Below, piece after piece: positions 1 through 64,000 of a stretch of 64,000 nt of DNA. The stretch is from an uncultured bacterium (GTDB taxonomy: Bacteria > Patescibacteriota > Minisyncoccia > Phycocordibacterales > GCA-2401445). The position numbers were made by a program, and so were the translations under genes. The notes below the pieces were generated by a model, which was not told the DNA's origin, ran no database searches, and saw nothing but the letters and a program-made list of their open reading frames with translations. Each line of letters starts with the position of its first letter. Position 1 is the first letter of the stretch. The stretch covers positions 77,633 to 141,632 of the forward strand of contig CALFYW010000016.1 of NCBI GenBank assembly GCA_937952265.1, given 5' to 3'.

Positions 1-57
1 ACTATTACTTCGGGTGAATGGAGTCAATTTAACGAATACAGACAATGGTTAAGTGCT

Positions 58-1938
58 ATGGCAGGACCAAATATTTTTCTCACTGGCAACAGACAAAAAT
101 TTGAGGACATTAGACAAGAATCTCTCACAACTCTCGTTCTCATTACTCTCTTAGCTCGCAATAGTGATCTATTTCTATTAGATGAGATAGCCGGGCAATT
201 ATTGAAAGGTGGTAAGGAATACCTTGGTTTTTGTGACACCTCTCATACTCATGAATACTTGACTGCAAATCTCCCAATAATATTAGACTTATTATTGGAT
301 AAAAAATTGGTCGAACAATCAAACATTGATGGAGGATTTTCAATAAAACGTCTTAACATATTTAAAAAGTTAACAAGATTGTCAGATAAGAATGATATGC
401 GACTCAGGCAGAACTTTTTAGGGTCTACAATACTCGAGAATGACAAAGATATGTTAAGACAATGTCTTGAAGTTGGCATGAATTTTATTTTGGACAATGA
501 GAGCAAAGTCTTGAACTACTACCCAGAAGATCAGATACGTAATCGTTTTACGGATAAGATTCCTTCTGTAGGAAAAGGTATGGATGAAATCATGAAAGAA
601 TTTCAGAGTAAGATACTTGACGGGTCTATACATCAGTCCTCGAAAAATTACCTGGCATTTCCAGACTCCGGTAATGCTATTTCTGCCTTGGCCGCTGATA
701 TTCTTATAAGTTTTACAAATCAAAATCTTATTGCGACCACAAAAAGTGCTCCGACGGCAACCTTCGCCGAAATGCAAGTAATTCAATGGTTACGTCAACT
801 TATCGGGTTCCCAGAAGCAGAGGATTTCCCAGAGAATGCACTGAAAGTTGGAGGAGTAATGACTTCTGGCGGTACCCTAGCAAACGCTACAGCCCTTTTG
901 GTTGCTCGGTGCAAAAATTTTCCTGAATCAAGAAAGAAAGGTCTTTATACTTCACAAATAAAGCCGATACTAATAATCGCAGCAGACACACTCTATCATT
1001 ATTCACATATCGCTTCGTTTTGGTGGCTTGGCTTGGGTGAGGAAAATGTAGTTTTTGTTAAAGCTCTTAGCAATTTCAGGTTAGATTGCGATGATTTAGA
1101 CGAAAAATTATCACGGTATAACAATGGTAAGACATCCAAGGTTGTTGCTGTTGTGAGCCAAGCGGGTGACTCAAGAACAACAACTATTGAGGATTTTAAT
1201 AAAGTTGTTTCGATCACTAAAAAACATGACGTGTGGTTGCATGTCGATGCTTGCCATGGTGGAGTTTTATTGTTTTCCAAAATACATAGACAAAGCATGC
1301 AAGGAATAGAAAAGGCGAACTCAATAAGCATTGATCCTCATAAAGGATTGGGCATTCCATATCCATCAAGCGCCATACTCTTTAGAGATATAAAAGATTG
1401 TGAGTTGATTAGTAAGTCAACTGATATAACAATTAAGTCTGGATCTTCTGATTTAGGACAAATCACACCTTTTTTTGGCAGTAGAGCGTTTGATAGTCTT
1501 AAGCTATGGTTTCTTATTAAACATCTTGAAACAGAAGGGATTGGGGCACTAGTAGAATATCGCTATAAACTTGCCGAAAAGTGGTCCACTCATATTGACG
1601 AATCAAACTTTTTTGAAACCCTAAATGAGGTAAAGCTCAATAGTGTTGTTTTTTCTATCTCACCCAAAAAGTTGCAGAGCAAATATCCAAGTGTCTCCCT
1701 AAATCAAGAAACGATCTCAAAGATAAACAAACTAATTCATGACGAAGTTTATAAAGAAGGATACTTGTGCATTCACAACTTTGATATTGTAGATATGGCT
1801 AAAAAAATTACGTCCGAGGGAGAAAAATTGAGGGTCTTAGGAGTTACTCTTGGGAATCCTTACACTGACGCTGCTGATTTCCCCAACCACATTACTTATC
1901 TGGATGAGAAAGCAGAAACAATAATCAAATCTGTATGA
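58..1938 (+). CDS. PLP-dependent (group II) amino-acid decarboxylase-like protein with a long N-terminal extension. The reading frame is open back to nt 1, so the true start may lie upstream of the window
   Basis: Motifs TSGGTLANATALLVAR, HVDACHGG and SIDPHKGLGIPY (PLP-lysine S-x-D-x-HK) are typical of fold-type I group II decarboxylases. Very AT-rich coding sequence. Confidence 0.6.
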   Translation: MAGPNIFLTGNRQKFEDIRQESLTTLVLITLLARNSDLFLLDEIAGQLLKGGKEYLGFCDTSHTHEYLTANLPIILDLLLDKKLVEQSNIDGGFSIKRLNIFKKLTRLSDKNDMRLRQNFLGSTILENDKDMLRQCLEVGMNFILDNESKVLNYYPEDQIRNRFTDKIPSVGKGMDEIMKEFQSKILDGSIHQSSKNYLAFPDSGNAISALAADILISFTNQNLIATTKSAPTATFAEMQVIQWLRQLIGFPEAEDFPENALKVGGVMTSGGTLANATALLVARCKNFPESRKKGLYTSQIKPILIIAADTLYHYSHIASFWWLGLGEENVVFVKALSNFRLDCDDLDEKLSRYNNGKTSKVVAVVSQAGDSRTTTIEDFNKVVSITKKHDVWLHVDACHGGVLLFSKIHRQSMQGIEKANSISIDPHKGLGIPYPSSAILFRDIKDCELISKSTDITIKSGSSDLGQITPFFGSRAFDSLKLWFLIKHLETEGIGALVEYRYKLAEKWSTHIDESNFFETLNEVKLNSVVFSISPKKLQSKYPSVSLNQETISKINKLIHDEVYKEGYLCIHNFDIVDMAKKITSEGEKLRVLGVTLGNPYTDAADFPNHITYLDEKAETIIKSV

Positions 1939-2861
1939 TTGTTATAACTACGTATCATGGTCGAAATAATGATAAAAGATTTTCGAACCGTAAACAGTAT
2001 TTGGAAGAGACTATCAGGTCTATAGATAGTCAGAATTTAGATAATTTATTTCATTTAATTATCGATGATGGGAGTTCAGATGGTACTTATGAAATCTTAC
2101 GCTCCCGATATGCTAACGATAATAAGCGTTGTATTTTAAGAAGAGAGAAAAACGTCGATGAACCTCTTACGTCTACAAATGCCCGGAACTTCGCTATAAA
2201 TTTATGCCTGAAATCTCATTCGATAGAAGGAATTGATATTTCAAAACAAAAATATATTACATTTATTGACTCTGACGATATTGTAATTGACTTGAGCAAA
2301 CGTGAAGAATTTCTAAGCAGAAACGATTCCGCCTTCCTGTATACCGATGCGCTATTATTTTTTGACGATATTGATACCGCATTCTTTTGGAGAGGAATGC
2401 GTGCAGACCGTGCTTACAAAAATTTCTGGATTTATGGACGGATGCCCTACCCAACTATGACATGGAGGATAGACTTTTTACGTGAATTAAAAAACTGGAT
2501 AAAAATAAACTATGGTTTTGACGGTCCATTTGACTCTAAAATAGGGTGCGGTGAAGATGTAGATGTAGCTCTTTCTGCATTCGAGTGTGCGCAGAATAAA
2601 AAATTTAAAATTGACTATCTCCCTGAAGTTACAGCTGGATACAGAATACACGATTCTTCCTTAGCTTCTATTCGCAATCAATCAACTAGAGCGAATGAGG
2701 AGAACTCGGTTCTTAAGAGACACTTTGGAGACAGTGTTGGCATGTACTTACACTTTAGAAGATTTTTTGCACGGCCAGAATGCTACATGCCTTACCTAAT
2801 GAAAGTTAAAAATATTTTTCGTAAAAGGACCTCTAAAATGATGTTTTTATCTAAACAATAA
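1935..2861 (+). CDS. Family 2 glycosyltransferase
   Basis: N-terminal 'IVITTYHGRNN...IIDDGSSDGT' and a DxD-like 'FIDSDD' motif. ATG overlaps the upstream stop (ATGA). Confidence 0.65.
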   Translation: MIVITTYHGRNNDKRFSNRKQYLEETIRSIDSQNLDNLFHLIIDDGSSDGTYEILRSRYANDNKRCILRREKNVDEPLTSTNARNFAINLCLKSHSIEGIDISKQKYITFIDSDDIVIDLSKREEFLSRNDSAFLYTDALLFFDDIDTAFFWRGMRADRAYKNFWIYGRMPYPTMTWRIDFLRELKNWIKINYGFDGPFDSKIGCGEDVDVALSAFECAQNKKFKIDYLPEVTAGYRIHDSSLASIRNQSTRANEENSVLKRHFGDSVGMYLHFRRFFARPECYMPYLMKVKNIFRKRTSKMMFLSKQ

Positions 2862-3501
2862 CTTTGAAATAAAGACTATGGTCCTCATCGTCAGCGCTAG
2901 GAAACTCAGGAAATCTTTTCAAAAAATCTTTTTCAGTCACCTGTTCAATATTCTCTAATTGAGCTTGTTTCAGGACCCATTGGAGAAGTTCAAGATCAAA
3001 CAGGTTTTGGTGTTCACCACCTTGATAAAAATGAGCATTGATAACTTGTTGCGCTGGTGCGTCGCCGTGTTCGTATTTATACCTACGCTGTTTCCCTTTT
3101 AAAAGCTCTAGCCCTTTGTTTGAAAAATAGCCAGCACATATTTTTGAAATATCCGGGCATGATAACCAGATTTCTGCACCTGGCGAACAAACCCTTTTCA
3201 TCTCTCTTAATAACGGAATAAGTTCACTCTGCATATCCAAATGTTCAATCGTCTGTTGACATACGATAAACCTAAAAATGCTGTCGTGGAAAGGCAGATA
3301 TCCTCCACCAAGATCAACGTCTAGGTCAGAAGCAGTAACATCTACATTTAACCAGCCGTCGATCTTTTTACCTTGGCACCCTAAATGTAGTTTGTCCGTA
3401 TTAACATCAAATTTCCTTCTACCAGTTTTTAATCTTGTGCTATACCTGAGCAGATCAAAATTAATCAATTTTTGCGTTCTTTTTGAGAAGATATTATTCA
3501 T
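2851..3501 (-). CDS. Class I SAM-dependent methyltransferase
   Basis: 'VDLGGGYLPFHDSIFRFIVCQQTIEHL' resembles the methyltransferase type-11 motif I/post-I region. Confidence 0.55.
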   Translation of the reverse strand: MNNIFSKRTQKLINFDLLRYSTRLKTGRRKFDVNTDKLHLGCQGKKIDGWLNVDVTASDLDVDLGGGYLPFHDSIFRFIVCQQTIEHLDMQSELIPLLREMKRVCSPGAEIWLSCPDISKICAGYFSNKGLELLKGKQRRYKYEHGDAPAQQVINAHFYQGGEHQNLFDLELLQWVLKQAQLENIEQVTEKDFLKRFPEFPSADDEDHSLYFKVIV

Positions 3502-4315
3502 AACTTTTTATAGAATTAAGCGTCTCAAGAATAGTATCAACTTTTATATTTGAAGGATAATTTTCTCTCAATACAGATATTTTCTGATCCATCCTATTAA
3601 GCGAAGGTTTTATCATTTTTTTAATCTCATCAACATCGCCACCGCCTATAAATTCAACAATTTTTTCAATCACGGCGTGATTTTTTGTGTCGTCAATTAA
3701 ATCTTCATATCGGACGAGCATGCTTTCTGTTTGAGACAGATGGTATATCATGTCGCGTTGTGCTTGTGCCCACAAAGAAAGACCGTATTCATAGGTAAAT
3801 TTGGATGGCCAAAATATGTTAAGGAAAGAATGCGTTGCGACATAAGGGTCTCTATAAATTCCAATTATTTTATGTTTGGGGAGATAATCTTTCCAAACAT
3901 AGTAAAAGATTGGGAAATTTTTAATACCCCACCTTTCTTTTTGAGTGCTTAATTTATACAAAACGGTGTGCATCTTTCTTAAAGTTATAAGACGTCTGCA
4001 TTTCTGCCGTAACGTTTTTGCATGTAAATCTACATTACTATCGACACTCCCTCTGTATCCAGCTTCTTTTAAATATTTCCAACTAAGCGCCGAGATTTTT
4101 TTGTGTTCAAAAAATCCATCTGGATTAGTAATCAACGGTTGCTTAAGTTCGCGCTGCTCTCCAAAATTAATTCCACAAGCACTAACAATACTAGCAAGCA
4201 AGCTTGTGCCACTTCTCTGAAATCCCATTATTACAAAGACATCCCCCTTTGTTTTTCTTCTTATTCTTTCGCAGCCGATAAGATTCTCAGTTTTTGTATA
4301 GCTGTAATACGACAT
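3494..4315 (-). CDS. Sulfotransferase family protein
   Basis: 'VIMGFQRSGTSLLASIV' 5'-PSB (PAPS-binding) loop near the N-terminus; length about 270 aa. Confidence 0.6.
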   Translation of the reverse strand: MSYYSYTKTENLIGCERIRRKTKGDVFVIMGFQRSGTSLLASIVSACGINFGEQRELKQPLITNPDGFFEHKKISALSWKYLKEAGYRGSVDSNVDLHAKTLRQKCRRLITLRKMHTVLYKLSTQKERWGIKNFPIFYYVWKDYLPKHKIIGIYRDPYVATHSFLNIFWPSKFTYEYGLSLWAQAQRDMIYHLSQTESMLVRYEDLIDDTKNHAVIEKIVEFIGGGDVDEIKKMIKPSLNRMDQKISVLRENYPSNIKVDTILETLNSIKSYE

Positions 4316-4383
4316 AAACTCATCATAACTAAAATATAGCTAGAAATCTAGTTATTACAGCTCAAATTTGATATCATGGACAT

Positions 4384-6183
4384 ATGGAAGCGCACACTAT
4401 CACTAAAACTATTGCAACTATTAAATCAGCGATTACAGACCTCCTGTCTGATCACGGGATCAGTGCTCCAGAAGTTAAAGTAGAAAAACCTGCTGATTTC
4501 AAACATGGTGATATATCAACCAATGTTGCTCTGCAATACGCGAAAGAGGTCAAGATGAATCCTTATGATTTTGCCTGTCTCATTTGTGAATATTTAACTA
4601 CAAAGAAATTTGTAGGCATCGAGAAAGTTGAGGCAGTGAAGCCCGGATTCGTCAACGTCACTTTTAGTGATATTTTTTACCGAGATCTGGTGCAAGAAAT
4701 TACACACTCTCCTGAAACATATGGAAGAAACAACTCACTAAGCAATTCTAAATGGGTTGTTGAGCATACATCACCCAACCCAAACAAGGCGATGCATCTG
4801 GGTCATCTACGTAATAATCTAATCGGAATGAGCCTTGTACGCATTCTAGAATGGAATGGTGCAGATGTTGTCTCTGACGCAGTAGATAATAATCGTGGAA
4901 TTGCAATTGCCAAGCTTATGTGGGGGTTTCTTGCTCATATGAAAAAAGAAGAAAATATCCCAACCGATGTGGGATATTGGGTATCAAATTCACAAAAGTG
5001 GTATGCACCAGAAGAAAAAGGATTGCTACCTGATATCTTTGTCACAGAATGCTACGTACTTGGAGAATCTGATTTTAAGAAAAACAAAGATGTTGAAAAT
5101 GCTGTGCGCAAATTAGCTGTGCAATGGGAGGCTGAAGATAAAGATGTGCGATTGTTATGGTCTCATGTGCTTAAATATGCATATGAGGGTATGAATAGAA
5201 CACTTACCCGATTAGGTAATCACTGGGATAAGGTTTGGCATGAACATGAACATTATCAAGACGGAAAAAAATATATATATGAAGGGTTGGAAAAAGGTAT
5301 ATTTAAAAAACTCGAAGATGGCGCAGTTTTAACACACCTCGAACAATATGGACTGCCAGATACTATTCTGTTAAAGAACGATGGAACATCATTGTATATT
5401 ACACAAGATATTGCACTTACTGCATTAAAAAAACAAAACTACAATGCAGATAAGCTTGTCTGGGTCATCGGCCCAGAGCAGTCTCTTGCAATGAGACAAT
5501 TATTTGCTGTATGTGAACAGCTCGGAATTGGAAAAATAAGTGATTTTACGCATGTTGCTTATGGATATGTTGGACTGAAAGCTGAAGGTGGTGGCTTTAA
5601 GAAAATGTCCTCTAGGGCAGGGACAGTCGTACTAATTGACGATGTAATTAATGAGGTAAAGGTGAAAATTACTCAAAGGTTGAAAGACAATAAAATTGAA
5701 CAAGGAAACAGCGGTGTGGGTAATCGTGCAGAAAAAATGGCACTCGCGGCTGTTAAATTTAATATCTTAAAATCTGACAGGGTGCAGGATTTAACCTTTG
5801 ATGTAGAGCAGTCTATAGAAACTACAGGAGACTCGGGTGTATATATTTTGTATGCATATGTTAGGACACAAGCAATTTTGCGCAAAGCACAGAATCTTCC
5901 TTCTGTGCCAGACCATGTTGATTCTGGTCTAGAGATTGATGTTCTAAAACAAATAGCACATTTTCCGAATATAGTTGACCGCGCAAAAAAAGATCTATCT
6001 GCGCACCATATTGCACAATATTTACTTGAACTTTGTTCAGCTTTCAACTCATGGTATGGGAAAGAAACTATTCTTGATGGCTCAGAAAAAGAAGGGTACA
6101 AACTAGCTGTGACAAAATCAGTTGGTATTGTTATTAAAAATGGATTAGCAATCCTCGGGATTGATACTGTTGAAGAAATTTGA
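4384..6183 (+). CDS. argS: Arginine--tRNA ligase
   Basis: Class I HIGH-type motif 'HTSPNPNKAMHLGHLRN' and KMSK-like 'KKMSSRAGTVV'; 599 aa. Confidence 0.9.
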   Translation: MEAHTITKTIATIKSAITDLLSDHGISAPEVKVEKPADFKHGDISTNVALQYAKEVKMNPYDFACLICEYLTTKKFVGIEKVEAVKPGFVNVTFSDIFYRDLVQEITHSPETYGRNNSLSNSKWVVEHTSPNPNKAMHLGHLRNNLIGMSLVRILEWNGADVVSDAVDNNRGIAIAKLMWGFLAHMKKEENIPTDVGYWVSNSQKWYAPEEKGLLPDIFVTECYVLGESDFKKNKDVENAVRKLAVQWEAEDKDVRLLWSHVLKYAYEGMNRTLTRLGNHWDKVWHEHEHYQDGKKYIYEGLEKGIFKKLEDGAVLTHLEQYGLPDTILLKNDGTSLYITQDIALTALKKQNYNADKLVWVIGPEQSLAMRQLFAVCEQLGIGKISDFTHVAYGYVGLKAEGGGFKKMSSRAGTVVLIDDVINEVKVKITQRLKDNKIEQGNSGVGNRAEKMALAAVKFNILKSDRVQDLTFDVEQSIETTGDSGVYILYAYVRTQAILRKAQNLPSVPDHVDSGLEIDVLKQIAHFPNIVDRAKKDLSAHHIAQYLLELCSAFNSWYGKETILDGSEKEGYKLAVTKSVGIVIKNGLAILGIDTVEEI

Positions 6184-6194
6184 TTTAAGGGAGC

Positions 6195-6224
6195 AACCCC
6201 GCCCGCGCTAGCGGGCGGGGTTTG
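6195..6224 (+). terminator. Rho-independent terminator of argS
   Basis: GC hairpin ccccgcccgcg-cta-gcgggcgggg followed by TTTGTG. Confidence 0.6.
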
Positions 6225-7195
6225 TGCGCGCACGGGTGGGAGCCGTGTACCAACACGGCATGGGGCAAGCACATACTCAAATGAGCCTCGGGCTATTTCC
6301 GCTAGGAGCGTCCAGGGCTAAAGGACGAGCGCCATCGTCAATCGAAGCCACCACACGCCGAAGCGGAAGCGACACCACAAACGCAAGAATGAAAACTAAA
6401 AGAGGGGGTTGTGCGAGGGCGGACTCCGAAGGCACGTTATACGAAGCCCTAAACGTTAGACGCATCACTACTTTTTACGACAAGCCGTAAACTCTCTGCG
6501 ACCTCTGCGAGGAGGAGCCCGAAGCTGGGGGAGAAAATCGTTTTCTCCCCCAAACAGAGGCGCTGCCCGAGCACCCGCCCCGCAGGGCGGGAGTGCGAGG
6601 AAAAGCAGCGCACATAGGCACCTAGGCGCTCGTAGCCCTAGCGGAAATAGCCCGAGGCGGATGCCGAGGGTGCCATCCCTTTAGCCATGAACGCAAAACA
6701 AGTAGAATAGACCTGTGGCACCACTTTACGAATGACGCCACTTCCACGACTTAGTGGAAGCCGACCGGGCCCCGTTTTCCGCTCCTCAGTTCTTTTCTAT
6801 TGTGGCGGGGGGATTCTTTTTCAAAATTGTATGGGCGGAAAACGGGGCGAGGGCGGAGCGCCGAGCTTGTCGAGGCGCTGGCGGCATGAGTTAGCATCAC
6901 CACGCGATCGGAGCGTACGAGGAAGTACAAAGCCACCACGCACGCGGCGCGTGCGCCTGTCAGACTCTGGCGGAAAGTCAGTCGCGTTGCGACTGGAAGA
7001 AGGTTCGAACTTGGTCGTACAAAGTAGCCAACAAGGATAAAAGAAGGTGTTCAAGTGGAAAAGAGACTAATAAAGGCAATGCGCAACTCAAAAAACTCTC
7101 ACTTAAGTCAGCGATTGAACTCGGAGAGGCAATCTACAAACGGTCTCCTTCAGATCGGTGGAACGAGCTATGGACTCATAAAAACAGAAAAAATT
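6225..7195. other. ORF-less GC-rich block with extensive local and long-range self-complementarity. Candidate large structured RNA or non-autonomous mobile element; the strand is unresolved
   Basis: GC content is far above the flanking DNA. There is no ORF longer than 102 aa and none has an RBS. Bulged inverted repeat 6283-6333 vs 6624-6660 (GGCGCTCGT..CCTAGCGGAAATAGCCCGAGG), plus hairpins ccccgttttccgc/gcggaaaacgggg, gccgtg..cacggc and gggggagaaaatcgttttctccccc. Confidence 0.4.
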
Positions 7196-7196
7196 A

Positions 7197-7216
7197 ATCC
7201 CCACAATCGGGGATTA
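7197..7216 (-). terminator. Rho-independent terminator of the RHH gene (minus strand)
   Basis: aatccccgattgtggggatt followed on the minus strand by aattttttctgttttt. Confidence 0.55.
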
Positions 7217-7236
7217 AATGAGAGTGCTGATTTTTG

Positions 7237-7407
7237 CTATTCTTGATTGATGCAAGTTTCAAGCAAGGATCCATTATCAATCATCCTTTGAAACTGTGCT
7301 TCAAGATAGTGCACCAATGTTTGATTCTTTTGATGTGCTTTTTTCTGAAGCTCTTGGAGTACCTCATCAGAGAAATTGAGGCAAAAGGTTCTTTTTACTA
7401 CTGCCAT
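7237..7407 (-). CDS. Small ribbon-helix-helix (CopG/Arc/MetJ-like) DNA-binding protein, 56 aa. Below the ORF-track length cutoff
   Basis: Strong RBS aaaggagg 8 nt upstream of ATG. Sequence MAVVKRTFCLNFSDEVLQELQKKAHQKNQTLVHYLEAQFQRMIDNG fits a beta-strand then helix RHH fold. Followed by its own terminator. Confidence 0.55.
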   Translation of the reverse strand: MAVVKRTFCLNFSDEVLQELQKKAHQKNQTLVHYLEAQFQRMIDNGSLLETCINQE

Positions 7408-7513
7408 AATAAACCTCCTTTCTTTCTCATTGTTATGGAAAACTAAACCATACTAACTATACCTAAATCAACACTCATAGACAATCATAAAGCTTCCGTG
7501 TCATAATGGCGGT

Positions 7514-7705
7514 ATGAAGAAAATTTTGTTTATCATTATTATAGCGCTGATTGTAGCGGGAGTATGGTGGCAAGCCACAAAAAATACCACTGAAGATGAG
7601 TTTTGTATTCAAGTAATTACTGATGCTCGAAATCCGGAAACACAAGAAATCAAGAGCTTCCCTACACCGTGTGATGTTCCCGAAAATTGGGAGATCATTA
7701 TGTAG
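7514..7705 (+). CDS. Small membrane-anchored hypothetical protein
   Basis: N-terminal hydrophobic helix 'ILFIIIIALIVAGVWW'; no homology recognised. Confidence 0.3.
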   Translation: MKKILFIIIIALIVAGVWWQATKNTTEDEFCIQVITDARNPETQEIKSFPTPCDVPENWEIIM

Positions 7706-7710
7706 TTATG

Positions 7711-8313
7711 AAAGTGCTCCTCGCCACGAATAATCAAGGAAAGGTGGCGCGCTTCAAGCACCTCATCTCGTATACTCGCCTGCCCGTTGAACTCTCCACA
7801 CCAGCTGAGCTTAACATTGCCACAAAAGAAATCGAAGAAACAGGAAGCACGTTAATAGAAAACGCCGATCTGAAAGCTCGTGGCTATGCGGGAATTGAAA
7901 TACCCATACTTGCGAATGATACTGGTTTCTATGTCGAAGGAGAGGGGTTTGTACATGCTCCAAAACGAAAGGCACTTGGTGAAAACTCGGCTCTACTGAG
8001 CAGAGAAGAGATATCATCACGCATGCTTACCTTTTGGCAACACGTTGCCCAAAAATATGGAGGGCGCGTTAATGCAGCGTGGATTGAAGCCTTCTTTATT
8101 CTCTATCCTGACGGGAAAACGAACACCGCAGAATCTCGGAGAGATGTCATTCTTACTGATCACATATTTGGAGTGCCCCATCCTGAAATGCCGGTTCGAG
8201 CACTTTACATTTCAAAGGCAACCAATAAACCAGCAGTTACCCATTCCCCAGAAGAAGAACGAAAAGAAATGGAACCTGTTATTGAGGCCCTCACCCACCT
8301 ACTTACGGCATGA
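7711..8313 (+). CDS. Ham1/RdgB-like non-canonical purine NTP pyrophosphatase
   Basis: 'KVLLATNNQGKVARF', 'ETGSTLIENADLKARGYA' and 'PILANDTGFYVEGEGF' match ITPase family motifs. ATG at about 7711 chosen over the upstream in-frame Met. Confidence 0.5.
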   Translation, partial: KVLLATNNQGKVARFKHLISYTRLPVELSTPAELNIATKEIEETGSTLIENADLKARGYAGIEIPILANDTGFYVEGEGFVHAPKRKALGENSALLSREEISSRMLTFWQHVAQKYGGRVNAAWIEAFFILYPDGKTNTAESRRDVILTDHIFGVPHPEMPVRALYISKATNKPAVTHSPEEERKEMEPVIEALTHLLTA

Positions 8314-8741
8314 AGAAGGGAGAGGAGAAACCTAAAATTGGCGTAGGAGTAATGATTCTAAAGGATAAAAAAGTTCTCCTCGGAAAACGCAAAGACTCTC
8401 ACGGAGAAGGTGAATTCTCATTTCCGGGTGGCCACCTTGAATACATGGAGTCGGTGATAGAGTGTGCGAAACGAGAAACTCGAGAAGAGTGCGGTATTGA
8501 AATTACGAATATACGATTTCAATTTGTATCGAACGTGCTACGTTATACCCCAAAGCATTACCTCCATATCGGTCTGATTGCTGATTGGAAGGAAGGAGAC
8601 CTTGAGGTGCGAGAACCTGAAAAATGCGAATCGTGGGAGTGGTTTGATCAACATGCTCTGCCAGAACCGCTTTTCGAAATGTGTGCGCAAGCATTTGCTG
8701 CTCAAAAAACAAATGAATACTTTTATGATGGACGAGCCTAG
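8310..8741 (+). CDS. NUDIX hydrolase
   Basis: Nudix box 'GGHLEYMESVIECAKRETREECGIEI'. Confidence 0.8.
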   Translation: MKKGEEKPKIGVGVMILKDKKVLLGKRKDSHGEGEFSFPGGHLEYMESVIECAKRETREECGIEITNIRFQFVSNVLRYTPKHYLHIGLIADWKEGDLEVREPEKCESWEWFDQHALPEPLFEMCAQAFAAQKTNEYFYDGRA

Positions 8742-8813
8742 ACACCAAGATCTTATCTTTACACAAAAACTCTATCTACTATACTAAAGTTATTATTCCT
8801 AATTATCGTTATT

Positions 8814-9338
8814 ATGGGTAAAAATATACTCTTATTTGCAATTATCATACTTATCGGAGGCGGCATCTATCTCGTAACTCAAAACGAAGAAGCGGTAATG
8901 CCGGAGGACAGCATGCAAGTGAATGAAGAATCAATGGAAAGCAGTATGGAAACAGAGAAGATGATGGAAAATGAAGCATCTCAAAACATGGAGGAGATGT
9001 CAGAGAATGACAGCATGAGTGCATCACATGGATCCTACGAAGCTTACGCTCAAGAGAAAATTGCGAAAGCGGCGGATAGCGGAGACGTGGTTCTCTTTTT
9101 CCGTGCAAGCTGGTGCCCAACCTGCAGAGCGCTTGATGCTCACATTAAAGAAAATCTCTCAGCAATCCCAAGTGGGCTTACGATTCTTGATGTAGATTAC
9201 GACAATTCATCTGCGCTCAAACAAAAATATGGGGTTACCTACCAACACACACTTGTCCAGGTTGACTCGGATGGGAATCTGATCAAAAAATGGAACGGGA
9301 GTCGAACACTTGCTTCACTCATCAAAGAAGTAGAATAA
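8814..9338 (+). CDS. Membrane-anchored thioredoxin-like protein with an acidic, Met-rich linker
   Basis: N-terminal TM helix, Met/Glu-rich stretch (MESSMETEKMMENEASQNMEEMSENDSMS), then 'FFRASWCPTCR' thioredoxin CxxC motif. Confidence 0.65.
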   Translation: MGKNILLFAIIILIGGGIYLVTQNEEAVMPEDSMQVNEESMESSMETEKMMENEASQNMEEMSENDSMSASHGSYEAYAQEKIAKAADSGDVVLFFRASWCPTCRALDAHIKENLSAIPSGLTILDVDYDNSSALKQKYGVTYQHTLVQVDSDGNLIKKWNGSRTLASLIKEVE

Positions 9339-9339
9339 C

Positions 9340-11064
9340 ATGCTCTTACTCATCATCTCTTTCGTTGGTGGGGTACTTACCGTATTGGCGCCCTGTATTC
9401 TTCCGCTACTTCCTATTATCGTGGGCGGTTCTTTAGATGGTGGTGGAACAAACAAAAGAAAAGCATTTACGATCATTGCCGCGCTTGGTGTTTCGGTAAT
9501 TATTTTTACCCTACTCCTTAAAGCAAGCACAATCTTTATTGAAATACCAGAATACACATGGAAACTCATTTCAGGAAGTATTGTCATCCTTCTTGGTATC
9601 GTTACCATTTTCCCATCACTTTGGGAGAATCAACTTCTTGCAAAAATAAGCATACGCTCAAATATCCTCCTTGGAAAAGGAAATCAGAAAAACAACTTTT
9701 GGGGAAATGTAATTATTGGAGCTTCGCTTGGCCCAATTTTTTCAACTTGTAGCCCCACCTATTTTATCGTGCTCGCAAGCGTGCTCCCCGTAAACCCCGT
9801 ACTTGGAATGATTTACCTCCTTGCATTCACCCTTGGTCTCTGTTTGGCACTCTTAGTGGTTGCGCTCATCGGGCAAAAGATAATGAGCATCCTTGGTATT
9901 GCAGCCCACCCTCGAGGAACCTTTAAGCGTACTCTTGGCGTTATCTTTGTCTTGGTCGGTATTGCAATTTTAACTGGTGTTGATAAAAAAATCGAAACCG
10001 CGCTCCTTGATGCTGGCGTCTTTGACATCACTCAAATTGAACAAAAACTTCTCGAAACACGAAATGAAATACAAGATGAGGAGGCACCGGAAACTCCTTT
10101 CATCGATGCGTCAGGTGCCTATCTTGATATACCTGAAAAAGAGCGTCGTTTCTCGCGAGTACCAGAGATTAGTTCCCCTGACGCCTTTATCAACACACAA
10201 GGGAATCCTATCACCATTGCGTCCCTTGAAGGAAAAGTGGTACTTCTCGATATTTGGACATACAGCTGTATCAATTGCCAGCGCACGCTTCCCTACCTCA
10301 ATCAGTGGTATGAGAAATATCACGATCAAGGATTTGAGATTATCGGACTTCATACTCCAGAATTTGCATTTGAAAAATTACCTGAAAATGTAGAGCGCGC
10401 GGTTAAAAAATTTGAATTGAAATATCCGGTAGTCCTCGACAATGATTATTCAACATGGCGATCTCTTAAAAACCAATACTGGCCAAGAAAATACCTTATT
10501 GATATTGATGGTTTCATCATTTATGACCATATCGGCGAAGGAGCTTATGAGGAAACTGAACAAATGATCCAACACGCGCTCAAAGAACGGGCATCCCGAC
10601 TTGGAGAACAGGCACTGCATTTTGAAACTCCATTATCGAGCGAAAATAAGTCCGGCTCAACTATGGCCCGTAGCCCTGAGGTTTATTTTGGATCATCCCG
10701 AAATTCACTCCTTGAAAATGGAGTCCAGAGTACTACTGGGGAACAGAACTTCTCGCTTCCCAGAGAGGTAGCGCTCAATCGGCTCTACCTGAGTGGGTCG
10801 TGGCAGATCAATCCCGAGTATGCCCAAAACAAGGGCGCCGGAGAAATTGTGTTCCCCTACCACGCACGTGAGGTGCATATGGTTGCTGGATCAGAAGACC
10901 CAATCGAGATTGAGATATATCAGGATGATACATTTATCAAAACAGTCTCTATCAAAAATGAAGAACTCTACACGCTTATTAAAGATGGAGAATACGGGAC
11001 TCACCTTTTACGGATCAAAGTTCCAACAGAAGGCCTCAAAGCCTTTACGTTTACGTTTGGGTAA
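9340..11064 (+). CDS. CcdA/DsbD-type transmembrane electron-transfer domain fused to a TlpA/redoxin domain, plus about 200 aa C-terminal region of unknown function
   Basis: CcdA-like N-terminus with Cys in TM1 (LAPCILPLLP) and 'STCSPTYF'. Redoxin motif 'LLDIWTYSCINCQRTLPYL'. Confidence 0.65.
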   Translation: MLLLIISFVGGVLTVLAPCILPLLPIIVGGSLDGGGTNKRKAFTIIAALGVSVIIFTLLLKASTIFIEIPEYTWKLISGSIVILLGIVTIFPSLWENQLLAKISIRSNILLGKGNQKNNFWGNVIIGASLGPIFSTCSPTYFIVLASVLPVNPVLGMIYLLAFTLGLCLALLVVALIGQKIMSILGIAAHPRGTFKRTLGVIFVLVGIAILTGVDKKIETALLDAGVFDITQIEQKLLETRNEIQDEEAPETPFIDASGAYLDIPEKERRFSRVPEISSPDAFINTQGNPITIASLEGKVVLLDIWTYSCINCQRTLPYLNQWYEKYHDQGFEIIGLHTPEFAFEKLPENVERAVKKFELKYPVVLDNDYSTWRSLKNQYWPRKYLIDIDGFIIYDHIGEGAYEETEQMIQHALKERASRLGEQALHFETPLSSENKSGSTMARSPEVYFGSSRNSLLENGVQSTTGEQNFSLPREVALNRLYLSGSWQINPEYAQNKGAGEIVFPYHAREVHMVAGSEDPIEIEIYQDDTFIKTVSIKNEELYTLIKDGEYGTHLLRIKVPTEGLKAFTFTFG

Positions 11065-11067
11065 CAG

Positions 11068-11532
11068 TTATTCTCCCTGTAGACTTGAATTATTGAAGAC
11101 GTGGCTTCCTTCTTTTTTTCGCTTCTCACACCAACTATCGATTGCGAAACATCCTGGACCAGTGAAGACTAGCGAGAGAGCCGCCGCAAAGAGTATGAGC
11201 GCAAATTCATAGCCGTTATTTGAGACAAAAATTCCATTTGGAATATGCGCGAGGAAGATTGCGACCATCATATTTATTGCAATGAGTATACCCGCAAGTC
11301 TCGTGAGCGCACCAAGAATTAAGAGTATTCCGCCCACAAACTCAACGATAATAACGATCCACGCGAAGAAAAGCGGCATCGGAACTCCAAGAGACATCAA
11401 AAACAGAGCAAATCCCTCCGCACCAAATTCATTAAATTTTTGATACCCGTGCGCAATAAAGATAATTCCTAATGCAAGACGCAGTAACAGCAGACCTGCT
11501 CCACTACAATGATGTGAGATTTTTTGAAACAT
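11068..11532 (-). CDS. DoxX family membrane protein
   Basis: 'GLLLLRLALGIIFIAHGYQKF' DoxX signature; four predicted TM segments. Confidence 0.6.
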   Translation of the reverse strand: MFQKISHHCSGAGLLLLRLALGIIFIAHGYQKFNEFGAEGFALFLMSLGVPMPLFFAWIVIIVEFVGGILLILGALTRLAGILIAINMMVAIFLAHIPNGIFVSNNGYEFALILFAAALSLVFTGPGCFAIDSWCEKRKKEGSHVFNNSSLQGE

Positions 11533-11629
11533 AATTTTTAAAAAATGAGTAAAATAACACTCCTATAATACCATCCCTAGTCCAAAATATTCAAGAAAAG
11601 AAAATATATGCTATAATCCTAAGGATTTT

Positions 11630-13183
11630 ATGAAACAAATATTCTTACAACACCGAGTACTTTCCCTTACTGGGTTGGTCATTATTATCGGCATTATTGG
11701 ATTCGCAAGCGTTCGAAACGGAAATGATGTTCCGTATGAATTCGTTGAGGCAGAAAAGAGAGATATTGTACAGACCGTTAGCGTCACTGGGCGAGTTGAG
11801 CCATCGGATCAGCTCGAGCTTGCATTTGAGAGGACAAGTAGGATTGCTCGCCTTCCGGTTACCATTGGACAGGAAGTGACTCGGGGTATGGTTCTCGCAG
11901 AGATCGAAAACGGTGATATTCTAGCACAAGTTCTTCAAGCTGAGGCACAAGTAGAAGCGGCTGAAGCTGAGCTCGCGCAACTCGTCAGAGGAACACGACC
12001 AGAGGAGATTAGTGTGCAGGAAGCGGTAATAGTCAAATCAACTATTGCGTTTGAGGATGCCCAATTTGCAGTTATCAACGCGCTCGAAGATGCCTATACG
12101 ACTGCCGATGATGCCGTGCGAAACAAAGTAGACCAATTCATTAGTAATCCAAGAAGTAGCCTTCCTCAAATTAATTTTTCAGTAAGTGATAACACGCTCA
12201 AAACTAAAATCCAAAACACTCGACCGAGCATTGAGTCGCGACTCTCTTCCTGGAGAGGTTCACTCAATACCTTAACGGTGAATAATAATCTCCCCGGCGC
12301 GCTTCAGGATGCAACATCTCACTTACGCGCAATTAAACTTTTTCTCAATGATGTGTCTCTTGCCGTCAACGCACTTGAGGCAGGCGCTTTTTCACAGACT
12401 ACCATTGATGGGTATCGAAGCGACGTATTCACAGCTCGAGGAGCAATTGATACCAGCATTGGTTCAATTGCTGACGTTGGGGAAAATCTTCGAACTACTG
12501 AAGCCGCGCTTGCGCTTGAAAAGGAAGAATTAGCGCTAAAAAAAGCGGGTTCAACGCTTGAAGATATCCGAATACAAGAAGCTAAAGTGGCCGATGCTCG
12601 GAGCAGTGTTCGTCGCTATCAGGCTGATTTTGCAAAGACAGTACTCCGTGCGCCAATTAACGGTATCATCGCAAAACGTGAAGCTGAGGTTGGAGAAATC
12701 GTTCCCGCGCAAACTACCGTCGTAGTGCTTGTGTCTCCCCAGACCTTTACCATCACTACTGATGTGCCTGAAGCGGACATTACTAAAATTGCGGTTGGCG
12801 ATACTGCCCACGTTACACTCGATGCGTATGACCGTGACGTGATCTTTAATGCCACCGTTACACACATTGATCCCACGGAGACAATTATTGATGGGGTTCC
12901 GACTTACGAAACACTGCTTGCATTCACTGAACCAGACCCACGGATTAAATCAGGAATGACCGCAAATATCGATATCAACACTGCGGAAAAGAAACAGACT
13001 ATTGCAGTTCCGCAACGAGCAATCATTTGGAGCGATACCCAAAGAGAGGTTCGCATTCTCACACCAGAGAACACCATACGCCTCCAACCCGTTACCACGG
13101 GTATTCGTGGATCAGACGGGTACATTGAGATACTTGATGGTATTATTGAAGGTGATCGAGTTATCACTTTCATCAAAGAATAA
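11630..13183 (+). CDS. HlyD/MacA-family periplasmic adaptor (membrane fusion protein)
   Basis: N-terminal TM anchor, long coiled-coil (AEAQVEAAEAELAQL), beta-barrel/lipoyl-like C-terminus. Immediately upstream of an ABC ATPase and permease. Confidence 0.7.
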   Translation: MKQIFLQHRVLSLTGLVIIIGIIGFASVRNGNDVPYEFVEAEKRDIVQTVSVTGRVEPSDQLELAFERTSRIARLPVTIGQEVTRGMVLAEIENGDILAQVLQAEAQVEAAEAELAQLVRGTRPEEISVQEAVIVKSTIAFEDAQFAVINALEDAYTTADDAVRNKVDQFISNPRSSLPQINFSVSDNTLKTKIQNTRPSIESRLSSWRGSLNTLTVNNNLPGALQDATSHLRAIKLFLNDVSLAVNALEAGAFSQTTIDGYRSDVFTARGAIDTSIGSIADVGENLRTTEAALALEKEELALKKAGSTLEDIRIQEAKVADARSSVRRYQADFAKTVLRAPINGIIAKREAEVGEIVPAQTTVVVLVSPQTFTITTDVPEADITKIAVGDTAHVTLDAYDRDVIFNATVTHIDPTETIIDGVPTYETLLAFTEPDPRIKSGMTANIDINTAEKKQTIAVPQRAIIWSDTQREVRILTPENTIRLQPVTTGIRGSDGYIEILDGIIEGDRVITFIKE

Positions 13184-13893
13184 TGTCTGCTCTCATTGAA
13201 GTAGAAAACCTTAAAAAACAATACCCTGATGGCACACAAGCGCTCCGTGGCGTCTCACTTTCTATTACTAAAGGAGAGTTCATCGCTATTATGGGCCCAT
13301 CAGGATCTGGAAAATCAACTCTGCTTCATATTATCGGCTTTTTAGACAATCAAACAGATGGCCTTTTCCGTTTTGATGGAAAACTAAATACTGACTATCT
13401 CCCTCATGAAGTAGCAAAATTAAGAAACAGTAGAGTGGGTTTTGTATTTCAGATGTTTAATCTCCTTCCCCGCACCACCGTGCTTGATAACGTGCTTTTA
13501 CCCCTCCTTTATTCGGACATACCTGAAAAGGAATGGAGGCCACGTGCTACGAAAGCAATCGAATCGGTGGGACTCTCACATCGAATGACTCATGAAAACT
13601 CCGAGCTTTCAGGCGGAGAGCGCCAACGTGTTGCCATTGCGCGCGCGTTAGTGAATCAGCCAGAAATTATTTTTGCTGATGAACCAACAGGAAACCTCGA
13701 TTCAAAATCAGGACAAGGTGTGATGAAGATACTGGAAAATTTAAATGACGAAGGGCATACCGTGGTTCTGATTACGCACGAGACATACACCGCGGAACAT
13801 GCGGAACGGATCATTCGCCTTCATGATGGAACCATTGCAGAAGACGGATCCGTTAAAAAACGCCGTCGTGCGAATGATTCTTTTGTTAAATAA
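13183..13893 (+). CDS. ABC transporter ATP-binding protein (MacB/LolD-like)
   Basis: Walker A 'GPSGSGKSTLLHII', signature 'LSGGERQRVAIARAL', Walker B 'IIFADEPTGNLD'. Confidence 0.9.
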   Translation: MSALIEVENLKKQYPDGTQALRGVSLSITKGEFIAIMGPSGSGKSTLLHIIGFLDNQTDGLFRFDGKLNTDYLPHEVAKLRNSRVGFVFQMFNLLPRTTVLDNVLLPLLYSDIPEKEWRPRATKAIESVGLSHRMTHENSELSGGERQRVAIARALVNQPEIIFADEPTGNLDSKSGQGVMKILENLNDEGHTVVLITHETYTAEHAERIIRLHDGTIAEDGSVKKRRRANDSFVK

Positions 13894-13895
13894 CT

Positions 13896-15140
13896 ATGCG
13901 TCTCAAATATCAAATAAGAACAGCCCTTATTGGACTTCAAACGAATAAAACCCGTTCAGCACTTACCATACTTGGTATCGTCATCGGTATTACGGCAATC
14001 ATGCTTATTATGTCGATTGGTAAAGGTGCTGAAAAACTCATTCTCGATGAAATTAGCGGGCTCGGAGCAGAAACTATTGTGGTTCGCCCGGGGAAAGAGC
14101 CCACCGGCCCGACTGATTTTGCTGATACCCTTTTTGCGGATTCGCTCAAATCTCGAGATCTTGAATTGCTTACCCGAAGCGCAAATGTACCTGATCTAGT
14201 TGACGCAATGCCGATCATTGTGGTTCCTGCAAATGTAAGCTACGAAGGAGAAACCTATCGACCTGACATTTTTGGAGGATCGGCCGAGTTTTTTGCACAG
14301 GCATTTAACATCTTTCCAGAGCGAGGAACCGCATTTGGTGAGAATGAAATACGCGCCCAAGCTCGAATTGCCGTAATTGGTTCAAAGGTTAAGGAAGAAC
14401 TTTTTGGTACTCAAGATGCCCTTGGCGAGCAAATCCGCATCAAAGATCAGAAGTTTAGAGTTACGGGAGTGCTTCCAGAAAAAGGTCAGGTTGCTTTTTT
14501 AAATTTTGATAAGACGATCATTATTCCCTACACCGCAGCCCAACAGTATCTCCTTGGTATTGACCATTTCCATGAAATTATTATTAAAACAACCGGACCC
14601 GATGTGGTTGATCGAGCTGTTCATGATGTTGAGGCAACCTTGCGAGAATCTCATAATATTACCGATCCAAGTAAGGATGATTTCTTTGTGGTCACTCAAG
14701 AAGGCGTGGTAAGACAAATTCAAACTATTATCAGTACCCTGACGGTATTTCTTACGTCAGTTGTTGCGATCTCGTTGGTGGTTGGAGGTATTGGTATTAT
14801 GAATATTATGCTGGTCTCCGTTACTGAACGAACTCGAGAAATTGGCCTTCGAAAAGCCCTCGGAGCTACGGAACAGAACATCAAAAATCAATTCCTTATC
14901 GAGGCAATACTGCTTACCAGTGTTGGAGGTGTTATTGGCATTATGCTTGGAATCGCTCTTTCTCTCGGAGTATCAATACTCCTGCGAACCGCAACAAGCA
15001 TTTCCTGGAGCTTTATGTTCCCAATTTCTGCGGTCTTGCTCGGTGTAGCAGTCTCTGGAGGTATTGGGCTTATCTTTGGTTACTATCCAGCAAAACGCGC
15101 GGCTGCCAAAAGCCCCATTGAGGCACTTCGCTACGAATAA
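13896..15140 (+). CDS. ABC transporter permease, FtsX/MacB-type
   Basis: N-terminal TM, large periplasmic domain, C-terminal 3-TM FtsX-like domain; 414 aa. Confidence 0.8.
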   Translation: MRLKYQIRTALIGLQTNKTRSALTILGIVIGITAIMLIMSIGKGAEKLILDEISGLGAETIVVRPGKEPTGPTDFADTLFADSLKSRDLELLTRSANVPDLVDAMPIIVVPANVSYEGETYRPDIFGGSAEFFAQAFNIFPERGTAFGENEIRAQARIAVIGSKVKEELFGTQDALGEQIRIKDQKFRVTGVLPEKGQVAFLNFDKTIIIPYTAAQQYLLGIDHFHEIIIKTTGPDVVDRAVHDVEATLRESHNITDPSKDDFFVVTQEGVVRQIQTIISTLTVFLTSVVAISLVVGGIGIMNIMLVSVTERTREIGLRKALGATEQNIKNQFLIEAILLTSVGGVIGIMLGIALSLGVSILLRTATSISWSFMFPISAVLLGVAVSGGIGLIFGYYPAKRAAAKSPIEALRYE

Positions 15141-15176
15141 GCATAGGTATCCCTTACGTCGTGTGCTATATTAAGA

Positions 15177-16178
15177 GTGTTAAGCGATATGTTGATTAAA
15201 AAAATTCTCCACGAATTAAACATCGTTGCGCAATGTAGACGAATGCGCGTGAGTATTTGGTCCTGCCCGCAGTTTATTTTCATTGTCATGGGAATCGTCA
15301 TTATCGCTACGATCTTAGTCACCTTCAATGTGGCCCAACGATACGCTGAGATTGAGGTGGTTGTTGCGATTATTATCTTTTTAACTGTCTTTCTTTTCAT
15401 TGTCTCTTATGTAGTGGTTCGTTCATTTGAACAAGTAGTAACCGTAAGCCAGCTTAATTATGAACATGCGCAAAAAATTATTAAACTCAAAGATCAATTT
15501 GTCTTTATTGCCGCTCATGAGCTTAAAACTCCGGTTACCGCACTCACCTGGAGCCTTAATGAGTTGGAATCTGAGAAAAACATATTAACCAAAGAAGAAA
15601 AGTCGCGATTGATCCAGGGAATGCGGGAGACGAGTAAGCGCCTCGGCGTTTTAATCAAAGATATTCTTCAAACCGCACGACTTGACGGGCAAATTGGGGA
15701 GACCCCGCTCGAGCCAGTAGGAATTCATGAGATGTTCCGAGAAACACATGAGGATCTTCGCTCATTGATAGAAGAACATAAAGTCAAGTTTACGAACAAT
15801 CTCCCATCAGACCTTCCACAGGTATTAGGAAACCCATCGCGAGTCAAAGAAGTTATGTCTAACCTCGTATCAAATGCGATTAAATACAGCGATCCTTCAC
15901 ACGGAGAGGTTGTGATCGAAGCTACTGAAAAAGAAAATCGCGTTATTATTGGGGTAAGCAATAATGGGCAAGGAATTTCTGATAGAGACAAGCCTTATAT
16001 TTTCCAAAAATTCTGGAGGTCTCCTTCAACAAAGGAGAAGGTTGAAGGGACTGGGCTAGGACTCTTTCTTGTTAAACAACTTATTACGCTAATGAATGGA
16101 GAAGTGTGGTTCGACTCAATGAAAGGAAAGACGACCTTCTATTTTTCACTCGTGAAGGCAGACAAGCCTCGTTTTTAA
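15177..16178 (+). CDS. Sensor histidine kinase
   Basis: H-box 'FIAAHELKTPVTAL', N-box 'NLVSNAIKYS', G2 'GTGLGLFLVKQL'. Confidence 0.8.
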   Translation: MLSDMLIKKILHELNIVAQCRRMRVSIWSCPQFIFIVMGIVIIATILVTFNVAQRYAEIEVVVAIIIFLTVFLFIVSYVVVRSFEQVVTVSQLNYEHAQKIIKLKDQFVFIAAHELKTPVTALTWSLNELESEKNILTKEEKSRLIQGMRETSKRLGVLIKDILQTARLDGQIGETPLEPVGIHEMFRETHEDLRSLIEEHKVKFTNNLPSDLPQVLGNPSRVKEVMSNLVSNAIKYSDPSHGEVVIEATEKENRVIIGVSNNGQGISDRDKPYIFQKFWRSPSTKEKVEGTGLGLFLVKQLITLMNGEVWFDSMKGKTTFYFSLVKADKPRF

Positions 16179-17843
16179 CTATTTCGTTTTTCTACTTTTC
16201 TGATACTTAAAGGCCGCGGTAATGAAGGCGTTAAAAAGTGGGTGCGGCACAAGGGGTCGTGATTGAAATTCTGGATGAAATTGGGTCCCTAGAAAAAACG
16301 GATGTTCTTTTTCAGGAAGTTCCGCAATTTCCATAAGCTCCCCATTAGGGGATTTTCCAGAAAACACGAGCCCCGCATCAGTTAACGATGCGATATACTC
16401 TGGATTAACTTCAAAACGATGTCGATGCCGTTCACTGACTTGCGTTTTTTGATATGCTCGATGCGCAATACTCGAAGGAGCAATATGGGCGGTATATGCA
16501 CCAAGGCGCATGGTGCCCCCATACTGCCCTAAATCCATATGCTTCTTTTGATCAAGCAAGAGAGCGATAATAGGATGTTTTGTCTTTGGATCAATCTCGA
16601 CTGTATGCGCACCCTTTAACCCCAACACATTCCTCGCGTACTCAATGACCAAAAGCTGCATTCCGTAACAAAGTCCGAAATAAGGTATTTTTTGTTTACG
16701 TGCGTAATTAATCACTGCTAATTTACCCTCAATACCACTCTCTCCAAATCCACCGGGAACCAAGATTCCATCATACTGTGTAAGTGTTGAAAGATGCTGT
16801 TTCTTTTCAAAATCCTTGGCATTTAACCAATGAATCACGGGTTTAACTCCTTGCGCATATGAAGAGTATTTAATAGCCTCAATGACTGAAATATACGCAT
16901 CAGAGAGCATAAAATCCCCTGTATCAAAATATTTTCCTACTATCGCGATTGCCACCTCTTTTTTAGCGTTACGCATGCTATCGACAAAACGCTTCCATTG
17001 TGGAAGCTCGGGTTTGGCGTGTTTCGGACGTAGTTTGAGTCGATCAAGAATCCCCTGTGCTAAATGGTCACGCTCAAAATTAAGTGGTACTTCATATACA
17101 CTTTCAATGTCAGGAGCCGAGATGACAAATTCAGGAGAAAGACTACACGCGATTGCGATCTTCTCTTTCCTTTTTCTATCGAGTGGCCGCTGACTTCGGG
17201 CAAGAATAATATCTGGTTGTACTCCGTAGGAATTAAGTGCCCGAACTGCATTTTGTGTTGGACGGGTCTTCATTTCTCCTAAATTCCCTGGAACCGGAAG
17301 ATAGCTCACCATAATAAAAAGCACATCATCAGGGTGTTTTACTTTGAGTACTCGCGCCGCTTCGATAAAAAGCACGTTCTGATAATCACCAATCGTCCCT
17401 CCGATCTCAACAACCGACACTTTTGACCCATTAATCGCCGCGGCGTCTTCAATACGACGGATGATTTCATCCCGAATATCAGGAATTGCTTCAACACATT
17501 TTCCCCGATATCCCAGACTTCGTTCGCGCTCAATCACCGTTCGATACACCATACCGCTCGTGATATAATCCTGTGGCTCTAAATCCTTATTCAAAAATCG
17601 CTCGTAGTTTCCCATATCCTGATCACACTCAAGACCGGAGCGTAAAACAAAAACCTCGCCGTGTTCGGTGGGGTTCATGGTTCCCGCGTCTACATTAAGA
17701 TACGGATCAATTTTGATGAGATTAATCGGCAATCCGTGTGATTGGAGTATTTTTCCAATGGATGCCGTAGCAATGCCTTTACCTACACCAGACATCACGC
17801 CACCCACCACAAAAATATACTTAGGCCTCTTTTTATTCCGCAT
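16179..17843 (-). CDS. pyrG: CTP synthase
   Basis: 'YIFVVGGVMSGVGKGIATASIG' plus C-terminal glutamine amidotransferase 'GLCYGMQL'. Confidence 0.95.
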   Translation of the reverse strand: MRNKKRPKYIFVVGGVMSGVGKGIATASIGKILQSHGLPINLIKIDPYLNVDAGTMNPTEHGEVFVLRSGLECDQDMGNYERFLNKDLEPQDYITSGMVYRTVIERERSLGYRGKCVEAIPDIRDEIIRRIEDAAAINGSKVSVVEIGGTIGDYQNVLFIEAARVLKVKHPDDVLFIMVSYLPVPGNLGEMKTRPTQNAVRALNSYGVQPDIILARSQRPLDRKRKEKIAIACSLSPEFVISAPDIESVYEVPLNFERDHLAQGILDRLKLRPKHAKPELPQWKRFVDSMRNAKKEVAIAIVGKYFDTGDFMLSDAYISVIEAIKYSSYAQGVKPVIHWLNAKDFEKKQHLSTLTQYDGILVPGGFGESGIEGKLAVINYARKQKIPYFGLCYGMQLLVIEYARNVLGLKGAHTVEIDPKTKHPIIALLLDQKKHMDLGQYGGTMRLGAYTAHIAPSSIAHRAYQKTQVSERHRHRFEVNPEYIASLTDAGLVFSGKSPNGELMEIAELPEKEHPFFLGTQFHPEFQSRPLVPHPLFNAFITAAFKYQKSRKTK

Positions 17844-17849
17844 AGCCCA

Positions 17850-18773
17850 TTATACTTTAAGGTATCTCCGAACTGCAAGATAACTTGAAATCGCACCCAA
17901 GAGCACCCCGCCGCAAACAATCACCAAAAAGAGGATGCCGATATGGGACATATAATACGTAAAGAGGTTTAGTCCAGAAAAGAAATGTTCGCTTCGGGGC
18001 CCAAGCCAGAAAGTGATTGGATAAAAGACCAGCAAAGTCAGGATACCCGCCGCAAATCCATACATCATACCCCCCACCACAAACGGTCCGCGTACATACA
18101 TGGTGCTTGCCCCGACTAAGCGCATAACCGCAATTTCTTCACGGGAAATATAAATCACCAAACGAATGGTGTTGAACGTAATCAATACCGACATCGCTAC
18201 AAAGACAAGTGCTACCGCAACACTAAATGTTTTGACGGTATCAATGATGCGCGTGAGTCGAGTAATAACAATTTGGTTATCGAAATAGTTACTATCATCA
18301 ATAATTGAAATACCACTCTCGTCACGAGGTGCGTTCTCATCAAGGAACGTGGCAATCTGCTCATATTGTGAGGTTTCCTGTGCTCGAATGTTAAATACTG
18401 CTCGAAGGGGATTCTCTCCAAGGAGCTCAAGCGCCTGAAGAGTTGTTTGGTCATCTCTGAAACGATCATGGAATGCCTCAAGCACCTGATCACGATTCTG
18501 ATATTCAACTGAGAGGATCTCCGGAAGTGCTTCAAGAGAACGTTTGAAACTAAGAATGTCCTCCTCAAGCGCGGTGGTAACAAAATAGACATTGATATCA
18601 ACCTTACTCTGCACCTCTTCGAGCGCAGAGTTGAGGAGTGTGCTCATAAACATGATACCCCCAATAACCATGAGCGTGGTGGTCATCACAAGCACCGTCG
18701 AAAATGAGACGAAACCATTACGCCAAAAATTTACAAAACCCGATCTAATAACACGTTTAAATGAATTCCACAT
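17850..18773 (-). CDS. ftsX: Cell-division ABC transporter permease FtsX
   Basis: Four-TM FtsX architecture directly downstream of ftsE. Confidence 0.8.
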   Translation of the reverse strand: MWNSFKRVIRSGFVNFWRNGFVSFSTVLVMTTTLMVIGGIMFMSTLLNSALEEVQSKVDINVYFVTTALEEDILSFKRSLEALPEILSVEYQNRDQVLEAFHDRFRDDQTTLQALELLGENPLRAVFNIRAQETSQYEQIATFLDENAPRDESGISIIDDSNYFDNQIVITRLTRIIDTVKTFSVAVALVFVAMSVLITFNTIRLVIYISREEIAVMRLVGASTMYVRGPFVVGGMMYGFAAGILTLLVFYPITFWLGPRSEHFFSGLNLFTYYMSHIGILFLVIVCGGVLLGAISSYLAVRRYLKV

Positions 18774-18778
18774 AATAC

Positions 18779-19459
18779 TTATAACATATACTGCCCTTCC
18801 CGATCATCGCGAACAATACGACCTCGATCCATGGTAATTACTCGACGCTTAATTGAATCAATCACCCCTTTATTGTGAGTGGTTAAGATAACCGTGGTAC
18901 CGAGATCATTTATTTTTTTCAAAATCTGCACCACTTCATACGTGTTGATCGGATCGAGATTCCCTGTTGGCTCATCCGCAATAACAATATCTGGCTGATT
19001 TACAATCGCCCGCGCGATGGCGACACGTTGGCGCTCTCCACCTGAAAGTTCGTGCGGAAAATTCCAAATCTTATCACTGAGATCAACCAAATCAAGGACG
19101 TACGGTACATCCGATTCAATTTCCTCGTCTCGCTTCCCTGCAACCTCCATAGCAAATGCAATATTCTCGTATGCGGTTTTATTCGGAAGTAGACGAAAAT
19201 CCTGAAACACGGTTCCAACCCGTTGCCGAATCTTCGTAATTTCATTTCGTTCAAGTTCGTGGATATTCAAAGACTCAAAAAAAACGGCTCCCGTGGTTGG
19301 CCGATCTTCCGCAAGAATCATTTTTAAGAGTGTGGTCTTTCCAGCTCCAGAATGCCCTACCACGGAGATAAATTCCTTAGGTTCAATAGAGAAACTCACT
19401 CCATCAAGCGCGGCAGAGTTATCACTATATACCTTTGAAACATTATCAAAATAGATCAT
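18779..19459 (-). CDS. ftsE: Cell-division ATP-binding protein FtsE. Start moved to the internal Met (MIYFDNVSKVY) to remove an 80-nt overlap with prfB
   Basis: Walker A 'GHSGAGKTTLLK', 'LSGGERQRVAIARA', Walker B 'IVIADEPTGNLD'. Confidence 0.85.
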   Translation of the reverse strand: MIYFDNVSKVYSDNSAALDGVSFSIEPKEFISVVGHSGAGKTTLLKMILAEDRPTTGAVFFESLNIHELERNEITKIRQRVGTVFQDFRLLPNKTAYENIAFAMEVAGKRDEEIESDVPYVLDLVDLSDKIWNFPHELSGGERQRVAIARAIVNQPDIVIADEPTGNLDPINTYEVVQILKKINDLGTTVILTTHNKGVIDSIKRRVITMDRGRIVRDDREGQYML

Positions 19460-19460
19460 A

Positions 19461-20339
19461 TTATTCGATAGATGATTGCTCAGCTTCAATAAATTCATCA
19501 ATCTCTCCTTGGAACACTTCATCCACCCGACTCGTCTCAACTCCTGTTCGGTGGTCCTTCACCATTTTGTACGGATGAAGCACGTATGAACGAATTTGAT
19601 TCCCCCATTCAATCTCAACGGTATCGCTTACTGAAAGCCCTTGTTCCTGTTTTTTGCGGCGCGCTTCTTCAAGACGATAAATTTTTCCCTTAAGAATTTC
19701 AAACGCCTTCTCTCTATTTTGGGACTGACTGCGTTCGGAGTCAACGTGGACAGCGATATTGGTTGGAATATGCACCATACGAACCGCAGTTTCCCGTTTA
19801 TTTACATTTTGCCCACCCGGCCCACTTGATCGCGCAAACTCAACACGAACATCTTCGTCCCGAATTACTACCGAATTCGACTTATCAAGCCGAGGAATCA
19901 CCTCAACCATGGCAAAAGAGGTATGACGGAGCTTCTTTGCATTAAAAGGAGAAATGCGCACCAAACGATGAACTCCTGATTCATGTTTGAGCACCCCGTA
20001 GACTCCTTTGCCCTGTACCTCAAATGAGAGATTCCGAAATCCTCCATGATCATTTTGGTGCCGGTGGAGGACATAGATTTCCCAACCACGGCGCCCAGCA
20101 AATCTCGTATACATCTCAAAAAGCATTGAAGAAAAATCCTCTGCATCATCCCCTCCCGCTCCAGAAAAAATGGAAATGATCGCATCTCGCTTATCGTGCG
20201 CATGCTTCTCTGCCTTTGCCGCTTTAAGGGTATTTAGTTCTCGGAGAAGCTCCTGCGCATTCTCTTTATTATCCCAGAAATGAGGGTCTGCCATCCGTGA
20301 TTCAATCTCTTTCATTCTTTCATCATCGTGCTCCATCAA
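19461..20339 (-). CDS. prfB: Peptide chain release factor 2, with a short N-terminus and no programmed frameshift
   Basis: GGQ motif 'SGPGGQNVNKRETAVR'; RF2-specific 'SPF' tripeptide (RISPFNAKK). Confidence 0.85.
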   Translation of the reverse strand: MMEHDDERMKEIESRMADPHFWDNKENAQELLRELNTLKAAKAEKHAHDKRDAIISIFSGAGGDDAEDFSSMLFEMYTRFAGRRGWEIYVLHRHQNDHGGFRNLSFEVQGKGVYGVLKHESGVHRLVRISPFNAKKLRHTSFAMVEVIPRLDKSNSVVIRDEDVRVEFARSSGPGGQNVNKRETAVRMVHIPTNIAVHVDSERSQSQNREKAFEILKGKIYRLEEARRKKQEQGLSVSDTVEIEWGNQIRSYVLHPYKMVKDHRTGVETSRVDEVFQGEIDEFIEAEQSSIE

Positions 20340-20386
20340 GATAGCAGTATACCAAAAATTTCCCTTATCAGCTAACCATCGGGTCT

Positions 20387-20462
<76 letters not shown>

Positions 20463-20515
20463 ACAGATAGGCTGCTCTTTTTTATATCAAATAGATGGAG
20501 AGAATGCACGAGCTC

Positions 20516-20863
20516 CTACTCTAGAATTTCTCTTACCCTCTCTACAATATGCTTAAGCTTAGTATCGCTTTTGATAAAGTATTCAAAAACTTGATTCTCC
20601 ACTGCCTGTTCAACCTTCTTAATATCAGGAGCGTTGGTAAGTATAATAATAGGAACTTTACTCCCCCACGGATCACTTCGAAGCGCTCGAGCCATCTCAA
20701 TACCATCCATTTTAGGCATCACGATATCAAGAAGGATTGCCTCTGGATGCTCTTTAAGGGCAATCGCAAGCCCTTCCTCGCCATTCCTTGCTTCAAGAAT
20801 ACCAAAACCTTCTTTGGCAAAACTGTCATGAAGCGCGTGGCTGATTTGAATTAAGGTCCGCAT
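20516..20863 (-). CDS. CheY-like receiver domain protein lacking the N-terminal acidic pair. Possible pseudo-receiver
   Basis: Phospho-acceptor context 'ILLDIVMPKMDG' and 'IIILTNAP'. 'IQISH' stands where 'VVDDE' is expected. Confidence 0.6.
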   Translation of the reverse strand: MRTLIQISHALHDSFAKEGFGILEARNGEEGLAIALKEHPEAILLDIVMPKMDGIEMARALRSDPWGSKVPIIILTNAPDIKKVEQAVENQVFEYFIKSDTKLKHIVERVREILE

Positions 20864-21053
20864 ACGGTATACCAAATGACTCAGCAAGCGCTTGACCCAA
20901 GAGATCTTTGGTCATGAGATCGTGAGCAAGTAAATAATCGACAATCGAAGTACCGTCTTTTTCTACCGCAGAAATTGTCGCGTTATAATCATCTTCCGAA
21001 AGATAATTTTCACGCACCAACACTTCTTTTAATTTTTGAGTATCGATGTTCAT
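20826..21053 (-). CDS. Standalone MshEN / T2SS-E N-terminal-like domain protein, 75 aa
   Basis: 'LKEVLVRENYLSEDDYNATISAVEKDGTSIVDYLLAHDLMTKDLLGQALAESFGIPYADL' matches the two-repeat GspE/PilB N-terminal domain. Same fold as the PilB N-terminus at 34960..36693. Confidence 0.55.
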   Translation of the reverse strand: MNIDTQKLKEVLVRENYLSEDDYNATISAVEKDGTSIVDYLLAHDLMTKDLLGQALAESFGIPYADLNSNQPRAS

Positions 21054-21055
21054 GC

Positions 21056-21427
21056 TTATGAAGAAAGTTTTTTGACATACTCCACAACTTCTGCAATAGG
21101 CATATTCGATTTAATAAAGAATTCCTTTGCGCCAAGCTCAAGCACTTTATCTTTATCTTCTTCTTGGCTTAAATTTGAAAGGACAATGACTGGTGTGGTA
21201 ATTTTCTTCTCACGCATACGTTTCAAAACTTCAAAACCATCCACTTTTGGCATGACCAGATCAAGAATCACCACATCAAAGGAGTCTTTCTCCATCATCT
21301 CAACACCGGATACTCCACTTGAGATAACGACGGGAGAAAAACCCTCATGACTAAGTTTAAGCTCAAGTGCTCGCGCGATAGGCTTTTCATCTTCGATGAT
21401 CAAAATTTTTTTTGCTGAATCACTCAT
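21056..21427 (-). CDS. Single-domain response regulator (CheY-like)
   Basis: 'KKILIIEDE', 'VVILDLVMPKVDG', 'VIVLSNL', 'KEFFIKS'. Confidence 0.8.
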   Translation of the reverse strand: MSDSAKKILIIEDEKPIARALELKLSHEGFSPVVISSGVSGVEMMEKDSFDVVILDLVMPKVDGFEVLKRMREKKITTPVIVLSNLSQEEDKDKVLELGAKEFFIKSNMPIAEVVEYVKKLSS

Positions 21428-21551
21428 TCTACCAGTATAACAGAAACCCAAACTAAATTAATAACGGTTACCCCGTACGTGCCTTTTGATAAGGTGGAGT
21501 AAATCCAAGTCTAAAAACCTAGAATAAAACAAGTAACAAAATTAATCTTTG

Positions 21552-21624
21552 AGCCGAAACCGGGGATCGAACCCGGGACCTCACCCTTACCATGGGTGTG
21601 CTCTACCAACTGAGCTATCTCGGC
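21552..21624 (-). tRNA. tRNA-Thr (anticodon GGT)
   Basis: Acceptor GCCGAGA/TTTCGGC, anticodon stem CACCC/GGGTG, loop ATGGTAA, T-loop TTCGATC; CCA not encoded. Confidence 0.8.
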
Positions 21625-21680
21625 GAAAGCTCACACAAATACGTTAACCCCATGTATCATAACGAATACGAAGACACTTT

Positions 21681-22979
21681 TCAATTACTTTTCGCTTTCT
21701 GAGTAATCGGTATCGTAAAGGTAACTATGGTTCCATGGTCAAGCACTGAGGAGAGCGTAATGGTGCCCCCATGAAGCTCAATAATCTGCCGTGCGTTAAA
21801 GAGCCCGACACCACTCCCATTCGGTTCAACCAATACCGCATTCCTTCCCCGATGAAATCGCTCAAATGCATACTTACTATCATCAAGACCCATGCCAATA
21901 CCATTATCTTCGATGGTAACGGTAATCGTATTCCGATCTTTTCTAAAAGAAATATCTACAAAACCATTGCGCGCATAACGGATCGCATTATCAATTAAGT
22001 TGGCAATCGCCGCATGAAGCATTTGATAATCCGCCTCAATCCATACCGACTCTCCTTTCGCGAAACGTACCGTTACATTTCGACTAATCATTAAATACGA
22101 GAGTTCCTCAAGGATTTTAGCAACCATGTCTTGAAACACAAAAGGTTTTTTCTCCAACACAAATCCACCCATACCAGTCTCGGATGACTTTAATATCTGA
22201 TTGAGAGTTTCGATTGCATACTGCATTCGTTGCATACTCTCTTTTACTAAACGTTGATTATCGTTTGATAACCCCGTATCAGAAGCAATACTCTGCAATA
22301 CCCACCGTACGGCAGAGAGCGGGGTTCGCAATTGATGCGAAACTACCGTGACAAAATTTGTCTTTAGACGATTAAGCTCGGAAAGCTCAACAAACTTACG
22401 ATTGATTTCTTCTTTTTCGAAACGTTGACGCAGCGTCTCTTTTACCAGTTTATAAATATAGTAGGCAATAAGCGCAAACATTGAGATGCGTATCGCGTGC
22501 TCTAGTGCAAAGGTGATATCAAGACGTGTCTGCGGATGAATCGCAAGCATACCGAGCATAATACTTACCACTAAAATACCGAATGACGCGGTGGTTCGTT
22601 CATTGAGATCAAACACTGAAACTAGAATTGGAAAAATGAGCAGGAAGAAAAATGGGCTTTCAACACCGCCCGTATTAAGGATAAAAATAGAAAAAAAGAA
22701 GAAAAAGTTATACCGTGCAATGGTAAAAAGCACTTTCTTCTTGGTAATCTCTCGCAAAATAAAGAAGAGTAGATGGGTAGCAAACCATGCGCTAAATATT
22801 CCCAGACTATAGGTATAATTCCCTATCCATGGAAAATACTGCGGAAAAAGATGGAGGATGGCACCAAAAAATACCAGTGAGATTAAACCGGTTACTTCAA
22901 TAAGATAGTAGTAATGAATGAGACGAAATTCATCAGCACTACGAGCAAGCACACGCGGTTTGGAAGTTTGAGGAGCCAT
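21681..22979 (-). CDS. Membrane sensor histidine kinase
   Basis: Multi-TM N-terminus, H-box 'VVSHQLRTPLSAV', G-boxes 'DNGIGMG' and 'GSGVGLFNARQIIELHGG'. Confidence 0.8.
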   Translation of the reverse strand: MAPQTSKPRVLARSADEFRLIHYYYLIEVTGLISLVFFGAILHLFPQYFPWIGNYTYSLGIFSAWFATHLLFFILREITKKKVLFTIARYNFFFFFSIFILNTGGVESPFFFLLIFPILVSVFDLNERTTASFGILVVSIMLGMLAIHPQTRLDITFALEHAIRISMFALIAYYIYKLVKETLRQRFEKEEINRKFVELSELNRLKTNFVTVVSHQLRTPLSAVRWVLQSIASDTGLSNDNQRLVKESMQRMQYAIETLNQILKSSETGMGGFVLEKKPFVFQDMVAKILEELSYLMISRNVTVRFAKGESVWIEADYQMLHAAIANLIDNAIRYARNGFVDISFRKDRNTITVTIEDNGIGMGLDDSKYAFERFHRGRNAVLVEPNGSGVGLFNARQIIELHGGTITLSSVLDHGTIVTFTIPITQKAKSN

Positions 22980-23078
22980 AAGTTTTCCTATCCTTATAGT
23001 ATAACAACGCTTATGTGCGTAGAAAAGTTCTTTATCACAACTAACCGTAGTATGATAGAGAAAGAAAGGAGGTGTGCT

Positions 23079-23405
23079 ATGCCTCTCAATCTTACTCCAG
23101 AAGAAGCGCTTCGCAGCAAAAGCACTGAGTTTGCGGGTAGTTATTATGATAAATATAAACCGCGCTACACACAGACCGAAGATTCATGCGGCACATGCGG
23201 AGGGATCGTTATTTGCGCATATGCAGAGACCGGTATCGGACATGACATGTTCCACACGTTTGTACATGTCTGCCTTACCTCGCACTGCACGCAATGCGTA
23301 GAAGAGAATGATCCTATACTTATTGATAGTCCACGCATTAATCATCGAAGCGATCTCGCGTGCCCAATGTGCGGCCGAAAACCGTTTGAGATGAGTAACT
23401 CCTAA
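23079..23405 (+). CDS. Small Cys/His-rich, zinc-ribbon-like hypothetical protein
   Basis: RBS aaaggagg upstream of ATG at about 23079. Motifs CGTCGG, HTFVHVC, HCTQC and CPMC. Followed by terminator hairpin 23406-23440. Confidence 0.45.
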   Translation: MPLNLTPEEALRSKSTEFAGSYYDKYKPRYTQTEDSCGTCGGIVICAYAETGIGHDMFHTFVHVCLTSHCTQCVEENDPILIDSPRINHRSDLACPMCGRKPFEMSNS

Positions 23406-23494
23406 CCCTTGCGTTTCCATAAACGCAAGGGTTTTTCAAAAACCAAACAAAAATCTCTTTTCGGAGATTTCGTTGGCGCGGCCGACGGGACTTG

Positions 23495-23661
23495 GTCAGG
23501 AATAAATTTTCTAACGAAAATTTTTCACGACCCTAGCTCGGTATGCTCGCCTTCTCGCTTCGCTCAAAACTCGCATATACCTCCGCTTTTCAAGTCCCGA
23601 CGCTCGTACCGAGCTTCAGTTCCGCAAAAACACCCAGGAGAACCTGGGTGTTTTTAGCAAT
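23495..23661 (-). mobile_element. About 170-bp GC-rich element abutting the 3' end of tRNA-Asp, bounded distally by a 19-nt duplicate of the tRNA 3' end at 23476-23494
   Basis: Direct repeat gcgcggccgacgggacttg at 23476-23494 and inside the tRNA at 23662-23680. Internal core GAGCGAAGCGAGAAGGCGAGC shared with the tmRNA-linked element. Confidence 0.45.
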
Positions 23662-23662
23662 G

Positions 23663-23737
23663 CGCGGCCGACGGGACTTGAACCCGCAACCTCCCGCGTG
23701 ACAGGCGGGTGCTCTAACCAAATTGAGCTACAGCCGC
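23663..23737 (-). tRNA. tRNA-Asp (anticodon GTC)
   Basis: Acceptor GCGGCTG/CGGCCGC, anticodon stem CCCGC/GCGGG, loop CTGTCAC, T-loop TTCAAGT. Terminator hairpin acacccagg..cctgggtgt downstream. Confidence 0.8.
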
Positions 23738-23785
23738 ATAGCGCTATTATACGTACCCAAAAAATAAAATCTACTTTTAATTAGG

Positions 23786-23862
23786 TGGTCCCGGGGGTCG
23801 GGATCGAACCGACGACCTTGGGCTTATGAGTCCCACGCTCTAACCAACTGAGCTACCCCGGG
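23786..23862 (-). tRNA. tRNA-Met (anticodon CAT; elongator-type, or lysidine Ile2), CCA encoded
   Basis: Acceptor CCCGGGG/CCCCGGG with a paired 1:72, anticodon loop CTCATAA, T-loop TTCGATC. Confidence 0.75.
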
Positions 23863-23948
23863 TAGAGACACGCTACACTACTATAATATACATGGGCTAA
23901 AATCTGAAGACCGTCGTTACCATTATGTAACGACGGTCTTCTCCCTTG

Positions 23949-24019
23949 TTGCGGGGCTGGGAATTGCACCCAGGCCTGGAGGTTATGAGCCTCCCGAGAT
24001 ACTACTTCTCTACCCCGCT
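23949..24019 (-). tRNA. tRNA-Met (anticodon CAT), initiator-like
   Basis: Anticodon loop CTCATAA, 1:72 A-A mismatch and A11:U24 pair in D-stem GAGA/TCTC, as in bacterial initiator tRNAs. Strong hairpin 23891-23934 downstream. Confidence 0.6.
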
Positions 24020-24077
24020 ATTAAGTCAACAGTATACCGAAAACATGCCCCTAACGCAAGAGATTTGGGTCTTAAAA

Positions 24078-24644
24078 TTAGACATATAAAAATTCTTTGA
24101 ACACTGCCTCGTAAAGGCTAATAACACGCTTAGCTTCACGTTCAGTTAAAGAGAATTGCGATCCTTCATGTGCGATTTGATTACGTACTTTATGCGCTTC
24201 CCATGCAAGATCAATGGTTTGAAAATCGCTCTTCTCGACAACTTTTAATCGCTCACCTAAATGCTCACCGTGGTATCCCATATGCTGAACCATTTCATCG
24301 AGCATAGAGTCGGCCTCAATGATAGCAACTCTCCAATCTCCCGGATTATTCGAATGCACGAGTTCCATGACATGCTCCCATCGAGGGTTTTTCGCCGAAC
24401 GCTCATCCCCTCCTAACAGAACATCATCCATCTTAAAGGCGAGCGATTCTTCGGTTCGAATCTGACTTAAACGCACCATGCAATACACAATTCCAATCAT
24501 GAGAATGATTGAGACAATGAAAGAATACGGAGCGATCGCAACTCGAAAAACATCCCACCATGTTTGTATATACTCAAGAGAAAAAAAATCGCCGGTGAGA
24601 AAAAGAAAGATATGATAAAAAATCGTATCAAAATTTATTGCCAT
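24078..24644 (-). CDS. Membrane-anchored protein with an HEPN-like (Rx4H) C-terminal domain
   Basis: Two N-terminal hydrophobic helices; 'AHKVRNQIAHEGS' conforms to the HEPN Rx4-6H motif. Confidence 0.4.
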   Translation of the reverse strand: MAINFDTIFYHIFLFLTGDFFSLEYIQTWWDVFRVAIAPYSFIVSIILMIGIVYCMVRLSQIRTEESLAFKMDDVLLGGDERSAKNPRWEHVMELVHSNNPGDWRVAIIEADSMLDEMVQHMGYHGEHLGERLKVVEKSDFQTIDLAWEAHKVRNQIAHEGSQFSLTEREAKRVISLYEAVFKEFLYV

Positions 24645-24676
24645 AGTAGCACTCCAGAATAGCTCCTTCTACTATA

Positions 24677-26104
24677 TCACTCTTCCCCTAAGAGAGCTTT
24701 CCCCAGCACAAAGAGAGAATCTTCTCGCGTATGAGGTGCCATTAGCTGAATTCCCACAGGAAGTGTGGATCCATTTTGAAGCGCGCTCCCATACGGCAGA
24801 GAAATTGCCGGAATACCCGCGAGGTTAGCCGTAACGGTAAAGATATCAGCAAGATACATCGCGAGTGGATCAGTGGTTTTCTCTCCAATCATAAATGCGG
24901 GAGTTGGCGCGGTTGGAGTCATGATTGCATCAACTTTTTTAAACGCCGAAGTAAAATCATTTTGAATATACCCCCGCAATGCGGCAGCGCGACCATAGTA
25001 CGCATCGTAGTATCCAGCCGAAAGTACGTATGCGCCAAGTATAATACGACGGCGCACCTCGCTTCCAAAGCCTTCCCCTCGAGTTTTTTGGTACACCTCA
25101 AGTAGTGTTTCTCCATTCTTTGAAAGTCCATATCGAATTCCATCAAACCGAGCAAGGTTTGACGACGCTTCAGCCGGCATCACGATATAGTAGGCGGCAA
25201 GTGCGTGAGAAGCGTGCGGAAGCTCGATATCGATGATTTCAAAACCGCGTTCAAGAAAAGTCTTCTCCGCTGATTCAAAAGCGCTCTTGACTGAAGCATC
25301 CATACTACCGCTTTCAAGAAGGGTTCTTGGAATACCGATCGTTTTCGGCGCCGGATGCGCTTCTCCGTATGATCCATGTGGAAGTGAAGTACTGTCAAGC
25401 GGATCATTACCGCGAACTACTTTAAAGAGCAGTTCCACATCTGAAACAGATTTGGCAAAGGGCCCAATTACATCAAGAGACGATCCCATCGCAATTAAAC
25501 CAGAACGAGATACACTTCCATATGTTGGCTTAAGCCCCACCACCCCGCAAAAACTTGCCGGCTGGCGAATTGAACCACCGGTATCCGATCCGAGTGCTCC
25601 TAATGCTCCTCCCATCGCCACTGCCGCGGCAGAACCTCCTGAAGATCCTCCCGCGACACGTTTCAGGTCATGCGGATTTTTCGTAACACCAAATGCTGAA
25701 TTCTCCGTTGAACTTCCCATGGCAAATTCATCGAGGTTAGTCCTTCCGAGAAAAATAGCGCCCGCATGACGCAACCGCGAAATGACGGTTGCGTCATAGG
25801 AGGCTCGGTATCCCGCAAGTATTTTTGAACCCGCGCTTACCTGCTTTCCCTCAATTAAAATATTATCTTTAATTGCAAGTGGAGCTCCGGCAAGGGGCAG
25901 TTCGGCACCATTCCCGATTGCATTATCTACTCTAACTGCTTCAGACTCGAGGTCGTCAAACACTTCAAGGTATGCGTTAATCGAAGGATTCTTCTCTATT
26001 ATTATTTCCCGATACCGCTCGACCAATTCACGGACCGAAAAATCACCCCGCTTAAGGGAGGCTTGGAGTGATTTAATGGAGAGCGTTTCAAGATCAATAG
26101 CCAT
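24677..26104 (-). CDS. gatA: Asp/Glu-tRNA amidotransferase subunit A
   Basis: Amidase signature 'GGSSGGSAAAVA', 'DTGGSIRQPA'. Confidence 0.95.
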   Translation of the reverse strand: MAIDLETLSIKSLQASLKRGDFSVRELVERYREIIIEKNPSINAYLEVFDDLESEAVRVDNAIGNGAELPLAGAPLAIKDNILIEGKQVSAGSKILAGYRASYDATVISRLRHAGAIFLGRTNLDEFAMGSSTENSAFGVTKNPHDLKRVAGGSSGGSAAAVAMGGALGALGSDTGGSIRQPASFCGVVGLKPTYGSVSRSGLIAMGSSLDVIGPFAKSVSDVELLFKVVRGNDPLDSTSLPHGSYGEAHPAPKTIGIPRTLLESGSMDASVKSAFESAEKTFLERGFEIIDIELPHASHALAAYYIVMPAEASSNLARFDGIRYGLSKNGETLLEVYQKTRGEGFGSEVRRRIILGAYVLSAGYYDAYYGRAAALRGYIQNDFTSAFKKVDAIMTPTAPTPAFMIGEKTTDPLAMYLADIFTVTANLAGIPAISLPYGSALQNGSTLPVGIQLMAPHTREDSLFVLGKALLGEE

Positions 26105-26108
26105 ATGG

Positions 26109-26393
26109 TTAGAGAATTTTTTTCACCTTAAAAAATCCCCTTTCTTTATCTGGCGCAGCATCGAGAATTTTTTGAGTATACATACCTGGTTCATGAGCAT
26201 TGCGGTCATCTCGTAACACATTCTTTGATAGGGGCGCGCCTGCGTCACCCGCTCTTTCTCCAACCACGTTCTCAATCTCTGAAACATAGGCAACAATAGA
26301 CCCGAGCTCGCCCGCAAGATCTTCACACTCTGCTTCGGTAAGCAAAAGACGAGAAAGTTGAGCTAATTTTTTTACGGTGTCTTTTTCAAACAT
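26109..26393 (-). CDS. gatC: Asp/Glu-tRNA amidotransferase subunit C
   Basis: 'VKKLAQLSRLLLTEAECEDLAGELGSIVAYVSEIE'; internal Met chosen as start to avoid overlap with ligA. Confidence 0.8.
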   Translation of the reverse strand: MFEKDTVKKLAQLSRLLLTEAECEDLAGELGSIVAYVSEIENVVGERAGDAGAPLSKNVLRDDRNAHEPGMYTQKILDAAPDKERGFFKVKKIL

Positions 26394-26416
26394 AACTACG
26401 GCTCTATCATAGCACA

Positions 26417-28453
<2,037 letters not shown>

Positions 28454-28485
28454 CTATACAAGGTTAGCGCACCCCCAACAAGCAC

Positions 28486-29022
28486 CTAATACCATACCCG
28501 AATTGCACGTTCAACACGACGATTATCATCGGTATCGCAGGTATTGTATCCCCTTCCTTCAATAACCGCGCTCCCGTCTCGATGCTTCTCTACGGTTACT
28601 TTCGCGCACGGCGCGCTCGGATAGGCTCCAAAGAAAAGCCAGAAACTACTATCAACGGTGCGCGGATTACCACGACCATCCCCGCCAATCACGCTCGCTT
28701 CTGGTTCGGTTTGAGTTCCCGTATCAATGGTCTGGTTATTACATTCAATAGGAGTAACTCCATCATTTGAGAAAGGGCTCGGTACGACCTTTAAGTCGTA
28801 ATAGAGCGCGCATTCAACGCCTGTATCAGCGCCCGCAAGCGCGATTGATGATTCTCGCGCGGAGACGGAAAGCGTGTAATTTTTGATATAGATGTTTCCA
28901 ATCGCAAGACCGATAACTAAAAATAGTCCTGAAAAGATAACCGCTAATACTAATACGATCCCTTGCTCATCGCGCATGGGCTTTTCTACACCCTCTCGAG
29001 AATGATAGTGATTTTTTTTCAT
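28486..29022 (-). CDS. Pilus-associated membrane-anchored protein, minor-pilin-like without a classical prepilin motif
   Basis: Single N-terminal TM helix 'IVLVLAVIFSGLFLVIGLAIG'; last gene of the pilin block. Confidence 0.35.
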   Translation of the reverse strand: MKKNHYHSREGVEKPMRDEQGIVLVLAVIFSGLFLVIGLAIGNIYIKNYTLSVSARESSIALAGADTGVECALYYDLKVVPSPFSNDGVTPIECNNQTIDTGTQTEPEASVIGGDGRGNPRTVDSSFWLFFGAYPSAPCAKVTVEKHRDGSAVIEGRGYNTCDTDDNRRVERAIRVWY

Positions 29023-29027
29023 AGTCA

Positions 29028-29564
29028 TCAGTTTTCCCAATTATATAAAAACGCGGATGAGGAAATAGTTTTCGAGAATAAACCACGCTGCCAACTTACT
29101 ACTGATTCAACCTCGATTTCGCGACCAGGAACATGCTGAGTGATATAAATATGGCGCCTAAATATTGAAACCGGCCACGACCCTGAATATCCATATTGCC
29201 ATGTATCATCCTCATCAAGGCGCAACCAATCACACCCGCTTGAGCCACAGGTGGTAACCGTTCCTCCCAACACATTGATCTGGCAACCATTCACCCCGAA
29301 ACATCCATTAAGTCCGGTCGTCCAAGGAAGTCCTGATAGCACATTGGTATCTCGAATATTACGCACTCCTTCAAGCCCTTCTTGCGCGAGATAAACCGCC
29401 GTCGTCTGATCTCGAGATGCTTGGGCTGCAAAAAAACTCTGCGCCACTATCGAGATAGGAACCATAACCGAAACCGCGAGTATGCCGATTGAAATAAGAG
29501 CTTCAACCAGAGTAAAACCCGATTGAGAATGCATAGACGAGTATGGTGAAATAAAATTTTTCAT
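29028..29564 (-). CDS. Type IV prepilin-like minor pilin/pseudopilin
   Basis: Prepilin cleavage/methylation motif 'SGFTLVEALISIGILAV'. Confidence 0.7.
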   Translation of the reverse strand: MKNFISPYSSMHSQSGFTLVEALISIGILAVSVMVPISIVAQSFFAAQASRDQTTAVYLAQEGLEGVRNIRDTNVLSGLPWTTGLNGCFGVNGCQINVLGGTVTTCGSSGCDWLRLDEDDTWQYGYSGSWPVSIFRRHIYITQHVPGREIEVESVVSWQRGLFSKTISSSAFLYNWEN

Positions 29565-29567
29565 TGA

Positions 29568-30152
29568 TTAATTGAGGTCAAAAATACGTTGAGAGACCGT
29601 AGTCTGCACATTAATTGGTGTACGCACCCCCACCGCTTCTTCTTTGGTAAACCCGCGAATAATTAAGGTTGCTTTTGGCTGTACCGGATCCAGCGGATCA
29701 CTTCCAGAAACAAAGACATGAAATTCAGTAAGCTCTACTTCACTCCCCAATACATCCTGAAAAGCCCCTCCGGCACCCACTTGTTTTTGAAGCTGAGTCC
29801 CTCCGCTGACTCGATAGGATATGCGTGTTCGCGCCCCGCTATACGGATCTTCTTGTGAGGTAAACGAAATTCCTGGAAACGGTGTAGTTGCGCAATCTTG
29901 TGTTTCTTCCATTACCGAATAACCACAATAATATGTAGTGCCAAGCCGTATTTCTCGTGCCATGCTTTCAAGCGCAAAACTCACGTTATTAACCACCGTA
30001 CTTACTGCCCGTGCTTGCTTATTGGCATCAATGAGCGAGAGGAGCGCGCCCAAGCCAACCGCAAGAAACATCATAAAAATTCCTATTGAAACAATGAGCT
30101 CAATCAGTGTAAATCCACGCATCTGATGTTTTTTGGAATGTGGTGTCCTCAT
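29568..30152 (-). CDS. Type IV prepilin-like minor pilin/pseudopilin
   Basis: 'MRGFTLIELIVSIGIFMMF'; start trimmed to remove a 120-nt overlap. Confidence 0.65.
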   Translation of the reverse strand: MRTPHSKKHQMRGFTLIELIVSIGIFMMFLAVGLGALLSLIDANKQARAVSTVVNNVSFALESMAREIRLGTTYYCGYSVMEETQDCATTPFPGISFTSQEDPYSGARTRISYRVSGGTQLQKQVGAGGAFQDVLGSEVELTEFHVFVSGSDPLDPVQPKATLIIRGFTKEEAVGVRTPINVQTTVSQRIFDLN

Positions 30153-30156
30153 AATA

Positions 30157-30780
30157 CTACTGTACTGATACTTGCCCTGTTGAAGCAACTCGAATGGTCC
30201 GAGATCTTCCCTGCGGAGAAGTAAGCGTGATAAATCCATAATCATACAAGGCTGGCTGATGGCTTTTAATAAGAGCACTCGGACTTGGTCGTTTATATAT
30301 AATATTTAACTCATCGATCGTTGGACCTCCTGCATCAGTACTACATATTGTTTCCGCGCAAAATTCATCAACCGCAAAACCTTGAGGAAGGGAGAAATAC
30401 GCGACACATTCTGGCGAAGACGCGCACCCTGATTCAGATTCACTTCCATCATACCGCCCATCATTATCAATATCCGCAAAAAAGATATACCCTCGATTAT
30501 TACCACCGCTCGTAAAAAAATGGATACCGTAGGCAGCGGAAAAATTTGCACTTCCACCTAAACCAAGCTGTCGAACACTCGAACCCGAGACTTGCGCCTC
30601 GCGAATCTGAAGCGCCATGGTATAGGTAAGATTCGAAAGCCGAATGGAGTCTCCAAATTCAGTATGATTAAAGAGTGCGATCCCCGTCACTAAACCCACG
30701 ATGCCAAAAGAGATTAATAACTCTACCAGCGTAAATCCCTTTTTAGAAGAAGCGGGTAGTCGCGGAAATGTAAACAGCAT
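30157..30780 (-). CDS. Type IV prepilin-like minor pilin/pseudopilin
   Basis: 'KKGFTLVELLISFGIVGLV'. Confidence 0.7.
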   Translation of the reverse strand: MLFTFPRLPASSKKGFTLVELLISFGIVGLVTGIALFNHTEFGDSIRLSNLTYTMALQIREAQVSGSSVRQLGLGGSANFSAAYGIHFFTSGGNNRGYIFFADIDNDGRYDGSESESGCASSPECVAYFSLPQGFAVDEFCAETICSTDAGGPTIDELNIIYKRPSPSALIKSHQPALYDYGFITLTSPQGRSRTIRVASTGQVSVQ

Positions 30781-30787
30781 ACACCTA

Positions 30788-31651
30788 TTATAAAGCTAAA
30801 AGCTTCGAGAGACCAACCACATCCCACTCAAAAAGATAGACGAGGATGGTGCTGATAATTAAAAATGGAGCAAATGGTACTTCGCTTTTCATGGTAATAA
30901 GAAAACGGTGTGTACTGCTTTTACGAGTAAATCGCGAAATAAATAAAAGCATCACTGCCACTACCGCTCCCGACCAAAACGCAAGTATCAGTGCTGAAAA
31001 TCCAAGCACTCCCCCAAGAAACCACCCCATACCCCATGCAAATTTTGCATCGCCAAAGCCGATCCACCGACCGCGCGAGATAATCCACAAAAGTGCGAAA
31101 GGTGCAAATAGAAGCGGGCCAGACCACAGTGCTCCCCAAGAGAAGACACTCCATGAAAACAGTGTATTGCCTGACATAAACAGAGAGATAAAGCTCAGCA
31201 CAATAAAGGTGAAGACAAATCCATCGGGAATAATTTTATGCCGGATATCATACACCCCAATAACCACAAGGATTGAAAAAATAACCAAAACGAGGCCAAT
31301 CTCAGCCCATACAGTAAGTGCAAAATCAAATTTCCACAATACCGCTAAAAACAAAACACCGCTCATAAGCTCAACCAGAGGATACTGCCATGAAATAGGA
31401 GTCTGGCATCCTCGGCACCGGCCACGTTGTAAGAAAAAACTCAATATCGGTACAAGCTCAAACCATTGAAGTCGTTTTCCGCACGAGAGACAACCAGAAT
31501 AAGAATTCACCACACCTCGACCCGTGTTATAACGCAAAATAACCACATTTAAAAAACTGCCGACAAAGCTTCCGATAAGAAAAAACACCATGCCAAGAAA
31601 GAAGATCATACTGTTAGTATAGCCTAATCCCTCCGCGAAACATACACACAA
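30788..31651 (-). CDS. pilD: Prepilin peptidase (A24 family)
   Basis: N-terminal Zn-binding CxxC..CxxC (CLSCGKRL...CRGCQTP); multi-TM; 'GFGDAKF' catalytic-Asp region. Confidence 0.85.
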   Translation of the reverse strand: MCVCFAEGLGYTNSMIFFLGMVFFLIGSFVGSFLNVVILRYNTGRGVVNSYSGCLSCGKRLQWFELVPILSFFLQRGRCRGCQTPISWQYPLVELMSGVLFLAVLWKFDFALTVWAEIGLVLVIFSILVVIGVYDIRHKIIPDGFVFTFIVLSFISLFMSGNTLFSWSVFSWGALWSGPLLFAPFALLWIISRGRWIGFGDAKFAWGMGWFLGGVLGFSALILAFWSGAVVAVMLLFISRFTRKSSTHRFLITMKSEVPFAPFLIISTILVYLFEWDVVGLSKLLAL

Positions 31652-31703
31652 AAACCCCGCTACGCGGGGTTCGTGCTCTTAGCTTCCTTCAAGAGAGGCT
31701 AAA

Positions 31704-32066
31704 CTATGAGGTTGCGCATCCTGTTGGCGTACAAGTAACCGTGGTACTGTCTCCAGTAACTGGAACTGAGAATGCATTGACCGTTCCGGTAATGGTTCCG
31801 TAAGACCAACCTGTTGGTAATGTAGGATACACCGCGCTACTGCTTGCACAGACTGCAGTGCTACCTGGTGTTACCGTGGTATTTAGCGCTTCACCATCAT
31901 CTGAACAAAGAATTAATGCTGGGAGCAATGCACTCATCGTTCCTTGTGCTGCTGCAATACGAGCACGAGTACGTGCGCTGTTTAGACTCGCGAGCACAAC
32001 TGATGAGAGGATACCAATGATCGCAATAACGACCAAGAGCTCAATAAGGGTAAAACCTTTTTTCAT
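31704..32066 (-). CDS. pilA: Type IVa major pilin
   Basis: 'MKKGFTLIELLVVIAIIGILSSV' class III signal; Thr/Ser-rich C-terminus with Cys pair. Own terminator and promoter region upstream. Confidence 0.85.
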   Translation of the reverse strand: MKKGFTLIELLVVIAIIGILSSVVLASLNSARTRARIAAAQGTMSALLPALILCSDDGEALNTTVTPGSTAVCASSSAVYPTLPTGWSYGTITGTVNAFSVPVTGDSTTVTCTPTGCATS

Positions 32067-32232
32067 AAATAATTAACTTATAAAATTAATAAACAAAAAA
32101 TTAACGACCGCTCTCTTAATCTTTCGAAGAGAGCTTCTTTGCTTCTCTTCTACTCCCTTATTATACACCTATTTCGAAAACCGCAAATTCCCCTGTGGAT
32201 AAGCCATTTCAAGGCGTACCGTTGAAAAAGAT

Positions 32233-33438
32233 TTAAAATGTTGATGACAGGTTGTAAATCGGCACCAATACCGAAACGAGGAGGGTCAATACCCCTAAAC
32301 CAAGAAGTACGATCATGGCAGGCTCAATCAAGCCTACGAGCGTATCAACAGCGTTTTCGACTTCACGCCGATAAAACCGCGCGAGAGTGCTTAAAATATT
32401 TCCCATTTCGCCCGACTCTTCACCAACCGCAAGCATCTGTGTCATGATCCCTGGTATTTCTTCGTATCGCCCGAGTGCTGAAGAAACCGATGTTCCTGAT
32501 TTAATGGCGTCAATTGATTCAGCAATAATACCTTCATATACTTTATTCCCTACCACGGTGCCGGTAATTTCAAGGGATTTCACCACCGAAATACCGCTCC
32601 CGAGCATCGTACTCATATTGTCAGAAATACGCGAGAGATAAAGCTTCGTATACAGATCGCCAACGTAAGGAACTGCCAATTTAAACCGATCAAAAACCGC
32701 GCTCCCTTCTTTGCTATGAAGATACCGAAACAGAAAAAATCCACCCAAAATAACTCCTGCTAATAGCAAGATCCCGTAATTTACCAACGCATCACTGATT
32801 CCAATGACAATTTTGGTATAAAAAGGGATTTCTTGGCCAGAATCAGTTAAGATTGCGGTAATACTCGGCACAATTGAGGTGAACATAAAAATCATTACCG
32901 CGAAAAATACAAGGATAACAAACAGTGGATACACCATTGCATTGCGAGCTTTAGAGACCAGTGCGTAGGTACGATCAAGGTAATCAGCAAGATAACGGAA
33001 TGTTTTATCAAGTTGCCCTGATTCTTCACCAGCACGTACCATGTTTACGTAAATTGGAGAAAATATTTTGGGATGTTTTGCAAGCGCGCTATAAATAGAA
33101 CTGCCTCCCTGTAAATCACTTGCAATTTTAACCAAGGTACGCGCCAAAAGTTTATTCTCCACCTCACCAGCAAGCATGCGAAATACTTTGAGCGCTGATA
33201 CTTGTGCCTCAAACAGTGTTGAGATTTGCTGAGAGAGAATAACGACATCTTTTGTCTTTACCCGATCAAAAATATGGATCTCTTTATCTAAGAGTGCTTT
33301 TGACTCAGCAGAACTAATCGCGGAAAGTATCAAATTTCGCCGTTGAAGCGAACGGATTGCAACATCCTCGCTAATCGCCTCGATATTTCCGCGCACACGC
33401 TCGCCGTGTGCGTCAATGGCTTCGTAGGTAAATAACAT
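32233..33438 (-). CDS. pilC: Type IV pilus platform protein PilC (GspF family)
   Basis: 401 aa with duplicated GspF domain architecture. Terminator hairpin gctctctt..aagagagc downstream. Confidence 0.85.
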   Translation of the reverse strand: MLFTYEAIDAHGERVRGNIEAISEDVAIRSLQRRNLILSAISSAESKALLDKEIHIFDRVKTKDVVILSQQISTLFEAQVSALKVFRMLAGEVENKLLARTLVKIASDLQGGSSIYSALAKHPKIFSPIYVNMVRAGEESGQLDKTFRYLADYLDRTYALVSKARNAMVYPLFVILVFFAVMIFMFTSIVPSITAILTDSGQEIPFYTKIVIGISDALVNYGILLLAGVILGGFFLFRYLHSKEGSAVFDRFKLAVPYVGDLYTKLYLSRISDNMSTMLGSGISVVKSLEITGTVVGNKVYEGIIAESIDAIKSGTSVSSALGRYEEIPGIMTQMLAVGEESGEMGNILSTLARFYRREVENAVDTLVGLIEPAMIVLLGLGVLTLLVSVLVPIYNLSSTF

Positions 33439-33445
33439 ACTACTG

Positions 33446-34516
33446 TTAAATAAGCTTCATCAAAATTTCTGGATTCATTGAAAAAGCGCGGGCATGTTCA
33501 ACCGTGATTTCTCCGGCTCGAACCAGCTCTGCTAACGAACGATTCATGTCGATCATGCCGTTTTCAGTGCCGGTTTCAATAACTGAATGAATCTCATGGG
33601 TGCGCTCTTCACGAATCAAATTAGATACTGCAGTTGTATTAATAAGGAGCTCATAAGCAGGCACCAACCCACCTGAAATACGCGGGATGAGCCGTTGTGA
33701 GAAAATGCCCGAGAGGCTTGCGGCAAGTTGCGCGCGAATTTGTGACTGCTGATCTCCCGGGAACGAATCAATAATACGGCTAATCGTTTGGGCCGCGTTA
33801 TTGGTATGAAGTGTTGAAAATACTAAATGGCCCGTTTCCGCGGCAGTTACTGCGGTTGAGATGGTTTCGACGTCACGCATTTCTCCAACAAGTAATACGT
33901 CGATATCCTGCCGAAATACCGAGGTAAGCGCCGTGTGAAAGCCTTCGGTGTCAACGCCAACCTCTCGTTGGCTAATGACTGATTTTTTTTGCTCATATAC
34001 ATACTCAATCGGATCTTCAATGGTCATAATATGCTCTGCCCGTGTTGCATTGATCATTTCAATAAGCGCGGCAAGCGTTGTTGTCTTTCCGTGCCCAACA
34101 GGCCCAACCACCAAGAAAAACCCTTGCTGGCGATACGCAAACTGCTCAAGAGATGCCGGAAGGCTTAATTCTTTAAGTGACCGAATCCGATGAGAGATAA
34201 AACGAAGCGCAATACCTGGGCTTTCTTGTTGAAAATAGGCATTCCCTCGAAAACGGGCTTCCTTTTTAAAACTGTAGGAGAAATCAAGTTCTTGTGTTTT
34301 GAGAAAACGCTCTTTATACGCCGGAGAGACCATCATTCCGAGAAAATTCAAGATATCTTCTTTTGAAAGCGGTGTATGCTTCACTAAAGGAATGAGAAAT
34401 CCAGATACTCGAATGATTGGGGGTCTCCCCTCTAAAAAATGGAGGTCTGACGCGTTTTCATTAACCACAATGGTGATGAGACGCTCAAGTTCTTTTTCGT
34501 AATTTCTATTCGACAT
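33446..34516 (-). CDS. pilT: Type IV pilus retraction ATPase PilT
   Basis: Walker A 'GPVGHGKTTTLAAL', 356 aa, Asp/His boxes. Confidence 0.85.
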   Translation of the reverse strand: MSNRNYEKELERLITIVVNENASDLHFLEGRPPIIRVSGFLIPLVKHTPLSKEDILNFLGMMVSPAYKERFLKTQELDFSYSFKKEARFRGNAYFQQESPGIALRFISHRIRSLKELSLPASLEQFAYRQQGFFLVVGPVGHGKTTTLAALIEMINATRAEHIMTIEDPIEYVYEQKKSVISQREVGVDTEGFHTALTSVFRQDIDVLLVGEMRDVETISTAVTAAETGHLVFSTLHTNNAAQTISRIIDSFPGDQQSQIRAQLAASLSGIFSQRLIPRISGGLVPAYELLINTTAVSNLIREERTHEIHSVIETGTENGMIDMNRSLAELVRAGEITVEHARAFSMNPEILMKLI

Positions 34517-34542
34517 AGAGTTCCTAAGTTTCTAAAAATCCC

Positions 34543-34938
34543 CTATCCCTTCTTCGAGAGAATCTCGACAACCTTTTCATAAATTTCAGATGGAACTACG
34601 TTTGCTTTAATGATAAATCCATCAGCACCCGCTTTCATTGCTTCCTCAACTTGTTCATTCTGGCTTTGATTTGAAAGCATAATCACCACTGATTCAGGGG
34701 CCAGTTTTTCATCCTTAACTCGACGCACAAAATCAATACCGTTAATGGTAGGCATCACAATATCGGAGAGAATCACTTGTGGTTTAAGGCCGTCTTTGAG
34801 TTTAGTAAGCGCATCAGTAGTTGAAGGCGAGGTAATGACTTCAAAGCCATGCTCCTTAAATTTCATGGCATACATATCAATTAAAAACGTATCATCATCA
34901 ATAATGAGAATACTCTTTTTTTGCGTTTGTTCGTCCAT
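34543..34938 (-). CDS. CheY-like response regulator embedded in the pilus locus
   Basis: 'ILIIDDDTF', 'ILSDIVMPTINGIDF', 'VIMLSNQ'. Confidence 0.8.
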   Translation of the reverse strand: MDEQTQKKSILIIDDDTFLIDMYAMKFKEHGFEVITSPSTTDALTKLKDGLKPQVILSDIVMPTINGIDFVRRVKDEKLAPESVVIMLSNQSQNEQVEEAMKAGADGFIIKANVVPSEIYEKVVEILSKKG

Positions 34939-34959
34939 ACTACTCCTACTATAACATAC

Positions 34960-36693
34960 TTATAAATTATTCACTTCAGAAAACGGAATTTTTCCTTCCA
35001 TTGATTTAATAATGGCATCTTCGCGCATACTAATCATGCCCCGTTTTCGTAGCAATTTCCCTAAATCAATATCAGTTACGCCTTTTAGAATTGCATCTTC
35101 AACTTCATCATCCATCGTAAACGCTTCCATAACCGCGACACGACCACGCGTACCATCAGGGCATTCTGGGGTCGAAGATGCTTCATAGACAAACTCAGAT
35201 TTAGGTAAAAATTTTTCCCGATACTCTTCATCGAGGCTACTGAACTGTTTTTCGATCATCATCTTCATGCTTCCTTCAATAGGAATTTTCTTACCCGCGC
35301 CAGGACAAAGCGTGCGCACCAAACGCTGCGCGAGGGTTAGAATGAGTGTTGGCCCAATCAGATAAGGTTCAACGCCCATATTAATTAAACGTGGAATTAC
35401 TCCAACCGCATCGTTGGTGTGGATTGTTGAAAATACGAGGTGCCCCGTGAGTGCTGCTTGAATTGCAAGCTTTGCGGTCTCGCTATCTCGAATCTCACCA
35501 ACCATAATTACATCGGGGTCTTGCCGCAATGTGGTGCGAAGCCCATTCGCAAACGTATATCCAATTTCAGGACGCACCTGTGACTGGTTTACCCCGGTGA
35601 GACTGTATTCCACCGGATCTTCGAGTGAAAGCACATTTTGCTGTTCACGATCGAGCTCACCGAGCATTGAATAGAGGGTGGTGGTCTTTCCTGAACCAGT
35701 AGGTCCTGAAATCAGAATCAGTCCGTACGGGCGCTCAATGGCTGCTTTTATTTGAGAAATGATTTGCTTTGATAATCCGAGTTCATCAAGCTTCCTTCCC
35801 CCTCGTTCAGCATCAAGAATACGCATTACTACTTTTTCTCCATAATATGCTGGAAATGTTGAGACACGGAAGTCAATTTTTCTTCCGGAAATGCGCGCGG
35901 AAAAACGTCCATCTTGAGGCTTGCGCTTCTCGTCAAGACGCATCGTTGAAAGAATTTTAATACGCGCCACTACCGATGAATGCACATTTGGCGGAAGAAT
36001 AAGACTGGTATGAAGTTCCCCATCCACACGGAAACGAACCCGAATCTTCTCGCCTAAATGCTCAATGTGCACATCTGAAGCAGAACCTTCAACCGCATAA
36101 TGCAGAATCGTGGCAACAATCTTTGTGACCGGCGCGTCCTCAACAATAGTTGCAGGGCTACCCTGACCCTGCTCCTTTTTTTCGTCCTCTTTTTTCCCTT
36201 TATCAACAACGATTGACTCCTGAGAAAGTTCAGATTCAAGCTCGCCAAGTGCTTTGGTTACCTCTCCGGATAATCCTCGATAAAGCTCAAGCACTCGATT
36301 AAAATCACTTTCCGTGATGAGGAAAATTTTAAAAGGAATCTCATTCTTTGATGAGATAAAATTAAGCACATCCCGAGCCTCAATGTTCTCTGGATCAACT
36401 ACCCCAACCTCAAGCACTCCATCTTTAATATCAAGCGGAACAATACGATAATGAATCGCCGATTCTTCAGGAATAATCTTTAAGGTATCAAAAGGTATTT
36501 TAGGATCTCCAAGATGGCGCGTGGGTATGCCGTAAGATTCACCTTCAACTCCAAGCACCTCTTCTTCATCAACACCACGACGAAGCAAGACGCCTCGAAG
36601 ATCTCCCCCCGCGGCAGCGGCTTCCTTTCGGATCTCCTCAATATCGTCTCGTGCGATAATGTCTTTTTTTGCTAAAAGATCAAGTAATTGCAT
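34960..36693 (-). CDS. pilB: Type IV pilus assembly ATPase PilB (GspE family)
   Basis: MshEN-like N-domain, Walker A 'GPTGSGKTTTLYSML', tetracysteine-less GspE core; 577 aa. Confidence 0.9.
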   Translation of the reverse strand: MQLLDLLAKKDIIARDDIEEIRKEAAAAGGDLRGVLLRRGVDEEEVLGVEGESYGIPTRHLGDPKIPFDTLKIIPEESAIHYRIVPLDIKDGVLEVGVVDPENIEARDVLNFISSKNEIPFKIFLITESDFNRVLELYRGLSGEVTKALGELESELSQESIVVDKGKKEDEKKEQGQGSPATIVEDAPVTKIVATILHYAVEGSASDVHIEHLGEKIRVRFRVDGELHTSLILPPNVHSSVVARIKILSTMRLDEKRKPQDGRFSARISGRKIDFRVSTFPAYYGEKVVMRILDAERGGRKLDELGLSKQIISQIKAAIERPYGLILISGPTGSGKTTTLYSMLGELDREQQNVLSLEDPVEYSLTGVNQSQVRPEIGYTFANGLRTTLRQDPDVIMVGEIRDSETAKLAIQAALTGHLVFSTIHTNDAVGVIPRLINMGVEPYLIGPTLILTLAQRLVRTLCPGAGKKIPIEGSMKMMIEKQFSSLDEEYREKFLPKSEFVYEASSTPECPDGTRGRVAVMEAFTMDDEVEDAILKGVTDIDLGKLLRKRGMISMREDAIIKSMEGKIPFSEVNNL

Positions 36694-36723
36694 AGGAAAT
36701 AAAAAAAGAAAGCTCTTGCTTCG

Positions 36724-37026
36724 CTAAAACGGTGAGAATGGATCCTGCTTTCCAACAGATTGCGGAATGATTTGTTGACTGAAATCAACGAGACTTCCAA
36801 GCATTCCGCTCTCAAAAATACTTCGATCAAGTGAAATACCTTCCGCCTTTCGCACCAGGATCACAATTTTTCGATCAGGAGGAATTTCAAGTGCTCCGGC
36901 ATTCTGCACAATTGATGAAGAAGTGTCATCTTCCCCCTTCCCCGAGAACCAGAAATAGACAAGCGCGAGCATTCCTACCACAACCAAAATAGTAATTAAA
37001 TTTTTATATTTTTGAAATATACCCAT
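36724..37026 (-). CDS. Small membrane-anchored pilus-associated protein (PilP-position)
   Basis: N-terminal TM helix; location between pilO and pilB. Confidence 0.35.
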   Translation of the reverse strand: MGIFQKYKNLITILVVVGMLALVYFWFSGKGEDDTSSSIVQNAGALEIPPDRKIVILVRKAEGISLDRSIFESGMLGSLVDFSQQIIPQSVGKQDPFSPF

Positions 37027-37028
37027 AG

Positions 37029-37676
37029 TTATTGAATCGAATGTTCATCAAACCAATACCGATCAAATACAATTGAATACCCATAACTTCCGGTACTTAA
37101 TTCAAGTTCGCTATTCTCTGCTGATGCGTCGGTTTGTACAGAAATGCTTTGAATATCGACAAGGGCCAAGCTTCGCTCAAGATCTCGCAAAAATCCATTA
37201 AAGAACCGGTAGGGCCCTGACACGGAAAAAGAAACACGGAGTCGCTTTACTGGATCATTGATTAACGCAATTTCCTCTGCAGTGAGCTCTGACTCAGCTT
37301 GGGAGGCTGATCCTGCTTCTGTAATTTCAGATTGGGATGCTTCTTCAGCAACACCAATTCTTTCAAAATCAAGATCCTGCATGATCATGCTGTGCCGAGC
37401 CGCAATCGTATTAATATCCGCAAGAAACCGAAACTCATCGATCTCATCTGGAAGCAAGGTGGCAAGATATTCCAAATCATCATCACTAAATGATGCGAGG
37501 GATGTCTCCAAACGAATTCGCTCTTCCTGAAGCTTATTTAATTGAGTAAATGCTTCTTGGTATTCCACCTCTCGCATCTGAAGCGCCTCGATTTTTTCAA
37601 AAAATAATGGGCGCGTATAGAAATACGCTAGTGCGCCGGATAAAAGAAGGATAATGATTGGTATGGTAATTCTCAT
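37029..37676 (-). CDS. pilO: PilO-like pilus assembly protein
   Basis: N-terminal TM followed by coiled-coil 'LNKLQEERIRLETSLAS'; gene order pilM-N-O. Confidence 0.6.
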   Translation of the reverse strand: MRITIPIIILLLSGALAYFYTRPLFFEKIEALQMREVEYQEAFTQLNKLQEERIRLETSLASFSDDDLEYLATLLPDEIDEFRFLADINTIAARHSMIMQDLDFERIGVAEEASQSEITEAGSASQAESELTAEEIALINDPVKRLRVSFSVSGPYRFFNGFLRDLERSLALVDIQSISVQTDASAENSELELSTGSYGYSIVFDRYWFDEHSIQ

Positions 37677-37684
37677 AATGCTCC

Positions 37685-38329
37685 TTAAAATGAATTTTCA
37701 ACTTCTTCATCTTCTGCCACATCCAGATCTTCAGCTTCAGCAAAGAGACTCGCGTAACGAATGAGAGAAGGGTCAACTGAGGCACTGACTCCAAAGACCA
37801 CATTCCCGGATTCGTCTAAACTTATCTCCCCAAAATCAGTTTCCGTAAGGTACGCGTTAGCTCTTAATTCATCTGCCTGAAGCGCTAAAGATTCAAAGTT
37901 CGGTGCAATTCCCGAGAAAGTCATACTATACGATCCGGTACCTCCAAATTGAAATTCAGTTAAATATACTGAGCGAAGCGTATTAGCCTCAAGCAACGCA
38001 AACACCTCAGATGCGGCAACATGATTAGTGAGTATCTCAATGACTCGTTGAAGCCGCACATCGAACGCGCCAACCGTGTCAAAAAAATCACGATCAATAT
38101 TCTTTTCTGCTTCAGCAAATTCCATCTTGAGCTCATCAATACGAAGCGAGAGATGCCGTTCATAGAAAAACAGTACCCCAGTGCCAAGAAGCACCACTAA
38201 TGCAACCGTGATTGAAAGAATGAAAAAGATATTCGCTGAATTCCGACGACTAAAACCACCACCCCGACCATGCGAAGCAAGCGGTCGTTTCGGAATAAAC
38301 GATGAACGTTGAAGTGCATTAGGATCCAT
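37685..38329 (-). CDS. pilN: PilN-like pilus assembly protein
   Basis: Short cytoplasmic N-terminus, single TM, periplasmic domain; directly downstream of pilM. Confidence 0.6.
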   Translation of the reverse strand: MDPNALQRSSFIPKRPLASHGRGGGFSRRNSANIFFILSITVALVVLLGTGVLFFYERHLSLRIDELKMEFAEAEKNIDRDFFDTVGAFDVRLQRVIEILTNHVAASEVFALLEANTLRSVYLTEFQFGGTGSYSMTFSGIAPNFESLALQADELRANAYLTETDFGEISLDESGNVVFGVSASVDPSLIRYASLFAEAEDLDVAEDEEVENSF

Positions 38330-38404
38330 GATTATTCACAAATAGAGAACATGTTTATTATACCGTAACCCTCTATACCTGCCTTGTGTATAAGGGGATA
38401 AATA

Positions 38405-39517
38405 CTAACGCCGGAGCTCTTGTAATTGTCGGAGTGCGATGCCCAATGAGACCGCAAATTCAGGGCCAGCATTCTGAAGCACGCCACGGACAAATGCAGG
38501 AGCGGTTACTTTTGAAAACGGATCCGCAATTGAAATCTGCGTATGAAGAATCTCTTTCCCAAACCCCATAATTCCCTTAAGTGCTGAGCCTCCTCCAATC
38601 AATACCGCGCGCTCAATCGGCTTTTTATTTTCTGCTTCATACGCTCTTCTAATCCGCTCGGCTTCATTGAAAATATAGTGGAGTGTCGTACTTACTACTT
38701 CGCGCATACTTGCAGTGGTCTCTCCTTTATGTATTCCAAATTCACGTTTTAATTCTTCAGCGCGCTCAAGATTAACGCCAAGCGACTGAGAAATAGCGGT
38801 CGTAATATCCTGCCCTCCGCGATTAACGATATGCGAGCTTCGTACTACCCCCTGCTCTACAATATAAATTTTACTTGTCGCTGCCCCGAGATCCATAACC
38901 ATTAAGGGATTGATGCTCTCCGTAAGAGTCGCGCGCACCGCACTAAAGATTTCAATCTCAAGAAAGCGAGAAGTTAAACCTGATTCAGTAATTAACGTTC
39001 GATACTCTTCGATGGTTTCGTTATGAATTGCAACAATTAAAACATCGACTTTATGCTCAATCACTCGCTTCTCCTCATCGGTGTAATCTCGAGACTCAAT
39101 AGTGTCTCGTGGCACGATCCACCAATCAAACACCACCTCAGAGATAGGAACGGGGATATATTTTCTTGCTTCAATGGGAACCATGCGCGCCAACTCTTTT
39201 TCGTCTAATTCCGGCATCTTAATCAACGAAACTAAACTTGAAGAAAATGGAATTGCAAAACCAGCATCTTGGCTCGTAACTCGCGCTTCACGGATAATAG
39301 TCATGAGCGCCTCTATGCGTTTTTCAGTTGGCAAATCAGTTGCCTTTCCCACCGGAAGATTAGCAAAGGGGCCTAGCGCAAGGGATCCGTATGTTTCAAG
39401 CACTGCTTTACCCCCTTGATCCCGCAACTGAACCACTTTGACTGAGGATGAACCAAAATCAACACCAATCACACTGGTATCATTACCACCAAACATCTTT
39501 TTGAAGAAACCTGCCAT
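38405..39517 (-). CDS. pilM: Type IV pilus assembly protein PilM (actin-like ATPase)
   Basis: 'VIGVDFGSSSVKVVQL' phosphate-1 motif, FtsA/actin fold. Start at internal ATG (MAGFFKK). Confidence 0.85.
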   Translation of the reverse strand: MAGFFKKMFGGNDTSVIGVDFGSSSVKVVQLRDQGGKAVLETYGSLALGPFANLPVGKATDLPTEKRIEALMTIIREARVTSQDAGFAIPFSSSLVSLIKMPELDEKELARMVPIEARKYIPVPISEVVFDWWIVPRDTIESRDYTDEEKRVIEHKVDVLIVAIHNETIEEYRTLITESGLTSRFLEIEIFSAVRATLTESINPLMVMDLGAATSKIYIVEQGVVRSSHIVNRGGQDITTAISQSLGVNLERAEELKREFGIHKGETTASMREVVSTTLHYIFNEAERIRRAYEAENKKPIERAVLIGGGSALKGIMGFGKEILHTQISIADPFSKVTAPAFVRGVLQNAGPEFAVSLGIALRQLQELRR

Positions 39518-39553
39518 AGCGTTACGATAAAGTATAACACAACCGCTATAACG

Positions 39554-40231
39554 ATGGCGTCTATCGCTATGCACAAGATTCAAACTATATTGCAAAACTT
39601 ATACGCATTCTTATTCCCCGGATCCGCGGACATTCGCGCGCTCGAACAGATGAGTACCGCGCAACTGCTCTCTGCTCTCAAACCAAATAATAAACCAGAG
39701 ATCCACCCCGCGATTCAAGCACTATTCGCATATCGAGATCCGTTAGTTCGGCGTGCGATTCGAGAAATTAAATATCGCGGCAATCCAAAACTCATTGCCC
39801 TTTTTGGAAGCATACTGTACGACTTTATACTTGAAGAATACGGAGACACGGGGGCGCTTCCACACAAAGAACGCTTATTGCTTATTCCAATCCCCAATTC
39901 ACGAAAACGGAGGCGAAAACGAGGATTTAATCAAACTGAATTATTGGCACAAGCGCTTATACAACACGATACTCAGAAAAATCTTGTTCTCTTAACCAAA
40001 GCGCTCGTAAAGATACGGGATACAAAAAGCCAGACCGAACTCCCTGATCGAAAATCACGAGAAAGAAACGTCTATCGCGCGTTCTCAGTACCAAAACCTA
40101 AAAAAATAATAGGGCGAACGATTCTTCTGCTTGATGACACTGCCACAACAGGAAGTACGCTTCTTGAGGCACGCCGTGTTCTGCTTGAAGCAGGAGCGCG
40201 AAATGTTTTTTGTTTGGCACTTGCCCACTAA
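39554..40231 (+). CDS. comF: ComF family phosphoribosyltransferase-domain protein
   Basis: PRTase motif 'ILLLDDTATTGSTLLEA' at the C-terminus; divergent from pilM. Confidence 0.75.
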   Translation: MASIAMHKIQTILQNLYAFLFPGSADIRALEQMSTAQLLSALKPNNKPEIHPAIQALFAYRDPLVRRAIREIKYRGNPKLIALFGSILYDFILEEYGDTGALPHKERLLLIPIPNSRKRRRKRGFNQTELLAQALIQHDTQKNLVLLTKALVKIRDTKSQTELPDRKSRERNVYRAFSVPKPKKIIGRTILLLDDTATTGSTLLEARRVLLEAGARNVFCLALAH

Positions 40232-40245
40232 GCGATTACACAATC

Positions 40246-40683
40246 CTATTTCTGCTCTTTCATCTGTGCCTTATGTGTTGGAGACATTTGATGAAGACCC
40301 ATGATATTATTCTCAGTATCCTTAAACGCCGCAATCCATCCCATATGAGGTGCGATTTCAGTCTTTGGCATGATAATTGTTCCTCCATTTGCTTTAATCG
40401 CTTCCAAACTCTCTTCAATATTATCGGATTGAATATAGTTCATAAATGGCTGACCCGGATTAACACGCTTCATCAGGCCACCATTAATAGCACCGGGGGT
40501 CTTCGCCATTTTATTTTCGTCAACTTCAGTAGTGATCACTCCGTAGTATGGCTCACCTCCCGTCGAGCTTGTTGCGGGCATATCAAACTTATGGATTTTC
40601 CATCCAAAGGTTTCTGTATAGAATGTTTTTGCACGCTCTACATCATCAACAGGAATCTCAAAATGCACAATAGGATTTTTCAT
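40246..40683 (-). CDS. VOC (glyoxalase/bleomycin-resistance) family protein
   Basis: 'IVHFEIPVDDVERAKTFYTETFGW'. Confidence 0.7.
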   Translation of the reverse strand: MKNPIVHFEIPVDDVERAKTFYTETFGWKIHKFDMPATSSTGGEPYYGVITTEVDENKMAKTPGAINGGLMKRVNPGQPFMNYIQSDNIEESLEAIKANGGTIIMPKTEIAPHMGWIAAFKDTENNIMGLHQMSPTHKAQMKEQK

Positions 40684-40716
40684 ACAATTTTATATTAAAG
40701 TTAGCTATTAACTCCC

Positions 40717-41115
40717 CTAACTACTTACCTCAACCTTGAAACCACCAAATGCCATACGGGCTAAATCAAAAGGTATATTTTTCATATGATCAGCTTCATC
40801 TTTATGCGCCACCTCCATCTCTTTCATTACTTTTTTATTCACCGCATTGCGGTGCGCTTTTGATTGATACTCAATGTATGAAAACCATACGGTTTCAGTA
40901 GGTTTAAGATTGGTCATCTGAGGAAATGCGAGAAACGGATATCCTTGCATATCTGGATTCAGATCATCCCCCATACACTCTTTATATCCAAGGGCTCCAT
41001 ATTTCACCCAAATCTTTCCTGCATCTTTTGCCATTTTACGGTACGCCACCACCTTACTCTTTGGCACCACAAGCACAAAAGCATCGATATATTTTACACT
41101 CTGTTTCTTCGTCAT
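40717..41115 (-). CDS. DUF1428-like small protein
   Basis: 'YIDAFVLVVPKSKVVAYRKMAKDAGKIWVKYGALGYKEC'. Confidence 0.45.
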   Translation of the reverse strand: MTKKQSVKYIDAFVLVVPKSKVVAYRKMAKDAGKIWVKYGALGYKECMGDDLNPDMQGYPFLAFPQMTNLKPTETVWFSYIEYQSKAHRNAVNKKVMKEMEVAHKDEADHMKNIPFDLARMAFGGFKVEVSS

Positions 41116-41167
41116 AATATTAGGGTTAGTTAAAAAATAAATATCTCAATAATTGCATCACGGGCCT

Positions 41168-42064
41168 TTAACGCGCTTCCCCCGCTTTCTCCAGCTCAGC
41201 AATAACTATTTTTTTCATCCCAAGCATTGCTGGCGTTGTCTGTTTGGGATTTTTCTCAATGAGTTCGCCCATATGCTGAGGTACGATTTGCCATGATACC
41301 CCAAATTTGTCCTTGACCCAACCACACTGTTCAGCTTCCGGTACGGCGGAAAGTTGCTCCCAAAAATAATCAATCTCTTCTTGATCTTTGCAATTAACCA
41401 TAAAAGAAACCGCTTCATTAAAATTAAAATCGTGCATTGTACTGCTCCCATCCATTGCTGCAAACCACTGATTTTCAAGCATAAAATCCGTAAACATAAT
41501 CCCCCCTTCTTTATTCGGTTCCATATCTTTAGGATAGCGAACCAGTGCGCCCTGTTGAGTATTTTTAAACACAGAAAGATAAAAATCTACCGCCTTCTCT
41601 GCACGATCACCTGTCGCACTTACAAAAAGTAGAGCAGGAATTATGAGTGGGCGTATCTCCCCTTCGGGTTTGGTATAAATTAATTGCCACGAAAATCCAT
41701 ACTTATCTTGTACCCAGCCATACCTCTCACTAAAAGGGTACTCGCCGAGTGGCATGAGTGCTTTGCCACCTTCTGATAACTTCTCCCATATTTCATCGAT
41801 TCGCTCTCTTGCGTCCTTGTCCTGCGATGGATCAAAATTGACCATGATTGAAATGGATGGATTGAAGGTAAAAAGTGGTCCAGCACTCAATGCTTGAAAA
41901 CGATATCCCATAATCTCAAAGTCGACGATATCGCAATCTCCAGAAGGTGTGCCTTGTATGAGTGATTGGCTAACTACCCGAGAGTCTGGAAATATCGAGG
42001 TATAAAATTGAGCTGCTTCGACTGCTTCTTTATTAAACCAAAGGTGTGGAGTAATTTTCTGCAT
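41168..42064 (-). CDS. Tandem-domain VOC family protein (PhnB-like)
   Basis: Two repeats beginning 'ITPHLWFNKEAVEAAQFYTSIF' and 'IIPALLFVSATGDRAEKAVDFYLSVF'. Confidence 0.65.
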   Translation of the reverse strand: MQKITPHLWFNKEAVEAAQFYTSIFPDSRVVSQSLIQGTPSGDCDIVDFEIMGYRFQALSAGPLFTFNPSISIMVNFDPSQDKDARERIDEIWEKLSEGGKALMPLGEYPFSERYGWVQDKYGFSWQLIYTKPEGEIRPLIIPALLFVSATGDRAEKAVDFYLSVFKNTQQGALVRYPKDMEPNKEGGIMFTDFMLENQWFAAMDGSSTMHDFNFNEAVSFMVNCKDQEEIDYFWEQLSAVPEAEQCGWVKDKFGVSWQIVPQHMGELIEKNPKQTTPAMLGMKKIVIAELEKAGEAR

Positions 42065-42103
42065 AGTATCGCTTCACTTATTCGTTCTATAATTTTCATT
42101 ATA

Positions 42104-42367
42104 TCATCTTTTTTTATTTCCTCGATGCGGGCATCCAGACCAACAGCACGGGCGCCGTTTTCCATCACCTAAATTTTCTTTGGCAATCCGAATTCGGCGC
42201 GCTCTGGTCTCCTTCAGTTTCGCCGATTCAACCCAACAAATCCACTCATTCCGAGCGAGCGGAGTGATAGACTCCCAGGTCAGGAACGCGCTACGGCGAG
42301 ATGAAATTGCATTTCGAAAATCAGTAGGAAGACGGTGTAGAAAACCATGGGAAATCCTTTTTATCAT
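42104..42367 (-). CDS. YdeI/OmpD-associated family small protein
   Basis: 'WICWVESAKLKETRARRIRIAKENL'. Confidence 0.5.
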   Translation of the reverse strand: MIKRISHGFLHRLPTDFRNAISSRRSAFLTWESITPLARNEWICWVESAKLKETRARRIRIAKENLGDGKRRPCCWSGCPHRGNKKR

Positions 42368-42539
42368 AAATAATTCTTAAATCCTTTGGTTACCCTCACC
42401 ATTTTGGCGGTGTGCATTAAACAAAGTTCGAGTGTATTTTTCTGATAACCCTAACGACGAATCACGCGCACCAAAAACAATCGAGCGACTTCGGGCACTC
42501 AACGTTTGCTTATTGTTTACTATGACTGTTCCACAAGAG

Positions 42540-42959
42540 TTATATAGCACCTTGGGTCGGTGTCTGAGAAGGAATATTCTGTTTTGATGCCTTGTAGACA
42601 TTAAAGAATAGATATACCAAGACCACGTATCCAAGGATCTTGATGACGATACCATTCATGAAATCCGAAGGAGAACTTAACACAAAATTGTTTACCAAGG
42701 AATAGATCAGAGATAATGAGAGGTAGGTGTAAGCAATAGGTATGGCTTTGGGGGAGTGTTTTTTGAATAACGATGCGATAACAAGAAAAATAATAAAGGT
42801 AAGGACAAAAAATCCTAGAGAAGCAAGTAGATACATTCGTACTGTGTCTGGATTAGACGAATCAGTAAAACCAAGACCAAAAATAATGATAAATATGACT
42901 GACGCCACAGCCATAGCTCGGAAATTTCTCTTTGCAAGATTCCAATAGTCTTTTTGCAT
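42540..42959 (-). CDS. Hypothetical membrane protein (4 TM)
   Basis: Hydrophobicity pattern only. Confidence 0.4.
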   Translation of the reverse strand: MQKDYWNLAKRNFRAMAVASVIFIIIFGLGFTDSSNPDTVRMYLLASLGFFVLTFIIFLVIASLFKKHSPKAIPIAYTYLSLSLIYSLVNNFVLSSPSDFMNGIVIKILGYVVLVYLFFNVYKASKQNIPSQTPTQGAI

Positions 42960-43132
42960 ATAAACTTCTGATTACTTAATAAAAGATACACTTTAAGTTT
43001 ACCATTGTTCTGTTTGTTGGAAAGATTTGTTCTTCGTCAACCAGTCAACCGTCAACCTGCCAGGTTGACTGGTGTTCAGGACAAACAACAAATAGGGACC
43101 TTCTTAAGGATGGTTCGTTTTAAGACTTCTTT

Positions 43133-43474
43133 TCACCACAACCTGATTTTCATTGCTTTTTGTAAGATAAGGCCAATCACGAAACTGATGAAAAAAACCC
43201 AGAGAATTTGAAAGATGAAGATATCACCAAGACCAATTGCGAATATGATAAATGGACCAAGTAGATACAATGGAATATTGATGAAAATATCTGCGATTGT
43301 TATAAAGATAAAAGCGAGTGCACCTAGAGGTGGCTCGTCACCAAAGTGAGAGACAGTGAGCACAGAAGCGTAATACATACTGGTAAAAAAGAACGAGAAT
43401 ATTATCGGAAAAAATCGACTTTCTAATATCGTTTTTTTCGGACGTGTTTGCTTTTCAGGAAAACTTTCATTCAT
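43133..43474 (-). CDS. Hypothetical membrane protein (3 TM)
   Basis: Hydrophobicity pattern only. Confidence 0.4.
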   Translation of the reverse strand: MNESFPEKQTRPKKTILESRFFPIIFSFFFTSMYYASVLTVSHFGDEPPLGALAFIFITIADIFINIPLYLLGPFIIFAIGLGDIFIFQILWVFFISFVIGLILQKAMKIRLW

Positions 43475-43636
43475 AATTATAGTGTATCAAGATAATTCGT
43501 GTTCTCAAAATAGCATGTACCCCATTTCTTAGACACATCCAGTCCATGTAGCGAGTCCTGCATAATCCCATTTCGTAGTTCACGAGCGGATGCGATTTTA
43601 TCGATGAATGAACAATTACGGACAAAGAAGTAATCT

Positions 43637-43724
43637 GCGGAGAGTGAGGGATTCGAACCCTCGAGGGGCTATTAACCCCTACCTCGTTAGCAGTGAGGCG
43701 CTTTCGACCACTCAGCCAACTCTC
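43637..43724 (-). tRNA. tRNA-Ser (anticodon GCT), long variable arm
   Basis: Acceptor GGAGAGT/ACTCTCC, 3-bp D-stem, anticodon loop CTGCTAA, variable arm TAGGGGTTAATAGCCCCTC, T-loop TTCGAAT. Confidence 0.8.
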
Positions 43725-43730
43725 CGTGAA

Positions 43731-43970
43731 CTATTTATATTTTCTATAAAGCTGTTCTCTCTTATAACCTTTTTTAAACTTTTTCTCTAGTCTCAATGCC
43801 TCTTTATCAGTATCACAAGAGACCTTCTCGAGGATTATAAGAGGTCTTCGTGCTTTGGTTGATTTGACTTGTCCACTATTATGCTCTCTTAGGCGCCGAT
43901 CTATATTATTCGTTTTGCCAATATAAAAACCTTTATCTTTCTGGCTCTTCAAAATATAAACCCAACACAT
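43731..43970 (-). CDS. GIY-YIG nuclease-domain protein (UPF0213/YhbQ-like)
   Basis: 'MCWVYILKSQKDKGFYIGKTNNIDRRLREHNSG' carries the GIY-(10)-YIG, Arg and HN motifs. Start set at an internal Met. Confidence 0.7.
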   Translation of the reverse strand: MCWVYILKSQKDKGFYIGKTNNIDRRLREHNSGQVKSTKARRPLIILEKVSCDTDKEALRLEKKFKKGYKREQLYRKYK

Positions 43971-44012
43971 GGCATTTTGTTTAGTCTTTCGACCCCTGCC
44001 TGCCGGCAGGCA

Positions 44013-44028
44013 GGACTCAGCCAACTCT
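44013..44028. repeat. 16-nt direct repeat of the tRNA-Ser 5' end (actcagccaactctcc), preceded by the 20-bp palindrome cctgcctgccggcaggcagg
   Basis: Identical 16-mer at 43709-43724 (inside the tRNA-Ser 5' acceptor/D region) and at 44013-44028; the GIY-YIG gene lies between. Confidence 0.6.
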
Positions 44029-44121
44029 CCAAACGAATACACTCTAACATACATTTTCCCGTGCTTCTACGGCATCCGCATTATGCTAGTGAGAAACATG
44101 GTTTTCTCGTACAATAGCACC

Positions 44122-46272
44122 ATGCAATTACATGACCGCCTTGATACCATTGCTCGTCTCACCCCAGCCCAAAAACAAGGTCTTCATAAACTTAAACTGA
44201 TCACGGTTCGTGATCTTCTCTTTCATTTTCCTTCACGATATGGTGCCCCCGGCATACAAAAAAAGATAGCGTCCGTTCTAGCAGAAGAGCAAGTAGTCCT
44301 TTATGGAACCATTGAAAAACTGAAGACGAGCAAAGCATTTCGAAAAAAAATTGCGATGGCAGAAGCGCGACTTACTGACGATACCGGAAATATTAAGCTC
44401 ATTTGGTTTCACCAGCCATATATTGCCAAAAAATTTAAAGAAAACATGCTCGTTCGTGTTGAAGGGAAAGTCTTTGAACGAAATGGGAGTTACTATCTTT
44501 CAAATCCAAAAATTGAACAAATCAATGAAATGCCCCCTGAAGCAAACTCACTTTTTGGATCTTCAGAGACACACCAACCCCTAACGCCCGTCTACCCTGA
44601 AAGTCGCGGTGTGAGTACACACTGGATTCAACATAAAATACAAACCGTACTTAAAAGCGGAATTCTTGAGAAAATTAAAGACCCTCTTCCTTCCGCGATA
44701 CTTACCACCTATCACCTTCCCACCCTCCATACCGCGCTTATCTGGATCCATGCCCCGAAAAAAGAACGCGACGCACTTGCCGCGCGAAAACGCTTTTCAT
44801 TTGAAGAAATTTTTCTGATTCAATTAAAACGCCATCTTGAAAAATCGGCTCGATCAAAATCTCCTGCTTACCCCATCAAGAAAAAAATGCAGGATATACA
44901 AAGTTTTATCGATCGCTTCCCTTTTACGGCTACCAAAGCCCAGGAAAAAGCAATACGGGATATCTTAAAAGATTTTGCGCGAGAAACCCCCATGGCACGA
45001 CTCCTTGAAGGGGATGTGGGAAGCGGGAAAACCTCGGTCGCGGCGGCAACCGTCTATGCGAGCGCGACAACGCGCCCGAAGGAAAGCGGATCTGGAGCAC
45101 TTCAAACCGCATACATGGTTCCTACCGAAGTACTTGCTAAACAGCAGTTTGAAAACTTCATTAAATTTTTTGCGCACATGCCCATTACCATTGGCCTCCT
45201 TACGGGAAGTGGATGTAAAAAATTTCCATCAAAAGTCGACCCAACTGCCGCAACTGAAATCTCTCGCGCCCAACTCTTAAAATGGGTAGCCAATGGAGAA
45301 ATACCCATTATCGTTGGTACCCATGCTTTGATTCAAAAAACAGTGCGCTTTAAAAACTTGGCATTGGTAATCGTTGATGAACAACACCGGTTTGGTGTTG
45401 CCCAACGCCAAACACTCCTTCAGAAAGAAGGGGTCACTCCTCACCTCCTTTCAATGACCGCCACACCTATTCCTCGGACACTCGCGCTCACGATGTACGG
45501 CGACCTTGACCTGACCATTCTTGACGAAATGCCTAAAGGAAGAAAACCAGTTATGACCGAGATCATACCGCCCGACAAACGAGATGCGGTATATGAAAAA
45601 ATACGCGATGAACTTCTTCAAGGTCGCCAAGCGTATGTTATTTGCCCCCGTATTGATGAACCTGACCCTGATAAAGTGCTTGCACTTAATGCAAAATCAG
45701 CAAAAGCTGAAGCAAAGCGTCTCCAGCAAAAAATTTTCCCTGAATATACGGTAGGAGTCCTTCACGGCAAACAAACCCCAAAAGAAAAGGAAGCGGTAAT
45801 GTTGCGTTTTTCACGAGGAGAAATCAATATTTTGGTCGCCACATCCGTTGTTGAAGTCGGGGTGAGCGTTCCCAATGCAACAATGATCATCATTGAGGGC
45901 GCGGAACGATTTGGACTCGCGCAACTTCACCAACTTCGAGGAAGAGTAATTCGAAGCACGCATCAAGCATACTGTTTTGTGTTTACGGAATCACGCGCGC
46001 CGAAAACAATCGAGCGACTTCGAGCACTTACGATTGCGAAAAATGGCTTTGAGCTTGCAGAGCAAGACCTCGTATTTCGTGGCGCAGGAACGCTCTCCGG
46101 CATTCGACAGTGGGGCATGTCCGATGTCGCGATGGATGCCTTACAGAACCTGAAAATGGTAGAGGCTGCGCGCGAAGAAGCGCGCCTGCTTCTTGAGAGA
46201 GACCCCTTATTATCAAAATATCCGCTTCTGAAAGAGAGCGTCGCTTCTGCATCACATATTCATTTTGAATGA
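44122..46272 (+). CDS. recG: ATP-dependent DNA helicase RecG
   Basis: Wedge domain, Walker A 'GDVGSGKTSVAAA', 'IVDEQHRFGV', 'TATPIPRTL'. Start at ATG 44122 preceded by tacaat. Confidence 0.9.
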   Translation: MQLHDRLDTIARLTPAQKQGLHKLKLITVRDLLFHFPSRYGAPGIQKKIASVLAEEQVVLYGTIEKLKTSKAFRKKIAMAEARLTDDTGNIKLIWFHQPYIAKKFKENMLVRVEGKVFERNGSYYLSNPKIEQINEMPPEANSLFGSSETHQPLTPVYPESRGVSTHWIQHKIQTVLKSGILEKIKDPLPSAILTTYHLPTLHTALIWIHAPKKERDALAARKRFSFEEIFLIQLKRHLEKSARSKSPAYPIKKKMQDIQSFIDRFPFTATKAQEKAIRDILKDFARETPMARLLEGDVGSGKTSVAAATVYASATTRPKESGSGALQTAYMVPTEVLAKQQFENFIKFFAHMPITIGLLTGSGCKKFPSKVDPTAATEISRAQLLKWVANGEIPIIVGTHALIQKTVRFKNLALVIVDEQHRFGVAQRQTLLQKEGVTPHLLSMTATPIPRTLALTMYGDLDLTILDEMPKGRKPVMTEIIPPDKRDAVYEKIRDELLQGRQAYVICPRIDEPDPDKVLALNAKSAKAEAKRLQQKIFPEYTVGVLHGKQTPKEKEAVMLRFSRGEINILVATSVVEVGVSVPNATMIIIEGAERFGLAQLHQLRGRVIRSTHQAYCFVFTESRAPKTIERLRALTIAKNGFELAEQDLVFRGAGTLSGIRQWGMSDVAMDALQNLKMVEAAREEARLLLERDPLLSKYPLLKESVASASHIHFE

Positions 46273-46274
46273 AG

Positions 46275-46346
46275 TGCGCGTGGAGGGATTCGAACCCCCA
46301 ACAACCCGCGTATAAGGCGGACACTCTACCATTGAGTTACACGCGC
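46275..46346 (-). tRNA. tRNA-Ile (anticodon TAT)
   Basis: Acceptor GCGCGTG/CACGCGC, D-stem ACTC/GAGT, anticodon stem TCCGC/GCGGG with loop CTTATAC, T-stem GGGGG/CCCTC. Confidence 0.65.
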
Positions 46347-46422
46347 AAATCTAGAGACATACTACCCCAAAAATCAATCCGAGGTAAGATGTTTAGAAAT
46401 TCTAGTATGCACCCTTCTTATT

Positions 46423-48345
46423 TTACTCCTGGTGCTCAATATCTTTTTTCTGTTTGGGCATGATGCCGTGCGTGATAAGGAGCTTTTCATATTCATCACG
46501 CTCAATGGTTTCCTTTTCAATGAGATAGTTCGCGATCGCATCAAGCGCTTTGCGGTGTGTAGTGATAATTTCTTCTGCTTTTCCGACCGCTTCAGTGATA
46601 ATGAGTGAGACCTCAGCGTCAATTTCCGCGCTTACGCGCTCTGAATATTCTTTACTATCAACACCACGGCCGAAGAGCACCCCTCCCGAAGCTCCTTCAA
46701 GCGCCACTGGGCCCATCTTCTCCGACATACCATATTTGGTTACCATATCACGCGCAAGGGCGGTCGCGACTTGCAAATCATTTGAGGGGCCCGTAGTAAG
46801 ATCATTAAAAATTTTCTGCTCTGTTACATACCCTCCGAGCGACATGGCAATATCGTCCAAAAATTCATTACGTGATTGTAGTTTTCGATCTTCTAAAGGA
46901 AGTTTGAGCGTGTACCCTGCCGCACGACCTCGAGAAATAACAGAGATCTTATGCACCGGATCAGCGTATGGCAAGACTGACGCAACAAGCGCATGCCCAG
47001 CTTCATGGTATGCGGTGATTTCTTTCTCCCGCTTAGAGAGTAGGTGGCTCTTTCGTTCAGGGCCAAGCATTACTTTTTCAATTGATCGGATCAGGTCAAA
47101 CTGGGAAATTTTTTGTCTATTTTCTCGAGCTGCAAGAATGGCGCCTTCATTCATCAAGGAATAAAGATCCGCACCAGAGAAACCGGGTGTTCGTTCCGCA
47201 AGAATGCGCGGATTCACATCTTCGGCCATGGGTTTTTTTCGGGAATGAATACGCAAGATCTCTTCTCGGTCATTGCGATCTGGAAGATCAATCGTAACTC
47301 GACGATCAAATCGGCCGGGACGAAGCAGTGCCGGATCAAGTACATCAGGCCGATTCGTTGCCGCCATGACAATCACTTTTTCATTAGGCTCAAACCCATC
47401 CATTTCTACTAAAATCTGGTTTAAGGTTTGTTCACGCTCATCATTTCCTCCGCCAACCCCAGTTCCTCGCACGCGCCCTACCGCATCAATTTCATCCACA
47501 AAAATAATTGCGGGGGCTGCCTGCTTTGCCATCTTAAAGAGATCACGTACCCGTGACGCTCCCACACCCACAAACATTTCCACAAATTCAGAACCTGAGA
47601 TAGAGAAAAATGGCACTCCAGCTTCACCCGCAACAGCCCGCGCAAGCAATGTCTTTCCCGTACCAGGCGCCCCCATGAGAATGACTCCTTTTGGGATACG
47701 CGCTCCAATTTCTAAAAACTTCTTCGGATTCTTAAGAAAATCGACAATTTCGAGCAATTCTTCCTTTGCTTCTTTTACTCCCGCTACATCTTTAAATGTT
47801 ACGCGCTGATTCTTATTATGCGGATCGATAATACGAGCCTTAGACTGACCAAAGGAGAATGCCTGCATTCCTGCGCCTTTCACTTGCCGTGAAATAAACC
47901 AAAAGAAAAAGATTATGAAAATAATAGGAATTAAAATTGGCGCGAGATTCAAGAACCAGTATCCAAGCCCGCTTGGACGCTTAAACTCAATCGTGAGACT
48001 CGCGAGTCCATCAGCAGGAACTCCGTAGTTTGCAAGTGTTTCAATGAGCGAAGCCCCTGCCTCTTTTTTCGATTCCTTCTCGCTACCATCCTTATACGTA
48101 ACCACAAGATCGTCTCCAGAGACAACCACCCCTTCAACCATTGAAGCTCGAATATCAGCCGCTACGGTTGAAAGCGGGACCACCTCCTGATTTGAAGTAT
48201 CTGCTATTGCGGAATAGAGCGTAACAATAATGAGGAGCGTGAGGAGGATACCAAAAAAATTTCCGAAAATTCCCCCGCTCTTTTTAGGAAAATTCTTTTT
48301 TCCGCGCGCATGCTTTTTTTCATCTTTTTTATGACGAGAAACCAT
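46423..48345 (-). CDS. ftsH: ATP-dependent zinc metalloprotease FtsH
   Basis: AAA Walker A '[19 protein letters not shown]', SRH, Zn site 'HEAGHAL'. Start at internal ATG (MVSRHKK). Confidence 0.9.
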
Positions 48346-48704
48346 GATATTGCAATAGTATAGTCGAAACATGATACCAAAAAGAAAATACCGCGTCAAG
48401 AATGACGCGGTATGGTTTCTCAAAAAATACTTCAATCAAACAGTGCTCCGCACCTAAGGCACATATTTCCTTCAAATTCCCGATTCCCCGGGTAATAAAG
48501 GCTTTGAACTGAAGTGCTGTGGCAACGAGGACACCGTTTTCGAAAAAGAAGAAAGATGAACAAGCCTATTGCGAGACCGGCCATCACTACGGAAAGGAAG
48601 ATAGATATCATAAAACCTCCAGTAATAGAATGGGTAATTCCGAATTCTAGGATGAACTATATCCCAGAGTTCACAAAATGGTCAATACTCGCTAGTATTG
48701 AGAC

Positions 48705-49151
48705 ATGGAAATACTGGTAACCCACAAAAAAGCACGTTTTAACTTTGAAATCGGAGAGACCTTCGATGCGGGAATCGAGCTGATTGGACATGAGGTAAAA
48801 GCGCTCCGCGCACATCAGGGCTCTCTTGAGGGAGCGCACGTAAGCGTGCGTGGTAATGAAGCATATATTATTGGTATGCACATTCCGGCTTTTCAGCCCG
48901 CTAACACACCAGATACGTATGATCCTGATCGTAATCGACGCTTGCTCTTAAATAAAAAAGAGATCGCCACACTTTCGGGTAGTGAACGCACTAAGGGATT
49001 GACAATTGTCCCGATTATGGTGTACAATAGTAAGCGATTCATTAAGGTTCGTTTGGGTATCGGCCGTGGAAAAAAACAATACGACAAACGCGAAACGATA
49101 AAAAAGCGTGATACCAAACGAGACATCGAACGAACATTAAAAAATGAATAA
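48705..49151 (+). CDS. smpB: SsrA-binding protein
   Basis: 'KKARFNFEIGETFDAGIELIGHEVKALR', C-terminal basic tail. Confidence 0.9.
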   Translation: MEILVTHKKARFNFEIGETFDAGIELIGHEVKALRAHQGSLEGAHVSVRGNEAYIIGMHIPAFQPANTPDTYDPDRNRRLLLNKKEIATLSGSERTKGLTIVPIMVYNSKRFIKVRLGIGRGKKQYDKRETIKKRDTKRDIERTLKNE

Positions 49152-49152
49152 C

Positions 49153-49548
49153 GGGGATGATTGGCCTCGACAAGAGTCTGCATATAATGGTGCACGCCGA
49201 GTTCCAGATACTCGTTAAACAGTCTGGAAATAAGAACTGCAAACACTGTAGCTTCTAAAGTAAAATCATTTGTTTCTCCGTATTTTACGGCGAACGATTT
49301 TGCTTTCGCTTACGCAAAAGCCTAAGCGACATCGTCTTACTCTCCTCCTAAAGGGAGTAAACACGGTGTAATCACTTTTAGGATAGCCATATAAGCGCCT
49401 ACTTATATGGCGAACACTAAGGATCGGAATATGAACATCTTGTCTTTTTCTTAGTTCATATCCTTAAAACCTTCGAAAAAGACTAAACGTTGTAGATATC
49501 TTTATATGTTTCTTTTGCACCCGGGTTCGATTCCCGGCATCTCCACAA
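49153..49548 (+). ncRNA. ssrA: tmRNA (SsrA)
   Basis: Begins 2 nt after the smpB stop. 5' GGGGATGATTGGCCTCGAC tRNA-like start. Tag reading frame GCG AAC GAT TTT GCT TTC GCT TAC GCA AAA GCC TAA (ANDFAFAYAKA). 3' T-arm GGGTTCGATTCCCGG and acceptor CATCTCC-A pairing with the 5' GGGGATG. Confidence 0.8.
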
Positions 49549-49549
49549 A

Positions 49550-49739
49550 TACAAAACACTCTGCCATTTATGGTGGAGTGTTTTGTGTTTGCTGGTATAT
49601 GAGGAGGAAGCGTAGCTTCCGGCGGGAATCGAAAGGCGGAGCGTTGTCGAGCGAAGCGAGACCGCGAGCCGGGGTCGAGAGCACTTAGCATTTTGTTACG
49701 TAGCATGCTACGTAACAAAATGGTTAGTGACTCGTGACC
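49550..49739 (+). mobile_element. About 190-bp GC-rich element inserted at the tmRNA 3' end, bounded by a 20-nt duplicate of the tmRNA 3' end at 49740-49759
   Basis: attcccggcatctccacaaa occurs at 49530-49549 (tmRNA 3' end) and again at 49740-49759. Internal terminator hairpin 49551-49590, core GAGCGAAGCGAGACCGCGAGCC, and a perfect 30-nt palindrome at 49691-49720. Confidence 0.5.
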
Positions 49740-49789
49740 ATTCCCGGCATCTCCACAAACACAGTGCATACCCAAAATATTGGAGTATG

Positions 49790-49818
49790 TTGACATTATC
49801 TATATATATGCTATAATT
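49790..49818 (+). promoter_or_regulatory. Sigma70-type promoter (TTGACA, 16-nt spacer, TATAAT)
   Basis: ttgacattatctatatatatgctataat directly after the distal tmRNA-end repeat. Confidence 0.5.
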
Positions 49819-49838
49819 TAAAATAGTGGTTCTTTCGA

Positions 49839-50078
49839 TTGTTAACGGAAATCAACACGGTTCTTTATCATCATTTTATGAAAGCAAACCCAAGTACCGA
49901 ATGGACTCCTGAGGAGCGACTCGCGATCATTGCTGAACATACCAATCATGCGATAACAGAAAGGTTTTTTTTCAGACCAGAAAAAATGATTCTTGTTATA
50001 GAGAAAACACGTTTTGTTGCAATGATGAATCAAAATTTCCTGGAAGCAAATCGTGATTTTATTCTCACAGCTGATTAA
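49839..50078 (+). CDS. Small hypothetical protein (66-79 aa depending on TTG/ATG start) with its own promoter and terminator
   Basis: ORF-track ORF; terminator hairpin aaaaagctctgcccccgcagagcttttt at 50088-50120; no recognised homology. Confidence 0.35.
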   Translation: MLTEINTVLYHHFMKANPSTEWTPEERLAIIAEHTNHAITERFFFRPEKMILVIEKTRFVAMMNQNFLEANRDFILTAD

Positions 50079-50582
50079 TATAGAATCCTTCAAAAAAGCT
50101 CTGCCCCCGCAGAGCTTTTTATTAAGCACAATTTAAATTTTATATTAAATATATTCTCAAAAGGGTTACCATATTTTAGAAGCCATGTTTTTAAAAAAAT
50201 CCCTCGAGCGATTCATACGTTCGAGGGATTCACAACAACGAGATTCTCACCTAGCCCAATGAGGGGTCCCTAGGGGAGAAGGGTGTTGCTGTTGGTGTTG
50301 GTGTGGCGAGTTGACGGTTCGATTTCGAGCAGATGTGGTAACGATTCGAGGCTCGGTTGATGTGCAAGCATACGCAGATGCCTTTCTCTTCGATTTTTCT
50401 AGCGCGTCTACCTGTCGTTAGTAGATCCTCCCTACTAACTAATGTTCCACTAACAAGATTACAAAACTAGGTATTTTTGTCAATCAATACCCGAAGACAC
50501 GCTTGCATCGAATCACAAAAATATGGTACAAATAACTACCAATAGAACACCCCCACAACCATAATCATAAAAAATAAACACA

Positions 50583-51095
50583 TTGAAACCGCAAAAAATA
50601 AGAATTAATGAATATATTCGCGCTCCCGAACTTCGAGTCATCGGCCCGCAAGGAGAAAATTTCGGAATTATCCCCCTTGCCGAAGCGCTCAATCGCGCAA
50701 AGGACGCGGGAACCGATCTTATTGAGATTTCTCCGAATGCGAATCCCCCAGTTGCAAAAATCGCAGATTATGGTAAATTTCAGTACGAGCAAAAAAAGAA
50801 ACAACAGGAGGCTCGTAAGAAATCCCATACGACCGACGTTAAAACCCTTCAGGTAAAAATCGGCACAGGAGAGCACGATCTTGAGCTTAAAGCAAAAAAA
50901 GCCTCTGAATGGCTCAAAGAAGGGCACCGAATCAAACTTGATCTCTTTCTTCCGGGAAGGACCAAGTATATGGATCGAAATTTTCTTAAAGAACGGCTCC
51001 AACGATTATTGCATTTTATTACCGAGGAATACAAAGTGAGCGGAGAACCGCAAAAAAGCCCTAAAGGGCTCACCGTCATTCTTGAGCATAAGTAA
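50583..51095 (+). CDS. infC: Translation initiation factor IF-3. The start codon is non-ATG (TTG or ATT) and its position is uncertain
   Basis: 'ELRVIGPQGENFGIIPLAEALNRAKDAGTDLIEISPNANPPVAKIADYGKFQYEQ'. Confidence 0.85.
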   Translation: MKPQKIRINEYIRAPELRVIGPQGENFGIIPLAEALNRAKDAGTDLIEISPNANPPVAKIADYGKFQYEQKKKQQEARKKSHTTDVKTLQVKIGTGEHDLELKAKKASEWLKEGHRIKLDLFLPGRTKYMDRNFLKERLQRLLHFITEEYKVSGEPQKSPKGLTVILEHK

Positions 51096-51098
51096 TTT

Positions 51099-51284
51099 AT
51101 GAAGACAAACAAATCTTTTACCAAACGATTTAAGGTAACACGTAAAGGAAAAATTCTCGCTCGCAAACCTGGGCGTGATCATTTTAATGCGAAAGAAACT
51201 CGAAAATCTCAGTTAAACAAAAACCGAACACGAAACCTTTCCCTTCCATCACGAATTACCCGACGATTTTCAGTAAGTAAATAA
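51099..51284 (+). CDS. rpmI: 50S ribosomal protein L35
   Basis: 'MKTNKSFTKRFKVTRKGKILARKPGRDHF'. Confidence 0.9.
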   Translation: MKTNKSFTKRFKVTRKGKILARKPGRDHFNAKETRKSQLNKNRTRNLSLPSRITRRFSVSK

Positions 51285-51289
51285 ATACC

Positions 51290-51637
51290 ATGACACGAGT
51301 AAAACGAGGAGTCATTGCACTCAAACGAAGACGTAATGTCTTGAAACAAGCAAAAGGATACCGCTTTGGCAGAAAATCAAAAGAACGCCTTGCGAAAACC
51401 GCGATCACAAAAGCAGGTGCGTATGCGTTTGCCCACCGAAGAGATAGGAAGAATGACTTCAGAAAACAATGGAATATCTCAATCAACGCGGAATCACGAA
51501 AGGAGAATATCTCCTATAGTGTCCTCATAGGAACACTTAAAAAACAGAAGATTGAGCTAAATCGAAAAATGCTCGCACTTCTTGCGGAATCACATCCCGA
51601 AACCTTCCACAGAATACTCGCACAAATAAAAAAATAG
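51290..51637 (+). CDS. rplT: 50S ribosomal protein L20
   Basis: 'MTRVKRGVIALKRRRNVLKQAKGYRFGRK'. Confidence 0.95.
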   Translation: MTRVKRGVIALKRRRNVLKQAKGYRFGRKSKERLAKTAITKAGAYAFAHRRDRKNDFRKQWNISINAESRKENISYSVLIGTLKKQKIELNRKMLALLAESHPETFHRILAQIKK

Positions 51638-51647
51638 CCTCCACCGG

Positions 51648-53051
51648 CTATTTTTTTCTTGCGCTACACGGCACCGTATATGTCTCTCCCGGTTCGGGTA
51701 CGACAGCTTCAACCCCTACATAATCTCGGAGGCGTTGGGCTAAAAAGAGCGAGGACTTAGGTTCCCCCATTGCCACAAATACTCGTTCGAGTGTTGGCGC
51801 GGTATGTGAGACAAATTCAACCAACCCATGAGAATCCTTATGTGCCGAATAGCCACTGATCTGCGCAATACGCGCGCGTACTGGCACATGTTCTCCTAAA
51901 ATTTTTACCTCTTTTGCACCATCCTGTAATAATCTACCGAGGCTTCCTACCGCCTGATACCCAACGAGAAGCAAGGTGCTCTTAGGATCTGGGAGATACC
52001 GTTTTTCATGATGGATAATACGCCCCCCGTTCGACATTCCTGATCCCGCAATAATAATTTTAGGATTGGGAACCGCATTAATCCCTTTTGATTCTTCAGT
52101 TAAAAGGGTTCTTTTGAGTTTCGGAAAATTAAAAATATCGTCCCCTTCACGGATTTCCTCTTGTACTCCTTGTTTAAAATTCTGAATGCGTTTTTCATAC
52201 ACAGAAGTTACCTTAATCGCAAGCGGAGAGTCGAGAAAAATAGGAACCGAGGGGATCTCTTCTTCCTCTACCAAGGTATTAATGGCATAGAGCAAGTTTT
52301 GAGTTCGCTCAACCGAAAACGCGGGGATCATAAGTGCCCCACCCTGTTTAATGCTTTGAGTAATCACTTCTTTTAATCGCAGTGCCCGCTCATCAGCGTG
52401 CTCATGGTCCCGATCTCCATACACGCTTTCCATCACCAAATAGTTCGCATCGGTAATTGCATCCGTATCACGCAAAAGCGGTGCGGGAGAATTTCCCAAA
52501 TCTCCGGTAAATACAAATTTCTTTCCGCAATAAAGAAACTCAAACATAGACGAACCTAAGATATGCCCCGCATCCTTGATGGTTACAGAAAAATCTTCCG
52601 TAATCTGAGTCGGCGTATAGTAGGGAATGGTCTTCCATAAGGTAATTGCTTTGGCTACGTCTTCCTCCTGGTACAAAAGAGGTTTATGGTCACGTGCGGC
52701 CTCCTTCCCCATCACCCCTAAGCTATCGTTGAGCAAGAGTTCGCTAATCTCGCGCGTTGCCGGAGTTGAATAAATCGCTCCATTGAAACCATCACGGACC
52801 AACTTTGGAATTCTGCCAATATGATCGAGATGCCCATGAGTAACAAACAGCGCATCAATAGTTGCGGGATCATATTCAAAAGCACGATAATTCTCATCGT
52901 TGCACACCTTACCCCCTTGAATAAGCCCGCAATCAACTAATACGCGGAGTGGTTTTGGCCCACCCGTAGTAAAAAGAAAATTTGCGCCGGTAACACTTCC
53001 CGCGCCTCCAAAAAAAGTAATGTGTGGTTCATTGTTTTCGGTCATGGTCAT
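51648..53051 (-). CDS. Metallo-beta-lactamase / beta-CASP family ribonuclease (RNase J-like)
   Basis: 'THGHLDHIG' motif II, 'FTGDLGN', C-terminal beta-CASP 'GYSAHKD'. Confidence 0.7.
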   Translation of the reverse strand: MTMTENNEPHITFFGGAGSVTGANFLFTTGGPKPLRVLVDCGLIQGGKVCNDENYRAFEYDPATIDALFVTHGHLDHIGRIPKLVRDGFNGAIYSTPATREISELLLNDSLGVMGKEAARDHKPLLYQEEDVAKAITLWKTIPYYTPTQITEDFSVTIKDAGHILGSSMFEFLYCGKKFVFTGDLGNSPAPLLRDTDAITDANYLVMESVYGDRDHEHADERALRLKEVITQSIKQGGALMIPAFSVERTQNLLYAINTLVEEEEIPSVPIFLDSPLAIKVTSVYEKRIQNFKQGVQEEIREGDDIFNFPKLKRTLLTEESKGINAVPNPKIIIAGSGMSNGGRIIHHEKRYLPDPKSTLLLVGYQAVGSLGRLLQDGAKEVKILGEHVPVRARIAQISGYSAHKDSHGLVEFVSHTAPTLERVFVAMGEPKSSLFLAQRLRDYVGVEAVVPEPGETYTVPCSARKK

Positions 53052-53053
53052 TA

Positions 53054-53482
53054 TTATACCCCAGCATGAAGGGAATCATCTGATTCTTTCAGCGTTGGTG
53101 ATCGAAACGCCAAAAGAAGTGGTAATGCAGCAAGTCCCCCAAGCAAATCCATAATCATGTCGCTCACGGTATCAAGGAGGTAATGTTCTGCAAACGCCAC
53201 ATCAGCCAAATACTCAAACACCTCCCAAGAGATACCCACGACAAAAACAATACCGCATAGCCACCATACTAAATAAGTAAAAGCGTGCTTCTCACTAAAA
53301 AATCGGAGCAAAATCCAAACAGAAATACAGCCGAATACCAAACCACCCAAAAAATGCATCACGAGATCAAACCAAGGAAATTTCCAATACCACGATCCTT
53401 CAAGCGCAGCGTTATGGAGCATTACCAATAACGTGCTCAATATAAAAATGATAACAAGTATGGCTCCAGCCTTTTTATGCAT
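53054..53482 (-). CDS. Membrane protein, possibly VanZ-like
   Basis: Four TM segments; 'DLVMHFLGGLVFG' weakly VanZ-like. Confidence 0.35.
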   Translation of the reverse strand: MHKKAGAILVIIFILSTLLVMLHNAALEGSWYWKFPWFDLVMHFLGGLVFGCISVWILLRFFSEKHAFTYLVWWLCGIVFVVGISWEVFEYLADVAFAEHYLLDTVSDMIMDLLGGLAALPLLLAFRSPTLKESDDSLHAGV

Positions 53483-53687
53483 ATATATTCATCAAAATAT
53501 CCCGCCGTGCGGGATCCCTTGATGAGGCTATGGAGTATTTTACCCTAGTATTCACCTAGGTGGGTGCCCGCAACCGACTACCACGGCAGAGGGTAATATA
53601 AGGCTCCCCTAAACACTTATTTAATCTAGATAATACCCCATAACCCTACCCCTAGTATACTCTTCATCCAAGGAAAATTCAAAAGAT

Positions 53688-54302
53688 CTATTCAAGAATA
53701 CCGTCTAGGTTAACATCGTAGAGAATCTCCTCCTGTATGAGGCGATAGTGAGTAATTTCTTGAGGCGTAAACCAGTGCAAAATTTCTTTTTCTGCTTCTT
53801 CTCGAGTCCCTGACGCATGAATCAAATTTCTAATTGCTCGAGTGTCAGTATCTGCTAAATGATACGAATCAATGACGAAATCACCGCGTATTGTTCCCAC
53901 ATCAGAGCTACGTGGTTCCGTTCCACCAGTGATTTTTCGAACAATCTCAACCACATGCGCCCCTTCCCAGACCATTACAACTACCGGGCCACTGGTCATA
54001 TATTTTCGCAAGCCATTAAGCACACGCTCCCCTACTTCATCTGGGTCTTTTGAAGGAGGTTCAACTCCTTTCTTTTCATAACTCAAAATCGCTTTCTCGC
54101 CGGTAGTTCTCTTCCATTTTGGATCAAGGGTGTAGTGTTTCTCAACCTGCGCTTCAGTTGGCACCATCATTTTAATTGCGACAAGCTTAAAACCGGCGCG
54201 TTCATACCTACTCACAATCTCTCCGATCAAAGTACGCTGAATGCCGTCTGGTTTAATGATAATTAAAGTTTGTTCCTTTTTGGGATGGGTATGGTTACTC
54301 AT
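53688..54302 (-). CDS. ndk: Nucleoside-diphosphate kinase with a C-terminal extension
   Basis: 'LIIIKPDGIQRTLIGEIVSRYERAGFKLVAIKMM', 'NLIHASGTREEAEKEILHWF'. Confidence 0.9.
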   Translation of the reverse strand: MSNHTHPKKEQTLIIIKPDGIQRTLIGEIVSRYERAGFKLVAIKMMVPTEAQVEKHYTLDPKWKRTTGEKAILSYEKKGVEPPSKDPDEVGERVLNGLRKYMTSGPVVVMVWEGAHVVEIVRKITGGTEPRSSDVGTIRGDFVIDSYHLADTDTRAIRNLIHASGTREEAEKEILHWFTPQEITHYRLIQEEILYDVNLDGILE

Positions 54303-54396
54303 AGTAGCACTACTATACTACGCGCTTCGCGCTAAAACAAGATAAAACCCCGCAACCGGTACGGTTGCGGGCTACTTCTAGTTTTATATATATCAC

Positions 54397-55170
54397 TCAA
54401 CGAGCAATAATTTCTGGTTCGCCTGTTTCTTTAATCAAAATGGTGTGTTCGCACTGGATACTTCGTTCGCCACCCTGCGTTCGTATGGTATACCCATCCT
54501 TATCAACAATAATCCGCCCGTTACCTTTCTCTGCAAGCATCACCTCAATCGCAAGAGCCATACCAGGAACTAAACGCTCTCCGCTCCCCGGACGCCCCAC
54601 ATTCGGGATGAAAGGGTCTTCATGAACACTCCTGCCAACCCCATGCCCTCCAAGTTCACGGATGATGACATAGGGAGTAGACGCAACTGATTGTTCAATC
54701 GCATGGCTAATATCTCCGATATGCTTCCCGGCATATGCGGCACGAATCCCTTGGGCAAGCGCCTCCCTACCGGCACGCAAAAACTGGTGTGTGTTTTCAT
54801 TGTGAGCTCCTACGGCCAACGAGCGCGCCGCATCGGTAATAAAACCACGATGAGATAGCCCCAGATCAATTGTTACGATGTCTCCCTCAGCAAGAGGTGG
54901 TTTGTCTTCATGTGGAATACCGTGCACTACCTCATCATTAACCGCAAAACAGAGAGCTGCGGGATATGGCCGAGGCGCACCATGAGGCTTATACCCTAAA
55001 AACGCAGGGACATCTCCCTCTGCGGCAATGAGAGAGCGAGCCTGAGTTTCAATCTCGTAAGGCGCTTTCCCAGGAAGAAGTAATTGCTCAAGTGAGTCAA
55101 GCACTTTCGTCAAACGCTTACCACTCTCGCGAAAATACGAAATTTCTTGCGAGTCTAAAAAGACACTCAT
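54397..55170 (-). CDS. map: Type I methionine aminopeptidase
   Basis: 'HGIPHEDKP..GDIVTIDLG', 'FITDAARSLAVG', metal ligands His/Glu conserved. Confidence 0.9.
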   Translation of the reverse strand: MSVFLDSQEISYFRESGKRLTKVLDSLEQLLLPGKAPYEIETQARSLIAAEGDVPAFLGYKPHGAPRPYPAALCFAVNDEVVHGIPHEDKPPLAEGDIVTIDLGLSHRGFITDAARSLAVGAHNENTHQFLRAGREALAQGIRAAYAGKHIGDISHAIEQSVASTPYVIIRELGGHGVGRSVHEDPFIPNVGRPGSGERLVPGMALAIEVMLAEKGNGRIIVDKDGYTIRTQGGERSIQCEHTILIKETGEPEIIAR

Positions 55171-55766
55171 ACTAAAGAAGCTTGCACAATCTCTTTCTCA
55201 ACATCCTCAATAGATTGTTCGCCGTTAATTTCAATGAAGCGCACCTTCTCGTGCGCTTTAAAGTATTCAACTACCGGCATCACGCTTTCATCAAACCACT
55301 GAAGACGTCTTCGAATTTCTTTCTCTTGATCGTCCTTACGTCCCCGCTCAAGCAGACGCCTCGTTGCCCAATCAACTGATACGTTTAAATAAACAACGAT
55401 TGGCTTCTCAATACCTAAAAATTCAAACGCACCCGCAAGCACCGGTGCCTCATTAAGACGGCGAGAGAGCCCATCGAGAATAAGATTCTCCTTACCACTA
55501 AAATGCTCCGTGAGATAGGTAGCCCAAAGCCAAATAGGGATAAACGCGGGCAAGAGCCCGCCGGTATCAATAACTTCCTTTGTTAGTTTTGAGGCGTAAT
55601 TGGATTCATGGCGCTCCATAAATTTCCGAATAAGCGCTCCGGTTTCAACATAAAGCGTTTGTTGTGAAGGAAATTCTTTCTCAAGATGTGTTGCGAGTAA
55701 TTTTGCCTGGGTGCCTTTTCCAGATCCCGATCGGCCGAAGAATAAAAAAACACGCGGTTGATTCAT
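55167..55766 (-). CDS. adk: Adenylate kinase
   Basis: P-loop 'FFGRSGSGKGTQAKLLA'; position between secY and map. Confidence 0.85.
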   Translation of the reverse strand: MNQPRVFLFFGRSGSGKGTQAKLLATHLEKEFPSQQTLYVETGALIRKFMERHESNYASKLTKEVIDTGGLLPAFIPIWLWATYLTEHFSGKENLILDGLSRRLNEAPVLAGAFEFLGIEKPIVVYLNVSVDWATRRLLERGRKDDQEKEIRRRLQWFDESVMPVVEYFKAHEKVRFIEINGEQSIEDVEKEIVQASLV

Positions 55767-55777
55767 AAAAAATAGTA

Positions 55778-57049
55778 TTAGTATTCTCTCATTGAAACTT
55801 GTGCGTCGATTTTTTTAACCACATCAAGCACCACTGAGACCACAATGAGAAGCGCCGTACCTCCAATGGTTAATGCGGTGATACCAGTGAATGCATTGAG
55901 GCCGAGCGGAAGTACCGCGACAGCTCCGAGGAATAATGCTCCTACCAAGGTAATTCGGGTAAGAATCTTACTTACATACAATGACGTCGATGACCCCGGA
56001 CGCACCCCTGGAATGAATGCGCCTCCTTTTTGCAGATTTTGCGCGATCGTATCAGGGTCGAAAGTGACTGCCGTATAAAAATACGTAAAGAGGAATACCA
56101 GCACAAAATAGATTCCCGCATACAACCATTGATTTGCAAGAAGCGTCAGTCCTAAAGAAGCGGCGCCCTGAATGAACTCATTGTCGACAGTGGCGAGAAA
56201 ATTAAAAATCATCTGTGGAAACAGCAGGATCGAAAGGGCAAAAATAATCGGCATCACTCCTGCCTGATTAACTCGAAGCGGTAAATAGGTTGATACCCCC
56301 CCATACATTTTTCCGCCACGCACTCGTTTCGCATAGGTAACCGGAATTGGGCGTTCTGCTTCAGTAACTACCACTACCCCCCAAATTACCACCAATGCAA
56401 TGCCGAGGAATCCGAGATATAACGGCAATTGTGATACATCGAAAGAAAATGCCAACTGTTGTATCGTTTGTGGAAGTGTTGCAACGATGCCCGCAAAGAT
56501 AAGGAAGGAAACCCCGTTCCCAATACCAAATTCAGTAATAAGCTCTCCAATCCACATGAGCAACATAGAACCCGCAACAATGATGAGAAGATTAAGGAAG
56601 AAATCAAAGCCAGAAAGGCCAGCGATAATGCCTTGTCGAGAAAGAAGTGTTAAAAACCCAAAGCCTTGTATAAAAGCCATCGGAACGGTTAATAGCCGAG
56701 AATACTGAATAAACTTTTTCCTTCCGAGTTCCCCCTCCTCATGATACAGCGCTTTGAGTTTAGGAATCATCATGGTTAAGAGTTGCATGATAATAGAAGC
56801 CGTAATATAGGGCGCAACTCCAAGCATTACAATTGAAAGATTCGAGAGTCCTCCTCCAGAGAAGATATTTAAAAGACCGAGAAATTGATTGTTAGAAAAA
56901 AATTCTTCTAGACGTAACGCATCAATACCAGGAACAGGGATTACCGCAAGAATACGAAAGATAATGAGCGCAGCGGCCACAAACCCGATTCGTCGGCGCA
57001 AATTTACATCCCCGAAAATTAATTTAATTTTGTGTATCAAATTAGCCAT
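55778..57049 (-). CDS. secY: Preprotein translocase subunit SecY
   Basis: 10-TM 423-aa protein, 'RIGFVAAALIIFRILAVIPVPG'. Confidence 0.95.
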   Translation of the reverse strand: MANLIHKIKLIFGDVNLRRRIGFVAAALIIFRILAVIPVPGIDALRLEEFFSNNQFLGLLNIFSGGGLSNLSIVMLGVAPYITASIIMQLLTMMIPKLKALYHEEGELGRKKFIQYSRLLTVPMAFIQGFGFLTLLSRQGIIAGLSGFDFFLNLLIIVAGSMLLMWIGELITEFGIGNGVSFLIFAGIVATLPQTIQQLAFSFDVSQLPLYLGFLGIALVVIWGVVVVTEAERPIPVTYAKRVRGGKMYGGVSTYLPLRVNQAGVMPIIFALSILLFPQMIFNFLATVDNEFIQGAASLGLTLLANQWLYAGIYFVLVFLFTYFYTAVTFDPDTIAQNLQKGGAFIPGVRPGSSTSLYVSKILTRITLVGALFLGAVAVLPLGLNAFTGITALTIGGTALLIVVSVVLDVVKKIDAQVSMREY

Positions 57050-57064
57050 GAACCTACAACAGCA

Positions 57065-57505
57065 CTATTTTACCACACCTCCAGCCTGTTCAATTTTCTC
57101 TTTTGCGGTTTTCGAGAGCGAAACCCCTTCAATCACGAGCTTTTTATCAATCGTCCCTTGTGAGAGGATTTTAACCACAGGAAGTGATCCGTGTCGTCGG
57201 GAAACGAGTTGATGCGAAACCAGTGATTGCATGGTAACCTGGTCTCCAGCTTTAAACGCAGTATTGAGTTCTTCAAGTGTTACCACCTTTGCACTTGGCT
57301 TTAAGCTCTTAAAGATATTGCTTCCGCGTCCACGACGCTTCGGGAATTTCTTCAACGTATCGCGAAACTCAGGGCGCATCTTTCTACCCGCGCGCGCCTT
57401 TTGCCCCTTAGTTCCTCTTCCGGAAGTTTTCCCTCGCTTTCCCCCACGCCCAACTTGGCGTGAGCGCTTCCCAGTATGCGTTTTTTGTATTGAGTGAATA
57501 TGCAT
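57065..57505 (-). CDS. rplO: 50S ribosomal protein L15
   Basis: Gly/Arg-rich N-terminus 'GRGGKRGKTSGRGTKGQKARAG'. Confidence 0.9.
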   Translation of the reverse strand: MHIHSIQKTHTGKRSRQVGRGGKRGKTSGRGTKGQKARAGRKMRPEFRDTLKKFPKRRGRGSNIFKSLKPSAKVVTLEELNTAFKAGDQVTMQSLVSHQLVSRRHGSLPVVKILSQGTIDKKLVIEGVSLSKTAKEKIEQAGGVVK

Positions 57506-57514
57506 AATAAAAAT

Positions 57515-58111
57515 TTAAGAACTAAGACTCTGGAGCGCTTTAAGTGTCGCTCGCGCATTGTTAAGACGATTCTTACTGCGAGATAAAATTTTCGCGGTTA
57601 CTCCAGTTACTCCAGCAAGTTCTAGGGTAGTACGAACCGAACTCCCCGCGACCATTCCACTTCCTCGTACCGGAGAGAGAAATATCACCGAGCTACAATA
57701 CTTTGCTCGCGCTTCATGCGGAATTGATTTTTCTTTAGTAAGTGGAATCGTAATCAAATTTTTCTTTGCATTTCGAAAAGCTTTTTCAATAGCCAGAGTG
57801 GTATCAGATGCTTTACCAATACCCACACCTACAGAACCTTTTTTATTCCCGCATACGAGTGCCACACTAAAGCTAAAGCGCCGTCCTCCCGCGACCACAC
57901 GCGCAACTCGACGAATTGAGAGGATCCGCTGATCAAACTCAGACTGCACGCGCTCTCGTGGTGTTCGGTTTCGAGATCGGCGTCCGTGTGGTGCTCCAGC
58001 GCCCCGATCACCTCCTCTCCTTTCAGAAGAAAAAGATCCGCCTCTTCCGTTTTCACGTGGAGTGGAGGTTTTTTGAACTTCTTTTTTTTCTACTGTAGTG
58101 GTTGCATTCAT
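57515..58111 (-). CDS. rpsE: 30S ribosomal protein S5 with an N-terminal Arg/Gly-rich extension
   Basis: 'RVARVVAGGRRFSFSVALVCGNKKGSVGVGIGKASD'. Confidence 0.9.
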   Translation of the reverse strand: MNATTTVEKKEVQKTSTPRENGRGGSFSSERRGGDRGAGAPHGRRSRNRTPRERVQSEFDQRILSIRRVARVVAGGRRFSFSVALVCGNKKGSVGVGIGKASDTTLAIEKAFRNAKKNLITIPLTKEKSIPHEARAKYCSSVIFLSPVRGSGMVAGSSVRTTLELAGVTGVTAKILSRSKNRLNNARATLKALQSLSS

Positions 58112-58121
58112 AATAATTTAT

Positions 58122-58475
58122 TTAAAATGACAATCCTGCTTCCCGAGCTTGATCCGCAAAAATTTTAATGTTCCCGAGATAGCGATTTCCACCTCGATCA
58201 AAAACCACCGTGGTGATTTTCTTTTTATTTGCTTCTTGCGCAATCGTCTTCCCAGCCTCCACTACTCGATCTCGGAGGGTCTTACCTTTACACTGTGAGG
58301 TTGAAACTGACACAAGCGTCACGCCTTTCGTGTCATCAATGATTTGCGCAAAAATCGCCATATTCGATTTAGAAACTGACAAACGAGGTCGAGTCTCTGT
58401 CCCCGCAATCTTTGCTCGAATTTTTTTATGGCGCCGTACTCGGCGATTATTTTTTTCAACAAGTCGATTACTCAT
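58122..58475 (-). CDS. rplR: 50S ribosomal protein L18
   Basis: 'RKKIRAKIAGTETRPRLSVSKSNMAIFAQIIDD'. Confidence 0.9.
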   Translation of the reverse strand: MSNRLVEKNNRRVRRHKKIRAKIAGTETRPRLSVSKSNMAIFAQIIDDTKGVTLVSVSTSQCKGKTLRDRVVEAGKTIAQEANKKKITTVVFDRGGNRYLGNIKIFADQAREAGLSF

Positions 58476-58477
58476 AA

Positions 58478-59017
58478 TTATGCGGTCTTCTTACCTTGCT
58501 TACGGCGAATTACCTCATCCTCATAGCGAATACCTTTTCCTTTATAAGGTTCTGGCTTCTTAAGAGAGCGGATCTCAGCAGCAAACCGACCCACGAGCTC
58601 TTTATCGATACCCTGAATGGTCAACACATTTTTCTCGGCGCTTGCTGATATTCCCTGAGGGATGGGCACCTTTACCGGATGCGAGAAGCCGAGGGAGAGG
58701 TTAATATTATCTCCGGCTACTTCCCATTTAAAACCAACACCCTCAACTACTAATTTTTTTTCATATGGTTTCGTTACGCCACGCACCATGTTTAATACAT
58801 GCGAAGCATAAGTTCCCCAGAGCGCGCGAGTAGTAATGGTATTGCGTCGTGGAGTAAAACGAATCCCATCCTCGTTTTTTTCAAGCAAAATATCACGATG
58901 TATTTCTCTGGTAAGGGTCCCCTTTGGGCCAGACACCGAAACCACTCGCGTACCTTCATCAAAAGAAACGTTTACTCCTTCAGGGATTGAGATCAATTGT
59001 TTACCAACGCGTGACAT
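58478..59017 (-). CDS. rplF: 50S ribosomal protein L6
   Basis: 'MSRVGKQLISIPEGVNVSFDEGTRVVSVSGPKG'. Confidence 0.9.
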   Translation of the reverse strand: MSRVGKQLISIPEGVNVSFDEGTRVVSVSGPKGTLTREIHRDILLEKNEDGIRFTPRRNTITTRALWGTYASHVLNMVRGVTKPYEKKLVVEGVGFKWEVAGDNINLSLGFSHPVKVPIPQGISASAEKNVLTIQGIDKELVGRFAAEIRSLKKPEPYKGKGIRYEDEVIRRKQGKKTA

Positions 59018-59025
59018 ATAAATAA

Positions 59026-59415
59026 TTACCAAATCATGAAAAGCGCTTCTCCTCCAACCCGAAGTTTCTGCGCTTCACTTCCTGTCATTACTCCTTGTGG
59101 CGTTGAAAGCACCAGACAACCCCGACCATGGCGAACCGGTTTAATATCGCTCACCCGACAATAGACGCGACATGAGGGCTTTGAGATACGAGACGCCCCC
59201 AAGACCTTTTTTCCCACACGCTCTTTATCTGAAAAAACAAATTCAAGAGATGTTTCCTCCTTTCCATACGGATTCACTGAAATGAGATACCCTTGATTCT
59301 TAAGCACGGTAGCAATCCGCTCATTCATTCGCGAACGAGGAACAATGACGGTGCGCTTTCCAACGCTTGCCGCACTCTTAATTCTATTGAGTAAATCTGA
59401 AATAGGGTCATTCAT
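59026..59415 (-). CDS. rpsH: 30S ribosomal protein S8
   Basis: 'MNDPISDLLNRIKSAASVGKRTVIVPRSRM'; the ORF-track N-terminus is spurious read-through. Confidence 0.9.
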   Translation of the reverse strand: MNDPISDLLNRIKSAASVGKRTVIVPRSRMNERIATVLKNQGYLISVNPYGKEETSLEFVFSDKERVGKKVLGASRISKPSCRVYCRVSDIKPVRHGRGCLVLSTPQGVMTGSEAQKLRVGGEALFMIW

Positions 59416-59422
59416 AAGCCTA

Positions 59423-59608
59423 CTACCAAGAAGATTTTTTAATACCGGGTATCTTTCCTTCATTTGCAAACTCTCGAAAGCAAATACGGCACATCTCAAA
59501 ATCACGCATAAATCCTCGGCGTCTTCCACATCGAAAACAACGACGAACAACGCGTGAAGCAAATTTTGGCTTTCTCTGTGATCGAGCAATTGCTGATTTT
59601 TTTGCCAT
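59423..59608 (-). CDS. rpsZ: 30S ribosomal protein S14 type Z (zinc-binding)
   Basis: 61 aa, '[23 protein letters not shown]' CxxC..CxxC. Confidence 0.9.
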
Positions 59609-59628
59609 AATTAAAAAAAGATGCGCTT

Positions 59629-59657
59629 TTTAAGCGTTCCACTATACTAGCAAGCAC
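59629..59657 (-). promoter_or_regulatory. Candidate internal sigma70-type promoter in the 168-nt rplE-rpsZ spacer
   Basis: Minus strand TTGACA, a 17-nt spacer, then TAGTAT. Confidence 0.3.
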
Positions 59658-59776
59658 GTTATGCATTGTCAACGAAGGGCTTGGAGCTTCCTGACACCTC
59701 GAATTTCCTAAATTAACTCCACCCCCTCTGTACTTAAGGAGCAGTGGTCTAAAACCTGAAAAAAGGAATCCACGTG

Positions 59777-60313
59777 CTAGCTTCGCTTAAAAGGAACACC
59801 CATGTGCTCAAAAAAAGCTACTCCCTCTGAAGCATTCGATGCGGAAGAGACAATCGTAATTGCAAGACCAAACACGTCTTTGAGCTCTTCATCTGATGTC
59901 TCAGGAAAGATGGTGTGCTCTCGGATACCAATGGTAACATTACCCATTTCATCAACCGCGGAAACCGGAATACCTTTAAAGTCACGGGTTCTAGGGAGAC
60001 ACACGGTAAATAAACGGTCGAGAAAATCACGCATTCTTTTTCCGCGAAGTGTTACTTGATATCCTGCAATATCACCAATACGCAACTTAAATGACGCGAT
60101 TGATTGACGAGCACGCGTCGGAACAGGTTTTTGGCCAGTAATTAATGCGAGACGATCCGCAATGAGTTCGATTTTCTTTTTATCCTTAACTGATCCCACG
60201 CCAGTAGACACTACCACCTTTTCCAAACGAGGCGTTTCCCATACATTCACATACCCAAACTTCTCTTTGAGTGATTTGAATGCGTTTTTCTCTTTTTCTC
60301 GAATCATTTCCAT
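59777..60313 (-). CDS. rplE: 50S ribosomal protein L5
   Basis: 'LKEKFGYVNVWETPRLEKVVVSTGVG'. Confidence 0.95.
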   Translation of the reverse strand: MEMIREKEKNAFKSLKEKFGYVNVWETPRLEKVVVSTGVGSVKDKKKIELIADRLALITGQKPVPTRARQSIASFKLRIGDIAGYQVTLRGKRMRDFLDRLFTVCLPRTRDFKGIPVSAVDEMGNVTIGIREHTIFPETSDEELKDVFGLAITIVSSASNASEGVAFFEHMGVPFKRS

Positions 60314-60327
60314 ATATATTGAGAAGT

Positions 60328-60636
60328 TTAGCCAATAGTCGCGCCACTCTTTACCGCAACTCGTACTTTTTTATTATTTACGGTTTTCATACGAATACGC
60401 GTTGGCTTTCCTCCTTTCGGGTCAACAAGCATTACATTTGACACATCGAGGGGCATTGCTTTTTCGATGATCTGCCCCTTACTACCCTCTTTACGAGGAC
60501 GCTCATGTTTTTTGCGCATATTAATACCCTCAACAATAACCATGCCCTTTGAAGGAAACGCAGAAATTACTTTTCCTTTTTTTCCACGGTCTTTTCCAGA
60601 CACTACTACCACATTGTCGCCTTTTTTAATATACAT
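60328..60636 (-). CDS. rplX: 50S ribosomal protein L24
   Basis: 'MYIKKGDNVVVVSGKDRGKKGKV' KOW motif. Confidence 0.9.
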   Translation of the reverse strand: MYIKKGDNVVVVSGKDRGKKGKVISAFPSKGMVIVEGINMRKKHERPRKEGSKGQIIEKAMPLDVSNVMLVDPKGGKPTRIRMKTVNNKKVRVAVKSGATIG

Positions 60637-60641
60637 ATACG

Positions 60642-61013
60642 TTACACCACCTCAGGGGCTAGAGAAATAATTTTTTGAAAACCGCGCTCCCCGATTTCTC
60701 GTGGAATCGGCCCGAAGACACGGCCCGCGCGTGGTTCATTTTTTCCTTTTTCAATAATAACCACGGCGTTTTCATCAAAACGGACATAAGATCCATCTCT
60801 TCGGCGAAAAGGTGCGCGCTGGCGAACCACGACCGCATGTAACACCTCCTTTTTCTTCACTGCCTTGCGAGGTTCTGCAATCTGCACTGAAAGCACCACC
60901 ACATCCCCAATACGCGCAACTCTTCGATGCGCGTCTCCGAGTATCTTAAAGACTCGGCCGACTTTACCCCCCGAATTATCTGCTATGGTTACTAATGTTT
61001 GTGGCTGTATCAT
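60642..61013 (-). CDS. rplN: 50S ribosomal protein L14
   Basis: 'MIQPQTLVTIADNSGGKVGRV'. Confidence 0.9.
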   Translation of the reverse strand: MIQPQTLVTIADNSGGKVGRVFKILGDAHRRVARIGDVVVLSVQIAEPRKAVKKKEVLHAVVVRQRAPFRRRDGSYVRFDENAVVIIEKGKNEPRAGRVFGPIPREIGERGFQKIISLAPEVV

Positions 61014-61021
61014 ATTCAAAT

Positions 61022-61306
61022 TTATACCGCTGAAACGATACGAAATGTCTTATCCTTTGAAATAGGACGTGTCTCCTCAATAACGACATTGCTTCCAACA
61101 GGATGTGTATTCCCTTGATCGTGCGTTTTGTAGCGTTTTGAGTGACGAACGTATTTTCTATATTTTGGATGTTTAACATATCGGGTAACTGACACTACCG
61201 CAGTATCTTTCATCGCGCTTGAAACTACCGTACCAGAAAAACGCTTACGCTTTTTAAGTGGTGCGTCTTGGATAGCATGCTGATTCAATGTGTGTTTCTT
61301 TTCCAT
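61022..61306 (-). CDS. rpsQ: 30S ribosomal protein S17
   Basis: 'RFSGTVVSSAMKDTAVVSVTRYVKHPKYRKYV'. Confidence 0.9.
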   Translation of the reverse strand: MEKKHTLNQHAIQDAPLKKRKRFSGTVVSSAMKDTAVVSVTRYVKHPKYRKYVRHSKRYKTHDQGNTHPVGSNVVIEETRPISKDKTFRIVSAV

Positions 61307-61308
61307 AA

Positions 61309-61512
61309 TTATGAATGGTGCTGATCTCGACGAGAGCCCATCTCAGTCAATACGCGGGCAATATCTTTTCGGATCGATCGAGCCTCACGAACATTTCGAG
61401 ACTTACTTCCCGCAACCCCAAAACGTATCTCCCGAAGCGCCTCACGCTTTTGGGCAAGCAGTTTCAGTAAATCACTATCTTTTTTTTCTTTAAGAGATGA
61501 AGCCATATACAA
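61309..61512 (-). CDS. rpmC: 50S ribosomal protein L29
   Basis: 'LKEKKDSDLLKLLAQKREALREIRF'. Confidence 0.85.
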   Translation of the reverse strand: MYMASSLKEKKDSDLLKLLAQKREALREIRFGVAGSKSRNVREARSIRKDIARVLTEMGSRRDQHHS

Positions 61513-61517
61513 CGTCT

Positions 61518-61940
61518 TTATGATTCCCGTGCAACCACCTTACCTTTTATTGGAAGTTTGGCAAGGGCTTTAATAAGCATGGTTCGTGCTTCAGCATTAC
61601 CCACACCATCAACCTCAAAAATAATCCTTCCTGGGTGTACCTCTGCTTCATACCCTTGAGGATCACCTTTTCCTTTACCCATGCCTACTTCTGCTGGTTT
61701 TTGAGTATATGGGCGATCAGGAAAAATACGGATCCACATTTTTCCGGTCTTCCCCATTGAACGGGTAAGCACTTTTCGTGCTGCTTCAATTTGGTTTGAC
61801 CGAATCCGTGCGTAGGTAACTGATTTAAGTCCAAAGGACCCAAAAGAGATCGTCGTCCCTCGAGTTGCATTACGAATTTTCGACGGATTACGCCGCGCGG
61901 TTTGCCATTTTCGAAATTTTACTTTTTTAGGAAATAACAT
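61518..61940 (-). CDS. rplP: 50S ribosomal protein L16
   Basis: 'MLFPKKVKFRKWQTARRNP'. Confidence 0.95.
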   Translation of the reverse strand: MLFPKKVKFRKWQTARRNPSKIRNATRGTTISFGSFGLKSVTYARIRSNQIEAARKVLTRSMGKTGKMWIRIFPDRPYTQKPAEVGMGKGKGDPQGYEAEVHPGRIIFEVDGVGNAEARTMLIKALAKLPIKGKVVARES

Positions 61941-61948
61941 ATGCCAAA

Positions 61949-62614
61949 TTATGGACGGCTACGGCCAAATACTTCACCCCGGTAAATCCACACCCGCACC
62001 CCTAAATCGCCGTATGGCAAGTGGGCGCGGTCGCGGGCAAAATCGATATCTGCACGAAACGTCTGAAGCGGAATACGTCCTTTCTTCAATTCTTCACGGC
62101 GCGCCATATCAGCTCCCCCAAGGCGCCCTGAAAGAATAATGCGAACCCCCCGAACATCACGATTTGCCATTACCTTTTCTACCGTTTGTTTCGCAACACG
62201 GCGGAATGGCATCCGTTTTTCAAGACCGTCAACCACCATTGCAGCAACGATTGCCGCACGGGATTCTGGCGATCGAACCTCTTCAATATCAATTTTTAAT
62301 TCTCCATTAACTGACATTTTCTTCCGAGCAAGCACCTTCAATACATCGTTTCGTAAACGCTGTGAACCCTCGCCGCTTCGTCCAATAATGAGTCCTGGTC
62401 GAGATGTTTTAATAATGATACGGAGAGATTTTTCACCGCGCTCAATTTCAAGTGAATCCACATAAAGACCACGCAACCGCTTTTCAAGATATTCTCGAAG
62501 TACAATATCCTGCTTGAGATATTCGGTATACTTCTCCCGCACCCCAAACCAGCGAGATCTCCAATCTCGAATGATACCTAATCGATGTGCGTATGGGTGT
62601 ACTCGGTGTGTCAT
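61949..62614 (-). CDS. rpsC: 30S ribosomal protein S3
   Basis: 'MTHRVHPYAHRLGIIRDWRSRWF', KH domain. Confidence 0.95.
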   Translation of the reverse strand: MTHRVHPYAHRLGIIRDWRSRWFGVREKYTEYLKQDIVLREYLEKRLRGLYVDSLEIERGEKSLRIIIKTSRPGLIIGRSGEGSQRLRNDVLKVLARKKMSVNGELKIDIEEVRSPESRAAIVAAMVVDGLEKRMPFRRVAKQTVEKVMANRDVRGVRIILSGRLGGADMARREELKKGRIPLQTFRADIDFARDRAHLPYGDLGVRVWIYRGEVFGRSRP

Positions 62615-62616
62615 AA

Positions 62617-63015
62617 TTATTTTTGTTTAACCTCTTCGGTAACCGCCTTCACCTCCTCCTTCTTTTTCTTTGAAGGCTTAGAAGGAGAAGCTAGGACTTC
62701 TCCAAGCTCAACTTGAATATGGCTCGTTCGTTTTCGAATCGGAGTCGCGCGGCCAAATGCTCGTGGCATAAAACGTCGAAACGTTGCCCCTTCATTGACG
62801 GTAATATTTTTTACCACTAACGAATCTCCCGATGCGCCGTTTGTGCGCGCATTTGCTTCAGCAGATGCAAGTAATTTTTTAATGGCGTGACTTGCGCGTT
62901 TAGGCAAATATGAAAGCAGTATGAGCGCGTCAGCAACACGCTTACCCTTAATACTATCCGTGACCAGGCGAACCTTTCTGGGTGATTGCCGATAATTTGA
63001 GAGTGACGCTTTCAT
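62617..63015 (-). CDS. rplV: 50S ribosomal protein L22
   Basis: 'ASLSNYRQSPRKVRLVTDSIKGKRVADALILL'. Confidence 0.9.
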   Translation of the reverse strand: MKASLSNYRQSPRKVRLVTDSIKGKRVADALILLSYLPKRASHAIKKLLASAEANARTNGASGDSLVVKNITVNEGATFRRFMPRAFGRATPIRKRTSHIQVELGEVLASPSKPSKKKKEEVKAVTEEVKQK

Positions 63016-63045
63016 AATAATAAAGTCTTAATAGTCTCCTCGGTA

Positions 63046-63372
63046 TTACGCAGCTTTAGCCGCTTTTGCTGCCTCAATTTCTGCTTCTTTGCGCTTCTGA
63101 TCAAGTTCTTTTTGAATTTTTCCTCCGTGCCGAATGAACTTTCTCGTGGGTGAAAATTCTCCCAAACGATGCCCCACCATTTCTTCGGTAACAAATACTT
63201 CGATATGGTCTCGTCCATTATGTACTCCAAAGGTAAAACCGACCATTTCTGGTGAAATCTGGCTTCGACGGGCCCAGGTTTTAACCACACCAGCATCTCC
63301 CGGCTTTTTCCCCGAAATCTTCTTCATCAATTTCGGGTCAACGTATGGACCTTTTTTAAGTGATCGTGTCAT
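63046..63372 (-). CDS. rpsS: 30S ribosomal protein S19 with a Lys/Ala-rich C-terminal tail
   Basis: '[19 protein letters not shown]...[11 protein letters not shown]'. Confidence 0.9.
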
Positions 63373-63434
63373 ATATAAATACTACACTCGTGCTCTCGTG
63401 CGTTTGCACATCTTAACAGAATGTAAAAAAAGCG

Positions 63435-64000
63435 TCAAACAACGCCCAAACGCTTTTTACCGACTCGTCTTCGTGAGACAATCAATGCGTTTGAATACTT
63501 CTTAGCTCGGCGTGTTTTCTGACCCTTTCCGGTTGGTTTACCCCACAAACTCTTCGCTCGTCGCGTACCCCTGCCCTGCCGACCTTCACCACCACCATAA
63601 GGATGGTCAACCGGGTTCATTGCTGAACCCCGCACCGTTGGGCGAATCCCTTTCCATCGTGAACGGCCTGCTTTCCCAAACTGCGCAAGTTGATGCGCCT
63701 CATTTGAAACTGCGCCAATTGATGCCCACGCTTCTTCCCGAACTTTGCGGACCTCGGTTGAGGGCATTTTGAGATCTACGTATCCTGCATCACGAGCAAC
63801 CACTTCGGCGTGCACTCCTGCGCCACGAGCAAGCTTTGCACCACCCCCGGGCTTCACCTCAACATTGTACACAAAGGTTCCAACGGGAATACGCGCAAGT
63901 GGAAGGCGGTTGCCAGGAGCAATTTCCGCTTCAGGAGCAAAAAGTATCGCGTCTCCCGGTTTGAGTCCTTGTGGTACAAGCACATATGCCCGTTGCCCAC
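63435..64000 (-). CDS. rplB: 50S ribosomal protein L2, C-terminal part only. The gene runs off the window end
   Basis: 'VDHPYGGGEGRQGRGTRRAKSLWGKPTGKG' conserved L2 C-terminus. Confidence 0.9.
   Translation of the reverse strand, partial: GQRAYVLVPQGLKPGDAILFAPEAEIAPGNRLPLARIPVGTFVYNVEVKPGGGAKLARGAGVHAEVVARDAGYVDLKMPSTEVRKVREEAWASIGAVSNEAHQLAQFGKAGRSRWKGIRPTVRGSAMNPVDHPYGGGEGRQGRGTRRAKSLWGKPTGKGQKTRRAKKYSNALIVSRRRVGKKRLGVV

Follow-up and report, generated by a model that had tools for sequence, protein, structure and literature searches.

The window, by which we mean the whole 64-kb stretch of DNA that was analysed, contains a GC-rich block directly behind argS, whose stop codon is at 6181-6183. 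GC content in 200-nt windows is 0.54-0.635 over positions 6200-6999, compared to 0.365-0.40 in argS and 0.35-0.40 downstream, which bears out a jump over both flanks that had been noticed by eye. In 300-nt windows (mean 0.434, standard deviation 0.044) the block is the only run above 0.56 GC in the 64 kb apart from the last 500 nt of the window. The original prediction placed it at 6225-7195. The block exists, within different limits: nhmmer found full-length homologues in independent contigs, and by placing each limit where unrelated flanking sequence sets in across these homologues we obtained a structured element of about 845 nt at 6188-7032 on the + strand, consisting of a module A, a linker and a module B. 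The remainder, 7033-7195, is a lower-GC spacer (about 0.40) that is unconserved at every homologous locus compared, and is excluded. Beyond the element there is an orphan 63-aa ORF (7055-7246; a singleton cluster), which we rejected as a remnant of the LAGLIDADG gene at locus L013 (BLASTP E = 0.37).

The description of the block as lacking genes holds. Stop codons break all six frames, which speaks against a protein gene in another frame, and the only ORFs inside are overlapping ones of 41-102 aa on both strands. In the databases these are related only to other ORF calls, just as spurious, in different frames of homologous blocks, and it was through these that the first homologues were reached. 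By eye, indels between homologues have no relation to codon phase. Folding energy is lower than that of dinucleotide shuffles on both strands, with a z-score of -3.9 on the + strand and -6.0 on the - strand (only 20 shuffles per strand). A GC content so atypical for the host could point to decayed foreign DNA, such as a pseudogene or the remains of an IS that came from a donor rich in GC, and a GC-rich IS3 transposase remnant does lie at the same position after argS at two other loci (L003 and L012). We give this explanation almost no credence: the stops in all six frames and the indel pattern speak against it, and it is contradicted by the covariation described below, where compensatory changes and co-deletions indicate selection on structure.

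We searched positions 6000-7400 with all 4227 families of Rfam 15, using cmscan at the gathering score and at permissive E-values, and the block had no match at the gathering score or at E ≤ 10. The original prediction could not match it by eye to RNase P, SRP, 6S, tmRNA or rRNA, and none of these covariance models matches within it; the same is true of GOLLD, ROOL, HEARO, OLE and raiA, both in the block and in the related loci scanned. The window's tmRNA is located elsewhere, at 49153-49548. Group I introns have a P3-P9 core and interrupt a functional gene with flanking exons; their model (RF00028) matched neither the block nor the related loci scanned, and the elements sit after stop codons, not within genes. 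BLAST searches against phages and plasmids returned nothing for the block, three conserved 19-20-mers had 0 matches in 2.9 million viral contigs, and we found no description of the element in the open-access literature. The element matches no known RNA family and is apparently undescribed.

A recurring element behind unrelated genes

Among the matches listed by nhmmer, 49 are full-length and 38 are cut by contig ends, and all are in CPR/Patescibacteria-type contigs, the only kind in which the family has so far been found. A metagenome scan using an exact 20-mer as bait (GCGAGGGCGGACTCCGAAGG, window 6413-6432) yielded at least 120 contigs. These loci are a biased sample in which conservation at the bait is circular–its invariance in L024-L143 exists by construction–and they are no measure of the family's true breadth. 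Family members range from 0.7 to 1.0 kb and share a common plan: the motif AGGGAG, a hairpin that we call P0, a module A of ~500 nt and a module B of ~300 nt with a fixed 3' terminal motif. Module A stands at 0.585 GC and the genes upstream of it at 0.425 (n = 57). Of the 59 module-A copies followed by sufficient sequence, 57 carry one or more hallmarks of module B. The suggestion that the block is a composite is correct in that there are two modules, but a composite of the tRNA/tmRNA-linked mini-element family, to which the block had been proposed to be related, is not supported. The best local alignment to the tmRNA-linked element, with which motifs were thought to be held in common, scores 20 where shuffled sequences average 20.2, and the family HMM detects no second copy of the RNA element in the 64 kb.

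The 5' boundary motif AGGGAG (6188-6193, +), which resembles a Shine-Dalgarno sequence, starts essentially all of ~100 copies, and in the window it begins 5 nt past the argS stop codon. In about 58 of 73 non-redundant copies the upstream stop codon ends between -25 and +1 nt from GGGAG; the offsets concentrate at -15 to +1 and drop off sharply at +1. About 35 of 38 loci have an upstream gene in the same orientation as the element, and the upstream genes of those loci fall into 31 clusters of unrelated families. Because copies lie 0-25 nt behind stop codons, there is no room for a conserved promoter, and neither a + strand promoter nor an intrinsic terminator is predicted in window 5900-7500. 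P0 (6195-6222, +) is a 12-bp hairpin with a CUAG loop; most copies have a GC-rich hairpin here, variable in length and sequence. It had been taken for the argS terminator, but it belongs to the element, has no U-run and was not scored as an intrinsic terminator.

The sequence at 6195-6228, a hairpin followed by UUU and GUGCG, had also raised the possibility that an ORF-less group II intron of class C had inserted behind the argS terminator. Introns of this class start with GUGYG downstream of a terminator hairpin that is part of the host exon, and some copies encode a reverse transcriptase. Group II introns in general carry domain V, a catalytic hairpin of about 34 nt, and then domain VI, which has a bulged A close to the 3' end. 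The element is similar in that it is found in several copies, co-oriented with and downstream of genes, with a hairpin at the gene's 3' end and GUGCG near its start, and ORF-less introns exist. We nevertheless consider an intron extremely unlikely. The element retains both AGGGAG and the hairpin as conserved features when it occurs at unrelated loci, so the hairpin is inside it, and GUGCG is paired: UGUGC and GCACA form a helix that covaries. Neither Intron_gpII (RF00029) nor the group-II D1-D4 models match window 6000-7400 at E ≤ 10, nor do they match in 20 related loci (10 of the related loci were scanned at E ≤ 2). By eye there is no domain V/VI-like hairpin near the 3' end, and no reverse-transcriptase gene appears among the minority of neighbouring genes that were annotated. 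Group II introns are, moreover, reported to be absent from Patescibacteria (Nakagawa et al. 2026, PMC13011429).

Several diverged copies may share one contig–for example, locus L119 has two full copies and two solo B modules in 12.7 kb, and L049 has one full copy and three B modules–and related strains with the same upstream gene can have different subfamilies behind it (L140 and L093; L016 and L045). This multiplicity bears on whether the element could be a universal housekeeping RNA that has diverged strongly, for instance RNase P RNA or a fragment of rRNA. Its blocks are conserved enough for such a role, persisting between lineages whose ArgS proteins are only about 60% identical; many contigs end inside the element, as assemblies break at rRNA genes; and homing-endonuclease and integrase genes adjoin it, as they do rRNA and tRNA genes. 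Even so, we regard a housekeeping RNA as very unlikely, given the several diverged copies per contig, sites empty of the element in close relatives and the failure to match Rfam even at E ≤ 10. A resemblance to the CR-I region of RNase P, GGCGGAAAGUC at 6971-6981, was also discarded: the stretch lies in an insertion present in only a minority of members.

Helices of module A and make-up of module B

We aligned 53 non-redundant homologues for the analysis of covariation. The 70 modelled base pairs are 97.8% paired, compared to 32-46% when the partner strand is slid, and double changes occur in 30 of them, a number reached by none of 500 shuffles (mean 16.7). The covariation score is 0.229, compared to 0.091 for shuffled and at most 0.058 for slid alignments. 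G.U or U.G combinations fill 268 cells and A.C or C.A combinations only 15, and from this excess the + strand of the window is the folding strand, although G.T wobbles form in single-stranded DNA too, so the asymmetry alone cannot separate an RNA from an element based on single-stranded DNA. Among unpaired positions A is frequent (0.32) and U less so (0.16). Module A has about 11 helices. Covariation is both strong and strand-specific, and on this point the original prediction of a large structured RNA is supported.

The first covarying helix, P1, joins UGUGC (6223-6227) to GCACA (6269-6273) on the + strand, with compensatory changes in alignment columns 118/176, 119/175 and 128/170 and covariants UGCGC/GCGCA, GUGCAC/GUGCAC and GUGUAC/GUACAC. 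It encloses GCGCACGGG...GGGGCAA and an optional hairpin, P1a (6242-6259), which is missing in about half of the members. The long bulged inverted repeat seen earlier is also present, as a 22-bp helix that is perfect in the window (P2, 6285-6306 with 6637-6658, +) together with P3 (+), in which GAGCGCC at 6327-6333 pairs with GGCGCTC at 6625-6631. The 18 modelled pairs of P2 are 98.3% paired, 4 of them with double changes, and many members have lost one of its U-A pairs on both strands (GGGC-AUUUCC / GGAAAU-GCCC). All 5 pairs of P3 are intact throughout (100% paired), and 3 have double changes.

A further long-range helix, P10, crosses P2. Its 5' strand GCGUCCAGGGCUAAAGG (6308-6324, +) pairs with CCUUUAGCCAUGAACGC (6678-6694, +), which marks the end of module A. 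Compensation in P10 is class-specific–for example, GCCCUUGG/CCAAGGGC in one class and GGCUUAUGG/CCAUAAGCC in another–and its duplex energy is -22.9 kcal/mol with its own partner but -14.1 with partners from other classes (permutation P < 0.0005). Forming both P2 and P10 within one molecule may be difficult for steric reasons, and the apparent pseudoknot could instead reflect an alternative or an intermolecular pairing.

Inside P3 the + strand carries a small hairpin, GC-GGAA-GC (6363-6370, alignment columns 282-289), whose GNRA-type loop is GGAA or GAAA across members. The most conserved block follows at 6404-6436 (+), identical in five independently found lineages; it consists of hairpin P4 (6404-6427), with three invariant G.U pairs, a bulged G and a GAGG loop, and then GAAGGCACG. 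Next is an optional variable domain (6437-6503, +), absent in 8 of the 53 members and poorly conserved in the others. At 6505-6552 (+) a conserved purine-rich strand, CUGCGAGGAGGAGCCCGAAGC, within which CGAGGAGGA is invariant, leads into hairpin P5 (6526-6552; 11 pairs, 5 with double changes). P6 (6560-6566 with 6605-6611, +) encloses GCGAGGAAAAGC and hairpin P7 (6573-6596), and double changes are found in 4 of 5 pairs of P6 and 8 of 8 pairs of P7. We also considered a pairing of the element's 5' and 3' ends resembling the acceptor stem of tmRNA, but by eye it fits one locus (L018) and is not general.

Module B is different in character. An inverted-repeat search finds a long hairpin with arms at 6761-6782 and 6835-6856 (+), and the four hairpins named in the original prediction are all present in the block. 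The loop of the long hairpin (6783-6834) is inverted in the window copy and in one other (L001) only, the consensus orientation being found in 40 copies. When we compared 11 kb of the window to two other assemblies of the same organism, all 4 differences fell in this hairpin (6761-6856). The core of module B has two direct repeats of CACCACGC-N-GGAGCGUrCG, at 6898-6919 and 6934-6955 (+), which are conserved in sequence and show little covariation. A global MAFFT alignment of the module was too noisy for RNAalifold and a 3'-anchored alignment gave one invariant 3-bp stem, so apart from the long hairpin a fold for module B is unsupported; the module could act at the DNA level. The element ends in the terminal motif GGAAGAAGGUUCGAAC...GUACAAAGUAGCC (6995-7032, +), whose GAAAWAGGUUC and end point are common to most copies. 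Neither ARAGORN nor Rfam calls a tRNA-like structure at this end, and by eye no T-stem flanks its GGUUCGA motif.

Neighbours of the 3' end and variation at the argS site

In other genomes the 3' end of the element adjoins tRNA genes, serine-recombinase genes, a LAGLIDADG gene (in L013 and L014 only) or a mini-element. In 15 of 78 copies there is a tRNA gene no more than 300 nt from the end, compared to about 1.7 expected, and at several loci the tRNA gene begins 1-25 nt past it. Homologues of the tmRNA-linked mini-element lie 21 and 236 nt downstream of the RNA element in two other genomes; the link between the two is positional and not one of homology.

Could the element be a cis-acting device in the 3' UTR that benefits the host, such as a giant terminator, insulator or mRNA stabiliser, perhaps with an outward promoter, comparable to REP or BIME sequences? 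Such a role would suit its constant position directly behind a co-oriented gene, its initial GC-rich hairpin and the closely following tRNA genes, and a TTGGAA/TGGAAA-N16-18-TAYRAT motif is found at a fixed position near the 3' end in about 50 copies. The promoter criterion is loose, however, as 31% of shuffles also pass it, and the window copy fails it. P0 lacks the U-run of a terminator, and neither stabilisers nor terminators need a conserved, pseudoknotted 500-nt core with invariant single strands. REP and BIME sequences are similarly repeated, GC-rich, structured, located after co-oriented genes and sites of rearrangement, but the element is 20-30 times larger and its conserved core is complex, combining invariant single-stranded stretches with a crossing helix; the neighbours that were annotated include no RAYT-type transposase. 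We think a device of this kind improbable.

At 31 of 135 loci, module B is followed at its 3' end by a large serine recombinase gene or a fragment of one, in either orientation, and the layout [B][inverted C-terminal fragment][recombinase] recurs. The recombinase stop codon abuts module B exactly as it abuts the 3' ends of tRNA genes in the same contigs, and a recombinase unit of the same kind likewise borders tRNA genes without a module B on that side. We therefore set aside the idea that the recombinase works with the RNA as an RNA-guided enzyme; it has the appearance of a separate element with the 3' ends of structured-RNA genes as its targets.

Occupancy of the site behind argS varies among relatives. 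Contigs of a relative with 91% ArgS identity end inside P0. In locus L010 (ArgS 87% identical) only the first ~16 nt are kept after argS and a module-B fragment lies 2 kb downstream, with cargo between it and the P0 remnant. A relative with 75% ArgS identity has an IS3 remnant at the element's site, and three more distant relatives have neither a GC-rich block nor a match behind argS. At another locus (L120), restriction-modification genes are present as cargo between modules A and B. The proposal that the block is an insertion is partly borne out by its variable presence at the argS site, but the element lacks the terminal repeats and target duplication expected of a MITE. MITEs and other IS-derived elements have terminal inverted repeats and flanking target-site duplications; here the ends, AGGGAG... 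and ...GUAGCC, do not form an inverted repeat, no duplication is visible by eye, and the inverted repeat of 22 bp lies within the element, where it acts like an RNA helix that can lose a pair on both strands at once.

These observations bear on a reading in which the element moves or recombines as DNA, perhaps single-stranded, like a MITE- or PATE-like element or the attachment region of a serine-recombinase element; its hairpins would then matter in the DNA, and any RNA would be incidental. The recombinase layout, the cargo at L120 and L010, the poorly covarying direct repeats of module B and the tolerated inversion of the hairpin loop in the window copy can all be read in this way, and wobble pairs would stabilise single-stranded DNA folds too. 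Against it, the recombinase behaves as an independent unit, most copies have none nearby and there is none in the window's 64 kb. In addition, the ~11 helices of module A, together with its GNRA loop, crossing helix and long invariant single strands, go far past the needs of known sites of DNA recombination. Integron attC sites and the ends of IS200-IS605 elements, for example, are imperfect palindromes of 60-140 nt that work with a tyrosine recombinase or a Y1 transposase, and the annotated neighbours of this much longer element showed no IntI or Y1 gene. We judge a DNA element to be an unlikely explanation.

A candidate class of large RNA

The explanation that we favour, with a probability of roughly 0.6, is that window 6188-7032 belongs, as one copy, to a family of large GC-rich non-coding RNA elements that appears not to have been described before. 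We infer the transcription, strand and ends of the element from its sequence. Read-through from the host gene, here argS, would add it to the 3' end of the mRNA, and it would probably be released by cuts at its conserved ends to function as an independent RNA. Other ornate large RNAs suggest, by analogy, that it could serve as a ribozyme, as a scaffold for an RNP or as a self-assembling RNA. It appears to persist as a repeated, recombining and semi-selfish unit, not as a single-copy housekeeping gene, and integrating elements may treat its 3' end like that of a tRNA gene, since module B is abutted by serine recombinase and LAGLIDADG genes and adjoined by mini-element homologues, much as tRNA and tmRNA genes are, albeit with no tRNA-like structure called there. 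We see even odds for a broader proposal: a new, pervasive class of promoter-less, pseudoknotted RNAs of ~0.85 kb in CPR bacteria, spreading and recombining in 3' UTRs, with a core that could be a new ribozyme or a self-assembling RNA, P10 acting as a pseudoknot or intermolecular contact, and a 3' end that is tRNA-like to integrases and homing endonucleases. The window copy itself may be partly decayed, having an inverted module B loop and a weakened P10.

The closest parallels are ROOL and GOLLD, large ornate bacterial non-coding RNAs whose structures have been determined by cryo-EM (PMC12286853). The element resembles them in size class (0.6-0.8 kb), in its many helices and pseudoknot-type contacts, in having no associated protein gene and in the frequency of tRNA genes and mobile DNA nearby. 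P10 also recalls their intermolecular contacts, in that pairing between molecules would possibly be easier. On the other hand, the element matches neither model, is found in CPR-type chromosomal contigs with 0 matches in viral ones, starts a few nucleotides past a stop codon without a promoter of its own, and has two separable modules.

CPR/Patescibacteria genomes are tiny, streamlined and AT-leaning. Non-coding GC-rich elements of 0.85 kb are costly in such genomes, which argues for a function or for an effective selfish strategy. To our knowledge, every earlier class of large ornate bacterial RNA opened new biochemistry; examples are RNase P, group I and II introns, HEARO (the guide RNA of IscB) and the nanocages of ROOL and GOLLD. 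The strong covariation, fixed ends, crossing helix and optional domains make the anatomy of the family testable. The element also marks a hot spot of recombination and integration that shapes synteny, and explains contig breaks in CPR metagenome assemblies. Lastly, some 'hypothetical proteins' in the databases (for example P0121-P0145) are artefacts of ORF calling within it.

A GC-rich block and its homologs

The block behind argS, which we call the element (6188-7032, plus strand), comprises module A (about 500 nt) followed by module B (about 300 nt). The jump in GC content first noticed by eye is borne out: in 200-nt windows GC rises from 0.365-0.40 in argS to 0.54-0.635 over 6200-6999 and returns to about 0.40 past 7000, and in 300-nt windows (mean 0.434, s.d. 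0.044) no stretch of the 64 kb other than this block exceeds 0.56, leaving aside the last 500 nt of the window. Its plus strand has more A than T (AT skew up to 0.37) and about as much G as C. The original prediction had also described the block as lacking ORFs, and indeed it contains only short ORFs that overlap one another on both strands, with stops in every frame. Both strands fold better than their dinucleotide shuffles (z = -3.9 and -6.0; 20 shuffles each).

A search of Rfam, as the original prediction had suggested, found no known RNA family that explains the block. Using cmscan with the 4227 families of Rfam 15, the window yielded only tmRNA and tRNAs at the gathering score, and the interval 6000-7400 yielded only noise at E ≤ 10, consisting of terminator-like matches and miRNA models. 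Likewise no Rfam family was found for the element at 20 related loci, BLAST gave no match to it in phage and plasmid collections, and our searches of open-access text turned up no description of it. We rate it as a new class, whose nearest analogs are functional and not homologous–ROOL and GOLLD by size, ornateness and neighborhood of tRNAs or mobile DNA, and IIC introns and REP elements by genomic position.

Homologs were reached through spurious ORFs called in the block. Exact-sequence look-up led to a 119-aa cluster mate on unrelated contigs, which match window positions 6264-6690 with about 89% identity in another gene context. As a protein query, the artefactual 119-aa ORF gave 12 further matches, on contigs that carry full-length homologs (64-77% identical) from five lineages. 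The 20-mer GCGAGGGCGGACTCCGAAGG is identical in all early homologs and matches at least 120 metagenome contigs, with no match in viral contigs. Because these loci were picked by the exact 20-mer, the invariance of 6413-6432 among the 120 is circular, and the sample misses more divergent family members. Of the nhmmer matches to an HMM built on the first six sequences, 49 span the whole element, 38 are cut short where a contig ends, 43 cover just the 5' part and 40 just the 3' part. The 5'-only class is mostly a divergence artefact, and at least one module-B hallmark is present in 57 of the 59 module-A copies that have enough downstream sequence. Dozens of public "hypothetical proteins" (60-196 aa, without a Pfam domain) are ORFs in the element, in various frames and on various strands, and are annotation artefacts.

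A conserved, strand-specific fold

The element has a conserved, complex fold, specific to one strand, and fixed ends. On the plus strand it begins 5 nt past the argS stop codon with AGGGAG (6188-6193) and continues with P0 (6195-6222), a GC-rich hairpin whose length and sequence vary. P0 had been taken for the argS terminator, yet at every locus it is part of the element. P1 pairs UGUGC (6223-6227) with GCACA (6269-6273), covarying to UGCGC/GCGCA, GUGCAC/GUGCAC and GUGUAC/GUACAC, and encloses an optional hairpin (6242-6259). The helices named in the original prediction were all recovered, the long one being P2, a perfect 22-bp pairing of 6285-6306 with 6637-6658. P3 pairs 6327-6333 with 6625-6631 and, together with P2, encloses a domain of about 290 nt (6334-6624). 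Within it lie a hairpin with a GNRA loop (6363-6370); P4 (6404-6427), a highly conserved hairpin in which three G.U pairs are invariant; an optional variable domain that 8 of 53 members lack (6437-6503); the invariant strand CGAGGAGGA, followed by P5 (6526-6552); and P6 with P7 (6560-6611).

A further helix, P10, joins the 17 nt just inside P2 (6308-6324) to 6678-6694, outside it. Its compensation is class-specific: duplex energy is -22.9 kcal/mol with the own partner and -14.1 kcal/mol with partners from other classes (permutation p < 0.0005). Since P2 and P10 cross, they represent a pseudoknot, alternative pairings or an intermolecular contact; judged by eye, forming both in one molecule is sterically demanding, with a one-nucleotide joint and a 21-nt linker.

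Module B (approximately 6761-7032) contains a long hairpin (6761-6782 with 6835-6856), two direct repeats (CACCACGC..GGAGCGUrCG), and a fixed terminal motif, GAAAWAGGUUC..., ending near 7032. The hairpin's conserved A-rich loop includes a poly-C tract, which ranges from C6 to C10 between copies (for example, contigs L030 at 5616, L055 at 3992 and L066 at 533) and could be slippage-prone in length.

Covariation, another check proposed at the outset, is present in the helices of module A. From 53 non-redundant module-A sequences RNAalifold predicted 75 pairs, of which 31 show compensatory changes, and 70 of the 75 were counted on the alignment. Standard pairs fill 97.8% of cells; sliding the 3' partner by 1-3 columns lowers this to 32-46%. 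Thirty pairs changed on both sides, against a shuffle mean of 16.7 (0 of 500 shuffles reached 30), and the covariation score is 0.229, against 0.091 shuffled and at most 0.058 slid; sequence relatedness inflates the shuffle tests, whereas the slide control and the helix-specific compensations are independent of it. In P2, one base pair has been deleted from both strands in many members. G.U/U.G cells far exceed A.C/C.A cells (268 versus 15), so the window's plus strand is the folded one; canonical pairing is 97.8% for this strand and 90.9% for its complement. Unpaired positions are A-rich. Outside its long hairpin, module B is conserved in sequence with almost no covariation.

Placement behind stop codons of unrelated genes

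Copies of the element directly follow the stop codons of genes that are unrelated to one another and run in the element's direction. This co-orientation is seen at about 35 of 38 loci, and the upstream genes form 31 clusters; their products include ArgS, an IS transposase, a cation efflux protein and a type III restriction Res subunit. Relative to GGGAG, the upstream stop codon has its end at -25 to +1 nt in about 58 of 73 non-redundant copies, with a sharp limit at +1, where the G of TAG is also a G of GGGAG. This spacing leaves no room for a conserved promoter. A scan of 5900-7500 of the window found no promoter-like or terminator-like site on the plus strand, so read-through from the host gene is the simplest inference. 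We propose that the element is a promoter-less RNA that would be expressed as a 3' extension of host mRNAs, is probably processed at its conserved ends, and would act as a self-contained RNA. It may act as a ribozyme, serve as an RNP scaffold, self-assemble as ROOL and GOLLD do, or be mainly a selfish passenger. Rival readings are a DNA-level element, a 3'-UTR stabilizer, a group II intron, a housekeeping RNA and decayed foreign DNA.

The element is patchily present and occurs in several diverged copies on some contigs; in L119, 12.7 kb contain two full copies plus two solo B modules. Related strains differ in the subfamily that lies behind the same gene (L140 versus L093, and L016 versus L045), which indicates recombination among dispersed copies, and the element would persist as a repeated, recombining one. 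GC content is 0.585 in module A and 0.425 in upstream genes.

By eye, a further upstream gene resembles type I HsdR. In contig L120 (2745-5698), a 2.1-kb cassette lies between modules A and B, downstream of an HsdR-like gene, and appears by eye to code for a putative restriction endonuclease and an N6/N4 DNA methyltransferase; the A-B linker can hold cargo.

ArgS comparison places the host organism among CPR bacteria, with a Roizmanbacteria MAG as nearest named relative. The proposed comparison of regions downstream of argS showed that presence of the block varies. Contigs L008 and L009 (ArgS 91% identical) stop within the first hairpin. In L010 (87%), argS is followed by AGCAACCCCGCCCGC, about 2 kb of other genes and then a module B fragment. 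L003 and L012 (75%) carry a GC-rich block of another kind, the remnant of an IS3-family transposase on the opposite strand (OrfA and truncated OrfB; L003 7474-8224 and L012 7740-8490, minus strand), with a Fic-domain gene next. L004, L006 and L007 (53-64%) lack a GC-rich block and have no blastn or nhmmer match to the element. Because relatives differ in this way, the block is not fixed at argS, whose 3' side is a recurrent insertion and synteny break point.

Neighbors of the 3' end and state of the window copy

Of 78 module-B ends, 15 have a tRNA gene in the 300 nt that follow, compared to about 1.7 expected. Large serine recombinase genes or fragments (domains Resolvase, Recombinase and Zn_ribbon_recom) occur in 31 of 135 loci. 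The recurring layout is module B, an inverted fragment of the recombinase C-terminus, the recombinase gene, and, again inverted, a tRNA gene or another module B; the mirror state with the gene flipped also exists. Inverted copies of their own last 50 or so codons flank these genes, in both flip states on different contigs (L119 3619-6400; L122 2-3836; L094 11386-13386; L065 115-2843 and 8405-10826), and the recombinase stop codon overlaps the 3' end of the tRNA gene or of module B. We considered the recombinase as a partner of the RNA and set this aside, because the same unit also ends against plain tRNA genes; it may be a separate self-inverting or IS-like element that targets the 3' ends of structured-RNA genes.

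In contig L013, a LAGLIDADG homing endonuclease gene begins directly after the element. At 5128-5215 (minus strand) it carries a 20-bp tandem duplication (tgttataggcttggctatcg twice) that shifts the frame at the LAGLIDADG motif, and is either a pseudogene or an assembly artefact.

The original prediction had linked the block to the mini-element at the window's tmRNA gene. As homology this link failed: aligned locally, the supposed shared motifs score 20, and shuffles average 20.2. It stands as a positional one, since mini-element homologs are located downstream of the element in L073 (by 21 nt) and L045 (by 236 nt). In the window, a GC-rich insert of about 190 bp (49549-49759) directly follows tmRNA (49153-49548) and ends in a repeat of its 3' end (attcccggcatctccacaaa at 49530-49549 and 49740-49759); it resembles a scar left by an element that integrated into the tmRNA gene. 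A weak homolog, less clear than those in L073 and L045, is located at 23519-23622 beside a tRNA cluster.

The window copy may be partly decayed in module B. The 52-nt hairpin loop (6783-6834), bounded by 13-22-bp inverted repeats, is inverted relative to 40 other copies, a state seen only here and in L001, from the same organism; the P10 3' strand has GAACGC in place of the GGACG of most members; and the terminal promoter-like hexamers present in many members are degenerate. Across 11 kb, the window differs from two further assemblies of the organism at only four positions (6788, 6789, 6799 and 6802), all in that loop.

Downstream, an orphan 63-aa ORF (7055-7246, plus strand; AAGGTG upstream) converges on a 56-aa minus-strand gene (7237-7407), the putative RHH gene of the original prediction. 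They share a hairpin (7194-7217) that scores as a terminator for the minus strand only, and neither is conserved beside other copies of the element. Elsewhere in the window, ARAGORN identified a tRNA-Ile with anticodon TAT (46274-46346, minus strand), a type uncommon in bacteria, where AUA is usually decoded by a lysidine-modified CAT tRNA.

Follow-up and report, generated by a model that had tools for sequence, protein, structure and literature searches.

Structured, gene-less units bounded by copies of tRNA and tmRNA 3' ends: candidate site-specific mini-cassettes in Paceibacterota

Introduction

In a 64-kb stretch of DNA from an uncultured bacterium (contig CALFYW010000016.1; hereafter the window), the tRNA-Asp gene and the tmRNA gene are each followed by a short insert and then by a second copy of the gene's own 3' end. 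What are these inserts, and how did they come to lie there? Elements that target tRNA and tmRNA genes leave partial tRNAs behind and form tandem arrays (10.1101/2020.12.28.424599), and decayed elements that retain attL and attR accrete in tandem (PMC5704250). The original prediction offered three readings of the two inserts: miniature non-autonomous elements, deletion scars of larger islands, or a tRNA-targeting small RNA family. We examined the inserts and their relatives and weigh these readings, together with two others, below.

Results

Duplicated gene ends bracket two small inserts

At tRNA-Asp, the 19-nt gene end GCGCGGCCGACGGGACTTG has exactly two copies in the window (23476-23494 and 23662-23680), with a chance expectation of 0 even when 3 mismatches are allowed. 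The 20-nt tmRNA end ATTCCCGGCATCTCCACAAA likewise has exactly two (49530-49549 and 49740-49759; 0.01 expected), and this exact repeat grows to 24 nt with 1 mismatch (96%). The exact, window-unique duplicates therefore stand as originally described, as att-like copies of RNA gene 3' ends with about zero expected by chance. They bracket non-coding inserts of ~170-210 bp. The tmRNA insert recurs identically in the independent assembly L093 (SRR7515932), up to the contig end inside the second hairpin, which excludes an assembly artefact for that insert. The parts of the two loci, each in the direction of its target gene, are as follows.

tRNA-Asp locus
23662-23737, minus: target gene, tRNA-Asp(gtc), whose final 19 nt (23662-23680) serve as the proximal repeat copy
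23626-23655, minus: terminator-type hairpin opening the unit (inverted repeat with 13-nt arms, 100% complementary; fold)
23602-23614, minus: small hairpin H1 (gctcg-gta-cgagc; sequence, folds)
23589-23602, minus: anti-T segment, the T-loop and the 3' strand of the T-stem in inverted orientation (14 nt, complementary to 23669-23682 at 93%)
23544-23586, minus: mid hairpin (GCGGAGG ... GCGAGCA), holding the core 23545-23565
23495-23541, minus: shortened H2 hairpin (model R1 match 23486-23541, 25.7 bits, E about 1e-3)
23476-23494, minus: distal direct copy of the tRNA-Asp 3' end (sequence; exact repeat)
23441-23460, minus: ordinary terminator-like hairpin just past the distal copy (sequence; fold)

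tmRNA locus
49153-49548, plus: tmRNA gene, the target (Rfam RF00023, 138 bits, full length); T-loop TTCGATT at 49526-49532
49530-49553, plus: proximal site, the genuine tmRNA 3' end and first direct-repeat copy (20 nt exact, 24 nt at 96%)
49546-49591, plus: terminator-type hairpin opening the unit, arms 49546-49567 and 49570-49591 (22-nt arms, 86% complementary; fold)
49606-49620, plus: small hairpin H1 (ggaagc-gta-gcttcc), splitting the inverted copy (sequence; folds)
49623-49633, plus: anti-T segment CGGGAATCGAA, the T-loop and the 3' strand of the T-stem in inverted orientation (11 nt, complementary to 49526-49536 at 100%)
49635-49670, plus: mid hairpin with conserved base GGCGGAGC/GCGAGCC and tip GCGAAGC, holding the originally noted core (49649-49669)
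49671-49739, plus: H2 hairpin, whose tip is perfectly palindromic and whose TTAG/TTAG internal loop is conserved (inverted repeat; covariation)
49740-49763, plus: distal direct copy of the tmRNA 3' end, beginning within the T-loop (repeat search)

The window's tmRNA was not detected by ARAGORN and was found by Rfam RF00023. Each insert opens with a hairpin preceded by an A-run and followed by a T-run; a simple terminator scanner called neither, because the T-run sits within the extended stem. CCA follows the tRNA-Asp distal copy and CAT the gene copy. The hairpin at 23441-23460 is a candidate for the displaced native tRNA-Asp terminator, and the same layout, a terminator-like hairpin beyond the distal copy, is seen at L028, L065-Pro, L125, L126 and L127.

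The inserts share a two-hairpin body and an inverted copy of their target

The shared core GAGCGAAGCGAGANNGCGAGC has one copy in each insert, 23545-23565 (minus) and 49649-49669 (plus), and none elsewhere in the window; the chance expectation is 0 with as many as 3 mismatches allowed. This core is merely the compact form of a conserved hairpin that a second hairpin follows, a feature that the original prediction had overlooked along with the inverted copies and palindromes described below. A covariance model was trained on ten units, among them the tmRNA unit but not the tRNA-Asp unit. It recovers the latter at the score listed above, and its only other match in the 64 kb is the tmRNA unit itself, a training-set member, at 49664-49747 with 72 bits. 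Homology of the two inserts thus extends past the core. The mid-hairpin base motif GGCGGAGC/GCGAGCC also occurs in units at other tRNAs, and covarying hairpins stand at the H1 position in L006-E2, L027, L028, L065 and L125. Covariation is pronounced in H2: 93% of cells are paired as against 68% in shuffles (0/500 reach 93%) and 40-52% in slid controls, with 15 of 20 pairs changed on both sides. The tRNA-sense strand folds better in 11/12 bodies (G·T pairs, 20 vs 10). Modularity is apparent at L027, where the Arg and Gly units have nearly identical H2 hairpins despite differing left halves.

The T-loop and 3' T-stem of the target gene also recur in inverted form within each window insert, and this inverted copy differs with the target (TTCAAGT for tRNA-Asp, TTCGATT for tmRNA). 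In contiguous-type units the match to the target is 19/19 to 24/24. The inverted copies complement the genomic trailer ACAA and not CCA, and were therefore copied from DNA, not from mature tRNA. Together with the terminator, the inverted copy and the genuine tRNA end make palindromes that are close to perfect, their arms reaching about 42 bp at most. In 9/12 units the distal copy begins at position 56, and a pseudo-T-arm dyad, GGGA-CGAWT-TCCC, is retained at many unit junctions. At L027-Arg the inverted copy agrees with the genuine tRNA at 24/24 positions, whereas 3 of 19 positions mismatch in the distal copy of that unit. Other distal copies hold 3-, 6- and 29-nt insertions, and the L049-Gly copy is truncated.

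One family at seven targets, with strain-variable arrays

The same architecture lies behind tRNA-Gly(gcc), Gly(tcc), Arg(tcg), Glu(ctc) and Pro(tgg), besides Asp and tmRNA. The further copies make up one family of miniature, non-autonomous elements, as the original prediction had proposed: at least a dozen units of about 170-260 bp at seven different tRNA/tmRNA targets in at least six genomes of Paceibacterota (CPR), always oriented as their tRNA. L126-Pro is a minimal form without the body. Group 2 relatives hold the same core within a closing stem that lacks tRNA sequence, and hairpin elements tipped with GCGAAGC are abundant in these genomes away from tRNA ends.

Units often stand in tandem arrays, and near-identical strains differ in unit content. 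L006 reads tRNA-B-A-B' and L065 reads tRNA-A-B, between flanks that are about 98% identical (counted from the alignment). Every distal copy in these two arrays has a 6-nt insertion that is absent from the tRNA, which argues that the distal copy is carried by the unit. Homologous recombination between repeats could be an alternative source of this strain difference. Decayed second units are found at L027 and L049. Turnover is not fast everywhere, as the RIFOXYC2 population has the same units in all six contigs analysed (of ten).

A search for empty sites, the polymorphism that the original prediction had looked to, found insert-free ends at six other tRNAs of the window (Thr twice, three called Met/CAT, Ser and Ile) and at the tmRNA genes of the relatives L095 and L106. 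For the window's own two units there is no clean orthologous empty site, because the SmpB of the nearest relative is only 70% identical.

No unit contains an ORF, in agreement with the view that the inserts are too small to encode a protein. No recombinase gene turned up in the window (50 ORFs) or next to the L006 and L049 arrays. We saw no promoter within the window units, no larger version of a unit (viral contig scans included) and no excised or circular form. Neither Rfam nor literature searches returned a match, and the family is apparently undescribed.

Discussion

Our best explanation, to which we give a probability of about 0.5, is that the units are non-autonomous, gene-less, structured cassettes that integrate site-specifically at tRNA/tmRNA 3' ends in Paceibacterota. 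Read on the tRNA-sense strand, such a cassette consists of (i), a replacement terminator hairpin; (ii), the last 11-24 nt of the target in inverted orientation, a copy that always ends at the T-loop's 5' boundary (position 53/54) and is either contiguous or split by H1 at the junction of acceptor part and T-part; (iii), a hairpin whose base GGCGGAGC/GCGAGCC is conserved and whose tip is usually GCGAAGC; (iv), a further covarying hairpin, in which the internal loop is CTTAG/CTTAG; and (v), GAC followed by the direct target-end copy from T-loop position C56. A recombinase acting in trans, most plausibly of the tyrosine type, would cross over within the shared segment from T-loop to 3' end. The cassette would then supply the tRNA's working 3' end and terminator, the native end and native terminator being pushed to the far side; this displacement is suggested by the ordinary terminator that usually follows distal copies and by the CCA after that of tRNA-Asp. 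Repeated integration events would stack cassettes into arrays. The substrate may be a folded single strand, of attC- or CTXφ-like topology, because the order site, hairpin, inverted site, cargo, site matches that of CTXφ/Xer and of integron attC; by this analogy, pairing of direct and inverted copies suggests an attachment site presented as a hairpin.

Several observations sit uneasily with site-specific cassettes. No recombinase is linked to the units in the ORFs and array flanks searched, an ordinary double-stranded att site needs no inverted copy, and so small a DNA circle (about 200 bp) would strongly resist bending. The mismatch pattern of L027-Arg fits poorly with a functional hairpin made of the inverted copy and the distal copy of the same unit, and suggests that the palindrome involving the genuine tRNA end is instead subject to selection or gene conversion. 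Finally, conserved, covarying GC-rich hairpins in an AT-rich genome look equally like an RNA gene. The units could accordingly be tRNA-linked structured RNA genes, expressed by read-through from the tRNA/tmRNA promoter, whose inverted and distal direct copies pair as a mimic of the acceptor/T-stem, so that RNase P, RNase Z and the CCA-adding enzyme release a stable small RNA that comprises mid hairpin and H2, with arrays arising by local duplication. We consider this doubtful, but it is a serious rival, or a complementary account, as it is compatible with mobility (a mobile RNA-gene cassette). The strand that folds is the tRNA-sense strand, the orientation is always that of the tRNA, the tRNA-Asp distal copy ends in CCA, and Group 2 relatives, with their core in a closing stem devoid of tRNA sequence, look like a free-standing RNA gene. 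Split-type units also run acceptor 5' strand, H1, T-stem 5' strand, body, T-stem 3' strand, acceptor 3' strand, an order that copies tRNA topology. In tRNA-like modules of non-coding RNAs, such as bacterial Y RNA YrlA and tRNA-linked processing signals, an acceptor/T-stem-like closing helix could in the same way recruit tRNA-processing enzymes and define the RNA ends. However, YrlA-type mimics have generic tRNA shapes and are not verbatim copies of the last 20 nt of an adjacent tRNA, nor are they arrayed or variable between strains; a mimic needs no position beside the tRNA that it copies. Moreover, between every unit and its tRNA lies a strong hairpin of the terminator type, internal promoters and Rfam matches are lacking, and the closing stem is not kept in several units (the 3 mismatches of L027-Arg, the truncated copy of L049-Gly, the 3-, 6- and 29-nt insertions elsewhere). 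The recurring tip GCGAAGC is itself exceptionally stable as DNA and not as RNA.

The remaining explanations each account for part of the architecture. Snap-back or template switching at a terminator palindrome, extending it over the tRNA end, would yield the inverted copy as a by-product, the rest of the unit being an unrelated small palindromic (REP/MITE-like) element that favours such sites, with no dedicated site-specific recombination. The long palindromes, the DNA-templated complement to ACAA and the abundance of GCGAAGC-tipped hairpins unlinked to tRNA ends are in line with this idea, which we nevertheless hold to be improbable: it leaves unexplained the distal direct copy, its fixed C56 start, the 53/54 end point that inverted copies share whatever the target, the split-type copies with their conserved H1 and the constant module order. 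Scars of larger integrase-bearing islands, alike after interior deletion through a shared parental element end, would have att-like repeats and no genes, and L126-Pro, lacking the body, has such a look; degenerate remnants and partial tRNAs are indeed common at tRNA integration hotspots (10.1101/2020.12.28.424599). Random decay is not supported as the source, however, because the two-hairpin body, with its compensatory stem changes, would not survive decay at seven different targets, and a dozen or more units from at least six genomes have one size class and the same module order, no larger version was found, and the target-specific inverted copies are left unexplained. The scar reading of the original prediction is thus unlikely, and we rate it a little below snap-back. 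Least probable is that the units are RNA-guided, with the inverted copy as a guide that steers a trans-encoded recombinase to the tRNA end in the manner of bridge RNA or seekRNA. A complementary segment does track the target within a conserved structured scaffold, but it is continuous over 11-24 nt and not two short guide pairs in internal loops, bridge-type insertion yields no 19-24-nt flanking repeats, a promoter is absent, and no DEDD or other recombinase gene was found in or near the units (window ORFs, L006/L049 arrays).

Viewed as site-specific cassettes, the units resemble several known systems. Tycheposon-type tyrosine-integrase islands also target the 3' part of tRNA/tmRNA genes and leave the gene intact between full and partial copies of its end; later arrivals push earlier ones outward into tandem arrays, remnants accumulate and occupancy varies between strains (10.1101/2020.12.28.424599). 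These islands, however, span kilobases, encode their own integrase and use attachment sites of roughly 40 nt (10.1101/2020.12.28.424599), whereas the units are geneless, 170-260 bp long and have a conserved two-hairpin body and an inverted target copy, which together with the tRNA end makes up a long palindrome. CIMEs, the cis-mobilizable, decayed ICEs/IMEs that keep attL and attR, are likewise non-autonomous, bounded by att-type sites, devoid of integration genes, accreted in tandem at tRNA ends and dependent on a recombinase in trans (PMC5704250). They are decay products of identifiable parents without a conserved structure of their own (PMC5704250); the units have no known parent, and their conserved, covarying interior points to selected design and not to decay. 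Integron cassettes share with the units their arrays, an imperfect end palindrome (attC) conserved more in structure than in sequence, preferential folding of one strand and the lack of self-mobility (PMC4792948). The units differ in having no intI beside the arrays, no GTTRRRY/RYYYAAC core, a structured non-coding cargo in place of ORFs and an inter-unit repeat of 19-26 nt, not 7 nt (PMC4792948); the 'attI' would here be the tRNA end. Similar in layout is CTXφ, whose folded single-stranded attP is used by host Xer: it has no recombinase of its own, and its predicted order of chromosomal site, spacer hairpin, inverted arm, cargo and second site is that of the units, although its target is dif and not a tRNA and it is a 7-kb phage with genes (PMC3442271). 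For the units, a single-stranded form and a role for Xer are hypothetical.

Results

Two RNA genes in the window are each followed by a gene-less structured cassette, hereafter a unit, at whose far side the 3' end of the RNA gene is repeated:

23662-23737, minus strand, tRNA-Asp(gtc), target of one unit
49153-49548, plus strand, tmRNA, full-length and directly after smpB (Rfam score 138 bits), target of the other unit

A second copy of the final 19 nt of tRNA-Asp lies 186 bp downstream, and one of the final 20 nt of tmRNA lies 210 bp downstream (24 nt if one mismatch is accepted). Each repeat has two occurrences in the 64 kb, even with 3 mismatches permitted, about 0 being expected by chance, and within the window the 21-nt core that the inserts share (23545-23565, minus; 49649-49669, plus) is confined to these two. 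Given that the repeats are unique, that the core is found only in the two inserts, and that an independent assembly (contig L093) carries an identical tmRNA insert as far as the contig end, the original prediction of exact 3'-end duplicates with a nearly identical core between them stands. In the window as at other loci, the direct repeats correspond to the 3' part of the target and the gene is intact, as in integrative elements. The tmRNA gene, whose 3' terminus is ...CTCCACAAA with no encoded CCA, was missed by ARAGORN despite its full-length Rfam score; ARAGORN also called a tRNA-Ile with the rare anticodon TAT (UAU) at 46274-46346 on the minus strand.

Read along the tRNA-sense strand, the units measure 170-260 bp and follow a common plan. 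After the tRNA end comes a terminator-type hairpin between an A-run and a T-run, then an inverted copy of the tRNA end, then a mid hairpin with a conserved base, GGCGGAGC/GCGAGCC, and a tip that is usually GCGAAGC, a very stable DNA mini-hairpin. The core described in the original prediction is merely the shortest version of this mid hairpin, which in other units is enlarged by 20-85 nt; a K-turn at its base was set aside because the bulge would have 1 nt in place of 3. A second hairpin, H2, follows, with an unpaired T/T conserved within CTTAG/CTTAG, and the unit closes with GAC and the direct, distal copy of the tRNA end. This copy starts at T-loop position 56 in 9 of 12 units, the junctions reading GAC|CGAWT, and a pseudo-T-arm dyad is retained at many of them. 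An ordinary terminator usually lies 3' of the distal copy, and the distal copy of tRNA-Asp is directly followed by CCA.

The inverted copies had escaped the original prediction. Each window insert carries one, matching the T-loop and T-stem 3' strand of its own target and located at the same place relative to the core: cgtcgggacttgaa in the tRNA-Asp unit (14 nt, 93%) and cgggaatcgaa in the tmRNA unit (11 nt, 100%). The sequence varies with the target, the T-loop being TTCAAGT in one window unit and TTCGATT in the other. Across the family, inverted copies span the last 11-24 nt of the tRNA, including 2-3 nt of genomic trailer, and end constantly at T-loop position 53/54. They are either contiguous (19/19 to 24/24 matching) or interrupted, precisely where acceptor part and T part meet, by a small covarying hairpin termed H1; insertions of 3, 6 and 29 nt in distal copies sit at this same T-stem/acceptor junction. 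In the tRNA-Arg unit of locus L027 the inverted copy matches the genuine tRNA at 24/24 positions, whereas 3 of 19 positions are mismatched in the distal copy of that unit. In the tRNA-Gly(gcc) unit of locus L049 a perfect palindrome with ~42-bp arms runs from the genuine end across the terminator to the inverted copy, the distal copy being truncated. From these two cases, the inverted copy apparently tracks the proximal, genuine end, through selection or gene conversion within the palindrome. Inverted copies are complementary to the genomic trailer ACAA and not to CCA, showing that they were copied from DNA and not from mature tRNA; together with their extension through position A58, this removes a primer-binding-site model of tRNA-primed reverse transcription.

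In an alignment of ten units, 93% of H2 cells are paired compared to 68% in shuffles (0/500 of which reach 93%), falling to 40-52% when the partner columns are slid, and 15 of 20 pairs have changed on both sides. A covariance model of H2 and the junction (R1) recovered the tRNA-Asp unit, which was not among its training units, at 25.7 bits; its hits included neither a third copy in the window nor any additional unit in the SmpB loci. For 11 of the 12 unit bodies the tRNA-sense strand gives the stabler fold of the two, and it has 20 G·T pairs versus 10 on its complement. Fold z-scores are -6.2 for the tmRNA unit and -2.2 for the tRNA-Asp unit. In the predicted folds of the window units, the inverted segments would pair with the distal copy, leaving H1 as a side branch. 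The site-hairpin-inverted-copy sequences of the units form long palindromes. Contig L093 ends (3960-4014) inside the perfectly palindromic tip of H2 of its tmRNA unit, so unit palindromes probably break short-read assemblies.

A scan of 185,579 genomes, one per species, with the core pattern returned 46 loci, mostly chance matches in GC-rich genomes; only those from CPR bacteria are real, and the low-GC matches all come from CPR/Patescibacteria. Group 1 lies directly 3' of tRNA genes and has the same architecture as the window units:

Campbellbacteria GW2011_OD1_34_28 (locus L006), unit behind tRNA-Gly(gcc)
Campbellbacteria RIFOXYC2_FULL_35_25 (loci L027 and L028), units behind tRNA-Gly(tcc) and tRNA-Glu(ctc)

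Testing every available tRNA for downstream direct and inverted copies of its own end revealed units without the exact core behind tRNA-Arg(tcg), tRNA-Pro(tgg) and tRNA-Gly(gcc), and further ones at tRNA-Pro and tRNA-Gly(tcc) came from more distant genomes, reached via a neighbouring MscS gene. The same architecture is therefore present at other tRNAs in CPR genomes, confirming that copies exist beyond the two inserts. In group 2 (Saccharibacteria, Jorgensenbacteria and Colwellbacteria; loci L011, L015, L017, L019, L030), the same core sits in a long hairpin whose closing stem has no tRNA link, and no tRNA is nearby, save one between two L030 copies. This hairpin is ~200 nt long, with an outer inverted repeat of 17-26 bp and an inner hairpin with the conserved loop CGCTGGGG; the two L030 copies are inverted and flank a tRNA-Ala at 4633-4706. 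By-eye inspection of L017 found no tRNA-end copy.

A two-block pattern scan of metagenomes returned the same lineages, plus locus L065. Three viral-contig scans were either empty (two) or gave chance matches only (one), meaning that no phage-borne or larger version is present in those contigs; nor did the genome, metagenome and viral scans contain a larger relative of the units. In Rfam 15, only the tRNAs and the tmRNA of the window reach the gathering threshold, permissive scans of the units gave only hairpin-type (miRNA-type) noise, and literature searches found no matching family. To judge from Rfam and the literature that could be searched, the family is previously unreported.

Several features point to turnover of the units. 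L006 has three tandem units (types B, A and B') behind tRNA-Gly(gcc), and L065, a close relative (flanks ~98% identical by our own count), has A then B, a presence/absence polymorphism in which both number and order differ. All distal copies of these two arrays share a 6-nt insertion that is absent from the tRNA, implying that the distal copy moves with the unit and is not recopied from the tRNA at each event; a true target-site duplication was rejected for this reason. Second units are decayed or truncated in L027, L049 and the L027 tRNA-Arg locus. H2 is almost identical in the tRNA-Arg and tRNA-Gly units of L027 and their left halves differ, which indicates that modules recombine. tRNA-Pro adjoins the same MscS gene in each genome, and its unit state differs from genome to genome:

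L125 and L127, split-type unit
L115/L049, contiguous-type unit in inverted orientation
L126, minimal form reduced to an inverted copy of 13 nt and a direct copy of 11 nt, with 6 nt between them

Relative to the flanking UPF0102/MscS genes, tRNA-Pro with its unit is flipped in L115 (2326-2399) versus L125 (1786-1859), which come from related genomes and differ by a local inversion of the tRNA-plus-unit segment. The RIFOXYC2 strain contigs analysed, from one population, have identical units and no polymorphism. Empty sites do exist: six other tRNAs of the window and the tmRNA genes of two distant relatives (L095 and L106) are without a unit. No close relative of the window organism was found by way of SmpB, that of the nearest one being only 70% identical; distant relatives reached in this way have plain terminators or unrelated small hairpin elements after tmRNA.

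At 170-260 bp and without any plausible ORF, the units are indeed too small to encode an integrase, as originally predicted. No recombinase or transposase domain was detected in 60 ORFs (50 in the window and 10 beside the L006/L049 arrays), and no integrase was found beside the arrays. Both window units are neighboured by housekeeping genes (release factor, two response regulators, histidine kinase, GatA-type amidase, IF3, L20). No promoter was found within the units; the perfect sigma-70 promoter at 49790-49817 belongs to the gene downstream of the tmRNA unit. Just beside the tRNA-Asp unit ends a 163-aa ORF with no Pfam match (22914-23405, plus), a candidate gene that overlaps the start of the opposite-strand histidine-kinase gene (21681-22979). 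A 229-aa ORF, likewise lacking a Pfam match, comes immediately after the three-unit array of L006 (4573-5262, minus) in a ~900-bp indel, where L065 has unrelated sequence. The window also contains a type IV pilus cluster (29000-39600) with prepilin peptidase, N-methylation-motif pilins, PilM and T2SSE/T2SSF-type ATPase and platform proteins; its only bearing on the units is that such pili probably import DNA in CPR bacteria.

Other palindromes were also observed. In contigs L097/L099 (2445-3150, after smpB), the interval from smpB to tmRNA contains a 125-nt hairpin with GAAGCGAAGC at its tip, and the tmRNA is followed by a small element with GCGAAGC-containing hairpins and a 16-nt flanking direct repeat, gactatatttttgtag; both resemble further small palindromic elements of Parcubacteria. 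A GC-rich mini-palindrome, cctgcctgccggcaggcagg, interrupts the distal copy in the tRNA-Pro unit of L127 (~800-830) and recurs inside the mid hairpin of unit 3 of L006 (~5500-5530, minus), suggesting a still smaller mobile hairpin.

Discussion

The finding is real and of more interest than first described: a family of miniature structured cassettes is tied to tRNA and tmRNA ends in CPR bacteria. These cassettes are best read as integrative elements with an unusual, target-mimicking design, non-autonomous given that they contain no gene. Site-specific integration into the tRNA end would fit the fixed T-loop junction, the pseudo-T-arm dyad, the terminator after the distal copy, the CCA at tRNA-Asp, the tandem accretion and the strain differences. 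The element would bring a new tRNA 3' end and terminator, displacing the native ones. The original prediction had also considered deletion scars of larger islands, which we consider unlikely: random scars would leave the conserved design at seven targets unexplained, the body covaries, and the scans returned no larger relative. Snap-back extension of the terminator palindrome could produce the inverted copy, leaving the distal copy and the fixed boundaries unaccounted for. A bridge-RNA-type guide would call for an enzyme, a promoter and a loop architecture, none of which is found in the units.

Alternatively, the units might be structured RNA genes linked to tRNAs, with an acceptor-like closing stem that attracts tRNA-processing enzymes. 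This would explain the conserved structure and orientation and may well coexist with mobility, but it leaves the terminator in between, the decay of closing stems and the position next to a tRNA unexplained. Within the integrative reading, the integrated form could be a folded single strand, which we infer because its integration should yield the succession of site, hairpin, inverted site, cargo and site that the units show; the tRNA-sense strand bias and the recurring GCGAAGC tip fit this picture. In its boldest form, which we consider unlikely at roughly one chance in five, the units would be integron- or CTXφ-like cassettes docking at tRNA/tmRNA 3' ends: a single strand of ~200 nt would fold with its direct and inverted copies recreating a double-stranded tRNA end, to be spliced in by a host recombinase, and the cargo would be a structured nucleic acid instead of a gene. 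The smallest bacterial genomes would then harbour a new class of hairpin elements that move and mimic their target, possibly mobile RNA genes that mimic tRNA.

CPR/Patescibacteria have genomes of ~0.7-1 Mb with few recognised mobile elements. If the reading is correct, gene-less cassettes at many tRNA ends that rewrite the 3' end and terminator and turn over between strains would be a new form of CPR genome plasticity and, were a compact recombinase responsible, might lead to a programmable system for integration at tRNA ends. Through its target-matched inverted copy, each unit has a readable specificity code built in that names the site it occupies, making the mechanism directly testable (hairpin attachment site versus guide versus tRNA mimic). 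The partial tRNA-like sequences that units generate are also a concern for annotation.

Several known systems share part of this design. Like CIMEs, to which the original prediction compared them, the units keep attL/attR-type repeats and have no integration or transfer genes; unlike CIMEs, which decay from an identifiable ICE or IME, they have no such parent in our scans and possess a conserved, covarying body with a target-matched inverted copy. MITEs have family-specific terminal inverted repeats and a short target-site duplication, whereas the only terminal inverted repeat of the units is the target-derived pair of inverted and distal copies, different for each tRNA, and their flanking repeat is 19-26 nt of tRNA sequence. 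IS110/IS1111 bridge-RNA/seekRNA elements encode a DEDD recombinase and have two guide-bearing internal loops; in the gene-less units the complementary segment is continuous. Casposons combine a Cas1 integrase, terminal inverted repeats and a fresh target-site duplication, in contrast to gene-less units whose array distal copies carry the unit-specific 6-nt insertion. Integrase islands encode their own integrase and the units do not; the proposed integration is like that of tRNA-end elements, which replace the 3' end and terminator and displace the native ones. IMEX/CTXφ elements use host Xer at dif through a folded single-stranded attP (PMC3442271), and the units match them in product topology only, the target being a tRNA end. 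Integron attC sites have GTTRRRY/RYYYAAC core sites and an adjacent intI-attI, compared to GAC|CGAWT junctions with no integrase beside the arrays. However, attC is also a structurally conserved one-strand fold that bounds array units and is integrated as a folded single strand (PMC4792948), a property that the long predicted palindromes and the strand bias of the units may parallel.

Follow-up and report, generated by a model that had tools for sequence, protein, structure and literature searches.

Integrase elements that reside in tRNA genes duplicate the 3′ part of the tRNA, and insertions in the rRNA genes of Candidate Phyla Radiation (CPR) bacteria encode homing endonucleases. Short palindromic mobile repeats are represented by REP/RAYT, Rickettsia palindromic elements and MITEs, and the Rickettsia palindromic elements have been reported in intergenic DNA, in RNA genes and in frame in protein genes. 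Regarding the enzymes, nucleases of the GIY-YIG type make staggered cuts, and Slx1 cleaves branched DNA and junctions. Phage T4 SegB is a free-standing GIY-YIG homing endonuclease that lies among tRNA genes, recognises a T-psi-C stem-loop motif and drives the inheritance of itself and of the neighbouring tRNA genes (PMC2330249). The structures 1ywl and 1zg2 were placed in an Slx1 cluster of minimal standalone domains, apart from the UvrC/homing-endonuclease lineage, and this cluster is without auxiliary domains and without a conserved C-terminal Asn (PMC1564403). The same work treats the prokaryotic Slx1-like proteins as mostly vertically inherited, of unknown role and not selfish, and describes a prokaryotic Slx1-like GIY-YIG domain fused with TrmH (tRNA G18 methyltransferase), for which a role in RNA metabolism was suggested (PMC1564403). 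In the literature we found no assigned role for standalone bacterial Slx1/UPF0213-type GIY-YIG proteins.

The locus reported here, which comes from a patescibacterium, lies in a 64-kb window, by which we mean the whole stretch of DNA that was analysed (64,000 nucleotides). It is made up of the following parts:

43637..43725, minus strand: intact tRNA-Ser(GCU), class II with a long variable arm (ARAGORN; Rfam RF00005, 57.6 bits, full length)
43701..43709, minus strand: B(2), tRNA nt 17-25, GGTCGAAAG, the downstream copy of the 9-nt continuation (repeat family D10)
43710..43725, minus strand: A(2), tRNA nt 1-16, GGAGAGTTGGCTGAGT, the downstream copy of the 16-nt repeat (repeat search)
43731..43970, minus strand: GIY-YIG coding sequence of 79 aa, ATG 43970-43968, TAG 43733-43731 (Slx1/UPF0213-type minimal domain)
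43971..43985, minus strand: spacer of 15 nt from the pseudo-tRNA fragment to the ATG, without a Shine-Dalgarno motif
43986..43994, minus strand: B(1), copy of tRNA nt 17-25, GGTCGAAAG (repeat finder)
43995..44014, no strand assigned: P, perfect 20-bp palindrome CCTGCCTGCCGGCAGGCAGG, between pseudo-tRNA nt 16 and 17
44015..44030, minus strand: A(1), copy of tRNA nt 1-16, GGAGAGTTGGCTGAGT, with tRNA homology from exactly +1 (repeat search)
44031..44121, no strand assigned: divergent intergenic region from the cassette to recG (recG at 44122-46272, plus strand)

Read along the minus strand, the order is A(1) (44030-44015), P (44014-43995), B(1) (43994-43986), the spacer, the ORF, five bases and tRNA-Ser (43725-43637), whose 5′ end reads GGAGAGTTGGCTGAGT-GGTCGAAAG. 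The stop codon of the GIY-YIG gene is located 5 nt ahead of tRNA-Ser +1, and the promoter that formerly served the tRNA-Ser is presumably contained in 44031..44121.

The first-pass annotation had noticed a 16-nt repeat, one copy of which lies in the tRNA-Ser, and a palindrome adjacent to the other. The 16-mer ACTCAGCCAACTCTCC is real, and the window contains exactly two copies of it (43710-43725 and 44015-44030), the coordinates first given being 1-2 nt too low; 0.04 matches were expected from shuffles, and two copies were reached in 0 out of 100 shuffles. It starts exactly at tRNA +1 and is a partial duplicate of the tRNA 5′ side, for which it had been taken. The extent of the repeat needs to be corrected, because the nine bases beyond P continue the tRNA as nt 17-25 and had been missed, so that the upstream repeat is a copy of the tRNA 5′ end of 25 nt in full, split by P. 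The spacing of the copies is 305 for the 16-mer (repeat family D3) compared to 285 for the 9-mer (family D10), and the difference of 20 nt is P. The palindrome, perfect over its 20 bp, is thus not merely adjacent to the repeat but sits inside it, between nt 16 and 17, in the D-loop of the pseudo-tRNA and immediately ahead of the D-loop GG. It is foldable into an 8-bp stem with a CCGG loop, its expected count in the 64-kb window is 0, and it is unique there even if three mismatches are allowed.

We give next to no credit to a chance repeat accompanied by an ordinary terminator or operator hairpin. That P is found in an intergenic region would suit it, and nothing further does, whereas the shuffle expectations (0.04 for the 16-mer and 0 for P), the location of P between divergent genes without a T-tract, and the recurrence of the arrangement across loci contradict it. 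A terminator or promoter element was also rejected for P from its position between divergent genes, the lack of a T-tract and consensus scans that yielded nothing useful. A known RNA family or tRNA intron was rejected since only the tRNA itself matches Rfam and no intron model matches; a group I or bulge-helix-bulge intron of the tRNA is further at odds with the completeness of the downstream tRNA and with an upstream fragment that has no 3′ half. Defence-system and phage-family assignments gave weak generic matches only.

Between the 16-mer copies the GIY-YIG gene is the only ORF, as had been claimed. Its true start, according to the alignment of homologues, is the ATG at 43970, which leads to a protein of 79 aa and not to the 107-aa ORF from 44054. 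The annotation of this 107-aa ORF reads through the pseudo-tRNA and P.

The protein matches PF01541 over residues 1-73 with 64.2 bits at a cut-off of 22.6 (E=1.4e-17). It exceeds the curated threshold of the GIY-YIG superfamily and possesses the conserved Tyr (GIY), Tyr (YIG), Arg and Glu, and in an alignment of 18 sequences Y5, Y16, G18, R26, H30 and E62 are invariant. Among solved structures, the profile search matched 1ywl (9.7e-12) and 1zg2 (1.7e-11), both UPF0213, and SLX1 (2.2e-5). The 79 aa represent the catalytic domain alone, without an auxiliary or DNA-binding domain; no invariant Asn after E62 was seen in protein alignments A1 and A2, and the group I intron endonuclease model TIGR01453 reached 20.4 bits at a cut-off of 56. 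Nearest relatives and the minimal domain without the C-terminal Asn place the protein in the Slx1/UPF0213 standalone lineage. The HMM classification that had been proposed is herewith answered: from its sequence relationships the protein is YhbQ/UPF0213/Slx1-like and not I-TevI-like. The earlier suggestion of a homing-type module therefore stands regarding the GIY-YIG nuclease family and falls regarding a classical two-domain homing endonuclease of the I-TevI/Seg type, whose defining catalytic and C-terminal DNA-binding architecture is absent. The wider family is large, as 14,491 clusters (50% identity) match the profile at E<=0.001 and 1,911 at E<=1e-10.

If the locus is set beside the systems named above, SegB is the closest functional analogue, the common logic being that a conserved RNA gene is targeted and its flanks are co-converted. 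SegB belongs to the I-TevI-like lineage, whereas the present protein is a 79-aa catalytic domain of the Slx1/UPF0213 lineage known here from sequence, and SegB loci have neither a pseudo-tRNA leader nor a conserved palindrome, both of which are found at the present locus. UPF0213/YhbQ (1ywl, 1zg2) and Slx1 are the best sequence matches and are likewise minimal domains; for these, no obligate linkage to tRNA or rRNA genes or to a specific palindrome is described (PMC1564403), in contrast to what is seen here. The present element duplicates the 5′ part of the tRNA from +1, with a palindrome lying within the incomplete copy, while integrase elements duplicate the 3′ part. The complete and partial tRNA copies that form the direct repeats of integrase elements do resemble the present repeats, but those elements measure kilobases and depend on an integrase, whereas the present one is about 300 bp long and has a nuclease gene only (PMC9897764). 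An integrase-type element was accordingly rejected, there being no tyrosine or serine recombinase and the sole ORF between the repeats being the GIY-YIG gene.

A protein-based scan of metagenome contigs, with a profile from a narrowed alignment since the first one was too diverse, led to 40 distinct ORFs of at least 51% identity. This survey is the unbiased measure of the conservation of P, whereas sites selected by P are intact by ascertainment. A tRNA-Ser follows the ORF in all 38 evaluable distinct loci, with the anticodons GCU (22), GGA (10), UGA (4) and CGA (2) and a gap of 1-26 nt, rarely of 61 or 168 nt. Among 37 loci, P occurs 32 times as the exact pattern, four times with 1-2 substitutions and once in a 16-nt form that is still foldable, and in 36 of them the position of P or its 1-2-nt variant is exactly nt 16|17 of the pseudo-tRNA. 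In 24 out of 26 scored loci A measures exactly 16 nt, with tRNA homology from +1, and B varies from 2 to 17 nt and gathers mismatches. The first three homologue contexts (58-63% identity) illustrate the identical layout, namely nt 1-16 of the local tRNA-Ser, P, local nt 17 onward, the ORF and the full tRNA-Ser; their neighbours are guaA, infB and a PGA_cap-family gene, and recG is the neighbour at the present locus. The dN/dS of the ORF amounts to 0.03-0.09 at a dS of 0.4 to >1, and on these ratios the ORF is under purifying selection. P is invariant in most surveyed loci despite this divergence, at which a neutral 20-mer would rarely be intact, and this argues that P is under strong constraint. 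No Shine-Dalgarno motif was found in the leader. The four-part unit of pseudo-tRNA nt 1-16, P, the remains of nt 17 onward and the ORF is a conserved family architecture, seen ahead of tRNA-Ser genes in many uncultured Patescibacteria, and not a one-off accident.

This bears on the proposal that the gene arrived by an insertion that partly duplicated the tRNA. The marks of a selfish element are found, as set out below, but the simple bracket with a local target-site duplication is not sustained, since the same layout is present family-wide and the fragments in L145 and L158/159 are foreign. We regard a single local insertion into this tRNA-Ser, with a 16-nt target-site duplication and an unrelated palindrome adjacent to it, as very improbable. 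An exact 16-nt direct repeat brackets one small gene, as such an event would leave it; yet the repeat is 25 nt long and split by P, the same layout in 38 diverged loci implies that the whole arrangement was inherited, pseudo-fragments can be foreign to the local tRNA, and the lengths of B vary, unlike those of a duplication with fixed stagger. Conservation of gene and repeat in all relatives, with the 16-mer as a promoter or regulatory element, had been named as the finding that would speak against an insertion, and the picture is mixed: within the protein family the arrangement is conserved, but the genomic sites differ, and so do the isoacceptor genes.

The comparison of neighbourhoods in related genomes gave a partial answer. 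In L128, a distant relative (RecG 62% identical), the tRNA-Ser(GCU) is empty: the cassette is absent, and the 5′ flank is AT-rich. Synteny upstream of recG is not kept, and no pair of close relatives that differ in the presence of the cassette was found, the nearest RecG homologues being no more than 65% identical. Two loci (L157, L163) have a second tRNA-Ser, of the UGA type, on the same contig without an ORF cassette. The loci L164/L172/L174 and L144/L146 form orthologous sets with similar flanks, so that residence can be long, and the similarity between L139 and L161 ends exactly at the tRNA 3′ end.

A further hint towards movement arises from the pseudo-fragments themselves. In L158/159 the nearest relatives of the ORF are located at tRNA-Ser genes of the CGCATAGT/GGYCTAGTGC type; the pseudo-fragment GGAGAGGT-CGCATAGT-P-GGCCTAGTGCA is of the relatives' type, and the local tRNA reads GGAGAGGTGCGTGAGTGGATGAAAC. 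The A(1) of L158 is chimeric, with 8 nt of each tRNA type. In L145 the pseudo A is identical to that of the UGA-linked relatives of the element, and the local tRNA deviates from it at nt 6-7. These fragments foreign to the local tRNA-Ser show that fragment, P and ORF travel as a unit, and the junctions in L145 and L158/159 place the exchange point within tRNA nt 1-8. A break at nt 16|17 that makes use of the recipient's own A(1) is contradicted by this exchange within nt 1-8 in L145 and L158. We further observed two tandem units in L151, one with an internally deleted ORF, and ORF-less units at tRNA-Leu and tRNA-Val genes. As judged from these comparisons, vertical inheritance of the unit extends over long distances, with occasional moves to other tRNA-Ser genes.

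Related proteins are also found in other niches. Inside 23S rRNA genes lie GIY-YIG ORFs that are 40-55% identical over the N-terminal half; Rfam LSU matches span their positions, and group I introns are nearby. These share the host group, the protein clade and the conserved RNA gene as target with the rRNA-gene insertions of CPR bacteria, which interrupt the gene and are spliced out or tolerated, whereas the tRNA-Ser cassette leaves an intact gene by means of the partial duplicate. A subfamily of 41-47% identity lies upstream of tRNA-Asp, with a pseudo-tRNA-Asp as leader in which the anticodon arm is replaced by a different hairpin (TCCCGACTAAGTCGGGA). In L180 a related ORF occupies the 16|17 position of tRNA-Ser with other hairpins in place of P, and L190 has a mirror-image arrangement with a 3′ fragment. 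P-bearing ORFs of 30-35% identity occur at tRNA-Arg, tRNA-Lys and tRNA-Leu genes; in the tRNA-Arg case the repeat spans about -33 to +54, and in the tRNA-Leu case there are two copies of P, located in the D-loop and in the anticodon loop. Finally, L110 contains P and the ORF in frame within an hsdS-like gene, the N-terminal repeat of which shows the uninterrupted sequence, so that P and the ORF can be recognised as two insertions 21 nt apart without target duplication. On these placements, the protein clade is one whose members occupy conserved RNA genes.

With little more than even confidence we favour the explanation that the unit is a compact selfish homing-type cassette of Patescibacteria, resident immediately 5′ of tRNA-Ser genes and specialised on their 5′ ends. 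We count in its favour the recurrent architecture, the constraint on the ORF and on P, the varied flanking genes, the end of similarity at the tRNA 3′ end between L139 and L161, the empty site in L128, the foreign pseudo-fragments, the tandem in L151, the relatives in 23S rRNA genes, at other tRNA genes and in the hsdS-like gene of L110, and the constant proximity of P to the nuclease gene; the original suggestion of a selfish cassette is borne out insofar as relatives reside in 23S rRNA genes and beside other tRNA genes, neighbourhoods are unrelated and one distant tRNA-Ser(GCU) is empty. We count against it that the protein has no DNA-binding domain, that the intact downstream tRNA keeps any target lying within the tRNA, that strong purifying selection and vertical inheritance would suit a domesticated gene just as well, that tRNA-Ser(UGA) genes are unoccupied in L157 and L163, and that 185 out of 191 sampled copies of P are without a GIY-YIG gene.

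Mechanistically, the putative nuclease might break or nick the DNA at tRNA-Ser genes or at P, and repair would then copy the cassette from an occupied locus. The full tRNA could serve as one homology arm and the 16-nt A(1) as a short arm that captures the other end. Such a copying with two arms would keep A(1) perfect while B(1) decays, would set the boundary of homology at +1 and would produce the chimeric junctions of L145 and L158. As an intact tRNA-Ser follows the cassette, the host keeps its tRNA. P would most likely represent a cis site of the element, which would serve the nuclease either as a hairpin or cruciform or as a palindrome to bind. Its symmetry, its invariance beyond that of the protein and its off-centre nesting are compatible with staggered GIY-YIG cuts or with Slx1-like junction cleavage, and by analogy the Slx1-type cleavage of branched DNA might suit a cruciform made by P. 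The gene could be expressed, probably by read-through from the tRNA promoter, with the tRNA being released by RNase P; the consensus promoter scans of the locus were uninformative and lend no support to co-transcription with the tRNA.

An explanation that we hold to be unlikely, and still keep in view, is that of a domesticated host module, in which the nuclease gene and its leader (the tRNA mimic and the P hairpin) are a stable, vertically inherited partner in the tRNA-Ser operon with a role in tRNA/RNA metabolism or DNA repair, P and A(1) acting as regulatory or stabilising RNA elements of the 5′ UTR. It would agree with the dN/dS of 0.03-0.09 over saturated synonymous divergence, with the cassette being retained at orthologous loci, and with the role in RNA metabolism suggested for the Slx1-like GIY-YIG-TrmH fusion (PMC1564403). 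The P hairpin is the sole conserved fold of the leader, no other conserved RNA structure having been found there, and the substitutions in P keep G-U pairing on the sense strand in about 7 cases compared to about 2 in which they do not, a bias based on too few events for significance. Domestication is difficult to reconcile, however, with the same protein clade in 23S rRNA genes, an hsdS-like gene and four other tRNA types, with the existence of empty tRNA-Ser genes, with the foreign-type pseudo-fragments in L145 and L158, and with tandem and ORF-deleted units.

The element would be of a known kind, namely that of selfish nuclease cassettes directed at conserved RNA genes; for the cassette architecture and for P we found no published description. 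Likewise no published description of GIY-YIG genes with partial tRNA copies was found, and the string of P was absent from the literature searched. One clade of the very common standalone GIY-YIG proteins is hereby tied to a precise context, the tRNA-Ser 5′ end and an invariant 20-bp palindrome, and this DNA context provides a defined substrate for biochemistry. The locus further shows a route by which a selfish gene could occupy an essential single-copy tRNA gene without destroying the tRNA, and explains, for the genomes of uncultured bacteria, a class of partial tRNA fragments and of ORF calls that are too long.

P itself extends far beyond the cassette. In species genomes the exact pattern gave at least 120 matches, and the phyla and classes among the matches listed include Bacteroidota (with cultured isolates), Planctomycetota, Omnitrophota, Patescibacteria, Gammaproteobacteria, Nitrospirota, Ignavibacteria, Bdellovibrionota and Chloroflexi. 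Viral contigs contributed 53 stretches with P, mostly from contigs of 60-70% GC, in which P forms the core of longer repeats; no full-length match was found in cultured phages or plasmids. A GIY-YIG gene adjoins 6 of the 191 sampled P sites. The search for decayed GIY-YIG genes around solo P with a stop-tolerant HMM (420 nt on each side of the 191 sites) returned only these 6 intact genes and 0 in controls, and solo P sites as decayed GIY-YIG elements were rejected because the remaining 185 have neither a gene nor a detectable remnant. For the same reason P is not simply a part of the tRNA-Ser element. In the loci selected by P, every GIY-YIG gene lies downstream of a P, at a distance of 17-136 nt, and beside P no second protein family is found repeatedly.

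At all sites for which the sequence without P is known, the palindrome has been inserted as exactly 20 bp and without duplication. It is nested inside another P at 9|11, one base off centre, forms the variable arm of an intact phage-like tRNA-Met in L243, and occurs in frame in two histidine-kinase genes. In this P resembles the Rickettsia palindromic elements, being a short GC-rich palindrome in intergenic DNA, RNA genes and in-frame protein genes; it differs from the short palindromic mobile repeats in its length of only 20 bp, the missing target duplication, its identity across phyla and its low copy number (one in the 64-kb window). Membership in the REP/MITE class was rejected on account of the exact insertions without duplication and of the linked protein family, which is GIY-YIG and not a Y1 transposase.

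These observations permit a reversed order of events, in which P came first as an independent palindrome, mobile or functional and widely distributed, whose insertion into tRNA-like loops, hairpins and genes leaves no target duplication, the GIY-YIG gene being a secondary parasite that homes 13-55 nt beside P as its recognition site, and the pseudo-tRNA merely a tolerated place of insertion. All ORFs have P while about 3% of the P sites have the ORF, with no remnants at the rest; exact 20-bp insertions occur in tRNA D-loops, the variable loop of the tRNA-Met in L243 and the hsdS-like gene of L110, where a gap of 21 nt separates P and the ORF; and P within P at 9|11 as well as P in frame in histidine-kinase genes point in the same direction. 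We nevertheless judge this order quite doubtful. It leaves the perfect A(1) beginning at +1 and the origin of the 5′ duplication unaccounted for, other hairpins take the place of P in L180, where a related ORF occupies the same position at tRNA-Ser, the hairpin of the tRNA-Asp subfamily is likewise not P, and we know of no enzyme able to move P.

The identical palindrome in many phyla may point to an undescribed mobile or functional DNA motif. More speculatively, and unlikely in our estimate, P might be a minimal mobile DNA common to bacterial phyla, which would extrude as a hairpin or cruciform, be cut, excised or copied by structure-specific Slx1-like GIY-YIG nucleases, and insert without target duplication into tRNA-like loops, hairpins and in frame into genes, the tRNA-Ser cassette then being its autonomous, nuclease-encoding form. 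If this were true, it would provide a first function for the orphan standalone UPF0213/YhbQ family and a new class of mobile elements. Concerning P hidden in otherwise intact tRNA genes, the in silico deletion of P revealed no further convincing tRNA besides that of L243. An extra tRNA-Val call obtained in L056 after deletion of P spans a pseudo-fragment and appears to be spurious.

In the public annotation the minus-strand interval 43731-44054 of the window is given as a 107-aa protein (P0001), the first 28 residues of which are the pseudo-tRNA, the partial 5' copy of the tRNA preceding the GIY-YIG ORF, and the perfect 20-bp palindrome (P) translated through (..GELAESCLPAGRG..). Similar false extensions, N- or C-terminal and running into P or into the tRNA, occur in several homologues.

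P is also found inside protein-coding genes. The hsdS-like gene of comparison locus L110 (about 3800-4330) holds both P and a GIY-YIG domain in frame, and the same protein's N-terminal repeat (..KLVEQDPNDPPASELLKEIEAEK..) gives the uninterrupted sequence. There are 21 nt of target between P and the ORF block, and comparison with this repeat revealed no target duplication at the P and ORF insertions of L110. Two neighbouring histidine-kinase paralogues in L118 carry P at 1291-1310 and 3540-3559; in the HATPase domain of both, P and another palindrome, CCCTCTCCTTTGGAGAGGG, are translated in frame (..SLSFGEGQGLPAGRQGE..).

Among about 170 P-bearing loci the sole convincing intact tRNA with P is a tRNA-Met on a viral-type contig (L243, 2239-2330), which is otherwise intact and has P as a long variable arm. 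In L029 (4017-4225) P lies in the D-arm of a tRNA 5' fragment (GTCAGGG...), which is followed by a complete tRNA-Met with short inverted repeats on both sides and then by the corresponding 3' portion of that first, fragmented tRNA (...CCCTGACACCA). In L163 (560-680) the second tRNA-Ser gene, tRNA-Ser(UGA), is closely preceded by a copied tRNA-Ser-like 5' half; this copy has neither P nor an ORF, and may represent a footprint or a precursor state. Six P copies were observed on one 29.5-kb viral-type contig of about 60% GC (L239, L248 and L250), each within one of two longer repeat families, e.g. ...GGGTGCCCCATCCTCGCGGTTTTTG-P-CGAGGGTGGGTC...

ORFs related to the GIY-YIG protein of the window are contained in the 23S rRNA genes of six loci, placed after the conserved ...CCGTAACTTCGGGATAAGGC... 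region:

About 1501 or locus-specific: position of the 23S-located GIY-YIG ORF in L189, L194, L196, L200, L201 and L207

Group I introns were detected near the ORF in L189 and L201, without spanning it. A GIY-YIG subfamily lies upstream of tRNA-Asp(GUC) in L176-L186, where the leader is a pseudo-tRNA-Asp with the hairpin TCCCGACTAAGTCGGGA in place of the anticodon arm and more partial copies occur downstream of the tRNA. A different small GIY-YIG gene is located between infB and rbfA in L004 (1121-1381, minus strand), with a 16-nt inverted repeat on each side (CCCCACACCTAATGAG and CTCATTAGGTGTGGGG). Directly upstream of tRNA-Cys lies a third GIY-YIG gene, preceded by tRNA-like debris.

Elsewhere in the window, the roughly 850 nt that immediately follow argS (4384-6183) are GC-rich and non-coding (6190-7050). 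They contain several strong hairpins, e.g. at 6195-6222, 6526-6552 and 6939-6955, and yielded neither a convincing ORF nor an Rfam match at E<=0.01. One further tRNA gene may be listed:

46274-46346, minus strand: tRNA-Ile with anticodon UAU, between recG and ftsH

This recG/ftsH neighbourhood of tRNA-Ile(UAU) is common to two relatives (L126 and L128).
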